Source: Kudoa neothunni
Taxonomy: Eukaryota; Animalia; Cnidaria
NCBI GenBank assembly: GCA_964304625.1
Contig: OZ199840.1
Location: 5,073,200-5,137,199, forward strand
Direction: 5' to 3'
Length of the DNA: 64,000 nt
Shown: in pieces, positions 1-64,000 of the stretch
How the letters are laid out: every line of letters begins with the position of its first letter
How positions within the stretch are numbered: position 1 is the first letter of the stretch
The notes under the pieces: model-generated
The model's database searches: none
Told to the model about the DNA's origin: nothing
What the model saw: only the letters and a program-made list of their open reading frames with translations
Program-made: the position numbers and the translations under genes

Positions 1-813
1 ACTTATTAAGGGAAATTTTTTAACTTAATGGATTTGGCATATGTACGACTAAATTTTCAATTCTAATTTATTTTTATGATAATTGAATGATATTTAATAA
101 TTTCATTTGGATCTGACTATTTAGATAAATACTGTTGTGAAGTATTATCATATTTTTTCATAGAAATAAATATATATTAATAAATTTAAAAGAGAAAATT
201 TCAGTTTTTAAGTAAAAAATTAAAACTTTTATTAAAGTTTATTGATTTTGTTTGTGATGAGCTCAATTGAGAATTAGTAAATACTGATTTAAAAGATTTG
301 ATATCAATATTTTTAGAATCCACAAAATATTTATATATACATATTGAAGGCGCATAATGAAAATAAATATAAATCACCCTTTTGGTATTTATACGCTATA
401 TAAAAAAGAATGTATATTTAACTCCATTTATCCGTAACTGTGCATTAGTATTATAAAAAAGAAAAGTACGAGCATGATTAATGATTAATAGAAAATTAAT
501 TATAATCGAAAAAAATAAGATACTGATTAAATATTCTAGACATTAAAATTTGCTATAATTTTATTATTTGTCGCAATATCAACAAAATACATTCAAATAT
601 TAATTTTCTAAAACTAAATTATTATCATGTTATTCCGTTCAAATAAAGAAATTATCAGAATAAAATATTGAAACGCATTAGGATATAATAAAAAAAAGAA
701 GTTGATTTGAACGAGATTATTTTGTAGATAACTATTGAAAAAACTAAAAATTATCATCTCTAACATTAAACCAGTTCACGATGTAAGTTATAAGGAGCCG
801 TTCTTCAAACGAC

Positions 814-1697
814 CTAAATTATTACTTCTACCCTCAATTCAATACCACCTTGATTCAACAATATATTGGTCATTTATAAAATATAATATTATCAGTTGTC
901 TGATAATAATTTTTAAATATACGCTGTGGAAGATTGAAAGCCGCTTGAAATTGCTCCTCCGTACACATGCTTACAAAGTAGCACTGATTTTGTGCTTGGT
1001 CATAACACTTCGATACACCGTTCTAAATATGAATAATAGTAAGTGCATTAATATTGAATTTTTTACTAAATTTTCATTTAATGTAAATATTGTAGATATT
1101 TAATGAAAATTAATTATAAATTTATTGTACCTGCTCTTTTGTCTCCATGCAATGTGAATGAAATATTATCTATTTGATTACAACCATTTTTATTGGTGGA
1201 TAATATATTTACTAAGCACGGTACACATGTTTCTTTGAAATGAAAGCTTTCAACTATGAAATATTTAAAAATTCATTTTGGCAATATCGCTATATATATT
1301 TAAGATACTTCGGTAAATGTTACATTCAGTGTAGGTTTTGCAAAGTATATTTTTATATGGAAACTTATTGATAAAAAGGGGAAGATTTTCCCACGCTTCC
1401 TCAGCAGCTTTCTTCTGAAAGGAATTATAGCTAATATACTCAACCAATTACTTTGTTGACTTCATTAAATTCAGTCAAATTTTCAATATCGCATAATGAA
1501 CTTCCTAACGTAAATACAGCCCAAGAAGATAAAGTGAACTATATTTTTTAAAAAAAAACAATTATAAATTGAAAACTTCAATTTGTGCTTTGACAGTAAA
1601 CGATAAACCAATGATGATTACTAAAGCCAATACAGGAAAAATTTACAAACTATATACTACGAATCATTTCTATGTTGTAATAATAAAACCGACTCAT
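814..1697 (-). CDS. G1: putative secreted Cys-rich protein of the 8-exon family (last exon boundary uncertain)
   Basis: Manual GT-AG splicing gives MSRFYYYNIEMI|LIIIGLSFTVKAQIE|FTLSSWAVFTLGSSLCDIENLTEFNEVNK|KKAAEEAWENLPLFINKFPYKNILCKTYTECNIYR|IESFHFKETCVPCL|IIFHSHCMETKEQ|NGVSKCYDQAQNQCYFVSMCTEEQFQAAFNLPQ|... ORF-track 1265..1447 contains exon 4. Phases 1-0-0-1-0-0-1 match the paralogs. Exon 8 has several possible acceptors/frames between ~744 and ~900. Confidence 0.85.
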
Positions 1698-2338
1698 TAA
1701 TTCTTTCTTACAAATTTTAAGCGATTCCCGTAGCCACTCGCCAATTAATATAATCGTATATATTTTCCACTATTTTATGGTAAGATATACACATTTAAAT
1801 GCCGTCCGATTATAACATAAAGTGGCGCTTCATTTATTTAAATAATAGAGGAGATATTTATTTTAACATCTCGTTTAACAATTTTGATGAATTTATTACT
1901 TATTTTAATAACTGTAAAAGATTATCTTCCAATTTCCTTTTTTCAACTAATGATAAATATAAATCAAATTAAAAAGCTAAAGACAGATATGATGATAGAT
2001 ATATAAATTAATATTCAAAAATTCTAATATATATCTTCATGAATGATTGAAAAAATAATCCTTTCATTAGTAACTACCAAGTTACAGAACATTGGAAAAG
2101 CCCGATTAGATAAAGGCGTAAGATTTTGGTAGATATCGCGTGTTCTTAACTTATCGTCTTGATTTGAATCACAATTTTGTTATCTCATTTATGAACGAAA
2201 AATAAATTTCACAGTTATTGTAAATCCACAATAGAATCATTAGAGTTGAATTAGTATTTTTTAAAATAATAACAAGAATGGGTAATTAAAAAATAAATAT
2301 ATATTACCATATCGAATGTATCCACACTTGATAATAGA

Positions 2339-4546
2339 TTAATCTTCCGAGCTTCTCTGGAGTCCATTGGAACCCAATGGATGTTTGAATCAAGTTTAGA
2401 GAACCATATATTAAACCAGTTGGCTTATGGTCGCATTTATTATTCTACAAATATTATTTCTATTGAAATATTGCAGAAAGTTTTAATTTTTGCATTCATG
2501 TCAAGAAATAATCAAAAAACTTTCACAATCCTTCTTTTGGCGCCAAATGGGCCAAACGTTTTTTTTCTACCAAACGATAATGAAAAATAATTTACAATAA
2601 TTTTGAAAATTAAACAAAATTTTATAGAGAGGAAGCAGAGATAATTTAAAAAAAACTATGCGTACGTCAAATACCGATCAGTACCGACGAGAGAAATGCT
2701 GCTATAAATGGTTCATTGTGTAATATTTTGAATGGAAATGAATCCGATATAAATTTACTTTATTATATCTTTTTATCAAGTTTGTTATTATTGTCACTAT
2801 CAAGATTCTGAAGATAATAAACGCTATCGAAACATTTACGAAGATAAGGATGATATTAATTGATTCTTTGATAAACTTCAAATAACTAAAAGATTGAAAA
2901 CAAATATTTTTCAAAGTATCCAGGTTCAACTTTTTATATTGCAAACAGAATCACCTTCTTTGCTGATCATTCCTCATATTTTATGGTGAATCTATTTTCT
3001 CAACTGTTATTTCAAACATTAACACGTATACCAACTTTAATTATCTGAATTATTTGAAGACTTTTCAAAACAAGATTTGTTAGTTAATTTGGGAATCCAT
3101 AGTTGTATTCCTATTCTTAAATCTTAATTAGAATGATTCAAATTGTTTTGGAGTGTTGGAAAGCGAGAGGATATTTTTCGAGAGATTATGATATTAAATA
3201 GGTTTAATCAAATTTTGAGAGTCATTCATTAGGAAGAATTCAAAACCAGAGAAGCTTGAAGAATAATGGATAAGTTCATCATTATTTATAGTAATTTTTA
3301 GGGGTTGGAAATATTGTCGTTCCGACTTTATTACCCCCAGGAAAGTTTGACCATTGACGAGCAACTATTTGCTTTTAGGGAAAATTTACCTCCGCGCTGT
3401 ATTTATATACCATCCAAGCCGGCACTTTAACGAATTAAGTAGTTTCTCCTTACCAATCTCAAGACCAAGTACACTCATAACTCTCCTATGTATTTGGATA
3501 AAAATAATAACGAAACGTCGGAAAATATTGAGGAGATATTGTTCTAGATCTTGTGTCATCATTAATGCAAAGTGGGAGAAATATAATTTGTTAAAATTTC
3601 TTTATTTCTGTTTCAATTTCCAAGAATTCTTACGTGATGAATGACTGGAACGATCCGAAATAATTAAAAAGATATTAAAATTATCTAAAAAAGAATTCAA
3701 AACGGGAAGTTTCGGTATATTTTTGTTTAATCAAAAATTAATACTAATCTCCTATGTTCTTATAAAAGGTAACGCAGCTTTACTACTAGCAACCTCCAGT
3801 TCATTACTAATGTTGAAGATACAGCCTGAAAAAATCTGTTGTTGATCTGGAATCTAATTGTTGAAAACGAGGAGTGGTAACAATGGATCATATTATTGCT
3901 ACAACGAATGTAAAAAGTAAATTAATCGATGATCGACAGTAGTGTTCTTCATTGTGGTTGGTGTCAGCTTGATTAATTCATTTTAACTTAATAAGACTGT
4001 TTTCTATGGTCGCGATTGTTCGAGAATTAAGTTTCTAGAAGAGTTTGAAGATGCTTTGGTGTAGAATTATGTTCAGATAAACAAAATCCGCGTTAATACA
4101 AATTATAATTGTACGATAGAATTAATTTGTCGCGAGTGATGCTGTTCTGGTTCGAGATCTCAAGACAGAAAAGCGAGGATTTTCTGTTTGTAGAGTCATC
4201 TGTAATGAATGTAGTGCAAAAGTTGTTTTCCTGATATTTTGTAATATAAAAAACTAAAATAATATAAATATCTCGCATTTTATGTATTTGGAATAATTTT
4301 TATTGCCGGTATTACTGGGCATGATTATTAAGAAATTAATTTAACCTTTTAGATGTTTCGTTAATTATAGTTAACAACCGGCGTTGTTATAATTTTGCTA
4401 TTTTTCAAGATTTTATCGATAGTTTTATTTCATACTTTAGAAAATTACTTATTACGTTTTTTCCATAATTCAAATTAAAAAGAGAGTCCAATAGATCTCC
4501 CAAAAAAGAATGTGTAAAGTCGATTTTCAGGCGCTCGGAAGGTTAT
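2339..4546 (+). mobile_element. Decayed piggyBac element with pseudo-transposase
   Basis: Ends TTAA-TCTTCCGAGC ... GCTCGGAAGG-TTAT (imperfect TIR, degenerate TTAA). Interrupted transposase motifs: DIFREIMILNRFNQILRVIH (~3170), LTIDEQLFAFR (~3350), RGVVTMDH and INR*STVVFFIVVGVSLINSF (~3870-3985). Confidence 0.8.
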
Positions 4547-6438
4547 TCTTTAGAAATTTCATCAAGTTTTATTACCAAATGTTTCCTTATATATTTATTT
4601 CCAAATATAGATTTCATAGTAATAATTAATTTATTTAAATTTTTATATTTATTAATATCATATCAATATATTTGCAAATAACTATATTTAAATTATATTT
4701 CAGATTAAAAAATTTTTTATATACAAAAAAACGTAAAAAAATAATATACTTCCGCGAATTTTAATTATTATTGATGGAAAATTAAATGTTTTTCTATCAT
4801 CGGTATATAAGGTAGATGACTCGATTTGGAAAATATACTAGGAGTTCGATACAAAGTATTCGTGAATTAAACACATGCGATTAACGCATAGATTTACACT
4901 AAGAACTTATATTGAGACTGTCTTATTTATCATTTTACTATAATTTATATTAAAAAATATATTTAAACGTATATATTATATTCATAGTTTAGTTGTTACG
5001 GTATTTCAATATCTAAATGCAATTAAATAAAACCAAAATGCAATTTTCTTAGAAATAAATTATGTTAATTAATTATTAATTTCTCTGTGTTAAAACTTAT
5101 TGGTAAATATGAATCAGCGAGTTTTGAATAATTTGGACAGTTTTATGAGGTATCTTCTACAGTATATCGCTTAATAATGTTTAGTAGTTCTTAATTTTTT
5201 GGATATTTATTCGTTTCAATCTTTTTTAATTAACGAGAAAAATTCTTCATAGGATTAATAAATTACGAATATAATGCCAGACATAGAAGCTTATGATTGC
5301 TCGTCTGAGTTAGTTCCTCGATTAAATTTTTCTTATAGAATCTAATGTTGTCTGTAACTTGATAACTTTAATTTATTCATTATCCAGATTATTGAAAATT
5401 TACCGGAGAAAACCTGAAATATAAAGTGGTTTACAGATATACATACCACGTTAAAAATCCAGACTTATTCTCAATTTATGAATGAAATTAATGTTATATT
5501 GTTAAATTGGACCATTTAAATTTTGAAATTTTTTCTAATCTCAGAAATTGTTATATCACTTGACCTTTTCATTGAAACGGAAACCCCCCCTTCATCTATT
5601 ATAAACGTCTGGAATGTAAAGTTGTTTATTTTGGAGAAATTTCAGTACATATATTTTTGTAAGAATATGACAATTATTTCACGAATAAATCAAATTATTG
5701 GCTAGAGATTTTAGGTTTATCTCAATATAATATTCTTTGGATTATTTCTTGAATTTTAACATTAATTAAAATATATAATAAAAAAATTCTCAATATAACA
5801 CGATGAGTTTTCCTTGCGCTTATGATGGTTGCATTTAGATCTTAAAATTCTGTATGTGCGAAAAAATTAAAAGAATATGCAATAACACTGGGAAATACGA
5901 TGTTACTGTGTTCATCTGAGGTAAAATTTTCAGTTAATGACATATTTAACATTTTGAAGCTATTATATAAAAATTGGATTATCTAACTTTCTTTATGTTT
6001 TATATTAATTTATAAAAACTATACCAATCGATATTTATAAGATATTTTTCCTCCTCTACATGTAGTGAAATGGGGCTCGTACGTAACGGGGGCATAAGTA
6101 ATTTCCGTTTTTTTAAATCTACACAAAATTTGAATCCTTTCATTATTATATATAATAATTAAGAAAACTTTCTTACTAATCAAAAAAATAAATAAAAATG
6201 CTTCGTATCTAATTGAGATATATAATGAAATTAGATTTAATTCCACGATTCCTTTCCAGCGAATCCAGTTGGATTATACATTTTTTTGATCAATTAAAAA
6301 ATATTTCTTTTATTTTAATGTAAGTTTATATGAAAACAAAAGATTGAATAAAAATTTCAAAGAAAGTCATTTTAACTAGTCTTCATCCTGTTATGTAATT
6401 ATGTAATAGGTAAACAACGGTTGGTTGGAATTTTACTC

Positions 6439-7362
6439 CTAGGAAATTGGAACCGATTCAATCAAAACTTTCATTTTGTATGATTCTCCATTATGAATCT
6501 TTTTAATTGTGTCCACTAGGTAATTAGAACAATATTAAACTCATTGAAATAAAATTAATAATATAATTTTCTAATTTCGAATAAATTACTATTTGATGTT
6601 TTACTTATTATATTTATGGGGTTGGCGGGAACTTGATATTCATCACACATACCAACGTATAAGCATTGATTTTCGGCTTGATATAAACATTCAAATTTAC
6701 TCTAAATAAAATTTCCATCAAAAATGGAAATATCGTAAATATTTTTTATTTTTTTATTTTTAAAATTATAATTTTATGATACTTTATCTTGATACTCAAC
6801 ACAATACCAGTAAAAAACTATCTTTAATTATCAATAAGTATATACAGAAAAACATGTAAATTACAAGGCATGGCGAACATCCCACATTTTTATAAAATTG
6901 TATAACTTAAATAATAGTTATATGAGATAACGAATAATTTATATGATAATTATTATTTCATACTTATATCATATTCACATTTAGCGTAAACTAAGCAAAA
7001 AGTATCGATATTTGGATATTTATTTATGAATTCATTCATATCTAGCCATGCTTTGTACGTAATGGTTACCTATATCAATATATCAAGTAATTCATATACA
7101 ATCATACTTTATCGACTTCTTTAAATGATTTTATTTGTTTGATCTTAATCAAAGAGAGTCCAACTGACATTTTGGACGAAGTAGATAAGAATAACTAAAA
7201 TTATAATATTATAGACATTTTTAAAACTAACCTTTGAATGAATATTGGAATATGAAATATAGTTCAAATTAGTCACTAAATTTATACCTAAAAATTAACG
7301 GAGCCAAATGTAATAAACTTTCATTTACAAATAAAAACACAGCAATAAGGGCATAAGTTCAT
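6439..7362 (-). CDS. G2: putative secreted Cys-rich protein of the 8-exon family
   Basis: Spliced: MNLCPYCCVFI|CINLVTNLNYISYSNIHSK|LFLSTSSKMSVGLSLIKIKQIKSFKEVDK|VTITYKAWLDMNEFINKYPNIDTFCLVYAKCEYDI|IIQFYKNVGCSPCL|IVFYWYCVEYQDK|SKFECLYQAENQCLYVGMCDEYQVPANPINII|MDTIKKIHNGESYKMKVLIESVPIS*. All introns GT-AG, family phases. Confidence 0.88.
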
Positions 7363-9329
7363 CTATTTTGTATATATTAGTAGTTGAATATCTACGAAAT
7401 ATTACTTTAGACAAAATTGCGTTCCTTATTTTTGTTTCAAGAGATAAGATAATCATAATTAAATTTTTTAGAATATAATTACGAATATTTTATTATATAT
7501 TCAAAATATAAGTAATTGGTAATTATAATACTACCTTTTTGTAAAAATATTTTGTAATTAATATAATTTATTGAAATTTCAATATTGACTTTAAGACAAT
7601 AATTTATTTAATTTTACCATGTTTAAGAATTTTGAAAATAATAAAAATATTAAATATTTATTAGAATAATTGTATCGCATATTTAATATCAACAATAAAT
7701 TAATGTTTTTATATTAATGCTATTAGGTTTAAATTTTTAATACATCTGTATCTAGGCTCAGTGAACTATTATCATTGAAGCTATGGTTTCTTTGAGATAG
7801 TATTTACATTAAATAACAAAAAAGATAGTGTAAGGAAGGATAAATATACGCAAAAAGTTTAATTTTATAATTTATGAATATTCGTTTATTCGCAACTAAT
7901 TATTAAACAATTTCATCATTTTATATTATTGGTTGAATTATTATAAATATTAATTTTTGTGTCGTAATATATTTACGTACAATATTGTGTACTTATTATC
8001 AACCTCATTCCACTAAAGGCTATGCCAATGTATCATTCATTAATTATTTTTTAAATTAAATAATGATAAATATTGTTTTACCAGAGATTATTTAACTTTT
8101 CATAAATCCACTTGTATATGATGCGGAGCATTAAATGAAAAATATTTATCGATTTTAAAATAGAATTATTCCTTTGAGGGATTAATGTATTGCCAGATTG
8201 CGGCGGAATGGTGAAAAATAGAAGTATATTTTATGTAGATAAAATAGAACGAAAATTTTTCTAACAAAAATATTACAAAAAACATTTTATTTGTCATAAT
8301 TTTCAAATTAAATAATATTTAACTGAATTAATCTTCAGAAGATGGAGCTCACAAAACTAACGGGGATGACGAAGGGGGTGCATTTTGCACACAAGAGAAT
8401 TTTTATGTTATTGCATGTATGCGTCAAAACAAAGCTTTTCATATGCTAGAAAATTATTTAAATATTAAAAAAAATCATATGAAAGTAAAAATAGTTTTGC
8501 AATATAGTAAGAAACACGCATATAACTGATAATCACGATTCACGAAAGAAACAACAAATCGGATATATATTCGACAAAAATATACTTTACAACAAAATGA
8601 AAGACATTTAATTCATAGAGAAGTCAACGTTCAGCTCCAATTTTTGTCGCATCTCTATAATACGCCCAAAAAATTCAAACTCAGCGGTTGTAGATTATTG
8701 AGAATTCTCGTTAATCCCAAAGATGGATAACAAGGTTAATTTGGAATGGAATTCTCTTTTAACTTAGCAATCATCGTTTAACTATGATTTTCAATTTAAT
8801 AATTGGATAAGAACAGAATATAATGTTGAGAAATGATGAACATTAAATAAAGTCAATTACGTGTATATACGTATACTATAGTGAACAATTATAATAAAGT
8901 ATTTTTGAGTTATTTGCATTATTAGCTTTAACATCATGTTATATTATTGTTGAATATTACTTATATAAGTTATATTGAGTTTTTGATACAAAATTAAAAA
9001 CAACCGACAAATTATATCAATTAATAAACTTTTATATATTAACTATCATAACGTTGTATAAATTGCAATTTATTCACAATGTAGATTTTTTTATATTTTC
9101 TTACAATGAATGTTTAATCCCAAAGTAGTCCGTAACATAAATAAATATATTGAGCTTAAACTATTTTATGTACATAAGTTTGATTTCAAATTGGAATTGG
9201 GGCATTCTAATTTCTTTATTTAATTTAATTAGACTGAATGCAGGTTTTTTAATATTTAAGACGAAATTCTGGTCTTTTTACCAATATTTTTTGAACAGTG
9301 AGTATATCTTGACTGTATCATGTTAACAT

Positions 9330-10260
9330 TATTTCCCCAGAAATGGATGTTTTGTCGTCCCTGATGTATTTGTTAAATATAATGAATCTAATTCTAATAT
9401 GAGAATAATGGATATTCCCTAAACTTCGACGACTCAAAACATACGGTTTGTTGAGTTAAGGTACATGTTCGCTAAGAAAACAGTGCTACCAATTTCGATT
9501 ACTTAATCCAGGTATGGGAATTTCGATATCCATATTATATAAGCGTTAAATGCTGGAACACCGATAAGATCCATAAACATGCTGAAGGGTCATCTTCTAG
9601 TTATAAAAGCACAGCTGTACTTTTGCGCCATTGGATCGCCGCCATCAAACCTCCTTTGATTTGATTATAATTTATAATTATATCAGAGATGTTTTTTATG
9701 ATCGTTCAATGGCTCTATCATGGAAATTCAATGATAACTGTAAAATAATACGCCTTTTCGTTTGAACGTATGGCATTGGCGTTACGTTCACACAGAAGAT
9801 AAATTTTGGCGATAACTCATCGCGATTAACCATACCCTATAGAATCTGTAGAATTTCAGGTATGCAGCGGTTATTACTTATAAAAATTAGCATCAACGTA
9901 ATATTCTTCTGCAACAAAAATAGTGCCATTGGATGGGGGAGCAAAAATTATCAGTTTCTAATCATCGCATGGAACCATAAAATGATGTAATATTTTCTGA
10001 AATCCTCATATAATGAGTCTTATCATATGCATGATTGCGAAAATTCATACTCTTTCTTGATTTTCGAATATATTCTCAATAGAAACTCGATTTAATTGTT
10101 GATATCTATTATCTCCACACATTCGACTTCTGACTCATATAAAATTTTTGAATATTCAAAAAAACAAAATTAAAGCATTTATCATACTAGCCATCTTCAA
10201 ATTCTAGGCCACTCTCAACATATATTCCATTTTTATTTAAATTCCTAGTGATATCATCCG
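9330..10260 (-). mobile_element. piggyBac transposase remnant (ends not resolved)
   Basis: Minus-strand fragments FYGSMR*LETDNF (GSGRN-TDNFF motif) and, across a frameshift, GG-DGGDPMAQKYSCAFITRR*PFSMFMDLIGVPAFNAYIIW (KGGVD...TRRWP motif). Confidence 0.8.
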
Positions 10261-10578
10261 AAATATTTCACAATATCAGTTTGTAATGGAAAAATGTCAA
10301 AAATTCAAGATTGGAAAATTTTTGTACAAAGATATAGGTACCAGCAAAATCTAAATAAAAAAGTTACCAATTGTGTGTATCTCAAATTAATCTTATTGTC
10401 CATCAGATTCTGTATGCAGAAGTTAAATGTATAATATCTTAAGGTTCTTAGACATTTTATATTAATTTTATTGAATTTTTTAATGTAAAAATTAATTTTA
10501 CATCGTATTATAGTCATTGAGTATCGTTATTAACAATCTTTCGAGGTGAAGATAACCTGTTTCTTTTCGAAAGAGTTA

Positions 10579-11100
10579 TACAGTAGGTGACGGCTCGTAC
10601 GCACTACCACTCGTGGGCACATGTCATGATTTAAAACTTACACAACATGGTTAATAATTAAAGTAATTCGAATAAAAGTAGAACGATTACAATAAATTAT
10701 TAAAACCTTAGTTTTTGTTTTAATTCGTTGTAAATAAGAATTAGCTCAAATATACCACTCGTGAGCACTAAACTTAAGAATTTTCGTTAATTGAAAGATA
10801 AAGTATATACAATGCCATATTATGAAAGAATATCAAGAGGGGAAAATAAAAAACTAAGATCCTCAATTATTTTAACGCAGAATTTATGCCTTCTCTAAAT
10901 AAGATTTTGGATAATGAAGAATTCATTATTAGGGCTCATAACGAAATGAGAACCACTAACAACCGCATAGAATTAAAAAACTTTACGATTTCCATGGATG
11001 ATGCTCCAATTTATTTAAAATGTAAAAATATTTCAGAAAGCGAAATTATCAAATGTAATCTACGGTCATAGATCTAAAAATTGCTATTTATGGTATAAGA
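10579..11100 (+). mobile_element. pogo/Tigger-like 5' remnant
   Basis: TA-CAGTAGGTGACGGCTCGTACGCACTAC end resembles the end at 58136. Subterminal direct repeat TACCACTCGTG(G/A)GCAC at ~10605 and ~10753. ORF 10886 SLNKILDNEEFII resembles the N-terminal HTH of Tigger transposases. Confidence 0.45.
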
Positions 11101-11591
11101 GAGTCAAAGCTGTACTAATAAATATTAACAAATACTAATATCGTTTTCTAACTTAAATTCAACTCATAAGCATGATAAAAGTTTTTAGTTATATTATATT
11201 AAGTATATTATTTAATTTTATGAAATTTATGCGTATCATTATAGAGTAAAATTATCTAAGTTATCTACTCCTACTCCAACTTCTCTTGAATGTATAAAAT
11301 AATTAATTCGTCGTGCAACATTTTGTTTAAGATAAAACTGCTTAAAAAGAATGTTTTCTGCGTGTATTCACGTAAAATCGTCCAAAACATATCGTGGAAA
11401 TAAAAAAAGTTTTGATAGCCTTGATTATACAAAATTGGAGGAATGAATTGCATTTATTATTATTGTAATAAGTGAGAGCGTGACAACCATCACTGGCGCG
11501 AGAAATTGCTTAGTATTAATGGCGGTCACGAACCTGTTTGCGAGTCGTTGTAGTAAACTTGTCAAATAGTTTATCTACTTGCGCTGTTACG

Positions 11592-14500
11592 TGTACTAAA
11601 TATGAAATTCTCATTCTATTAATTCCCGCATTTAATATTAAGTTATCGCTAGGGAGACATTGTGGCAACGTATAGAAATCAGTTTCCACATTTAAATTTT
11701 AGAATACATAAAGGATGCTTTACTCAATTGGGTGTTAAGGCATGTAAAAATGATTACGAGGGACCAGGAGATACATATAGATTTCAACAACTATCGTATA
11801 TGTCTGAAAGGTAATATTAAATGTAAATTCAAGCTGGATCAAAATTATAAAATAAACAAAAATAAATTATTCACCAGGGTCGATCTAGTTCGCTGTGAGT
11901 GTTTTTGATTGCAGTCACAATTCGACATTTTTACCGCATATAATGCCTTTAATAGAGTTTATATTTTATTTTTCATTAAGGATATTGTTTGTCGTTATTT
12001 CAAACGAAGCTAAACATACAAAACGTTCTAATCACGAGTCATAACGAATAATACTTAATCTCACCGAAGCAGATCATCGAGGATTAATTATGCAGTAATT
12101 AATTGTTTTCTCAATATTTATAGGCAGAATACCCCCATATTTTTCACATAACTTTATAATAATTATATGAATACAATAAAAGAATAAAAGTCTGGGGTCA
12201 TTTTTACCCCAAATGCCCGTTGCGTTGGAGGGTGGTTTTATTTTCATTTGTTAGAGAGTTAATATTACTAATTATGAGGAATTAAATATTTTAGCAAAGA
12301 ATATTATATTTGATGTATCTTTAAAAACTGAATTAATCGATATCAATAAAAATCGTGAGAATGTTCATTTTATCGCATACAAATGTATTAATTTTATCAC
12401 TAAAATGTTTCTTGAATTCATATAAATTTATATAAAATATTTCAAATACGCTGAAATATCATTTTTAACTGTCATTGTTAAAGAAATCAGATAAACTTTG
12501 TATTAATTAACTGATATTGTATATTATTGTTCGTATGTTCATTGTATTTCTGAGGAATCTCAAGTGATAATTTATGCGAATAATTACTTAGGAGATATTT
12601 TATGTATTGAATTAACCCATTTAGTTAGCAAATTGCGCATTCGAATAAACAAAATTAAGGATTTTTTGTAATATTTTTTATTAAAAGTAAGTTAACAATG
12701 AAATTTTTACATATAATATAGTGAATTAAAATAATGATGACTGGATAAAAAGTTATCAGTGTTTAAAGCTTATTAACGCATTGTGATTTACTATAAAAGA
12801 ATTTTCATTTTATCTCGAATAGAATAATTATATCAAATAATAAATATTTAAGGTTATTTTAAATAAATAGTTTATATCTTATCGATTTAAAACAATACTT
12901 TTGAAAAAAAAACTTGTAATTTTTAAGAAATTTAATGACCTAAATTTTTCTCATATTATATAAAATGTTATAAAAATTTTCACTAAAAAAATCATTGTTT
13001 TTATACATATGAAATTAAATATAACGATTTTGGTTGTCGTCAATTTAAAAGTTTATGATATCGAGTGTTTAACCTTTTTATATAAAATCCACGAATCATT
13101 GATTATAAAATATATTTGTTTAATTTAAGTAATGATAAATTTTATGAGGAATATATATTTGTGTATTATTAAAAAAAAATTAGAAATATTATTTAATAAC
13201 TTCATCATAATTTAATAATATATACAAATATTTTTTTAACACAAATCTTATAACTCCTTTTGAAATTATTACAACTTATCAACATAATATTAAAGATAAA
13301 AGATACGACGAACACTATTTAAAGGCCGAGTAAATCGCAATTCATTTTTTATATTTTGGATAAATGATGATTTATCCAAATCTCCAATGTTTGGCATTAA
13401 TTTGTAAATTAATTGTGATATAATTATTTCATCTTAAATTAAATATTTTATAGTCATTCTTTGCAATGTTATTTGCCTATACTATTCCTGAAGAAAAGGT
13501 TTTGATTTTTGTGGATATCCTTGATTATTGATTATAGTTTCAACTATTACCAACTGTGAGAAAGGGTGTAGAAAGTGTTGTGGATTACTTCGAAAACACC
13601 AGATAATGATATCCATACAAGGGTAGGTTAATAATAATATTTCTCTAATTTTTTTATAAGATTATAGCTTCAATCTATCGAGAACATCCAGATGACTTAA
13701 TCAATGCATTGTTTCTCAAATGAAGTGGCTTACAAAAAATTCGCTTGCACTCATTTATTTTTATGTCATAATAATTACGGTAAAACATAAAAATTATTTT
13801 TACATTATCATTCTAAATAGTGACATTAATGAATCTCCCAGAGAAATGTATTCCATGTTTAGTATATTTATTCATTACTTAATTGGCTAGTAATATCCAA
13901 AAATAGGCGATCCAAATAGAAACAATAAAGCATAAATATGTATAATTACACAATAATAGGAATTATAACATAAAAGTTTACATTTTTATCACAAAATAAA
14001 TCCAAAATATTTCTAATTTTTTTTCACAATTAAAAACTTAGCCGCAAACACTTTGGGCAACATTCTCCTCGCGTGCAATGCAGGGATATGTCTTGGTGTA
14101 CCTACGAACAAACAAAATGGGTTTTTTGGCCTTATAATGGTATATAATATTTGAATTTGTATATTAAAAATGATATGGAAATACGAGAGTTTATTATTAT
14201 TTTATTAATTATTTAAAATTAAATTATAGATAGTGCAACTGGTGTGACAAGGACACAAGAAACCAACCAAACTATTATACCTGCTCGTAAGAACTGTATC
14301 AATGACCTTGAAATCTCGAAAGTGGTCATTAATTACGATGATTAATTGAATTTAGTAGAAAAAATATAAAAATTTTCAGAAAATCTATAATTTGTTTTGA
14401 TTTATAGAATTTTTTCCGAAATAAAAATACAACAATTTAATTAGAATGATATATTATCTTACAATAATTCGATTTAAAAAAATATTAAAAATCAATATGG

Positions 14501-14780
14501 TTTTTAAATGCATAATTTTTATGTTTTAATACGCTAAATGAAAAAACTACCAATATACGCATTAAAATCCCTATCGTGATGGGGAAATTATTTTAAATTT
14601 ACCTCGTACACTAATCACCAATGGATTAATTTCATAGGATGATTTCTCAGTATCATTCAAACCTGAGGGATAAACTCACCCGTGCTCATAAATAATTGGA
14701 ATTAATCCAAGATAATCATTACAAATTTTACGTAGATCATCCTTTTTTAAATAAACATGAAGCTTCAATAGCCGATTCAA
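11592..14780 (+). repeat. Direct segmental duplication, copy 1 (~3.2 kb; partner 26086-29232)
   Basis: Colinear from TGTACTAAATATGAAATTCTC to GCCGATTCAA. Contains G3 and a piggyBac-like end (GGGGTCATTTTTACCCC ... GAGAGTTAA, ~12194-12262). Confidence 0.97.
13364..14345 (+). pseudogene. G3: divergent family member, near-duplicate of G5; frameshifted as assembled (pseudogene or consensus error)
   Basis: Same exon structure as G5. Single-base insertions in exons 2, 3, 4 and 7 (e.g. CGAAAACACC vs CGAAACACC, TTGTTTCTC vs TTGTTCTC). Corrected frame has FACTHLFLC, EKCIPCL, CRDMSWC and ends DLEISKVVINYDD*. Confidence 0.8.
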
Positions 14781-14790
14781 TAAATTGGTA

Positions 14791-16435
14791 ATGGTAAAGT
14801 ATGTGACTCCAGAAAAACACCGGCTTGGGTCCATTTTTTTGCGCTTTTTCTTTAACGATTATCAATAACAAATCAAATGAATACTGAGTGCAAATATTGA
14901 GCTCAAATAAATTACTTTTAAATTTTTCCCCTAATTCCTATTCGACTACAGTCCGGTACACGTGTACTCCATATCATTTTTGCAATAAATACCGAAAAAT
15001 AGCTGATTACTTGCTTATTTTATCCAAATTAGTATATTATAGCCATTATTTAAATGTTCTTAATATTTAAATTCCAAATTTAGTGTAGTAGGCCTTTTAA
15101 ATATGCTTGTCAAATATTAAGAAGTAATGTGTCATCTAGCTTTATTTATAATGTCAAATTAACTTTAAAACCATTTAGTAATATCTATTAGTATTCATTT
15201 TAGTTTATAAATTTTTTATTAGTACATTATTATCAGTGCAGTCATTTTTAGACACAAATTACTTGCGAAATTGAAACTAACAATAATTATATTAATCGTA
15301 CATTGATATTTTGGGTTATAAAATCAAAGAAAGACATTAATAAAAAGTTTTCAATACGTATTTTCTTTGTCTGAAGATATTAAACTGGAGAACTTTTTAC
15401 AAATAATAAGAATATGTATATTTATATTTATATAATTATTTTTAATGCAACATAAGGCGTATAAATTAATAACCATTACAATATTAATTTATTTGGACAA
15501 AAATACTTGTTTCAATAAAATGATGTTTTTACTATTGTTAAAGTATATAATTAAGCTTTCTAATGAAATAATTTATAATTGTAATCTGCATGTTACGCTA
15601 AAATCAATCGTCGCAACAACTATCATGCTGTTAACGCGCAGTTCAAATGTTGTATAATGAATTGCACGTATGGCCAATTTTATGAAGATTTACTCGTTCA
15701 AATTTTCTTATAAATTTTAATATAGACTTTTCTAAACGATTATATATTTTATTATTGTTAATTTGTTTGTTCAACTCACGAAAATCATACTAGAGAAAAA
15801 AATACGGTTTCAAGGAACACACTAATTTCACACCTTAAGTCGTTATTCCACGATAGATAAGTAATGTTTTATAGCAATGATTGAAGATATAATCAATGTG
15901 CTTTCTCTCACAGCACGAAGTTTCTGTCATTAGTCTCCTTACATCTAATTTTCTCTTTTTCTAAAGTAAGGGTTTCAAAATCACAACAATTAGAATCACA
16001 TCTTTTTGCAGCAGCTTTAAGATAACCTTTTGTTAATAATTTGATAAAATAACCTATCATGATCATTAATTAAACAGAAAAAGTCATAGTTCCCTTTAAA
16101 CTTAAAAGTTCCATTATCGCGATTTTCACATGGAAAATAAACTCAGAAAAATTTAATATCATTTTTATTAAAACTAATGTAATATAGAAATTTCAGATAA
16201 TTTGCCAAATAACTAAATAATCAGCTATTTTTCGGTGTTTATTGCAAAACGATATGGATTACACGTATACCAGACTGTAGTCGAATAGGAAATTAGGGAA
16301 AAATTTAAAAGTAATTTATTTGAGCTCAATATTTGCACTCAGTATTCATTTGATTTGTTATTGATAATCGTTAAAGTAAAAACGTAAAAAAATGGACCTA
16401 AGCTGATGTTTTCTGGAGTCACGTAACTTTACCAT
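14791..16435. mobile_element. Non-autonomous DNA transposon with ~230 bp terminal inverted repeats (possibly Merlin-derived)
   Basis: 14791-~15025 is the imperfect reverse complement of ~16205-16435 (ATGGTAAAGT..GTGACTCCAGAAAA ... TTTTCTGGAGTCAC..ACTTTACCAT). No intact ORF inside and no clear TSD. Confidence 0.85.
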
Positions 16436-16721
16436 AACCTCTTGAAGTGAAATTCACTTCAGATTTTTGTTAAGTCAATTTAAACAAAAAATTGTGATAA
16501 ATTTATGCGTGAAACAATATAGGAATAAGTCACTAATTCTTCGGTAACGCACAAAACAATATGCAGCTACGAGGCATTTTATTTTAACTTCTAACTTAAT
16601 TTATTTTTTCAATATAATATGCTAAAATAAATTCATTTGAACAATAAACACATTTTTGGATGAAAAATTAAGTGAAAATTATGCTGGTGTGAATTTCACT
16701 CCAAAATCTTTGGAGGGTTAA
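16434..16721. mobile_element. ~290 bp piggyBac-type MITE
   Basis: ATAA-CCTC... / ...GAGGG-TTAA ends; subterminal inverted motif GAAGTGAAATTCACTTCAG vs CTGGTGTGAATTTCACTCC. Confidence 0.55.
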
Positions 16722-18173
16722 TGAACGCAGTATAGGCTAAACAAACACATTAAAGGTTAAAACTATAAACTGTAAACATCTCGCAAGGCAGTTGATCCGA
16801 AGAAATAATAAAACGTGTTTGACGTCTTACTATTTAAATAAACTAATACATGATGTGAGCGGTGGTGCTGTGAGTCAACCATACCATACCTTGAGCGTCA
16901 GAAAAATAGATCAAACATCCTTACTGAGGTTATGAAAATGATGAAGACGATTCAATTGACGATAATACTTAAAAAACGCGTTTAAAATAAAAATTTTCGT
17001 TATTTTAATAATATTATTGTGGTTTTTTTGCCAAAGCTTAGGGTTTTTAAGAGTTCAACCTTGCGTTTATTCCGATAGTCTCATGGTAGGTCCAATTTCA
17101 CGCACTTGCGGACGCGATTGTTTCAGAAAAAATCAGCATTTAATAATGAGTAAATTGCGTATATAAAGACTAGTTAACTATATATTAATTTTTAAACGGT
17201 AAATAAAACTCGAGAAACGTGTTAACACCACGAAAATATTTTTCAACGATCAATGAAATATTCTTCTTGTTGCTTTCAGTAGAATAAGGCAATTTAGTCT
17301 ATATTGTAAATATAATTTTCAGAGTATCTTTAAAAAAAGTTCTGATTTGATTGGTCCACCCTAAAGTAGTTTTAGGTGCAGCACCAGCAGATTAGCTAAT
17401 GAAATTTGATTTTTGAATGTTGCACATTTTTAAAACAACAAAACCCACAACGAATTGCACACGAAGATATACCTTTTGTGTTGGCCAATCGATTTCTCTT
17501 GATGATTATCGTGTCCTCCCAATCCACTCATATATATCTTTATCAACAGAATAAAATTTTCCTGCATGGAAAAAATATTAATATTATACACGAGAATTAG
17601 TTATAATGGAAATTTAAATAATTGCGGGGTTAATTTTAAACATAGTAATTTATAAATGACATGGTAAGATGTTATATAATTAGGTAAAAGAATTAACCAT
17701 TTTATACCGTTTTGGTGATCACAAAACCGAATAAATTATGCTAAAAATTTAATTGTGAAAACAAAAAACAATATAATTTATTTAGCCAAAATATACAATT
17801 ATTATAAGTTTGCTATTTTATGCGACAATTGAAAATAATCTTACTTAAGATAAATTATTATAAATAAATCATAATCATTGAATCTAAAGTACATACGACA
17901 ACATTAGAATATCCTTTAAACAAGAATTTATATATATTTAAAACTACAACATTATTAAATGGGATTATTTTCGTACATCTTATTATATTTCTAATTATCC
18001 CAAGTTATTATTATTTGATATGATTATTTGTATACATAATTTGTATTTAAAAACTTTTCATATTAATTTTTAAATTATAAACTATATTTTGTTCGAAAAT
18101 AAAGTAAGGAAAAAACGGCAGTGTTTGGGAAATAAATCAAAACAATTTTGTAAAATTAACAAAATGACACGAT

Positions 18174-19178
18174 TTAACACAAGGATTTGTTGAACTCTAC
18201 AAATTGATAGTATTGGTTAATCAATTTATTGATTTTGTGTACGCTAAAATTTTGTATGTTTCGTGAGATAAGGTCATGTATTAAGTCGTATTTTAGTTCC
18301 TGGTTATTCCAAGACATAATTATGCACATGGAAGATAATAATTTGAATATTTCACTTGTTTTCTAATGTGATAAAAATGGTATTTTTTATGTTTTGTTGG
18401 GATTCTGACAGCCGGTATTTGGGATTCCTCACAGAAGCCAACATAAAAACACTGGTTTTCAGCTTGATACAAGCATAGATGCGTATTCTGGAATTTCAGA
18501 GAAATTATGTTTGATGTTTTAATTATTATTTAGGAATTTTCGTAAATTAATTAATTATATGAGTTTAGAAAATGATTGATTAAAAAATATATATACTTTT
18601 TCTTCATACTCCATGCAATGTATGTAAAATACTATCTATTTGCATAAAAAAATAATAAAGTAAATTGAATTTACTATGCAAGGGGAACACGTGGATTGAT
18701 GATGAAAATACAAAACTACCGAAAATAAATAGAGTCACATATATTATTATTATTATTAGTTTTGTAAAATATAGTAGCGATTACTTATATTATAATCACA
18801 TTGTACGTATATCAAACATAGCACATGAATATTTGGATATTTATTTATGAATTCGTCCATATCCATCCATGCTTCAAACGTAATCTTTTGCTATAGGACA
18901 TTAAAAAAAATTGAAAATAAAATTACTTTATTGACTTCTTCAAAAGATTTCAACGACGAAATTTTAATTAATGATTGTCCAAGTGAATATCTTGCTGAAG
19001 TTCTTAGAAAAACCTAATAGAATTTATCAACGAATCCATACAATATATACGTATTTGTGCCCCATAACGTAACAAAAAACGTATAAGTTAATTGCTAAAT
19101 AATATAAAAAAATTAAAATATCATATCATATTAAGATGTACTTATAAATCTCCCTAAAAATAAAAGGAACGCGCTCAT
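18174..19178 (-). CDS. G4: putative secreted Cys-rich protein of the 8-exon family (closest to G2)
   Basis: Spliced: MSAFLLFLGRFI|TINLYVFCYVMGHKY|VFLRTSARYSLGQSLIKISSLKSFEEVNK|QKITFEAWMDMDEFINKYPNIHVLCLIYVQCDYNI|ILYFHHQSTCSPCI|IVFYIHCMEYEEK|NTHLCLYQAENQCFYVGFCEESQIPAVRIPTKHKKYHFYHIRKQ|ELKYDLIHDLISRNIQNFSVHKINKLINQYYQFVEFNKSLC*. The last intron reads as phase 0, unlike the paralogs. Confidence 0.88.
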
Positions 19179-20480
19179 AAATTTATCTTTATGATTTTTA
19201 CTAACAATGAAAATTCTTTAATAAATATATGCCCAATGTATATTTATTTTAGTGGATAATTAATCTTACAATTTTTATAAAGACTTTATATCTAATCAAT
19301 TCTCTATATTATTGAAACATTTATATTGATTAATATTTATTAACATATTAACATAATGGAAAATCTGCTTAAAAAATATTTATTGGAAAATATTTATATA
19401 ATTTACGAGACTTTTATTTTTACTAATTTATATAATTAAGTAAATCATACTAATTTAAATAAATAAACTATTAATATCTTTAAAACTTATCTGCATTACA
19501 ATCTAATCGTTAAATATACAGAAACATTGTAAAAACCTTCATTATAATCAACATTACTTAAGTTTATGTTTTTTGTAAAGTAATAATTAGATATATTCAG
19601 TGTTAAGTGAAAACACAAATTAATAATACACTTGTCGACCGATTTTAAACGTTTCTTTCATGTTCTGGAAGTGATTGGACCAAATGTACAGTCTACTGTA
19701 AACCATTTAATAAAAATTAAATTTTTTACAGATATATCAGACAAAATTTACATAATTTAAAATTTTTAATGATTACAACATCCGATACCCATTCCTCTCA
19801 ACAACGTGTCATAAAGTTATTACTCTCATGGATCAGTGATTCTTCAATCTGTAACACAGAAATAACCCCTATTATTTGATGAAGAATTTCTATTATTCGG
19901 CGAGTATTTATTCCGTAAAATACTGAAAACTGTTATAACTGATGTATGAGTACAAACATCAGTTATAATAATAGTGAGAGTTATTTTGATTTTATGTGAA
20001 TAACAGTTTAATAATTTATCAATTGTATGTTCTTGAATATGGGAATAAATTTAATATGACACACCGATGAGGGTAGTTTATTTCATGCTTACTACACAGG
20101 TAATAATCAATTCCAGACATCTATGTTTAAAAATAAAACTAAAAGAATCTAATAAAATTTATTTCTTGGCTATTTTTGAATCATGGACGATCCAAGATCC
20201 AAAAACTTAATAATAATAATATTATCCTTTCTCAATGATATTATCCTTCGTTTAAAATGATAGAATAATTCTTAAACTATTGTTTTCTACGTTATTCGGA
20301 TAGATAATGTAATAATTTTGTTATTGAATTACATTATTTTTTCACAATTATGTTTGAATAAAACAAGTTTAATATAACCTAACATTAATAAAACTAAGGA
20401 ATCAGGCAATGATGTGATAATATGAAATATATTTAGTTATATAATTTCAGTTATAAAGCAATTAGAACATAAATAATTGT

Positions 20481-22830
20481 TTAATCCATTCCGGGCCCCG
20501 TACTTAAATTTTCAAAAAGTTAAAAATATATGCTGAAATGGGATTTTAATAATGAATCTAAATTATTATTGATTAAAAATTATATTTTCATAGGAAAATG
20601 TAAGGATTACCGAGGGGACAAAAAGGGAACGAAAACGCACCGACGTGAGAATTTTTTATTAAACGTTGTGTCAAAGAATGCGCGAAAAATAAACGGTTTT
20701 ATATCGATTAGAGTGAAAACTACTGTTGATTATGAAAAGTTATCAAACTTTAAGATTGAATATAATTTTGGCAACTTTGACAAAAATAGATAATCTTCCT
20801 TTTGCGTACAACGCAACTTCGACTTCTCTTCTCGGTATTAGTTCTCATCATAGGTCGACTACATAATGACACAGCATGAATCTATGCGATGGATGATGGT
20901 AGAATTAATTTTAAAAATAATTTATACTATCAAATTGGCTACAATTTATCCAATGTGATTTAAAAGATTGTTTTTCTTGTAAAAAATAAGCATTCCTCAA
21001 GAATTAACTGCTGTCAGCAATATTATACTGGTAAAATGAGGTCACAACCATTTAAGAGCGATTTCTTATTTTGTTACAGCGGAACAAATTCTCTACATTA
21101 TCAGAACCACATATATCCTTGTTGTACATATAAAAGTTGGGACTGTTTGATCGACATTGCGCTCTTTTGCCCTACCATAACTTGTTACATGTAGAATTGG
21201 TTTAACAATAAGTGAAATGCTAAGAAAAGTAATAGACCCCATACCATTCCAATAAATATAATTAACTTCAATTTAGCAATCTAACAAATATTTATAGTAA
21301 CCTTGGTAGATTTTCCTCATTAATTTCTGAATCGACGTTGGATAGCTCGACGTTCAGTTCATTCATAATGAACGGGTAACATTAACATTTCAGTTCAATT
21401 CAGCCAATTATTTGCATAAGTTGAAAAAATTGTAAAATTATGCATGACATATCTCTATCCGTTGGCTCATCGACGAAATTTAACATGACACTTCCACCTT
21501 GGTCAAAATTCTTAATGTATATTTCTGCCTCATCTGTATAAACATTGAAAATATAAATATCCCCATTAGAAGAAGCTAAACCTCAATGTTTAAAAACGAA
21601 ACGATCGGGATATCCCTCATATACGTTTTTCAAGAATGATGACCAATATATGGGAGCATCTGTTCATCACCCATTAAGATGTGAAAATTTTTAAATTTAT
21701 TGAAATTTTAGTCGATCATCTAATTATTAACCTAGTCTTGAACATTTTAGCTACCTTACAAAGCTCAAAATTAATATTAATATTCAAGTGAATGTATCCT
21801 TTTATCAATTGGAATATTTAATAATTCATAGATTTTGATACAATTTCAACCACAGAATCCATCGAGGGTTCTTCATACAAATACTGCCGAGATAGTCGAT
21901 TGTATCTGGATAATAGTAAAATAACGATAAAAGATTTAAATTATTTTATGGTTAAGTGAAAATTTAATTATTTGTGTGGCATAAATATTCTTTCTTTAAC
22001 AATATTAAAACAAGAATTTTATCGAAAAATTTTCACAATCCTTCCTAAGATTCATACCTACTTGTTGAGCCATCCTATATAATGCCACATTTATTTTGAT
22101 TAACTGTTTGGCAATCGGTGGCGTTTACAAATGAACCTTTAGATTGGGATATTTTACACTACGTGGCACGATAATTAGCATTAATGATTCATTTTTAATT
22201 TATGACAAAGTTTCTACTTTACCGCATATTGCTAGACGGTTCCAATGTCAATGGTGTCATAAGCTCTTGAAACAAAGGGGTCTTCTTCATCAGTCAAAAT
22301 ACCAATATTATCTTAAGCCTTGAAGTGACGTTCAAAACTCAACTGTGTTTAGAATATCAACAATTTTTAACAATCACTATCAGAATCAATTATGTTTTCG
22401 TATGTCGTTGTGAATGTGGAAGCATTATGCCATGTAACTGATTCATTGGAATTTAGCACGTCGGTGGGTTTTCGTCACTTTTTCATCACTGTACTATATT
22501 GCTTATATTTCTTGACTCTTGTAACTGTTAGAACTATTTTGAAAAAATGTTAATTCGTTACCCATCTAAAATTATAATTTAGCATGAGAATTTTAAATTT
22601 GTTGTTACTACGAAATTACTGTTCTATTACTGCCTCAATATACCATAATAATTATGGTATACTGAATCTCAAAAGATGTAAATTCATAATTGAAATTTAA
22701 CATGTAATTAAATTTAAAATGAATTAATACATGATATATTATAATGTAATACTCACTGGCGAATTATTAAAATTCGTAAAGAAGCAACTATGAGGGGCCG
22801 AAAAAAGAACGAAAACCCGGAATAGGTTAA
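20481..22830 (-). mobile_element. Decayed piggyBac element (PGBD2/3-like transposase remnant)
   Basis: TTAA-TCCATTCCGGG ... CCCGGAATAGG-TTAA ends; subterminal direct repeat GAGGGG..AAAAA.GAACGAAAAC at ~20612 and ~22792. Minus-strand fragments QGGSVMLNFV and MYNKDICGSDNVENLFRCNKIRNRS (YN-MGGVD...IRSKKW-like). Confidence 0.8.
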
Positions 22831-22945
22831 ATCGAATAATTCAAGATTTATTAGAATTGTAGGAAACGAGAAATTTGCTTAGTCATCCCAATTATAAACG
22901 CTAATAATTAAACTGATTTTCGCTGAAAATGCAAAATATTTGACA

Positions 22946-25293
22946 TTAACCCGTTCGTAATCAAATTTTTTATTTTATTTCACGATTTTTTTTAATATAT
23001 TACAGGCACTCAATATCCTGTATTTAATGATTTTATTGTGATACAATCTAATTAGACGTATAAATTCGGTTGATTTTAATGTGAGTACCGAGGTGGACAT
23101 TTGACATTGGTGGTAAAACAACGATTTAGAGCATTGAATTGCGCACAAAAACAAACGAAATAAACTTTAAAATTTCTTAGATATTTGGAATATGATAACT
23201 TAAAAATCAGTCTCAATCATTCACAATACAACAAAAGGAATAATATTTAATGCATTTAAATCGAGTTTTTCGTTGGCATATTCCACATCTGTATTTAATT
23301 GACACTATTTCAGGAAAATGCCTACGTTATCCGGTCGAATATGATTACTGAGAGGAAGCGTTCTTATTTTAGATCATTCATATTTATCATCAATTTTTTC
23401 CGAGGAATTATTAAGAAACGGTCTATCACGTTTTTTGGGGATCACTTGCTCTTTGGTAATAACGAAGACTTTCACTTATTTTCAATGAAAAATTCGTCAA
23501 GTCTAGTATATCCCTCTTAGGAAATTTTCGAATCGTACAATTTCGTATATGTAATAACCACGCATTTATAAAACATGTATTAAGGGACCAGAAGAAAATT
23601 CGCATGTAAGATTTCTTACGTTTAAGTTTCATTACGCAGAGCGATATCAACATATCTCAAAGATCCATTCCTCCCATATTTTGGTTATATTCAGCTACTA
23701 CTGCAGGTCATGGAATGTCAATCATGACTTTTTTTAAGCGTTCAAATCTTTTTGTCATTTTAAACGGTCAATTTTGAAGAATGGGTTGATGAAGGAGCTA
23801 CGAGTATTCCATCAAACCTACGCGTTATATAAATATTATTATTAAAGTCGTGCACACTTGCCAATGCTCTTCGTCCCAGGGTTTTTAAATCGGTCCCATT
23901 CTGTAATGGATATCCCTATACGTTATTCTTGCGAATGGTTACCACAGAATAAGTGCTCCTTTGTTTTAATAGAATTTGAAGGGTAATGGATGTAAACCAG
24001 TTGTCTAAGTAGATAAAATAAGTTATGAACAAGGGTAAACTCTCGCACAACTTTATAACAAAGTCATTGAATACTAGACCACAACTTTTGACCACATCAG
24101 GTTTTTTCCCATCGGACAGATAAAACTCATGCACGAGCCCCTTAACTCCACACCTCGCGAACATTTTGAATCACTATTTCGTCGGTTTCTTTGGAACAGA
24201 TTATTTCGCTTTACACCTACCTTTGAATGGAATAATTTTCTCGTCAACTGAATTCTTTCGTTCACATTCAACTTTCAAACAATTTGTTCTTATAGAATCC
24301 AAAACCGGTCGAATCTTTGCAAATTTATCATAATCTGAAGAATTCGGATATGTGATAATTTTTGAATTATCAATGAAGTGTAAATATTCTGAAATATTTT
24401 CGAAGTGGGTTCTCGATATAAACTCAGAAACAGGTGGATAATTTAAAGTTTTAGACCAATCGCAACGATATCTTGGAATTTTGACAATTCCCATGATAAT
24501 CAACGTTCCTATAAATTTTTTTATATCTTCTCTAACATCTCGAAAACTAGAATTTTGCTTAACCGAATATAAATTTGTTTGTTCAATAATTAACAGAATC
24601 CGGTGTTTATTGAAAGAGAAGTTGAAATAACCTATCTGTAAAACGAGATCGGTAACTTCACAAACAACAATATCATTCTTCTCCAAATTATTTGGCTTAT
24701 ATCCAAAGGTTTCACTTATATTCCACTTAATGGTTGGTACAACTTCCTCTTAGGAACAATCTGAATCTGGATTATTTTCAGTGTACACCTCAAGCATCCT
24801 TCGTTCTAGATTTTGTGTCCCAAAATCTTCAACGTATTCTTCTGGATCAGAAATATCGGCGTCAGGAGATATCACAATTCCAGTTGTCGTATTTCTCCTG
24901 TTTGAACATTTAAAAACAAACTCGTGATTCCTGGGTTCGAAAGCCGGAGATCCACGTATGCCAAATGCCCATCCTAGTACCCACATGTTGATTAGTCATT
25001 ATCTTTTGATAGGTTGCTATATATCTTATAAAATATAACTCATTGAACCACATTTTAACGTTTCGTAATTTGAATTTCTTATATTCCCTGTTAATTTTTT
25101 GTAAGAATTACTATTAAACATATTATAAATGTTAGATCTCTTAGTTTACATAATCGGACATTACTGATAAAAAACATTTAACTTTTAAAAAATGTAATAA
25201 TTCAACAAATTATAGAAATAAATATAACGTGCATGTTTTTGGGATGTTTAATTTTTTAGGTATTAGGGTGGACATTTGGCATGAAAGGGTTAA
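22946..25293 (-). mobile_element. Decayed piggyBac element with frameshifted PGBD3-like transposase
   Basis: TTAA-CCCGTTC ... GAAAGGG-TTAA ends; GGTGGACATTTG repeat near both ends. ORF fragments 24201-24686 (EQTNLY, SVDEKIIPFKGR), 23916-24164 (IYLDNWFTS) and 23426-23653 (INAWLL). Confidence 0.92.
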
Positions 25294-26085
25294 TAAATTA
25301 TTATATTCCTTACTTAAATTAGAAGAAATTTTTTCTTATTATCCCCCAAAAATATTTATTTTAATATTTAATAAACATAAAATAATTGAACGAACTTATC
25401 ATTGGATAACCATCTAGGGGGCTTGGAGTCTTTAGACCACAAAAGGATTTTAATTTGTTCATAGAATATTTAATAATTATCTGATAAACTTAAAATTTCG
25501 CATATACTTCTAAAATATTTTGGTAAATGGAGAAACAAAAAATTTGATGCGGAACATTGATTATATCATATCAAACGAAATTTCTTTCCACCATGGGGCT
25601 GAGGTAAAAAAGACCCTAAAATTTTGTTGGTTCAATGAATACCGAAAATGATTACGACACGATGTGGAAGGTTTTGCAAAATTCTGCTCAAAGAATATAG
25701 AGGAATTGAGTAATTATTAACCGTGGTAATCCACAATAATCCGATTATTCTGCGGTGTCATATATCTCGTAAGTCGTCGTTTCAACAATTATTATAACGC
25801 CAGTGTTTACTACCAAAAACATACAAAATTATTCATGTTTCTAGCATTTCTAACTATAACTATCGTATGATAAATAAGCTTTTGATAATTTAAATGAAAA
25901 ATCGCGGAACAATGACAACTTTCACCAATGAGAGATTATAGTTCGTTTGACAATTAATCCTCCAATTATAAATTGGAATTGTGTGATATTTATTAAACAA
26001 TTTATAGTAGGAATGCCTGATTTACGTTAAAAATTTATTTTTGATTTTAACGTTAAGCAGTTGCTACAACTGAATACCCAATGTA

Positions 26086-29000
26086 TGTACTAAATATGAA
26101 ATTCTCATTCTATTAATTCCCGCATTTAATATTAAGTTATCGCTAGGGAGACATTGTGGCAACGTATAGAAATCAGTTTCCACATTTAAATTTTAGAATA
26201 CATAAAGGATGCTTTACTCAATTGGGTGTTAAGGCATGTAAAAATGATTACGAGGGACCAGGAGATACATATAGATTTCAACAACTATCGTATATGTCTG
26301 AAAGGTAATATTAAATGTAAATTCAAGCTGGATCAAAACTATAAAATAAACAAAAATAAATTATTTATCATGGTCGGAATAGATCGCTGCGACTGTTTTT
26401 GATTACAGTATCAATTCTGCATTTTTACCACACTTAATGCGTTTAATAGAATTTATATTTTATTTTTCATTAAGGATATTGTTTGTCGTTATTTCAAACG
26501 AAGCTAAACATACAAAACGTTCTAATCACGAGTCATAACGAATAATACTTAATCTCACCGAAGCAGATCATCGAGGATTAATTATGCAGTAATTAATTGT
26601 TTTCTCAATATTTATTAGGCAGAATACCCCCATATTTTTCACATAACTTTATAATAATTATATGAATACAATAAAAGAATAAAAGTCTGGGGTCATTTTT
26701 ACCCCAAAGCCCGTTGCGTTGGAGGGTGGTTTTATTTTCATTTGTTAGAGAGTTAATATTACTAATTATTTCATAATTATGAGGAATTAAATATTTTAGT
26801 AAAGAATATTATATTTGATGTATCTTTAAAAACTGAATTAATCGATATCAATAAAAATCGTGAGAATGTTCATTTTATCGCATACAAATGTATTAATTTT
26901 ATCACTAAAATGTTTCTTGATTCATATAAATTTATATAAAATATTTCAAATACGCTGAAATATCATTTTTAACTGTCATTGTTAAAGAAATCAGATAAAC
27001 TTTGTATTAATTAACTGATATTGTATATTATTGTTCGTATGTTCATTGTATTTCTGAGAATCTCAAGTGATAATTTATGCGAATAATTACTTAGGAGATA
27101 TTTTATGTATTGAATTAACCCATTTAGTTAGCAAATTGCGCATTCGAATAAACAAAATTAAGGATTTTTTGTAATATTTTTTATTAAAAGTAAGTTAACA
27201 ATGAAATTTTACATATAATATAGTGAATTAAAATAATGATGACTGGATAAAAGTTATCAGTGTTTAAAGCTTATTAACGCATTGTGATTTACTATAAAAG
27301 AATTTTCATTTTATCTCGAATAGAATAATTATATCAAATAATAAATATTTAAGGTTATTTTAAATAAATAGTTATATCTTATCGATTTAAACAATACTTT
27401 TGAAAAAAAACTTGTAATTTTTAAGAAATTTAATGACCTAAATTTTTCTCATATTATATAAAATGTTATAAAAATTTTCATTAAAAAATCATTGTTTTAT
27501 ACATATGAAATTAAATATAACGATTTTGGTTGTCGTCAATTTAAAAGTTTATGATATCGAGTGTTTAACCTTTTTTATACAAAATCCATGAATCATTGAT
27601 TATAAAATATATTTGTTTAATTTTAGTAATGATAAATTTTATGAGAATATATATTTGTGTATTATTAAAAAAAAATTAGAAATATTATTTAATACAAATC
27701 TTAAACTCCTTTGAAATTATTACAACTTATCAACATTATAATAACGATAAAAGATACGACAAACACTATTTAGGAGCGAGTAAATCGCAATTCATAGTTA
27801 GTTTATATAGTAGATAAATGATGGTTTATCCGAATCTCCAATGTTGGGCGTTAATATGTAAATTAATTGTGATATAATTATTTCATCTTAAATCAAACAT
27901 TTCATAGTCATTCTTTGTAATGTTTTTTGCAATACTCTCCCTGAAGAAAAGGTTTGGATTTTTGTGAATATCCATTATTATGGATTATAGTTTGAGCTGT
28001 CCCCAAATGCGAGAAAGGTTGTAGAAAATGTTGTGGATTACTTCGAAACACCAGATAATGATATCCATATAAGGGTAGGTTAATAATAATAATAATAATA
28101 TTTCTCTAATTTTTATAAGATTATAGCTTCAATCTATCGAGAACATCCAGATGACTTAATCAATGCATTGTTCTCAAATGAAGTGGCTTACAGAAAATTC
28201 GCTTGTCCTCAATTGTTTATGTGTCACGATAATTATGGTAACACACAAATGTATTTCAAAATAAATCTTTAAATTTAGTGGACATGATGATTCCTCCAGA
28301 GAAATGTATTCCATGTTTAGTATATTTATTAGTTATTTTAAATGGCCGGTAATATCCAAAAATAGGCGATCCAAATAGAAACAATAAAGCATAAATATGT
28401 ATAATTACACAATAATAGGAATTATAACATAAAAGTTTACATTTTTATCACAAAATAAATCCAAAATATTTCTAATTTTTTTTCACAATTAAAAACTTAG
28501 CCGCAAACACTTTGGGCAACATTCGCCTCACGTACATGCAGGGATATGTCATGGTGTACCTATGAACAAACAAAATGGGTTTTTTGGCCTTATAATGGTA
28601 TATAATATTTGAATTTGTATATTAAAAATGATATGGAAATACGAGAGTTTATTATTATTTTATTAATTATTTAAAATTAAATTATAGATAGTGCAACTGG
28701 TGTCACAAATACATAAGAAACAAATCAAGCTATTACACCTGCTCTTAAGAACTGTTTCAATGACCTTGAAGTCTCGAATGTGGTTATTAATTACGATGAT
28801 TATTTGATTTTAGTAGAAAAAATATAAAGAATTTCAGAATATCTATAATTTTTTGGATTTATAGAATTTTTTCAGAAATAAAAATACAAAAATTTAATTA
28901 GAATGATATCTTATAATGATTCGATTTTAAAAACAAGTATTAAAAATAAATATGATTTTTAGACGCATAATTTTATTATTTTAATACTTCAAATGATAAA

Positions 29001-29232
29001 CTACTAATATACGCATTAAAATCCCTATCGTGATGAGAAATTATTTTAAATTCACCTCGTACACTTATCACCATTGGATTAATTTCTGTAGGATGGTTTC
29101 TCAGTGTCATACAGCTTGAGGGACCAACCCACCCATGTTCTTAAATTATTGGAAATAATCCAAGATATTCGTTATAAATTTTACGTAGATCATTCTTTTT
29201 AAGTAAACTTGAATCGTCAAAAGCCGATTCAA
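26086..29232 (+). repeat. Direct segmental duplication, copy 2 (partner 11592-14780)
   Basis: Colinear with copy 1 over its whole length; contains G5. Confidence 0.97.
27818..28716 (+). CDS. G5: divergent family member, C-terminal tail truncated by TAA
   Basis: Spliced: MMVYPNLQCWALI|FILCNVFCNTLPEEK|FELSPNARKVVENVVDYFETPDNDIHIR|IIASIYREHPDDLINALFSNEVAYRKFACPQLFMCHDNY|VDMMIPPEKCIPCL|AIQIETIKHKY|PQTLWATFASRTCRDMSWCTYEQTKWVFWPYN|DSATGVTNT*. TAA 28714-28716 aligns with CAA in G3; the frame stays open beyond it to 28827. Confidence 0.85.
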
Positions 29233-29449
29233 GTATGTTTGAGAAAAAATATTTTATTCTGTTAAAGTATCACCTGAAAAATCCATAAGGAATTGTTTCA
29301 ACATCAAAGATTTCATAGATCAAAATTACATAAATAAATTATTTAAATATAAGGCTATCCTGTACTTAACGAGATTGTGGTCGGAAAATTTGACCACACG
29401 TTCGAGAATGGGAAACACTGGGAGAAATCTTTATTTAGAAAATAATAAT

Positions 29450-29988
29450 TCCATCAATATGATGAGTTATGCATTTTTATAATAGGTACAATTTATGCTG
29501 CCAAATGTTTGCATAATCATAATCTGGTTTCATCAAAGAATAAAATTATTATGTGGGACTCTGATGCATCTCATTTGAAATAAAAGTTGTTAAGATCTGT
29601 TTTTTCCGATATCCTTATTGTTTAAAAGAACAATATTTACGAGTTGGCATAATTTATTAACATTCTAAACTTCCACTATGGAAACTATTTGTATTTTTTT
29701 TCCCGTAAATATGCACCTTATTAAGGTTATCTGCTTTGAAATAAAAAAACGTTGAAATTCATTTTTCAAAAACTATAAGTAATTGAGCTGAATTGTTGAG
29801 AAGTATTCTTACGCTGAAGATTACAGATGAACGTAGAAAGATTGGCGATAGAAATGTTGTTGTCTAGATCGATGTAACTGGGGTGGCAACGGGAAATTTA
29901 TTTAATTATTAGTTGAGTAGACGACTAAGATGGATATTTTTTTAAAATCACAAGAGAAGAGGCAATTCTGACACTGATAAAATTGTTC
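29450..29988 (+). mobile_element. Merlin (ISXO2/IS1595-like) transposase 5' remnant abutting the piggyBac at 29989
   Basis: ERRKIGDRNVVV*IDVTGVATG at ~29830-29895 resembles the KIGG...VVQIDET motif. Confidence 0.45.
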
Positions 29989-32786
29989 TTAACCCTTCCA
30001 GTACGGTGCAAAAAAAATCCTCCCGTTCCGATGGGGTACGGGACGTACCCCAGCAAAATAAGACCATGAAGTTACGCAAAATTTCCCTTAATGCATTATT
30101 ATAAGACAACCACTTTAAAGAATTTAATCATGATATTATTAATTTATTACTTGAATTTAATTAGATGTTATAAGGTTTTATAAAAATTATCATGCGATAC
30201 AAATATAACAAAATAGTATGACACGATGTTATAAAATTTAAACATAAGCAATAAATAGACCACTAAAATTAAAAAATAAGATGAAAGAAGCTGGTGCTCA
30301 CACTATCTATTGAGATACTGGCCTGCGGTGTTACCCTCCATTTATTTCATTTCGGGGTTTCTTGGAAATAACCGGTGTATCTTTCAAGTGCGCGGTGATT
30401 TTTTAACATTCTAGGTAATTATGATTTTAGTTTAATAAGTTATAAAATAATGAATGATAGTTAGATAAATATGATTCTATTTTATTTTTACAATATAAAT
30501 AATTGAATCATTTTAAAATCACATAGGAATGGTTTTGAATAAACATAAAGAATTTGAGTTTATTGAGTAACAACACGGAATAAATTTTATTCAAAACAAT
30601 CTGAAAAATATGCAACTTTTTTATTTGTTTTCTATGACTCCAGAAAAGAAATTTATTGCAGTTGTAGCAGCGAATATTTGATTTTTTATCTTCATTACGT
30701 GGACAGAAATAGCATCTATTTCTCGTAGATTGATTTTTAAGGCTTAACCATTCAATAAATGTATCATCATTATTAGTTTGATTTTGAAATAATTCGAAGC
30801 CGTACTTTAAGTTTGGTTGAATAGTTATTGGACATCATTTGACGTTTAAAAACGTTGGCTTCAGCCAATTCAATTGATAGTTGGCGCAAAAAATGTTGCC
30901 GCTTGCTCCTGTCTGTTTTCCCCATTCAGGATTTTTTTGTCCAGATTATATACGTATTCAACGCTGCGATGTCAATCGTATCCATGAAACTTTTAAGGGA
31001 CCACCAATGCGTAGGCTTGGAGCAGGAATACGAATAAATCTTCATATCCGCATTATCGACACCCCCTTTTGTAGCATTGTAATGTAGGATAATTTGAGAC
31101 CGTTTCCGTTCCTCATTTTCTAATGAAATATTGTTGTGTTCACTCGACAATAAATTCACAACGTAATTCTTTTTTGGGATGTAGGAAACTAGGGTAAGTA
31201 GCATTAAGTCCAAATAAGGTGGAACAAACTTCACGTTTTGGAGATCTCATAAATTCGTTCGGAATTTCAGGTTTGTTGAAACGAATTGTTCTTGTCAATG
31301 TTAGATTATTTCGTAAAAGTTTCTGTGTAAGCGGAATTGAAGTAAAGAAATTATCCGCGGTAACTCCTCTACAGGTTCCGAAAAAAAGGTTTGATTAGGT
31401 CTATGACAACACGTTCTCCTTAGTTAAATTGTTTTCTACCGTCTACTTTACTAGTGTATGGCTGGATGTTCAACAGGTAGCTAGTTTCAACATCAGCGGC
31501 GACCCAAATTTTTAGTCCGTAACGGCCTGGTTTTCTCTTCATGAAAACTTTGAAGGGACATCTTTGTTTGAAACGAATCAGGCGTTCATCTACTGTTATA
31601 TATGGACCTGGCGAGTAATATTTCAAGCAATTATTATTGAATAGCTGAAAAATTTCACGCAATGGCTCAAGTTTAACTTTCGATTTCTGGAAACGTTTAG
31701 ATCTGGTTGATTTACCATCGAATCTCATTGTTTGATAGATGAGAGTGAATCTGTCCCTTGATATGGTTGTAGATAAATAGAATTTTTTAAATAACGGGTT
31801 GGAATCCCATACATTCCTCAGAGCAAGCGAGCGACCGACCGGATGCAATTAAAACACCCATAAAAGATTTGAGTTCTTCAATAGTTATCCTTTCGTTGGT
31901 TTTGTCCATACGGTCATAGTACATACTTGTATATTCGGCGATAATGTCGACAATATCATTCGATATAAAGAGCTCAAAAGCTTCAACAATTTTTTAACAT
32001 TTGTTTCCTCATTAATAATTCCAGAAGGTGACAAAAAAAAGCTATGAAGTCGTGTCTTCAGTCTTCGTTTTTTTGGGAGGTTTCGTACACCATTCGAAAC
32101 CAGATCGAGAAGTAATCACAGATTTTGAATTTTCACTCATCGGTAAATATATCAAATCTTCCAATAACTCTTCTTCAACGCTATAACTACTATTTTGTTC
32201 ACAAAAATTTTCGTCGAAAGGGTCTTCTGATTCGGATACAACAAACTCAGAACAATCATCTTGACTGGAAGAAGAAACCTCAATTAATTTTTCGGCGGCG
32301 TCAAACATATTTCTAAAATCATTTTAAATAATAATTTACATAAGTACAAATAAATAAAAAATAATATACCTGAGTATCAATAAAAATTAAACTTAGTGAA
32401 ACAACCTGTACCTTCCCGAAAACTCTGAATGGATTAATTTGTCTTAATCTTCTATCGACATGTAAAAACCGTAACACTTCTTTATTATCATTAAAAGAAA
32501 AATAATTGATATTTTAGCCATAATTAATCATATATAACCAATTAAAAAATTATATAATTGATTTGGTGGTAAAATCGGATATATTATAAAGTGACATATA
32601 TTAAAATCTTCATTTTTACAATAATACTGCATCATATTTAATTTACTATTCATCCTTCTTAAGCATTAATACATTATACAAACACTAAAGTAATGTCGTG
32701 ACGTCCATGTTAATATGTCAAGAATTATAAGAAAAAGTATCATATTGGGGTATCCAATATACCGCACATCGAACAGGAAGGGTTAA
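29989..32786 (-). mobile_element. Full-length piggyBac element with frameshifted transposase
   Basis: Perfect TTAA both sides; TIR CCCTTCCAGTACGGTG vs CCCTTCCTGTTCGATG; GGGGTA...TACC subterminal palindromes. Fragments: acidic N-terminus (32042-32308), ITVDERLIRFKQRCPF...KPGRYGLKIW (31420-31848), VTADNFFTS (~31345-31365), YNATKGGVDNAD (30926-31234), Cys-rich tail (~30610-30720). Confidence 0.95.
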
Positions 32787-32902
32787 ACAAGAATTATGAA
32801 ATTTTTCATAATACTTTAACAAATTTATTTTGGTATTTAGAATAGGTTATTAATAGTAATTATCCAGAAAAATAATATTTATAATATTTAAAAGTAACAA
32901 AA

Positions 32903-33924
32903 TTAAGCTTCTGTAACATATTTGAGTGTTAATCTTTGGATCTTCAAAATATCCGACAGTGGATAATTCTGATGAGCGATCTGATTGGTGTCACTTATAT
33001 TTTCTTGATTTGTAACTAAAAATTAATATGTAAACATATAGAAATATGTTAAAACATTCCATTAATAATAATAATTATATTCATGATGTTCATTATAATG
33101 AATAAAAAATATTATAAATCATACATTTTATTTGTTCTATTTCAAAATGCAATTGTTTTATTTGATCTAATGAACAAAGTTTCACGAGGTAACATTGATA
33201 TTTTGCTTCCAATGGGCAAAATGGCCTATCCTAATAATCAAATATTATGATGTTTGATATAATCATCAAAATCGATTCGTATAATAATCGAATATATTTT
33301 TTTTCTAGATTAATTATCCATTTAGAAGATCAGTAGTACTCTGTGAAGTATCTCGACACAATTCAAGTAAAAAATGGTCTAAATCAATATATTTTAAAAT
33401 TTAATTAACATTTAAGTATTTACCACACATGGCACACAGGTATCCTTTTCAAAGAAAAATAAAACTAATGTATAAATTATTTTATATACGTTAAACATGT
33501 ATTTTAACAATTATATAATAAAATTACCTGTTTGATTATCGCATTCAGCGAAAAATTCACAAATTGTTTGAATAGCCGGAAACTTATTTATAAAAACTCC
33601 TAAATCTTTTTTTTCTTTATTGCATATAAGTGTCTAAAATGATTTAAAAAGAAGTATTGGCTTTGATTACTTTGTTAAAAGCTGGAAAATTTTTCATTGT
33701 CTCGACAATATTTATTGACCTTAATAACGAAAACTCACCTGCAGGGGATAATGTAATCTAGGATGATTTAAAAATTTTTAGAAGTAATTTTCGATGAATC
33801 TTTTGGATACATTATGGTCAAAGCAATCAATGGAACCTAAAATCACTACATATAAATTAATAAATTTGAGTTATATATCTTAATTAACTATAATCATACC
33901 GAATAACACAAATAAAATACTCAT
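32903..33924 (-). CDS. G6: putative secreted Cys-rich protein of the 8-exon family
   Basis: Spliced: MSILFVLF|VILGSIDCFDHN|ITLSPAGEFSLLRSINIVETMKNFPAFNK|TLICNKEKKDLGVFINKFPAIQTICEFFAECDNQT|VLFFFEKDTCVPCV|TIFYLNCVEILHR|DRPFCPLEAKYQCYLVKLCSLDQIKQLHFEIEQIK|FTNQENISDTNQIAHQNYPLSDILKIQRLTLKYVTEA*. Intact, all GT-AG. Confidence 0.92.
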
Positions 33925-36779
33925 GTTTCACTCAGTTCGCTTTACTTCTCAACTAATCCATTTATCACAAAGTGACATCGGTTTTAAAAGCAATAGAGTA
34001 TTATTAGATAATTCTAAAATATGATAAAATTATTAGATTATATTAATTTGATACAATAAATTATTATCAACTTTTCTAATCAGTAGAATTGATATTTATT
34101 TTGATGCGTTTATATCAATTTATCTAGATTACTAAATTATATATATTAAAATTGTATCTATTTAAAAGATAAATAATTTTTGCCATTTCTGTTAATTCTA
34201 TTTATGAATTAAATAAAAATATACAATAAAATCATTCATGTGATAAAAAAAATAGATTCGATTACTCGTTGCTTGAAACAATAATAAATTGAAACTAAAC
34301 TTCCATCGATAAGCAGAATCAATAATATTCATAACCCAATATTTTAATTTGTATAAAACATAAAGAAATAAATAATATCAAAAATATCGAAATTATTACA
34401 AAATTCAATATATGAGAAAATATATATTATTTTGGTTACTATTACTAATTAATAATTGGAAAATGAATATGGGTTCCTATCTAATCCTTTATCATTTATA
34501 TTTTTATCCATTAATTTTAATTTAATTTATATTTTAAATACTGTAATAATTCTGTTAAATTTTGATTATTTAAATTAATTTTATCTTATCTTATATTATC
34601 TTATCAATCAATGATTTATTTATAAAACAAATATATTTTTTATATTGATTGATAAAATTACTTAACTCTTTTGTCATTTATAAAATGATAAAATTATTTA
34701 AATGATTTTAAATTTTATTAAAGATATTTAAAGAAATTTATAAATTCAATAATTTATTTAGTTTTATTATTTTAACATTATTTTTCCAAACACTTATATG
34801 TGAAGTGCAAGTGGTCATGTGACCAAATTTCGTAATGATATAAACTTTCAAATTTAATATAAGGTATAATAAGATAATTACTATTATTATAAGATAAAAA
34901 AGTAATCTAACGATAATACAATGAGATATATTATATTTTAAAATATATTATAATCTTATACAATATAAATATTCACGATTAAAGTATAGATATAAACATT
35001 AATTTTTAATTGAAGAAATTATTCAATATTCTTCTGTATGTTAAAAACAGATACCTATAGATTTATTTAATTTTTTAGTCGAAGTAAAAACAAAATAGAT
35101 TATTTTTATAGAATTTCCGCATTTGTAGATCAAAATTTTATTGTTTTAATTCGTATGTTGATTGCAATTTAAGATTTAGAATATTTAATGCACTTTTTAA
35201 TATTTTGGCATAATTATTTTTATCAATGGTTATATTCAAAAATTATACATTGAAACATGTTATAGTTAGTAAGGTAGCAATTATGATAGAGAAACATTAT
35301 AGAATACATAGTATGGGACGTTACAATAGAAAAGTCTTCCAATATATGCCTAATATATAAATATTTGTTTAATTGCTCCTAAAGTTAAATTATTTTAATA
35401 AATCGATATATTTATAAAATTGTGATCATCGGTTGTACGATAAAATGTATTTTATAGTGTATTTTTTAAATAAGAAAATTCGACATATACGAATTAAACC
35501 TCTAACTATTAAATAGGGTTTGTTACTAACCGCTACGTTTTTGTATATATTTTTGTCCGATCCAATTATATTAAGTTCATCAATGACAAATTATAATTTT
35601 TTCAGTTAACTTAGCATTGCTTGTTACATCAGTCGTATAATTTTTGTGGCTTTCAACAGCTAAATAAAATATCTCTAAGTAAAATATCAAGTAGTATCTT
35701 TAAATCAAGGTTCCCCGATTGAGGTCGGAGAGACAGTGACTGGTAGTTCGATAGTAACAACATGAGTCAACGAGAAATTGTACGGCGAACACGCTTTGTA
35801 AGTAATCAATCTATTCTTAATTATCAGAAATTTCTAAGTTAATATATAATGTGCGATTCGTGCACAATTGAAGCTGAAATAAGTTTGACAAACAATTCGT
35901 CATTTGATGAATTATAAAACATCATAATTTTCGTTTTTATTTGTTAAGGCTTCAAGATGATTCTGGCTCCACATAGAATATATTGAAACCTCCTGTACGA
36001 ACTAATCGGTGTTCTAGTTATTTATGGAAAATTATGGATCTAAAAGAATATTAAAAAAACAGATTTTTAGTTATACATATAATTATATTGATAAAAATGG
36101 TGCCTTATCTTAACATTAATATATTATTATATATTTATAAAATAAACAAACATAACCTTAATCTCTCACTATTGAATCAAAATTTAATATTGAATATTAA
36201 TAAAAATTAAAATATTTAATTTTATATAGAAAATAAATGTTTTAAAATAGAATAAATTATAATGAATGTGTCTTTTAAATAAAATAAAAGATATGTAAGA
36301 ATTGAACATTCATTCCTATCAAGATTAATACTTAAAATCTTGTTGTTGAATTATTTTGAATTATTGTACTTAAATTTGGATCATTAATATTTATTTTGTG
36401 ATCTGAACCTTTACACTTGATATTAATTAACATGTTAGTTTTTCTCATTAAAGTTTTAAATTATAATTAAAAGCAAAATACTACAAAATAAGACTTAGCG
36501 CACATTCGCAAGTATTCGCATTGATATTTGGCGCGAAAATGTTATTTAATTTAATTCATTTATAAAATACGATTTAACATATACTTATCTGATAAATAGC
36601 TTCCTTCAATTTTATAATTCAAAATAAACAAGAAATAAATGATAACGGTGTTTTAATTATATGTTGTATTTAATTGATATACGTATTTTTTCATATTAAT
36701 CTTGAAAATATTATTTCCTTGTCCATGTGATTTTAACATAATTTTTTTCCAATAAAAAAATCTATTTTAAATCTATTTT

Positions 36780-38275
36780 TGTGAAGGGGTGCGGAAACTA
36801 AATGAACCGGGAAGCGTTGCTCTAAGAGTCTTGCTGATAGCTTTTTTAGAAATTGTTTTTAACGCTAAAATAATATTAACTAGGAGATTGAGGATAACTT
36901 ATCATGAATGGTTGAAACACAAATCATGTCGGCGCGTCCAATATGTTATAAAATACACTCATTGATCTGCGCCTAGTTGCTCTTTTTGTAAAATAGTATC
37001 GCTCAAACTGATCGATTGTGCCAGCACAATCTTTGGTCGCTTTCTAATACACAATATGTCAGGGTTTATTATTTTCCTTTCATGGCCACTAACAGAATCA
37101 ATTTCCCCGGATATACTTTGAAGACTTTAACGTCAGCTTTGTTATAATTTAACATTTCACTATAAATGTAAATATTGAACAGAGTTCAATAGTATTCAAA
37201 ATATTATCATTGTGGAAGTAAAAAAATAAATCCTTTGGAGGTGAATATTTTTTAGAGTTAATCGTGTTAAATCAGTTTATATCATATATTTCTTAATGAT
37301 TCGTTCGCCATTAAATTCAAGTTAACTTTGAATATTACTTTTCATTATCCTTCCCCACCTGAAATGGCATATTTGACAAATTCCCAATTCCGATATCTTT
37401 ATTAAAATAAGGGTCATCTTCCTCATCTCTAGTAGGTTCTTCAATAATTTTATCTATATCATCAAGATATTTGAATCCATTTATATTAGAAATTTTGATG
37501 AAATAAACAAAAAATTCGTTGTTATTCCTTGTTTGACCGATAACTTCATACGAACATCTCGTTTTATAGGAAGAAATGTTGTAGAATATTCCAAGAGAAT
37601 TAATAATAATAGATTTGTATCAGTAAGTTATTAGATTATATTATAAATATTTAGAAAATAGTTAAAAAACTGCGATAATTCATTCCATTCTAAGGTAACC
37701 TCACAATTCACGATAATTAGTGGTCTTTAGGTGCCTCAATTGAATACATGTTAAAATGATAATTTAGCTCAAATAAAAATAAACTATTTAAATTAAGTTT
37801 ACTTACAAATTGAATTTTTTTAATCGTCATTTTTATAGTATTTGTCAAGCAAAATATAAAATACCATTGAGACAGACTGAAGTGTTACCTTCTTAAACGC
37901 TAGGACATGTGCACTCCATTCAGAATTTGTGTCTATATCTCATTTTAAGAGGGTGAAAATTAATTTTTATCGTAAAAAAATTCTTTTGAATCAATTATGT
38001 AAAGTATCTATATTTCAAAATTTTTATTAGAATAGTATATTCATAAAACTCTTTGCTGAACATCGTGTCCACCTCCAGGTATGCATAGAACAGTTTTTAT
38101 ATCAACAAATTGTGTATCTTAGACTTTAAAATTTGCCGTAATTTAATATTTAAATTAAAATTTCAATCAAATATAATTCACGAATTATAAATTTCTATAA
38201 AATAAAATTTATACTATATTTAAAGAGAACCACCCTAATGACTTCTCTGTACAAACTCAAACGTCAGAGGGTTAA
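36780..38275 (-). mobile_element. Internally deleted piggyBac remnant
   Basis: End CAGAGGG-TTAA at 38275; acidic N-terminal fragment (IEEPTRDEEDDPYF, ~37410-37450); KATKDCAGTIDQFERYYFTKRATRRRSMSVFYNILD (~36935-37045). The other end was not found. Confidence 0.6.
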
Positions 38276-38576
38276 CATTTTGGGAATGTCGTCTAACTCC
38301 AAACATTCATTTTTTAAATTTCGGATTAATAATACCAATATCATCTATCAAAAATATTTAAAAGTATATAAATTTGTCATTTATTTTTATTTTTTATTAT
38401 CCAAACAATGGTTGATTAACGTATGAATTTCCAAAACTGAATTTTAACAATAAATGTACATTAAAAATCTTTTATTTGTTATTATTTAAAGTTGATTTAA
38501 CGTTAATATGTAATTTCAAAATTATAATTTTTCATACTTAATTGGTCCGAATAGATAAAAAATTATTAAATTTTAT

Positions 38577-39666
38577 TTAACTCTCCCAGGCCGGAGTGAG
38601 GTCCGGGTGGACCCAAATCCGACTAATTTGGACATAATTTTCAATAGAAAAATCAAAACCATCAAAAAATTTCATAATTCCTCTAAATAATTACAACATT
38701 TGGAATGAAGTAAAAACAATTCATTTTAAAAAATTAATATTGGCTAATTTTAATTATTGTTGTAACTTTAGAGACTAAAATATGTTTTGTTTATTAAGGA
38801 AAACTCACATATTCTGAGAAATTTTATTTTTCTCATATATTTATAGATTTAAATATATAGGATGTAATATAAAATTGAGTAAATGATGAAACTTCGCTTG
38901 TTACAGAATTTCCTCGCGGATTACCGAGTCTTAATCCCAAAAAAACTTATCTAATATCATATCCACTTTTCGTTACTATAAGCTTGCAGCTAGAAGGATA
39001 TAAGTAGTTCCTCCGTTAAACATTTAATTTTAACGATTTTCAAGGAGAATCAATAAATTACTTTAAATATTGTGGAGTTTTTATTTTTTTACTTAACTTT
39101 GTAATTATGAAAACCTACTTCTTAAATTATTAAATTTAAATATTAAATTTGTTAAACAGAGCAATAGTGTGAAATTAAAGATTATATAACAGAAATAATG
39201 ACAAATCTAATATCCCAATAATAAATTTGGTCTGAGTAAAGAACGTTTAAATCAAACATCAAGAGTTAATTTAAACTGACCCATTTCTATATGTCTTAAA
39301 AATTGTAATAAATTAAAAATTAGAGCCAAGACACCTTTATTCATTTTAACAGGTTTATTGATTATTTGTTGTTTCAGATTTTATACGATCATGCTGTCCG
39401 CACGGATTAATTTTACTTATAATGTCTTCTTTTGAAGTGGTTTTCATTATACAAATTACATTGTTTTAAGTTAAAATATATTTATTTTTAAATATCTGAT
39501 ATTTGCGCATTATTAGAATCCGTTTTGAAGCATGCTAATGTTCCCTAATCAATTTAATTACCTGTGGAAAACATCTAATAAATAGCTGAAAAATTGTTTG
39601 ATGCATGGCATTAAGAAATTAAAGACCATTGAGAGCGTTTTTTTCGCGCAGTACCGAAAGAGTTAA
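38577..39666. mobile_element. Possible non-autonomous piggyBac-type element(s)
   Basis: TTAA-CTCT start with GGTCCGGGTGGACCC motif; AGAG-TTAA candidate ends at 39269 and 39666. Only ~4 bp of TIR match beyond TTAA. Confidence 0.3.
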
Positions 39667-40094
39667 TTTATACAATTAATTTATTATTTTTTTTAAATAA
39701 TAAATATTATTAAAGTATTTAAACATATGAAATTTAATTCATAAATTTATATAATAAAATCTAATAATCAATTTTATATTGATTCGTAGTAATAACAATA
39801 AATTTTTGTTATAATGTTTATACATCAATAATTTAGCATATAAATAAAAATTTAATTTTCAATTTAAATTTAAATAATTAAAACAAATTTATGTAAAAAA
39901 AAAGAAAATTAATAACAAACAAATAAATAATCTTAGACCATCATATAAAAAATAATAATTATGTTAATAATTACGTATTATTTACTTAAAGTATTAAAAA
40001 TAATAGTAAATATTAATTTTGTTAGTTTTTTTATAATAATTACATATAAAATATCTAATTTCAAATGTTATTATAGTATTTATAATTTTTTCAA

Positions 40095-41016
40095 TTATAT
40101 AGAATATTTTAATTTAATAGTTATTATTTTTAGATTATGAGGATGACTTTTAAATTCACGGATAATTCTTGCAAATTGGTTGTTCTGCTCCTCTGAATTG
40201 GTAATCCTATCTAAAGGATAAACATGTTTAAAAATTTTTACATACAAAAATTAGAAATTATATAGCAAATAATTGATCATTATTAAATATCATAAATAAT
40301 TGCCGTTTATTATTTCCCTTGGGACACAAAACTTGTCTTTAATGCATTTATCCTTCGATGTCTTTATGCAATCATCATGAAGTAACTATTATCGTAAAAA
40401 CGGCAATTTTTTAGAAATATCCCAATTCTCATACAGGGTCGTCAATTTTTGAAATACAGCTTGAGTAGAAAGCATTCTGTAGTGCATTATATCAAGCGCA
40501 GTAATAACAGTTTATTACAATGCACGGCATACATGGGTGCGGTGTATTCAGTGTTTTAACTATTCAATAATAAACGATTAATTATTTATTTTTTTTATAA
40601 TTTTATTTTACTTAAATTATTAACGCACTTAGCATAGTATGAACATAGTTGAAGTTTTTCAGGGAAATCGTTGATGAACCTTCCTATCTCTTTTTTTCCT
40701 TTATCGATAATGTGATCCTTTAATTTGTTGTTAGAAAATTTTCTAGTAAATTATTTACCAAATTCTGTGGAGTAACATGATAAGCGATCTTTAAAATGTT
40801 GAGAGAATCTATTATTTGGTCTTGGACGTCCCTTGTATATATATACTTCGCAAATCATATTTAGTAATACTAGTAATGTTACCTCATTAGTAAGATTGTT
40901 TTTATGGAACCGGGAACAAGAGGTGTTGCAGCAAAAACCTTAACAAATGTTGATTGCATATATTGTATGATTTTACCTATGAACGGCAAAAATATTAATA
41001 GAATAACTATCATCAT
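40095..41016 (-). CDS. G7: putative secreted Cys-rich protein of the 8-exon family
   Basis: Spliced: MMIVILLIFLPFI|GFCCNTSCSRFHKNNLTNE|YIYTRDVQDQIIDSLNILKIAYHVTPQNL|DHIIDKGKKEIGRFINDFPEKLQLCSYYAKCVNNL|IKTLNTPHPCMPCI|NAFYSSCISKIDDP|LLHDDCIKTSKDKCIKDKFCVPREIIN|DRITNSEEQNNQFARIIREFKSHPHNLKIITIKLKYSI*. Intron 7 requires a GC donor. Confidence 0.9.
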
Positions 41017-42749
41017 GAATTAGGTATTATTAATATATGAATATTGTTTTGAGACTTATGAACTTCTCTTGATTACATAATTATTAATTAATCATTATTA
41101 GATAACAGGGGAAAAATAATTAAATTTTTAGCATAGTTAAAGTAAAGTTCCACATAAAAAAATTTTTTGAAAATTCAAAAAATCAATTATTATATATATT
41201 GTATTAATTATATAAGTTCATTAGTTAATAATAAATAATTAAATTATATATTAGATGACTTTTATCAACTATATTGTATGATAATAACAACAAATAAATA
41301 TCTGAATTCATTTAGTTTATCTAATTTAAGCGTTATCTTTCAAATCAAATATTTATTTTATCCGAAATTAAACATATTATATTAAAAAATATTTTTTTAC
41401 ATTCTCTCATAATATTTTAGAAATAAAATCAAGTACATAGGATTGACTTAACAATTATTAATGATATAGTTATCTAGGTTGGGTTATTTGATGATATTAT
41501 CAAACTAAATAGATTTAATAAAAATTATTTTCGTACTCTAATATATATATATATATCATACATAATGGGTTTATCATATCGTTTTGTTAAATATCAAATT
41601 TATAATTATCATTGATTCAATAATTATTGTGTTGGATACATATTATAACAATTTAATTAGAGATAATAATTTGATAAATTTAAAGAGTGAATATCGTGGA
41701 TTTTATACAATGAATATATTTATATTTTTATCAACTGTTAAAAATTAAGCAAATAATCTTAAAATATTAAGTGCTAGATAGATGAAATAACAAAAAATTG
41801 ACAAGAATTATTTTATTATATATAGCATGTGTTTAATTTCTCTATGATGACTAATATATAAACATTTACAATTTCAATTGAAATTAATAAGTCATTGAAA
41901 CAATGTGGAAACAGTCAATACGTAAATCAATAATGGACAAAAACGCATCATATAGTTGAAATTTATCATAATCTTTTCAAATTTATTATTATATATAAAA
42001 CCAATATTAAATATCATGTTATATTAATTCTTTATATAGTTTTGATGTGATTAAAGTATTAAAATAATTATTTAAAATATACAAAAATATATATTTATGT
42101 AAAAATAGGTAAATAAATTTATTAATATTTACAAAATATACTTATACGTTAATTTCTATAATATTTTAAAGACGTGTTTTTTAAATATTACGTTACCTGA
42201 AGAGAAAAATTATTTATTTATTTTCGCGGAAATAAATATAGGGTATTATTCTGGAAATTTAAGATTTTCTTTATTAATTTTATCACTTTCATAGTTTACA
42301 GTTATTAAATTCCAATTCGAAATTCCATCGATCGCATATTGAGCACATCTATGATTTAAAGATTCACGATTTTTAGTATAATTTTGGGACACGATTTATT
42401 TAGAAGAATTTTTTGCGAAAATATATAAACATTTCACATGCTTACACTAATCGAAATATTAATAATTGTTATATATATATCGAATCATTTTAGAATTATT
42501 TAGATTAATAATTTTTATAATTTGTGATCACATATGATTAATAATGAATTTTTTTCTACATATTATTAATTTTTTTTCTCGCCAAAAACTGAATTTAATT
42601 TAATTCCAAATATGTCATTATTTGAAATGTCGAGGCTTTCTTTCTGGATAATTTTTACTGCGATTGATGTCATCATCCAAATATGATCTATGAAGCTTTG
42701 CATAAGTATTTTGAAATATATCCACTATTAAACAATACTATAATTAAAT

Positions 42750-43200
42750 CCAATTTATGGGAACATGTTGACTTTAAAATTAGATGAATAACCCAATAAA
42801 ATTTGGGAAGAAGAAATAATCGTCCTAATAGAAGAATCCATCATCTCAAAAAAAATACGGTGTAGAAAAACTTTTATAGGATCGATAATATTAAATAATA
42901 GATGGAATCGATGAAGAATGAGTCAATTCTTAAACATTAAAAAGATTTGGCACAAGGTAAGTTCTTGAAAATGTTATTTTAGATCATGTCAAGTTGGGTT
43001 CGACCTTACTGACGGACGATTGGCGTGGTTACAACAATTTAAGATATTAAAGATTAATCCATTGAACTTATATCCATTAAAGATAGTTAGTTTCACTCAT
43101 ATTAAGTTATACAATTCGTATAGAATATACATGAGGAACATTCAAGCGAAAGTACCTGAATTCCATTAATAAGATACCCTAGAGTCTCGGTGACTATATA
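42750..43200 (+). mobile_element. Merlin (ISXO2/IS1595-like) transposase remnant
   Basis: ILDHVKLGSTLLTDDWRGYNNL (~42975-43045) followed by YTIRIEYT*GTFKRKY, matching the GS-I-TD-W-GY ... HTN-IE--W--LK pattern. Confidence 0.65.
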
Positions 43201-43405
43201 TCTGATTAACTATTTAAAATAAAATATTAAAAAGAAATTGAATTCTCCATCTAAAAATAAAATGAATATAGTTGCAATTTAAAAATATATCCGATTTTCC
43301 TGTGCGTGCAAAAATTTCGTCCGAAGATTACACATATACCATAATTTAGGGAAATTTTCTGATGAATAAATGTTCCATTATTGATAAAACAAAAGAGTTC
43401 ATTTA

Positions 43406-44312
43406 TTATATATTATAACGTAATTTTATATTTTTTAGGATTAATCTTCTGAGACGATTTTCTGTGTGTAGAATTATTTGTGATGTATTATTCTCATCCC
43501 CATTAAATAGAGAACTTGTACCTAGGAGTATGTTATACATATATTTCAAAATATTTCTAAAACGCACAAAATAAACAAACACCTTTTCTTATGCGTCTGT
43601 GAAAACAAAATTTTCTTTTGCACATTTTTCCTTTGATAACCCTTAAACAAATCTCGAAATACAACTAAAAAAATTGGTATAATTTAAAAAAAAATATATT
43701 TAAAATTTTTAATACATTGTCATCGTTAAAATTTGTTAGACACATTAAAAAGAAAACATTCTAAACCAATATTATTAATAAAATAATTCATTAAAGATTA
43801 CGATGCAAGGCATGCAAGTGTCTGGTATATTCAATGCTACAACTATAAAATATATAAACAACATTTTTTATTCCTAAATAATTTAAATACTTAAATTTCG
43901 AAGGCAACTAGCGTAATATGAACATAATTGGTTGGGGTTCAGGAATTCATTTATGAATGTTCCTAATTCACCTTCTGCTTTATCAATGGTGCTGTCCTAA
44001 ATTATTAGGTGATAAAACAATTTACATAAATATTATGATTACCAAATTTTCTTCATTTGTACGATAGGCGTTTCTTAAAATTTCAAGACTGTTCAATAGT
44101 TGATATCGAGTTTCCCTTGTATATGAATACTAAAGAAATTATTGAATTTCAATCCAAAAACAACTTGGGCCGTAAGGTTGTTTTTAGTAACCTCGTATGC
44201 ATCAGATATATTCATTGTGCCTTCGTAAATATGAAATCATTCAAATATATTACGAATCAAATAAATATAAATACAGAAGCAATTAAATAAAAAAAAAAAT
44301 AAAGAAGTTCAT
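43406..44312 (-). CDS. G8: family member (one-base shift in an 11-T run of exon 1 as assembled)
   Basis: Exons 2-8: CTMNISDAYEVTKNNLTAQ|YSYTRETRYQLLNSLEILRNAYRTNEENL|DSTIDKAEGELGTFINEFLNPNQLCSYYASCLRNL|IVALNIPDTCMPCI|NVFFLMCLTNFNDDN|LYFEICLRVIKGKMCKRKFCFHRRIRK|GTSSLFNGDENNTSQIILHTENRLRRLILKNIKLRYNI*. Exon 7 may contain compensating indels. Confidence 0.82.
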
Positions 44313-44767
44313 TTTATGAATATTTTCTAATATTTAATGACAATTTATATTTATCAAGCGATTAAATAGGATATTAAAATTATTTATTCGAAAATATTTT
44401 GATTTATTTTATTAGAAAAAATTAATATTATATATTGCGATTATTTTTGTAAATTTTAAATATTAATTTTACCATATATATTTTATACCTTAATTTATAA
44501 GTTAAAAATTATATGATGGAGTTTATTTTTAAATTATTAAGTTTTTTTTACGTAAGTTTTAGATAAGAATTAATTAGATACTTAAATATAAATTTAATAT
44601 TTATACTTAAGTGCAAGTATACGAATAAAATCATCAATTTTTAATTTATGAGAATAAAAAAAATAAGACGTTAATTTTTTTTTTCTGAAAACTATATCAT
44701 ATTTATTTATTGTATTAAGATAAAATTGAACAAAAATAATTCATAAGTTATATTATATAGAATAATA

Positions 44768-45873
44768 TTAACCCTTCAAGTAAAATGGGTTAGAAACCAA
44801 TCTCACGTGATGTTTGAAGTCATTTTTTTTACCCGATGGATTAAATATAAATGGTCCAAATGCAGTATAATCATGTAACCATTTTTATAATATAAATATA
44901 AGGAATAAAATAGCTTTATCAATTAGATATAAAAAAGTTACTTCAATAATACCTTCTAGGTAAATATGGGGTAGAAAGAATCGACCCCAAGATTTTTTTT
45001 TAGAATTAATCTATTTATTATAACAAATTATTTATTACAAAATAGTGTTAGTCAATTCTATTGAATCGATTTTGAGTAAATCAAGAAAAATTATTATTAA
45101 GGCTCATGTGCGTTTGCTCTCCTCTCGGTTATGTGCAACATGTTCCTGCGAATATTTGGATAATTGCTCAGAATCGACTCATCGGAAATTTATTATAACC
45201 TGTTAATGAATTATCTTCATATGGATGCGATTTTGATATAAATCTTCAAGTCGATTGTCTTATTGACACGACTGGAACATTATGTGAGACTAAGACTCCG
45301 CTATCTATTCGACCATCAGCTGAAAACACGTCGCATAATCTGGTCGTTGTTGCCCCTTGTATAAAACAGAATATTAACGCGATGGTCGATACTACTTGGA
45401 CATTTTTCAATCAACAAATTTAAGATATAAATACTGCCCATAAATGTGGCGTTTTCTTAGAGCTTTGTTATAACAAACATTTTTGGTAAGTTTGATGAAT
45501 ATTTTTCAAGAAATTAGACAGTTTTCTTGTTATTATTGTAACTTTTTTGTTTAAATATTACATTTTTAATTCGCAATAATCATTTAAAAATTCTTTTCCG
45601 TTGAAATAATATTTTTAGTAAAAACGAGAGATTTATTGTTGATAAGGCAAGGGTTTGTGTCAAAAACCGCTTAATATTTAAGCACATATGCATGCGCGAC
45701 AGTTTTTTATAATGTTTCTTGATTTATTCAAAAATTAATAGATAGGATTTATTAAAACTGTTCGAGATTAAATAACTTTATATTTTAAACTGTTTTAATA
45801 AAAAAATCTGTGGTAGAATGCTACCCCATTTTTACTTGGAAAGTGTAAACTTCCGTGTGACTTAAAGGGTTCA
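44768..45873. mobile_element. ~1.1 kb non-autonomous piggyBac-type element
   Basis: TTAA-CCCTTCAAGT ... ACTTAAAGGG-TTCA ends; CAAGTAAAA(A)TGGG(G/T)TAG occurs inverted near both ends and in related form at ~44960. Confidence 0.65.
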
Positions 45874-47781
45874 AGAATCAATTTTAGCATTAGATGAACT
45901 ATTAAAAAATATTAACTATTCATTAAAAATAGTATTTATAATTTTTATCCTTTTATACATTAACATATAAATGAAATTGTTTATTTGTCAATTTTTTAAT
46001 TTTGATTAATGTTAATTGAAATATTCGTGGATATAATGAAAATATTTGGGGTTAAGTTCATGTTTGTTTTTATTTTATTTTAAATTAATTTATGAGATTA
46101 ATTTAAAAAATAATTATTCTATTATTAAATATTAATGCCCATAATTTATCATTATTTAGTCCATTATTTAAAAAAATTTAATTGAGTTATATTAAACAAT
46201 TCCCAAAATATTCTTTAATATTTTTATTTTTAAATTATAATAAAAATAAAATTATGACAAATTAAAGGTCGACGATCTTTTCGAATGAGGTGCAGAACAG
46301 ACATTCTTAAATCTAAAACAAGTAAGTACTAAAATTAATTTATAAAAATTATTCTTAATTCAAATTTTGAATTTAAATAGATAAATAAAAATTTATAAAA
46401 GTCTTTTAAAGTATAAAAATAAGGCGAATAGAACGTATTATATTCCAATAATTTTCACTTCCAATTTGATCATCCTGTAAATTACTTGTCGTAGAAATAT
46501 TTATTTGACCACACCAAATAACATGATATTTACTTATGTGTCTTTTCAAAAATAATTCATACTTTATAGAAATAATTTTAACGTTATTTTAACAGTCATA
46601 TGTATTTCGGTTTCTTCATTAAATAAAAATCAATTCTAGTTATTGAAAATATTCATATCGACAACATATTAACATTTGGAAAAGTTATCTATAAAAAAAT
46701 TAAATATCATTTAGATACTTTAGATATCAAGGAAAATTTGTCTCAGTCAATGCATAGGGGACCGGATGGATAAAACTGACGCGCCGTAGATAGTTCGCTG
46801 CTATTATAAATAATCAATGCTACATACAAGTTTTCTTTAAAAAATTATAACTTTTACGTAAAATAGTTGATGATTCAGCATTTAAAAATATTTTTATTAT
46901 GTAAATAATATTTATTAATAATAACAAAAATTTCACAAAATATTGTATGAAAGGTTGAAATACAAATGATTTAAAATATTTTTTGTCAACTTTAATACTG
47001 GTCCTAATATAAATAATTAAATAGAGAAAATAACAATTAAAATATAGTGTAAGTTTAAAAATCCAAACGAACAATGTTTAAACTAAAGAATTCATTATTT
47101 TTCTTAATTCTTATTTCATTCTAAGATTACTTTAGTTTGTTTTAAAATTTGAGAGTGGTCATCATTCAAACTAATAAATTTACAAGGTATTTCATTTTAT
47201 TATCACCTCATAAAATTGTATAATTGATTAAATCACTATGAAAATTCTCATTCTTTACGTGTTTCAAAAAATTTCACTAAATAATAATAATATAATTGAT
47301 TTTATTTATTAATTTTGATTAAATAATTTTATATAATTTTTTATATATCGCCATATTATAAATAAGATAAAATTTGAATTAAATATTCTTATAATCTATA
47401 CACATTTAAAAAATCAATTTAAAAAAATCAACTATTTCTCATAATGAAAATAATGTTCATTATTAGGTAATTAAAAAATACGTAATTTAATGTAATTTAT
47501 CCGCCAAAAAAATAATAATTTTAATTATTAATGTTTTGTAATAAAGCAAGAGCTATTTTATTCAGTTTCTAATATTTAATTAAATAAATAACTGTGTTTC
47601 ACTAAATTACTTGAACGTAATTTAAAATTACATATATACAATATCATTTTTTAATCAAAAATTGAATTTATAGCATAAATAATAATCTATAATTTCATGG
47701 TTTCATATTTTATTATTTAAATTATTCATTAATAAAATATTTATATAAACTTTTAATAATCCAAAAATACATTAGCCATAC

Positions 47782-48484
47782 CTAAGTCTTTAGGATAGCA
47801 ATACTTATCTTTAGTGCACTTTTGTTTCCGAAATCATTTTACATGCAAGCTCATATATCTAATTTATGCAAAATCGTATCATCATTTGTGTACATTCCCT
47901 TTAACTTACGGGAGCATTTTCGAATTTAGAAATACATTTGAGAAAGAATGATTGCTAAAAATATTTTATTCTTATATAATCAAAAGATATATTACAATGC
48001 ATGGCATGCAAGTATATGGTATATTCCAGAGCCTAACTATTTATTTAAAATAGTTTTAATAAGATATACAATTATATATACTTAAATTTGCTACACATCT
48101 GGCATAATAGGAGCATAACTGATTTGGTTTCGGGAAAATCGTTTACAAACATTACCACGTCACCCATAGCTTTATCAATCACAATATCCTAGAATATTTA
48201 TAATAAAAAACCATCATAAAGAAATTACTAAATTTTCCTTGTTTAAGTGATAAGCCATTTTTATAATTATTAATGAATCCAATAATATATCCTTAGCTTC
48301 TCTTCCCAAATAGTACTATGACCATTAATTGAATTAGAAATATATCATTACTTTATTCGTAAAGATTGTTTTTTATTAATGTTGTTTGGTGTAATTGCAA
48401 CAATTATGACTAATTAGTATTTTTAAAATTCAAAATAAGCAATTTACATGTGAGTTGTAAATAATATAAAACGATGGACCACAT
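47782..48484 (-). pseudogene. G9: family member with homopolymer frameshifts as assembled; exon 8 unresolved (lies below 47700)
   Basis: MWSIVLYYLQLT|FIIVAITPNNINK(NNLTNK)|YYLGREAKDILLDSLIIIKMAYHLNKENL|DIVIDKAMGDVVMFVNDF(PKPNQLCSYYARCVANL)|IRLWNIPYTCMPCI|QSFFLKCISKFENAP|IYELACKMISETK(CTKDKYCYPKDL). Bracketed parts need removal of extra bases in homopolymer runs. Confidence 0.8.
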
Positions 48485-48595
48485 TTTTAAGACAAAAGTA
48501 TTATCGAGCATAACACCTATATATAAAGAGGGGTAGTTAAGATAATTCTGTTAGAATCAACATAAATATCTAGATAATATTATAAGATAAATCAT

Positions 48596-50010
48596 TTATC
48601 CCTTCCGGTACCAACTGGGGTATTTGAGGGATCCCACATTATCTATTTTGTTTCTAAATCCAAATATCAGCTTCTGATAGTCTTCAAAGTTTGATTTATC
48701 TCTAATACTATTATTTCGATATTTTAATCAAAAGGAGTTTTTTATAATATAATTAATTCGAATGAATAGATTCCAAAATCATACTACAGTTAATTTTGAA
48801 TGTATATGATTATTTTCTAATGTTACATATTTGTTTTATAAATATTAAAAATAGCCTTATCATTCGAAAAATTTAATATTCTCCGTGGTATTGCGTGAAA
48901 AAAAGGTGTAACTTTCTAAATATTACTGCTAATGGATTAACGAGGATTTATCCGACTAAGCCTTGCACGTAACCTTTCTTGCGGACATTGAGATAACTTT
49001 TAAATTACTTTTTTGATGTAACCGTAATATTTAGTATGAGAATTGATCAAACTATTGAATAACATTGGATGTTGAAAAAATTATTATAGATTTTTCCTCG
49101 GTAATTAATGATAGCTGCTCAGAATATGAAATATCTGAATCAGATGATTGAGTTATTAGTGATATAGACATTGATGAAGACTTTGAAAGTGACCTTAATT
49201 TCGCTTAAATAGACCCCAATAATGATTCTATTTTTCCTTCTCAATCTGATCTTGAATGACCCAAAAGAATTAGTTCGAAAACTAAATCACATAACATCGT
49301 TACTTCACCATCAGGCACTTTAGAAGAAACCAAAAATATAACGTCCATTTTTTATGCCTTTGAGTTGTTTATCTCGAAAGACATAAATGATGAGATAGTA
49401 AAATACACCGACAAATATAATGAAGAAACTAAACCAGAGAAACACGCAACAATATCTAAAGATGAAATAAAAGCATTTATAGGCGTAATTATTGCTACTG
49501 GTCGTTCATATGGTAAGATGCTTGCACATAGGAATATGCGGGATGGTAGTCCATTGTCCAAATAATTATTCTTCTCCACAGTAATGCCCAGAAACAGGTT
49601 CACTTATATTTATAGATAAATCCATTTCGATGATAAAACAAATAGAATTTATCGGTTTCAAACTACAAATGACAAATATGAACCTAGTCTTCAAGGTATT
49701 TAATGAAAATTGCCTAAAGTATTATTCATCAGGCACGCATATTACGGTCGACGAAAGGTTAGGGTTGGTATGGTTTCGGAGTAAATGCCCATTTTGTGTA
49801 TATATGAATAGCAAGCCCGGACGATTTGGAATCGAACTTTGGGTGGCTGCAGACACGGAAACGTCATACCTACTGAAGCTTCAGCCTTATACTGGAAAGG
49901 TTGGTGGAATAAAGATAAATAATCAGTGCTAGAGATGTTCCAACTGTTTCAAATCTGTTTGCACAAAACAAATGGGAAAAAGATACATTATTTATTGTTT
50001 TGATTGTACC
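48596..50010 (+). mobile_element. Internally deleted piggyBac related to the element at 29989
   Basis: TTAT-CCCTTCCGGTAC end. ORFs 49365-49565 and 49630-49932 (FNENCLKYYSSGTHITVDERL...KPGRFGIELWVAADTETSYLL) closely match 31420-31848, then jump to RCSNCFKSVCTKQ. Right end not found. Confidence 0.88.
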
Positions 50011-51667
50011 GATTCTTTGGAACCAATCTTATTAATATGTTTTTTTTATTTGAAATATGCTTGCAGCTTATAAATTATACGAACATTTTTATAAGAAAAT
50101 GAATAAAATATATTATTCATTTTGCGATCTCTGATACATTAATATTTATGTTATTACAATTATAATTTATCCATATTTTTAGCAATAACATTTATAAATA
50201 TAGAATTAAGCACACCGTTATTTAAATGCAAACAGTAAGCTTTTATATTGATTTTAACTATAGAATTGAACATTACTTTAAATATATTTTCTTTAATGAT
50301 TTACTGAACTCACTACACAAAATGCTCTAATGGTATTTCATTATTAGCGGTAATACGAAATATAATTTGTAGATATGTAATAATAGAGATATAAATTTAA
50401 TCTATAAATCAAATATATATATATATATATATAATAACAAATATAATTACTTAATATTATAAAAACATAGTTATGCATATTTTAGCAGATTACATTAACT
50501 GAACCAGATTAAACATAATAGATACAATCAGAGGTAATATGATGGACGTTACTATGCATTAAACACAATTTCTGATGTTTGATTTTTAATTAAAGAAACC
50601 TTTATTAGTAAAAAATTAAAATATTTATTTAACCTTAATCATAACAAAACGTAAAACACGAAATTTATAGCCGCAACATTAGAAATTTCAATAGCTCAAA
50701 TTTTCTCCAAAACAGTTTATTTTATTAGGCCAAAAATCATTAATTATAAATGTAAATATCAAGTTTTACGTGAATTTGCAGAGTTGGAGTTATTCCCTCC
50801 CGTAGCAATAAACATCCCCCGCATGCGGATTATTCGGATCCTTAGCAAAAGCCACTGACTTATTACTTATTATAATGTTGTGATACTTTATAAATATGAA
50901 TCTGATGAGAGGTTTTGGTGAGCCCATTTCGGATGAAATTTAAGATTAACTTGTTCCACTTACAAAGAAATTATAAAGTAGTTCTTTAATGTCCGTATTG
51001 ATTTTTTGACCCGGCTTTCTCCATTCTTTTTGAGTATATGTATTGGGAATTTCTCTATTATCTAATTTAGAGATCTTAGAGAAAGCAATGCGATCCCTCA
51101 TATAATAATTCAACCGACGTATTAAATGTCTTAATTTTATTAATCAACTGTAAAAAAATAAATGACTTATATAGGTACTTTCTGCATTTAAAAGTTACAA
51201 AAAATAATATTGAGGTGTTGAGTATTAATTTAAATATATTGAAGGGTGTTAAGATTATAATTTAATGCAATTTGTTATAATTTTTTTAAATCATTAATTT
51301 TACATCAGAAAATTTAAAAAATAAAAAATTATGTGAGTAATGAAATTAAATTAAAAACATTTATTTAACAAAGTAATAATAACAAAATCGGTTAATAAAT
51401 TTCGTCGATTATTGCTTTTAAAAATTTTAATGAAAAATTAAACTTTTTATTAAATTTAAAATCCAATTTGTAATTAAAAATAAGAATATAATAAAAATTT
51501 AAATATTAATTCTTAGGTATATTTTATTTATAAATCAACCATTTAATATTATATGGAAATAAGTGCTTTTAACATAATTCGAGATATGAGGCACAACTTA
51601 GGAAACGAATGAAACGATTTGAAAAGTAATCAATTATATAACGTCAGAGTTAATATTAAATCTGAAT

Positions 51668-52628
51668 TTAAAATGAAAATGATATTTTTTGGACTTTTAA
51701 ATGATTTATATTAGGTGATGTAGGACTTTTGGAGCCGCCATTTTGGGGAATGCCTGAATTCCATCCTATCAAATTAAAATATAAAACAATAATGCAATAT
51801 AAATTATGTTGTAATATGTTACATAAATTTAGTTTTATTGTAAGAATAAATATTACTTAATGTTTCGTGTTTGGGAGGTGTGAATACTGCTATTTGTTCA
51901 CTAGTACACATTCCTGCAACTTTGCACTCACGTTTAGAATTATAAACACAGATAGCCTCAAACTAAAATATTTTAAAATATATTACACAATAATATATTA
52001 TTTTTTATAAATTTTTGTATTAAAGTTGTCAATATATATAAAGAATAATGTTATTTATACCATCGCCCCTATCTGAATACAATTTTTGTAGAAAATTATC
52101 TATAAAAAATTGAATATTCTATTTTTAGAAATAGGAATACCACGCAAGGGACACAAGTAACTTTCGGATATAGCGATATTACTAAATTGGATATTCAATT
52201 AATATTATTATAAAATCATCATCTGTTATTAAGTAAAATACATTCTTGATCTTGACATTCACCATATCGCTCACAAATTTCATTAAGTCTAGGGTACTGA
52301 TTTATAAATATCGTCAAATCATTTCTAGCTTCATCGCAAAATGGCTTCTTCAAAGAAATTAAATCAATCAATAAATTTCTTAAACCTTGTCAAATAGTGG
52401 ATACACTTGCATATGTTCAATTTCGTTTATCGATATCAATATTATATTTTGAATCCCTTCGGATAATGTGAGCTAGAGTTTTAAATATTTTTTTGAAAAA
52501 AAGTAAATAAAATAAACCTGAGAATAATAAATATTAAAATAGCACGTTAATGCTAAATTTAATATTAAATTCTTATGATGGAATATTCATCAATAACCTA
52601 ACAGAGTAACGAAAATATTTTCCAACAT
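51668..52628 (-). CDS. G10: putative secreted Cys-rich protein of the 8-exon family
   Basis: Spliced: MLENIFVTLL|ALTCYFNIYYSQ|LTLSEGIQNIILISINEIEHMQVYPLFDK|KPFCDEARNDLTIFINQYPRLNEICERYGECQDQE|LISLYPKVTCVPCV|IIFYKNCIQIGAM|FEAICVYNSKRECKVAGMCTSEQIAVFTPPKHETL|RWNSGIPQNGGSKSPTSPNINHLKVQKISFSF*. Confidence 0.92.
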
Positions 52629-55600
52629 ATAATTCTGAAATATCTTCAATATATTATCTTTATCATACGATTTTACCCTTAAATACTCGACAAATTTTTG
52701 TTTATAATTTAATAAAGTGATTAGATCATTTAGTTGTACTAAATATAAAAATTATAATTAATGTATCTTTTTATATAATGATTATTTTTATAATACTATA
52801 CTAATTAAGATAAAATCATAGATTTTAATATTATATTTATATTAATCGACTTTAAGGAAATAATATCTCTTATCCAAATAGAACTAAAAAAATTGATTTC
52901 ATTTGATATAATTAATAAATTCTGATTATTTCGCTTAGTCCAATATTATATCTATTAATTTAAAAACCCATACTTATCAAATGACAAACCATATCATCAA
53001 AATTTATGATACTACAAAATTAAATAATTATTTCTCTATAATTAATTAAAATTTGATGTGTATTATTTCTGTTAGTTTGAATTAAATGTAAATTCACTAA
53101 ATTTTATCCAAAAAAAATCATTCATATATTTTATTAATATGTTATGATGATAACAATATTTTAATATGAAATTAATGAAATTTTACATAACCATCCCCAA
53201 TATATTAGGATAATTAAACGGGAATACATTATAGACATTATATTCAATTATATTTGTAGACAAGAATTTTTTAAAATAAAATAATAAAAAAAGACATTAC
53301 ATATTATTAATATTTATAATTAATTTATAAACAAAGTATAGTTTAAATTTATGTGTTGTGCGCACAATTTACAATTGGCGCCCAAGTATATCTTGTTTAC
53401 CACCTGGGAAATTAATGTCGAAATATTTTCATTCGTTTATAACTAATTTAAAGCAACTTTAAAATATTTCGAAGACATTATATCTTCATGATACCTGACA
53501 TATCATGTTTGATTCTTTGTTATCGAAGGTAATTGATCGACTTAGTAACTACAATTTAAATATCTTAAAATACCAAAATAAATTTTTGTCATAAATTAGA
53601 AATGATTTATAAAGATTTTAATTACCGAAAAACCAATTTAAATTAGGATTTATTAATACATATTGAAAAAAACTAGAATACCTTTAAATAAAATAACACA
53701 ATGGTGGATTCAGATCATCCTTAGGCTCTAGTAAAACCTTAACCTTATTATCAATCTCACGTCATGAGTGAATCGATAAACGAAATCCGAACACGCATAA
53801 GTATATATATATATATATTATTACAATAAGTCATTAGTTGTACTACGGGAAGACAGAAAGCTAAAAATCACGAAAAAACAACTATTTTAATTAGAAGACG
53901 TTAATACTATAATATTTTATCATTATTATGTATACATTTTTATTTTTTTATAATCACTTCATGCCATTTTATTAGAACTAAAATTTGTAAAATAACGTGT
54001 TGTATGAACTAATTTATATTAAATAAATTAAAGTTTAACTAAATTACAGTATTCCACTTAGGTGAAACTATAATTTTACTATATGGGATGGAAGAGAATA
54101 TTTTTTGAAATATTTACGACTAATATGGTTAATTGATATTTATATACGAGCGAATAAATAAGGTATTTATAAAAATAATTTCAATTAAATAGGTATAATA
54201 CAAAACTACAATGGGTAAAATTCGCTGTAGTTTTTAATATTATCAATGATTTCACCCAGCATGAGTTTTTGCGGATTCGGTTGAATGGCTGTGGACAGAT
54301 AGCCCCGTTGGGTGGTAAACGATCTCAATATCCCGATGTATTCGGTTTGATTCCTAATGCTGATCAGTGAATTGTTTTAGCAGGAATACCTCCATGCCCC
54401 GATGGAAACAGTTGTTAGATTGATATTACAATATAAGTGTAATTTCGTCTGAAATTATAGCTCTATATTTTGACCTAGCATTTAAAGTTTAATTAAGCGT
54501 TTGAATCGTCGGGTATTCACATTAACTGACTAGAAATCTCAGTAGGGTCAAAATCTATATGCATAGGGTTTGGAGTTGTGTTCAGCCCTGTGAGCGAATA
54601 CGTTTAATTTGTTAAAATTCACTCTTTTTAAGGAAAATAAATTGCGAGGGGGTAGAACAATTTATCATGTGATATCATCAGAATTCATGAAGGTGACATA
54701 GCCACCCCTAATTCCTCAACTTAGTAAGTTGCATGAGAATTCTTACTTATTAACCCTCTAAGGATTTCGTTTGTATTACACCCCAAACCACGTTTAGTGT
54801 GGACATAAAATTTTACAACGTTCTCATAGAAAATTAATACTTACGCTATTCTTCTATATTTATTAAACGTACCACAAAGCAAAAACTTGGTTAAAATATA
54901 AATTCAGATCATGCCCAAAAAATTTCAATCCTCAAACGAGCTGGGGGTGAAAAATTCCACATGGTTATTGCTTTATTAACTTTAAAAATTATAAATAATT
55001 AATGGAGAAACTTCTGTGTAATTCATTTTTTGTCATAAATATAAATATTTTCATATGTTTTGTAAAAATTAAAAAAAAATAATGTCATTTATTTATAATC
55101 TCCATTATATAACTTTGTAGTTAAATATAATTCTTTGGATTTGTGAATTAAAAAAAAATGAAAATGGCAAAAATCAATTGTCAATAGAAGGCTAAATATG
55201 ATAAAATTAAGTTATAAAATTAAAAATGAAGAGAATAAAACTATATTTTAGTTGAAACACAATTTTCGATTTATTTCGTTGATACTTATTAAAATATAAA
55301 TTTTTATGATAGCCGTATATAATGAGAAATTTTTAACCATCTAGATTTAATAGTGAAAATTGTAGTTATTAATTTTCTCTTAAATTATTTCATACTTTTC
55401 TATTTTGTTCTTAATAAATTAATAATTCGACTTATAAATATTAATTTTTTTTCTATTTTATAACTTTTGGAAACGATGTAATATTAAATTAACCAAAAAT
55501 AGTGATTTTAGAATTTATAATAGTAACATTATTAATAATTGTTCATCACGAGGTAAAGAAAATTTTTTTTAAGTATTCTTTTATTAAAATTAAAACTAAC

Positions 55601-56235
55601 TTGATTTTAAAAAATTCAAAATTCAAATTTAATAATTTTATGTTTAAAAATAGAATTTTTTTTAAATAAAACGTAATATCAAATATGTCAAACAAAATCA
55701 ATGAATTAACATAAAATTTTAAGATACGCAAAGAAATATAGAAAAAAATAATTTTGAAACAAAATTATATATAAAATTAAAATAAAAAATATATATAATA
55801 TCTATTCTTATTAGGTAGCAATATTTGTATTAGAAATTATAAGTAATTTATTTATAATAATCTTGTTATTTACACCGTGTATTTAATATAAATATAATTT
55901 ATATCAAATATTTTTAGAATCTGAGTATGAATCTTCTTTACTGCAAATAGTATATGATTTTATAAATATTCATTGACACGATTGGTGTATTATAAAAATA
56001 TCAGATGAATTATTCAATCAGAAATTTATAATTGAATAATAATGATATTATATATGTATATATTCATCTTCATTTAATGTATTATAAAATCATGGAATAA
56101 TTATTTAAATTAAATTAACGCAAAAATATAATATATAATTAGTTTTCGGATTCGAGATACATATCAAAGACAAATGAACTAAGTAATGATTGAATTTGTA
56201 AATAATGTGATATATTTTTTGGTGTAGATAATGTT

Positions 56236-57163
56236 TTAAAATTCAAATGTAATTTTTTCGACTTCCAATTCTTTAAGATCAGGGGAATTTAGGAGTGATT
56301 TCACGCTATCAAGCTTTGGACTGCCTAAATTACAATCAAGACGAATACATTATACAATTTTATTAGAAAAATACATTAAATTACATTATAAAATATTTTT
56401 TAATTAATCCAGGAATTTATACCTTGTGTTGGTGGATCAGGAGGCGGCGGAAAAGTTGATATTTGCTGTCTAGTACACATTTCTGCTATTTTACATTCGT
56501 GTTTCGAGTTGTAAATGCACATTAATTTGCTCTAGAATATAAAATAAATAAAACTTCCTTCATAAACTGATTATATATGTATTTATAACTATATTTATAC
56601 CACCAATCCTTTTAGAATACAGTTCTGATAAAATATTATCTATATATAAATGTAAACAATTATATAAATAATTTAATGATTTTACCACACAAGGGACACA
56701 AGTGACCTTTGGTTTTAACGATATTACTAAAGTATATTTAAGGCATTTAATCGATAATAATATGTATTGACATACGTGTTCCCTTTTCACATTCACCATA
56801 TCGATCACAAAGTTCAGGGTGTTTAGGATATTTATTTATAAATCCAGGTAAATCTTTTCTTGCTTCATCGCATAATGGTTTCTAAAATGAATGAGGGGCA
56901 TAATTCATCACATTTTAACTTTGTTAAATGTGGGAAAATGTTCCGTATTTTCTATTTCGGAAAGCGACATCAATACTAAATGTTCGACTGGGTCGGATAA
57001 CTTTAGCTAAATTATAATATTGGTTGAAAATTATGTATAATTATAAAACGTACCTGAGCGACATTGATGTTAAATAAACATGAAAATACTATATATATTA
57101 CTTATATTTGTGGTAAACTATGTACCAATTACCGAACAATGCAACACAAATGGGGAAAAACAT
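56236..57163 (-). CDS. G11: putative secreted Cys-rich protein of the 8-exon family (closest to G10)
   Basis: Spliced: MFFPICVALF|VFSCLFNINVAQ|LKLSDPVEHLVLMSLSEIENTEHFPTFNK|KPLCDEARKDLPGFINKYPKHPELCDRYGECEKGT|LISLKPKVTCVPCV|IIFYQNCILKGLV|SKLMCIYNSKHECKIAEMCTRQQISTFPPPPDPPTQ|GSPKLDSVKSLLNSPDLKELEVEKITFEF*. Confidence 0.92.
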
Positions 57164-58135
57164 ATCCTTCAATCCTTTTATATGTAAATCTAATTTATCG
57201 CTAAATTCGTAGCTTAAATAGTAGAAAACTGTTTTGTTATGAATAAATAAATTAGATAAGATTAAAATAAAGAATTAATTTCGATATAAGTAATATATAT
57301 CAATTTTTAATTGGTTTATATAATAGTTTATGATAATAATTATGTGATTATCGCAGCTACATTGAAATATATGTTTTTTCGGGATTTATTTGTAATAAAT
57401 TCAACCGGCATAAAAATATTAATTTTAAAATATCTAAAGATAAGTTATATAAAAGAAAAGATTTTACAAATTGATAATCAATAACTATCCTTCACAAAAT
57501 ATAAATATAATTAATATTGATAATTTACACAAAAATTACCGATCCGAAGATAACAATAAAAAACATAGCCGATAAAATACAATGTTATTAATATTATTGC
57601 TATTAATCTTTACATTTTAGTTCAAATCAACACAGTTTTGAATACATTAATTTAATTTTGTATCAGTATGCTTCTTGAAAATATTGATATAAAATATGAT
57701 GCATCATTCCGTACATCGAAAAAATAAAAAATGGCATTATTCGATTAAATAAATAATGATAATTTTAATTATTATTGCAAAAAAGAAAAATTAATACTAA
57801 TATTTTTAAAATCGATTTAGATACACATCTGTTAAATAAACAAATAAAAGTATGTATTTATATGGAATATTATTACGCAAAAGCTACATGTTATGGTATA
57901 CTGAAAAATTAAAATTTAACATGTATCGTTCGTGATAAATTTTTAATATACCAACATTGTTATGATGCTAAATTAATTTCCTAATTTTTTATAAACGAAA
58001 TATCGGTATAAATTACATTTATATAATCACGAATTTAATCATTTTGCATAACGATTCATGTTTCATATTAAAATGTGATAATAATTATTATAATATATAT
58101 AACAACTCATTTCATTGAAAAATATAGATTATAAT

Positions 58136-59520
58136 TACAGTGCAGCATCGCTCGTGCGTAGTACTTAACTTATATTTGACTATGATTGGTTCAGTGACAT
58201 AAAAAATGATATTTTAAGGTTTTAAATCAACTAAATTAATTATTTTTAAATTATTTTAACTATTGTGAATCTGAAAAACATCTTTCGTGCGTATTGTGTC
58301 GATTCTACGTAGTCCAGTAGAAAAAACGATTGTAAGTTACACATCGCCCGTACGTAATCATTAATAAAATGAAGCCTACCATGAAGATAAAGTAGAGAAG
58401 CTTGATTGAAAAATATGAAATTATTCAATTTTAATAGTCTATTCATGAATTGATAAATTCAAAAAGAATGGCGATGGATAAATTCGGTATCAAAACTATG
58501 TCAACATTAAATGCCATTTTTATAAGGAAGGAGGAAATTCTTAAGTCAGGGGCATAGGCCTGCTTAATTGTAGAAGAAAAACTTAATAAAAAGGTGTTGA
58601 CAAAGGTATTTATCGATGGATCCAGGAAACTAGGGAATTGGGGGTGGTTATATCAATTTGGAAAATATTATTGAAAAGACTAGAAGAATTGCATTGGAAA
58701 ATCGTCGTTCTAGTGTTCACCTTAATCGTGGCTGGTTTCAGAAATTTAGAAATCGCTTTAATCTAACATATGTTACCCTTCATGGTGAATCAGCAAGTGT
58801 TCCTACTGAAATAGTCTGAGTGGTAACAAAAGCTAGTCGCTATTCTTGAAAAATAGTCACCTGAAGATATTTTTAACATTGATGACACTGATCCTTTTTA
58901 CCAAAAATACGAAGGTTTATATTGATTAAGTGATCTGTTGGAATTTTATTTGTAGGTAATGGTTATATAACCAGGATGGAAAGTAACGTTAGGAGAACAA
59001 CTAAATAAAGAACCGGATGACTGTTCTTCTTGAATGTTGAATGCCTGGCAAAAAACTTCCTACATTTATTATTGGATAATATGAAAAGCCAAGATGTTAT
59101 AAAGGAGTAACTACATGTCCTTTTCTCTGAGTCGAATCAAAATGGTTGGATGATTTCAGAACTATTTATTAAACATATGAATCACCTTGATCATCTCATG
59201 TCTTATCGAAATAAAAATATCATTGTTTTTCTTGATAAATGCCCAACGCATCTTACATTATAACTTAAAAATATCGATTCATGTTACTTCCCAAAGAGTA
59301 CTACAAGTATACTTGAGCCTTTAGATTAAGGAATCATAAATTCTTTTAAAATTTATTACAAAAATTTTGTATCCCAACGGTTCCTAAACCAATTGGATAT
59401 TGGTATCACTAAGCCGGAACCATTAGATGTGCAGGAGGCAATGTATATGATTTCGGATGCTTAGAACAACTTTAAAGATATTAAAATAACGAATTGTTTC
59501 AACAGATCATTTTTTGCGTT
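58136..59520 (+). mobile_element. pogo/Tigger element with decayed CENP-B-HTH/DDE_1 transposase
   Basis: TA-CAGT end. Fragments NRGWFQKFRNRFNL, TLHGESASV, PEDIFNIDDT, YEKPRCYKGV, WMISELF, IIVFLDKCPTH and FPKSTTSILEPLD*GIINSFKIYY. Confidence 0.9.
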
Positions 59521-60048
59521 TGTGAAAGTTCCATACGACTTCATATCCATCTATTAGTATGTAGACATTTCCTCGGTAATAGTTGGCGATATAATAAAAT
59601 TAAGCATAGTGTTATTATCAAGTGAATCGATATTCTATGAAACAAAAAAGCATATAATATATCTTTTTCAGATAGATGCACTGAATGGTGTGGGTGTGGT
59701 TCAAACCTGCGAGCCAGAGCTTAAAAAACGATGACTCCATACTGCTGTGTTGTTGATCGAACGTTAGTTGACTTTGGTTATAATTCTTATTATTATACCA
59801 ACAATTGAAGAGTTTTCTAAATCTTTAAATTTCATTAAAGGACTCATATTAAAACCAAAGAAAAACAAAAAATTTATAAAAAATTTTATTCCAATATGCT
59901 AAAGCGAATATAAATGGAATAATTAATTGGATTAATTATCGTTAATCTATTGATGATTTAGTTCAAAATAAATACTGGTTTTCAAGGTTCGCATTCTTAT
60001 TTGGATAAAAATTCTTTTTATTTTAACGAGATAAAATCATATTTATAA

Positions 60049-61700
60049 CTAGCTCAAAAGCCCCGCTTCGCGAAGGCTTCCTTGCCCAGCCAAGTAGGCT
60101 AACACCTGGTGCAGACTATAGCCTTTTTGATTTTTAAGTAAATAACGCTAATGCCCAGTTTTGCGTGGTACAGTGTGATGGGAAATTTTAACTTTTAATT
60201 CTATTTTAATTTATGTATTTTAAAAGCTTGTCATTATTTTTGCAATGTGATGATTTAGATAAACGAAATTATGCGCACACTTTCCATTCAAATATAAATA
60301 TAAATAGGGGTATGGGGAGGAATTAATGAGTAATTTTAACTTTATTTTACAAATTATTGGCCGGAAATATTATGACCTTAATTTTATGAGAAATGGAATT
60401 AGCGATTAAAGTTCAATTATTTATGAAACAAAATCATTAAGTAACTTAAATAGGACTTTCAGTTCTTCTCAAAATTTTAAGATAATAATTAATCCTTCTA
60501 GTTATAAAATTTATTATTAGTCTACAAACGATAAAAAAAATAAAGTCAACTTAAGATACCTCCAAAATATAAACAGTAATTGTTACTCCTTATATCGCAA
60601 TTTTATAATGATGCCAATGATGGTTTGAAAAGCTGTGAGCAGTAACTAACGTACTCATTATTGTAACAAAATTTCTCTATTGATAAATAAATCCAACCTT
60701 GCTTTTTATCAAGAATACTTACTGGTTTAAAAATATACACATTTAATTAACAAAATACGATTAAATCAAAAATGTAGAGGTGTTTTTGGTTTGAAAAATT
60801 ACAGTAATATTAAAATATTTAAATATCAACAGGTTATCTTGAAGGAATGCACCCTTTTAAAAATTATCGTACTGTTTGATTGTTTTAAAAAAATTTTCTT
60901 CGTATTGAACTATTCTTAGATTAACGAAAACTTTGTGAAAATATCGGTTAGATCGAATAGACCAATAATTTCTTATTAACTTACACGACACGTATTGAGA
61001 TTGAGAAGGGGCTGTAATTTTCTGCAGCTTTTATATCATAATGAATTAATGCGAGCCTAAAGAAAACAGTATATTGATTTGAATATTAACATCAAGGTCT
61101 GGGTTAAGGAATAATTAGGATATATATAGACACTCAAATTATTCCAAGGTGGCAACAACTTGTTATCTCAAATTGTGTTTTATTTAAGTTGATCATAATC
61201 TATTTTTCTCAACTATATCCATAACGTTTGAAAACAGAAAATACATACAAAATAACTTGTTTATGCTTCAAATTGTAATGAAAATGCGACAACTCTTGTA
61301 ATGTGACGTTAATAGTTTTATTTGTCTCAAAAGTACTCCGAACAGGCAAATGTAAAATTTTTAGAACACTCTACACCATAATTAAGATAATTTTTTTCTA
61401 TATAGTGAGTAAAAGTTCATTTTATTTGGCTATCCATCAGAAATAAACAAATATCAATATTATGCAGGTGTTTTTTAATCTGCTATTTGTGAAGACAACC
61501 AGAAAATTCCTTACTTCTGACTGTATTATTGACTATATTTATACTTCTAAGTGAATGAATGATTTTCATTAATGATTTTATTTATTCAAATACAAACTTA
61601 AAGCCATATTTAAAGAAAATCTCTCCGTGGCACATGTGTACTACTACAAACTGACACACACACACACGGACAGAAATAAGAACTTTATTATGTATATAGA
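60049..61700 (-). mobile_element. Non-autonomous Helitron (~1.65 kb)
   Basis: Minus strand reads A|TCTATATACATAATAAAG ... CTAG|T: 5'-TC, 3'-CTAG, inserted between A and T, no TSD. GC-rich hairpin AGCCCCGCTTCGCGAAGGCT just inside the 3' end; (CA)n tract near the 5' end. Confidence 0.85.
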
Positions 61701-62777
61701 TAAATATATGAGGTTTAGAAAATAATACAACAAATATTCAATGAAATTTGAAAAATTATGTCTTATTTTATGTATAAATTTTTAGTCGATAAATTATAAA
61801 TTTCATTTTTAGATAAAAATGCACTTAATATCAAACTTGAAAATTTTTAATGTAAATTACCAAAAATACATAAATGTAGAAAAAATAGTCAATTCGGGGT
61901 CTTAAATACCACAGTCAGTACCCAGTACCGGTACGGATAATGTAGTTTAGTTTTTATAAATATTGAATTATTTAAACTACACATGCAAAAAATATTATTT
62001 TGCTTTATCAAACATTTCCTTGTTAATTATTTATTTGAAATTGGATATTAATTTAAAAATAATACCATTATTATTTAATATTATTTTTTTCAAATAAATG
62101 TTTAAAATTCATATTTTAAAATAAATAACGTGTATTTTATAAAATAGTACTTCTTTTGCTTATAATAATATATTTTTTATAATAATAACTCCGCATTATT
62201 CCATTTCGTGTTTTAAATTGATAAATCTGATCTAACCATGATTACACATAAGATCAAAAATTACCGTAATTATTGAGTAAATACGTAAATGCTTAATTTT
62301 TTAATGCGGAACCATTAATCTTAAATATTATATTTAGTTAAACCTAACACTATTTTTATATTACCATTAGAAAATTCATAGTTTTGTATTTTTGTAAAAT
62401 TAATAGTCTTATTTTTAATACATTAGAATATAGATAATCGATATAATAAACTATAAATATAACTATATTTATAGTTTATTGATTCTCACATAAAATATTA
62501 ATTAATTTTTATTTATATTAAGGGATCCTTCTTATGAATTAATCAAAAATTCTTTTATAATAATTTTAATTTATTAATTACTACTGATATTGAATAAATG
62601 GGATTAAATAAAATCATTTTTCATAAATAATTTGAGAAATAAAATATTATTCAATATAAGTTTATAATTGTTGTTTTTATTAATGTGATATCATTATAAT
62701 TAATTAAATGTAAATAAAGAAATTATTTCATCTAGAATAACTAAATAATTTTTTGTTAATTTGTAATGTTTTCATCT

Positions 62778-63679
62778 TCAGTTATTGTTGTATATTAATT
62801 CTACTCCTTTGATTTTCAAATCAGGATATAATTGCAGCATATCGGTTATATCTTGTAAAGTATTAGAAATTTTATTTTCACCTATAATGTATATATTAGT
62901 TTACTATAGTATATGTGTGTGTATATATTCAAAAATTACTATGTAATATATTTTGTGGACAAAAGGTATCTTTAATACATTTATGCTTGGCGATTTGATA
63001 GCATATTTTTTCCTCCTTTCGTAAAAAAATTAGAATCAATCATTGAACGATAAGTAATAACGGTATTTTTTAAATTGTCCTTCATTTGTGTGTTGCTAAT
63101 GAACTTTTCTTCTCTAGAATTTTTGTCTCGTGTTGGATCCATGCAAATTAAATGGTTCACTAACTATTAAATATAATAAAACAATTAAATTAAATATTAC
63201 CAAGCAAGGCATACACTCTACAGGTACTAAAACCTCTAAAACTAAAAAGAAAGGCATTAATAAACATATTAATGTATTTCATGCCTTGGTTTTGAGAACA
63301 TTTAAAATGATAAGCACATAGATCATTCGGTTCTGGAAATTTATTTACGAATCGATTTATACCTGTTCTGGCCTCCAACATTACGTGGTTCTTTGGTAAA
63401 TAAAAGTAAAAATTCAAATAAAATAAATTACGAGTTTCTCATCCTCATCGCCATATGAATTATGTATATAAATTAATGCTTGACTTATCTGCATTTGAGC
63501 TGGGATTCGAACCACAAACTGCACTAATTATTGTTAAATTTTTACAACAATTACTTGCTCATGTTTTATAGCAAAAATATTCCCCATCGTACCATAATCT
63601 AACGCAATCACAACTAAAAGTAATCTTATTATTTGTTGTCCGTAAAATAACTACAAAAAACAAAATATATTAAATTCAT
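62778..63679 (-). CDS. G12: putative secreted Cys-rich protein of the 8-exon family with extended exon 6
   Basis: Spliced: MNLIYFVF|FVIALDYGTMGNIFAIKHEQ|FVVRIPAQMQISQALIYIHNSYGDEDEKL|NHVMLEARTGINRFVNKFPEPNDLCAYHFKCSQNQ|VLEVLVPVECMPCL|LVNHLICMDPTRDKNSREEKFISNTQMKDNLKNT|EEKICYQIAKHKCIKDTFCPQNILH|SENKISNTLQDITDMLQLYPDLKIKGVELIYNNN*. Intron 4 requires a GC donor. Confidence 0.9.
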
Positions 63680-64000
63680 TTTAAAATCAATTCTTATTCG
63701 TTTAGTATTTTTATCATCTCCAATTATAATCATTAAATATCTAATTCATTATCTTTTATTTATAATTTAATGCAATATAAATTTTATATCTCATATTTTA
63801 CGGATAAAATAGCTGCAATTTTACCTTATATACAATAAACAATAATGGAAATACATAAAATACAATAATACTACTTTTATAATTCAAATAACTCATTTTT
63901 AATTATTACATTTAAATATTGTTTCAATAGATATTAATTCATTTTAATATTAGATAGGGATATCAATAGCATTGAATTAATATTTATATTCTTGTATCAG

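Follow-up and report, generated by a model that had tools for sequence, protein, structure and literature searches.

Twelve small-exon loci in the K. neothunni genome

We analyzed a 64,000-nucleotide stretch of DNA (hereafter the window) from the tuna muscle parasite Kudoa neothunni. All 12 of the small tandem loci proposed in a first-pass annotation are present in this window (Table 1); they extend from the first gene's stop codon (G1, position 814) to the ATG of the last one (G12, position 63679). That annotation had counted 12 genes, of which ten are open loci but two, G3 and G9, are frameshifted pseudogenes. Five of the ten open loci are canonical throughout, and the other five each have a single oddity (a GC donor in two, and a changed 3' end, an ambiguous 5' end, or an early stop in one each).

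Table 1. Positions, exon models, and status of the loci in the window (exons in order of transcription)
Locus	Span	Strand	Exons	Status
G1	814-1697	-	1661-1697, 1577-1620, 1452-1538, 1309-1414, 1213-1253, 1131-1169, 923-1022, 814-848	Intact, 8 exons, 9-Cys subfamily; introns all GT-AG, frame open; second ATG of exon 1 possible as alternative start
G2	6439-7362	-	7329-7362 (tentative), 7232-7287 (tentative), 7108-7194, 6964-7069, 6865-6905, 6783-6821, 6590-6701, 6439-6515	Intact; exons 1-2 tentative
G3	13454-14369	+		Divergent member, pseudogene; paralogue of G5, ~90% identical
G4	18320-19178	-	19142-19178, 19042-19094, 18927-19013, 18785-18890, 18675-18715, 18597-18635, last 18320-18487 up to stop	Frame open; 3' end altered
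G5	27821-28827	+	27821-27857 (tentative), 27908-27951, 27991-28074 (84 nt), 28120-28237 (118 nt), 28279-28319 (41 nt, CxPC), 28366-28398, 28501-28597, last 28688-28716 (early stop) or 28718-28827 (alternative acceptor, C-terminal strand retained)	Divergent member
G6	32903-33924	-	33900-33924, 33811-33845, 33671-33757, 33528-33633, 33424-33464, 33340-33378, 33125-33230, 32903-33015	Intact, 8 exons; introns all GT-AG
G7	40095-41016	-	40977-41016, 40883-40938, 40759-40845, 40612-40717, 40519-40559, 40435-40476, 40304-40385, 40095-40210	Frame open; GC donor at intron 7
G8	43406-44129	-	Exons 3-8: 44043-44129, 43891-43996, 43802-43842, 43716-43760, 43583-43652, 43406-43521	Exons 3-8 open
G9	47771-48315	-	Exon 3, 48229-48315; 4, 48082-48188; 5, 47996-48036; 6, 47910-47954; 7, about 47771-47860	Pseudogene, two frameshifts
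G10	51668-52628	-	52598-52628, 52518-52552, 52386-52472, 52242-52347, 52141-52181, 52061-52099, 51857-51962, 51668-51765	Intact, 8 exons
G11	56236-57163	-	57133-57163, 57054-57100, 56920-57006, 56776-56881, 56686-56726, 56601-56639, 56423-56531, 56236-56324	Intact, 8 exons; reference model
G12	62778-63679	-	63655-63679, 63555-63613, 63432-63518, 63285-63390, 63201-63241, 63062-63163 (102 nt), 62940-63015, 62778-62881	Frame open; GC donor at intron 4; exon 6 long

The frame of G3 is lost because four of its exons are 1 nt off their counterparts in G5 (45/44, 85/84, 119/118, and 98/97 nt for G3/G5). In G9 the frame shifts because exon 4 has 107 nt, and a second break falls in exon 7, within Cx7Cx5C; exon 8 of this locus was looked for and not found. 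The open frame of G4 ends in a 168-nt last exon; there is no phase-1 donor, and the locus has neither the final intron typical of the family nor a C-terminal strand. As assembled, the upstream ATG of G8, which adjoins a run of 11 T residues, gave no exon 1-2 pair in the family phases.

Exon architecture

All ten minus-strand loci were recovered by motif and exon profiles. Exons 3-5 have lengths of 87, 106, and 41 nt with fixed intron phases, and seven of the ten minus-strand loci have one solution each for AG-(87 nt)-GT, AG-(106 nt)-GT, and AG-(41 nt)-GT, with introns of 36-69 nt. The same three lengths are found in G8 and G12, where a GC donor follows exon 4 of the latter; G9 has exons 3 and 5 of 87 and 41 nt on either side of its longer exon 4. 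When structure alone was used, by requiring an open 106-nt exon with a 41-nt exon in phase after it, nine minus-strand pairs were counted; ten shuffled versions of the window gave 0-3.

Full eight-exon models yield proteins of ~160-190 amino acids with GT-AG introns, and exon sizes range from 25 to 118 nt with a few outliers, such as the last exon of G4. G4 lacks one intron, and G7 and G12 need one GC donor each. Contrary to the first-pass annotation, G8 has L for P in F[IV]NxYP and Cx8Cx4C in exon 7. The plus-strand loci, G3 and G5, lack F[IV]NxYP; they keep the phases, Cx5C in exon 4, a 41-nt exon 5 with CxPC, and Cx5C-T-x-E-Q in exon 7.

A 106-nt exon 4 (phase 0 to 1) is present at 36 loci in automatic or curated models, the exceptions being L026 (103 nt), G5 (118 nt), and the broken copies G9 (107 nt) and G3 (119 nt). 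The 41-nt exon 5 occurs at all 12 window loci and also in L029, a metagenomic scaffold of another organism that has exons of 87, 106, and 41 nt together with the Cx7Cx5C pattern and has no DNA match in this genome. Kudoa RNA reads were too few for annotation, according to the genome paper (PMC12239612); the support for splicing at the predicted junctions comes from conservation, that in a second species included.

Extent of the array

As had been suspected, the array exceeds the window: it covers C3:5.049-5.167 Mb and continues past both edges. A profile search of the whole genome, which the first-pass annotation had proposed, was performed on 40.26 Mb (contigs of 17.15, 12.04, and 11.05 Mb); the published K. 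neothunni assembly comprises 40.2 Mb in three chromosome scaffolds with an N50 of 12.0 Mb (PMC12239612). The exon-4 profile found 39 places, and 51 after broadening, which puts the copy number of the family in this genome at 51 or more. It is concentrated in a ~420-kb stretch of one chromosome. Decayed piggyBac transposases and dispersed repeats surround the array, in agreement with the transposon-rich setting already described.

Features of the predicted proteins

Two mini-exons (exons 1 and 2) encode a split hydrophobic, signal-peptide-like N terminus. Such an N terminus occurs at 29 of 35 loci by a hydropathy heuristic, compared with 8% of shuffled upstream sequences; the 5' exons of several copies, G2 and G8 among them, are tentative. 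Exons 3-4, which are predicted to be helical, terminate with F[IV]NxYP and then Cx5C. Exon 5 encodes a strand-like hydrophobic segment and the invariant CxPC, and the residues after CxPC are rich in beta-branched and aromatic side chains. Exon 7 encodes a helix with a second Cx5C, after which a linker of variable length leads to a conserved, amphipathic C-terminal strand; the alternating hydrophobic pattern is stronger at the C terminus than in the rest of the proteins (p = 3e-6). When modeled alone with AlphaFold2, exon 4 of G11 formed three helices (pLDDT 78) and exon 7 formed one helix with a tail (pLDDT 82).

The core of the family contains six cysteines. One subfamily has two additional cysteines that covary, the first in exon 6 and the second where exon 7 begins; this pair is present in 13 members, absent from 12, and discordant in six (Fisher p = 0.001, a statistic that ignores kinship among copies that share ancestry). 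From the members compared, we infer that no catalytic-type residue is invariant across the family.

Lineage restriction and selection

An exon-level search of 1.84 billion representative proteins returned no full-length homologue and no named family. Exon peptides of ≥20 amino acids had no Pfam match at E values up to 10, and an exon-level PDB search had no match that names a family. By these searches, no named protein family appears to match the Kudoa F[IV]NxYP family at the exon level. The results support a family restricted to Kudoa or near relatives, as the first-pass annotation had supposed in calling it a lineage-specific secreted family.

The dN/dS values, a comparison also suggested there, are 0.12-0.4 among paralogues with dS above 1, and they are rough because dS is saturated. 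These values point to purifying selection without an obvious arms race. Age lies behind the divergence; diversifying selection is not demonstrated. The paralogues are old. Tree clades coincide with physical clusters and two to three of the 12 copies are decaying, both of which fit the birth-and-death expansion that had been proposed. Growth of the family would have occurred by local tandem duplication, and purifying selection would keep its members while a few decay.

Interpretation of the family

The array could in principle be a set of relics without function, or of open frames that arose by chance, as two or three of its 12 copies are broken and the assembly was made from low-coverage HiFi reads. 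We consider this extremely improbable, since >30 modeled paralogues with dS above 1 retain their frames, phases, and exon lengths, as does a second species, and since dN/dS is below 1. What neutral decay looks like is illustrated by G3 and G5, with frameshifts and the same identity in exons as outside them. A thiol-disulfide oxidoreductase-like protein with CxPC as its redox site, as in thioredoxin or ERp18, is very unlikely. The invariant proline of CxPC after a hydrophobic strand-like stretch would suit such an enzyme, and the size and signal-like N terminus may resemble those of small ER thioredoxin-fold proteins. However, the residues that follow CxPC look strand-like, unlike the helix of the thioredoxin fold; no exon has a Pfam match, although exon 5 alone does not have the length that a profile search needs; and one would not usually expect a housekeeping redox enzyme to have >50 tandem copies that diverge fast.

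Saposin-like proteins (SAPLIPs) have six cysteines in the order CxxC..C..C..Cx5C and a four- to five-helix bundle closed by terminal disulfides. The Kudoa proteins could be a permuted or compacted (SAPLIP or swaposin-type) version that binds lipids or acts on membranes, in host lipid scavenging or membrane damage. Both groups are small, secreted, helical, and disulfide-bonded, with CxxC and Cx5C motifs. As at the saposin C terminus, the predicted helices of exons 4 and 7 carry the first Cys of Cx5C in their last turns, with the second Cys in the tail; exons 5-7 of the 8-Cys subfamily have the SAPLIP cysteine order; and in three members (G6, G10, and G11) exon 4 contains C-x20-C-x5-C ahead of CxPC, a swaposin-like order. 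In contrast, the 6-Cys members lack the middle pair, exons 5-7 place six cysteines over ~40 residues, far fewer than the roughly 75-80 of a saposin domain, and the extra N-terminal helical exon, the strand-like stretch after CxPC, and the C-terminal strand are unlike saposins. Searched against all six frames of the whole genome at E values up to 10, SapB_1 (PF05184) and SapB_2 (PF03489) found no family locus; they also matched no exon peptide (≥20 amino acids), and PDB saposin chains did not match the exon-4 or exon-7 profiles at E values up to 10. We judge a saposin-like identity to be unlikely.

A structural role, in which co-expressed paralogues assemble into the wall or matrix of the spore shell valves or polar capsule, is possible but rather doubtful. 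The C-terminal strand of one unit would extend the sheet of its neighbor, and the units would be cross-linked through their cysteines, by analogy with the hardening of the nematocyst wall. The conservation of this strand after a linker of variable length is consistent with such assembly, as are the odd number of cysteines (nine) downstream of the signal-like N terminus in several members, a Cys-richness that suits an oxidizing extracellular structure more than host cytosol, and the age and purifying selection of the paralogues. Minicollagens and NOWA of the nematocyst or polar capsule wall are likewise secreted, Cys-rich cnidarian proteins with possible disulfide-exchange cross-linking. Their domain has regular CxxxC repeats ending in CC and flanking Gly-X-Y repeats, but neither this cysteine pattern nor collagen repeats occur in an alignment of 27 Kudoa members, and the surface residues are highly divergent for a lattice-forming protein.

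The reading that we prefer, with a probability of about 0.72, is a real and old secreted multigene family, restricted to Kudoa or near relatives, that grew in tandem and has a non-enzymatic scaffold role. Because no catalytic-type residue is invariant, we read the proteins as exported scaffolds that are stabilized by disulfides and vary at their surfaces. Their site of action would be extracellular, either on the spore or where parasite and host meet, and the C-terminal strand would dock to a partner; we infer this extracellular scaffold and docking role from the predicted features. A more specific proposal, which we hold to be quite improbable, is that the family has its own fold and builds the envelope of the Kudoa spore, the polar capsule, or a host-facing coat, by C-terminal strand donation followed by locking through disulfide exchange. 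If true, this would mean that a parasitic cnidarian has a self-assembly system of a new kind.

Comparison with known systems

To our knowledge, there is hardly any information on the material from which Kudoa makes its spores or on the products that it exports into fish muscle, and myxozoan genomes are full of uncharacterized lineage-specific genes. This family is one of the clearer candidates for a Kudoa export or spore-building role, and its importance is potential. As its short exons are easily missed by ORF-based or protein-hint annotation, exon profiles can be used to locate these genes in other Kudoa genomes.

Insect chemosensory and odorant-binding proteins are small, secreted, helical proteins that occur in tandem arrays and diverge strongly save for a cysteine frame (Cx6C, CxxC loops). 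They are like the Kudoa family by description, but they are found only in arthropods, would not be expected to resemble it in sequence, and lack the C-terminal strand. Giardia-type VSPs have many CXXC motifs, one transmembrane domain, a short conserved tail, and an ectodomain that alone has 300-700 amino acids, whereas the Kudoa proteins have a single CxPC, no transmembrane domain or other hydrophobic span past the N terminus, and ~180 amino acids. MEDLE, SKSR, and FLGN of Cryptosporidium, an intracellular parasite, are secreted multigene families named for their motifs. VSP-like genes have been reported in Sphaerospora molnari (bioRxiv 10.64898/2026.02.11.705288). The Kudoa family has no homology to any of these Cryptosporidium or S. 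molnari families, and, unlike theirs, its copies are old and seem to be under purifying selection; what it shares with them is restriction to a lineage, a predicted signal peptide, clustering, a short motif with a cysteine frame, and a presumed function at the host interface.

Twelve loci of an eight-exon gene family

A six-frame scan of the window for the F[IV]NxYP motif identified nine minus-strand places. At seven of the loci, only one solution was found for open exons of 87, 106, and 41 nt (exons 3, 4, and 5, respectively) with AG/GT flanks, the intron phases assigned to the family, and introns of 36–69 nt, which supports the claim of the first-pass annotation that the lengths of these exons are fixed. 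When exon 4/5 pairs were counted on the minus strand by structure alone, there were nine in the window compared with zero to three in each of ten window shuffles. Exon-level HMMs supplied further loci near 43.9, 48.1, and 63.3 kb, giving ten on the minus strand. Eight-exon models obtained by enumerating upstream and downstream paths have products of ∼160–190 amino acids; the stop codon of G1 (position 814) and the ATG of G12 (position 63679) form the limits of the array as it was first described.

The two plus-strand loci, G3 and G5, were not found by the family HMM. They are carried by a segmental duplication of ∼3.2 kb (∼92% identity, ∼14.5 kb from start to start), within which the gene region is ∼90% identical. 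This divergence is equal inside and outside the exons, as expected for neutral decay of G3. The phases of G5 are those of the family, its exon 3 (84 nt) resembles that of other members, its exon 4 (118 nt) contains Cx5C, its exon 5 (41 nt) contains CxPC, and its exon 7 has a Cx5C-T-x-E-Q signature. Because these family features are kept in G5, the proposed count of twelve loci stands.

The state of the individual copies is summarized in the table below. The GC starts of G7 intron 7 and G12 intron 4 could represent either rare GC-AG introns or early decay. As assembled, G8 contains no exon 1–2 pair in the family phases beside a run of 11 T residues. The K. neothunni assembly was recovered from low-coverage HiFi reads of yellowfin tuna (PMC12239612), so single indels beside homopolymers may be errors.

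Features of the window, of five paralogues (L008, L009, L010, L013, and L020), and of a metagenome scaffold (L029)
Feature	Position	Strand	Description
G1, G2, G6, G10, G11		−	Canonical throughout; G2 exons 1–2 uncertain
G3		+	Four exons each 1 base off G5 in length
G4		−	Last exon reads to stop; usual final intron and C-terminal strand absent
G5		+	Early stop in last exon; alternative acceptor would bypass it
G7	40302–40303	−	GC donor required at intron 7
G8		−	Open from exon 3 onward
G9		−	Exon 4 of 107 nt; second frame break within exon 7
G12	63283–63284	−	GC donor required at intron 4
Segmental duplication	11592–14780, 26086–29200		Carries G3 and G5
Dispersed repeat	11592–12265, 26086–26760		∼670 bp
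Inverted repeat	14814–14980, 16246–16412		167-nt arms
piggyBac-type transposase	23916–24686	−	Decayed remnant; Pfam DDE_Tnp_1_7
piggyBac-type transposase	30926–31848	−	Decayed remnant; Pfam DDE_Tnp_1_7
piggyBac-type transposase	49630–49932	+	Decayed remnant; Pfam DDE_Tnp_1_7
Stop-free intron 4	Within L008:1008–1244		Paralogue
Stop-free intron 4	Within L009:846–1115		Paralogue
Stop-free intron 4	Within L010:1002–1202		Paralogue
Stop-free intron 4	Within L013:899–1102		Paralogue
Stop-free intron 4	Within L020:951–1148		Paralogue
Family member of second species	L029:1425–1978		ERZ28624939, sample SAMEA5316497; ends truncated in exon 7

A family member is present in a second organism

When representative proteins were searched with the exon-4 profile, the sole convincing match outside the genome was a 35-amino acid exon-4 open frame on the ENA metagenome scaffold L029. 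This scaffold has no DNA match to the K. neothunni genome, and its G+C content is 26%; the source organism is AT-rich and different from K. neothunni. The L029 gene has exons of 87, 106, 41, and 51 nt, and it contains the CxPC motif; its exon 6 carries a Cys and its exon 7 the Cx7Cx5C pattern. This cross-species conservation of exon boundaries is the best available proxy for transcript evidence.

The array extends beyond the window and lies in a transposon-rich region

An exon-4 profile built from seven peptides matched 39 places in the genome, and one built from 37 peptides matched 51 (E up to 0.001), a number that is a lower bound because the profile does not pick up divergent members like G3 and G5. 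Nineteen of the 51 places are on the minus strand at 5.049–5.167 Mb of C3, the contig that contains the window (C3:5073200–5137199 within a 40.26-Mb assembly of four contigs, the three largest being 17.15, 12.04, and 11.05 Mb). The array therefore extends beyond both window edges, as the first-pass annotation had suspected. About 19 of the 51 places are on the plus strand of the same contig (5.316–5.469 Mb), and the smaller groups are at C3:9.20–9.23 Mb and, on two other contigs, at C1:2.956–2.994 Mb and C2:11.29–11.38 Mb, together with a few singletons. When 28 more loci were modeled with homology as a guide, exon 4 was nearly always 106 nt long and exon 5 nearly always 41 nt. In five paralogues, intron 4 is free of stop codons and has a length divisible by three, placing exons 4 and 5 in one open frame; intron-retaining products could arise from these genes, or this arrangement may be due to chance.

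The G+C content of the window averages 24–25% (20–33% across 2-kb bins), and long open frames are nearly absent from it. The window contains three piggyBac remnants, each broken across several open frames (E of 1e-5 to 1e-29 against DDE_Tnp_1_7), and two copies of a dispersed repeat that is present on all three chromosomes in at least 40 genomic copies with 75–84% identity. These elements support the transposon-rich setting described for the array. The dispersed repeat is probably a non-autonomous element, and the duplicated block bearing G3 and G5 opens with it. Separately, the arms of an inverted repeat (92% complementary, 1265 nt apart) are possible termini of a DNA transposon.

The copies are old and constrained

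Clades in the family tree match the physical clusters, in agreement with the prediction of local tandem duplication. This correspondence, together with the decay of G3 and G9, fits the birth-and-death mode of expansion that had been proposed. The alignment, the tree, and the dN/dS estimates were made from joined coding sequences. At least four old lineages are mixed in the window (G1/G2/G4/G6/G10/G11, G7/G8/G9, G12, and G3/G5). Even in the closest pairs dS is above 1, and dN/dS is 0.12–0.4 (pairwise estimates with saturated dS), indicating that the copies are old and constrained. Positive selection received no support in these pairwise estimates, in which dS is saturated, and the strong divergence among copies need not reflect diversifying selection.

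Predicted anatomy and role of the protein

A hydrophobic N terminus was found at 29 of 35 loci, compared with 8% of shuffled upstream sequences. Modeled alone with AlphaFold2 (37 sequences), exon 4 is predicted to form three helices (pLDDT 78.5); in this model F[IV]NxYP runs from the last part of the second helix through the following loop, and the first Cys of Cx5C is inside the last helix with the second in the tail. Exon 5 encodes a hydrophobic stretch that closes with CxPC, and exon 6 opens with β-branched and aromatic residues. Exon 7 alone is predicted to form a helix and, after it, a tail with the last Cys (pLDDT 82). The cysteine core consists of six residues. The exon-6 Cys and the first exon-7 Cys, an additional pair in one subfamily, are present or absent together, suggesting that they pair with each other. 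The final 8–10 residues, which follow a linker whose length varies, alternate between hydrophobic and polar far more strongly than other parts of the protein do (p = 3e-6). We also considered whether a module of three exons had been duplicated within the protein; aligning its N-terminal and C-terminal halves with hhalign gave a probability of 0.7%, with only the Cx5C stretches aligning, and this candidate was rejected.

No His, Asp, Glu, Ser, or Lys residue was seen to be invariant among the aligned family members, which counts against an enzyme. The best reading is that the protein would serve as a non-enzymatic extracellular scaffold that docks via the strand at its C terminus. The chief rival readings are a role in building the spore or capsule and a saposin-like role with lipids, the latter having some appeal in the cysteine motifs but failing both the sequence tests with Pfam models and the test of cysteine spacing.

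Relation to known protein families

No named family was identified when Pfam, the PDB, and 1.84 billion proteins were searched at the level of exons, and the literature searched contains no description of such a family for Kudoa or any other myxozoan, in line with the initial failure to recognize one. The Pfam scan of exon peptides gave no match, the exon-4 and exon-7 profiles matched nothing in the PDB below E 0.1, and the ESM Atlas, queried with exon 4, gave no lead (scores <0.9, TPR-like helical features only). Representative proteins yielded five matches to the exon-4 profile: the 35-amino acid metagenome frame and four repeat proteins that align in short pieces, which we read as spurious. 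Two database proteins (P0001 and P0005) have repeats of ∼50 amino acids with the motif DHLGNE[FY]P..MC..YGI, and their E value of 5e-7 against this profile comes from several short partial matches, likewise read as spurious.

Based on these results, we conclude that the genes form a real and hitherto unnamed family of cysteine-rich proteins, with predicted secretion and a fixed structure of eight exons; there is good support for its existence, its extent, and its mode of evolution. Among known systems, saposins resemble the F[IV]NxYP family in their cysteine motifs, but the family differs from them in sequence and in cysteine spacing, and a whole-genome search with the saposin Pfam models matched 0 family loci.
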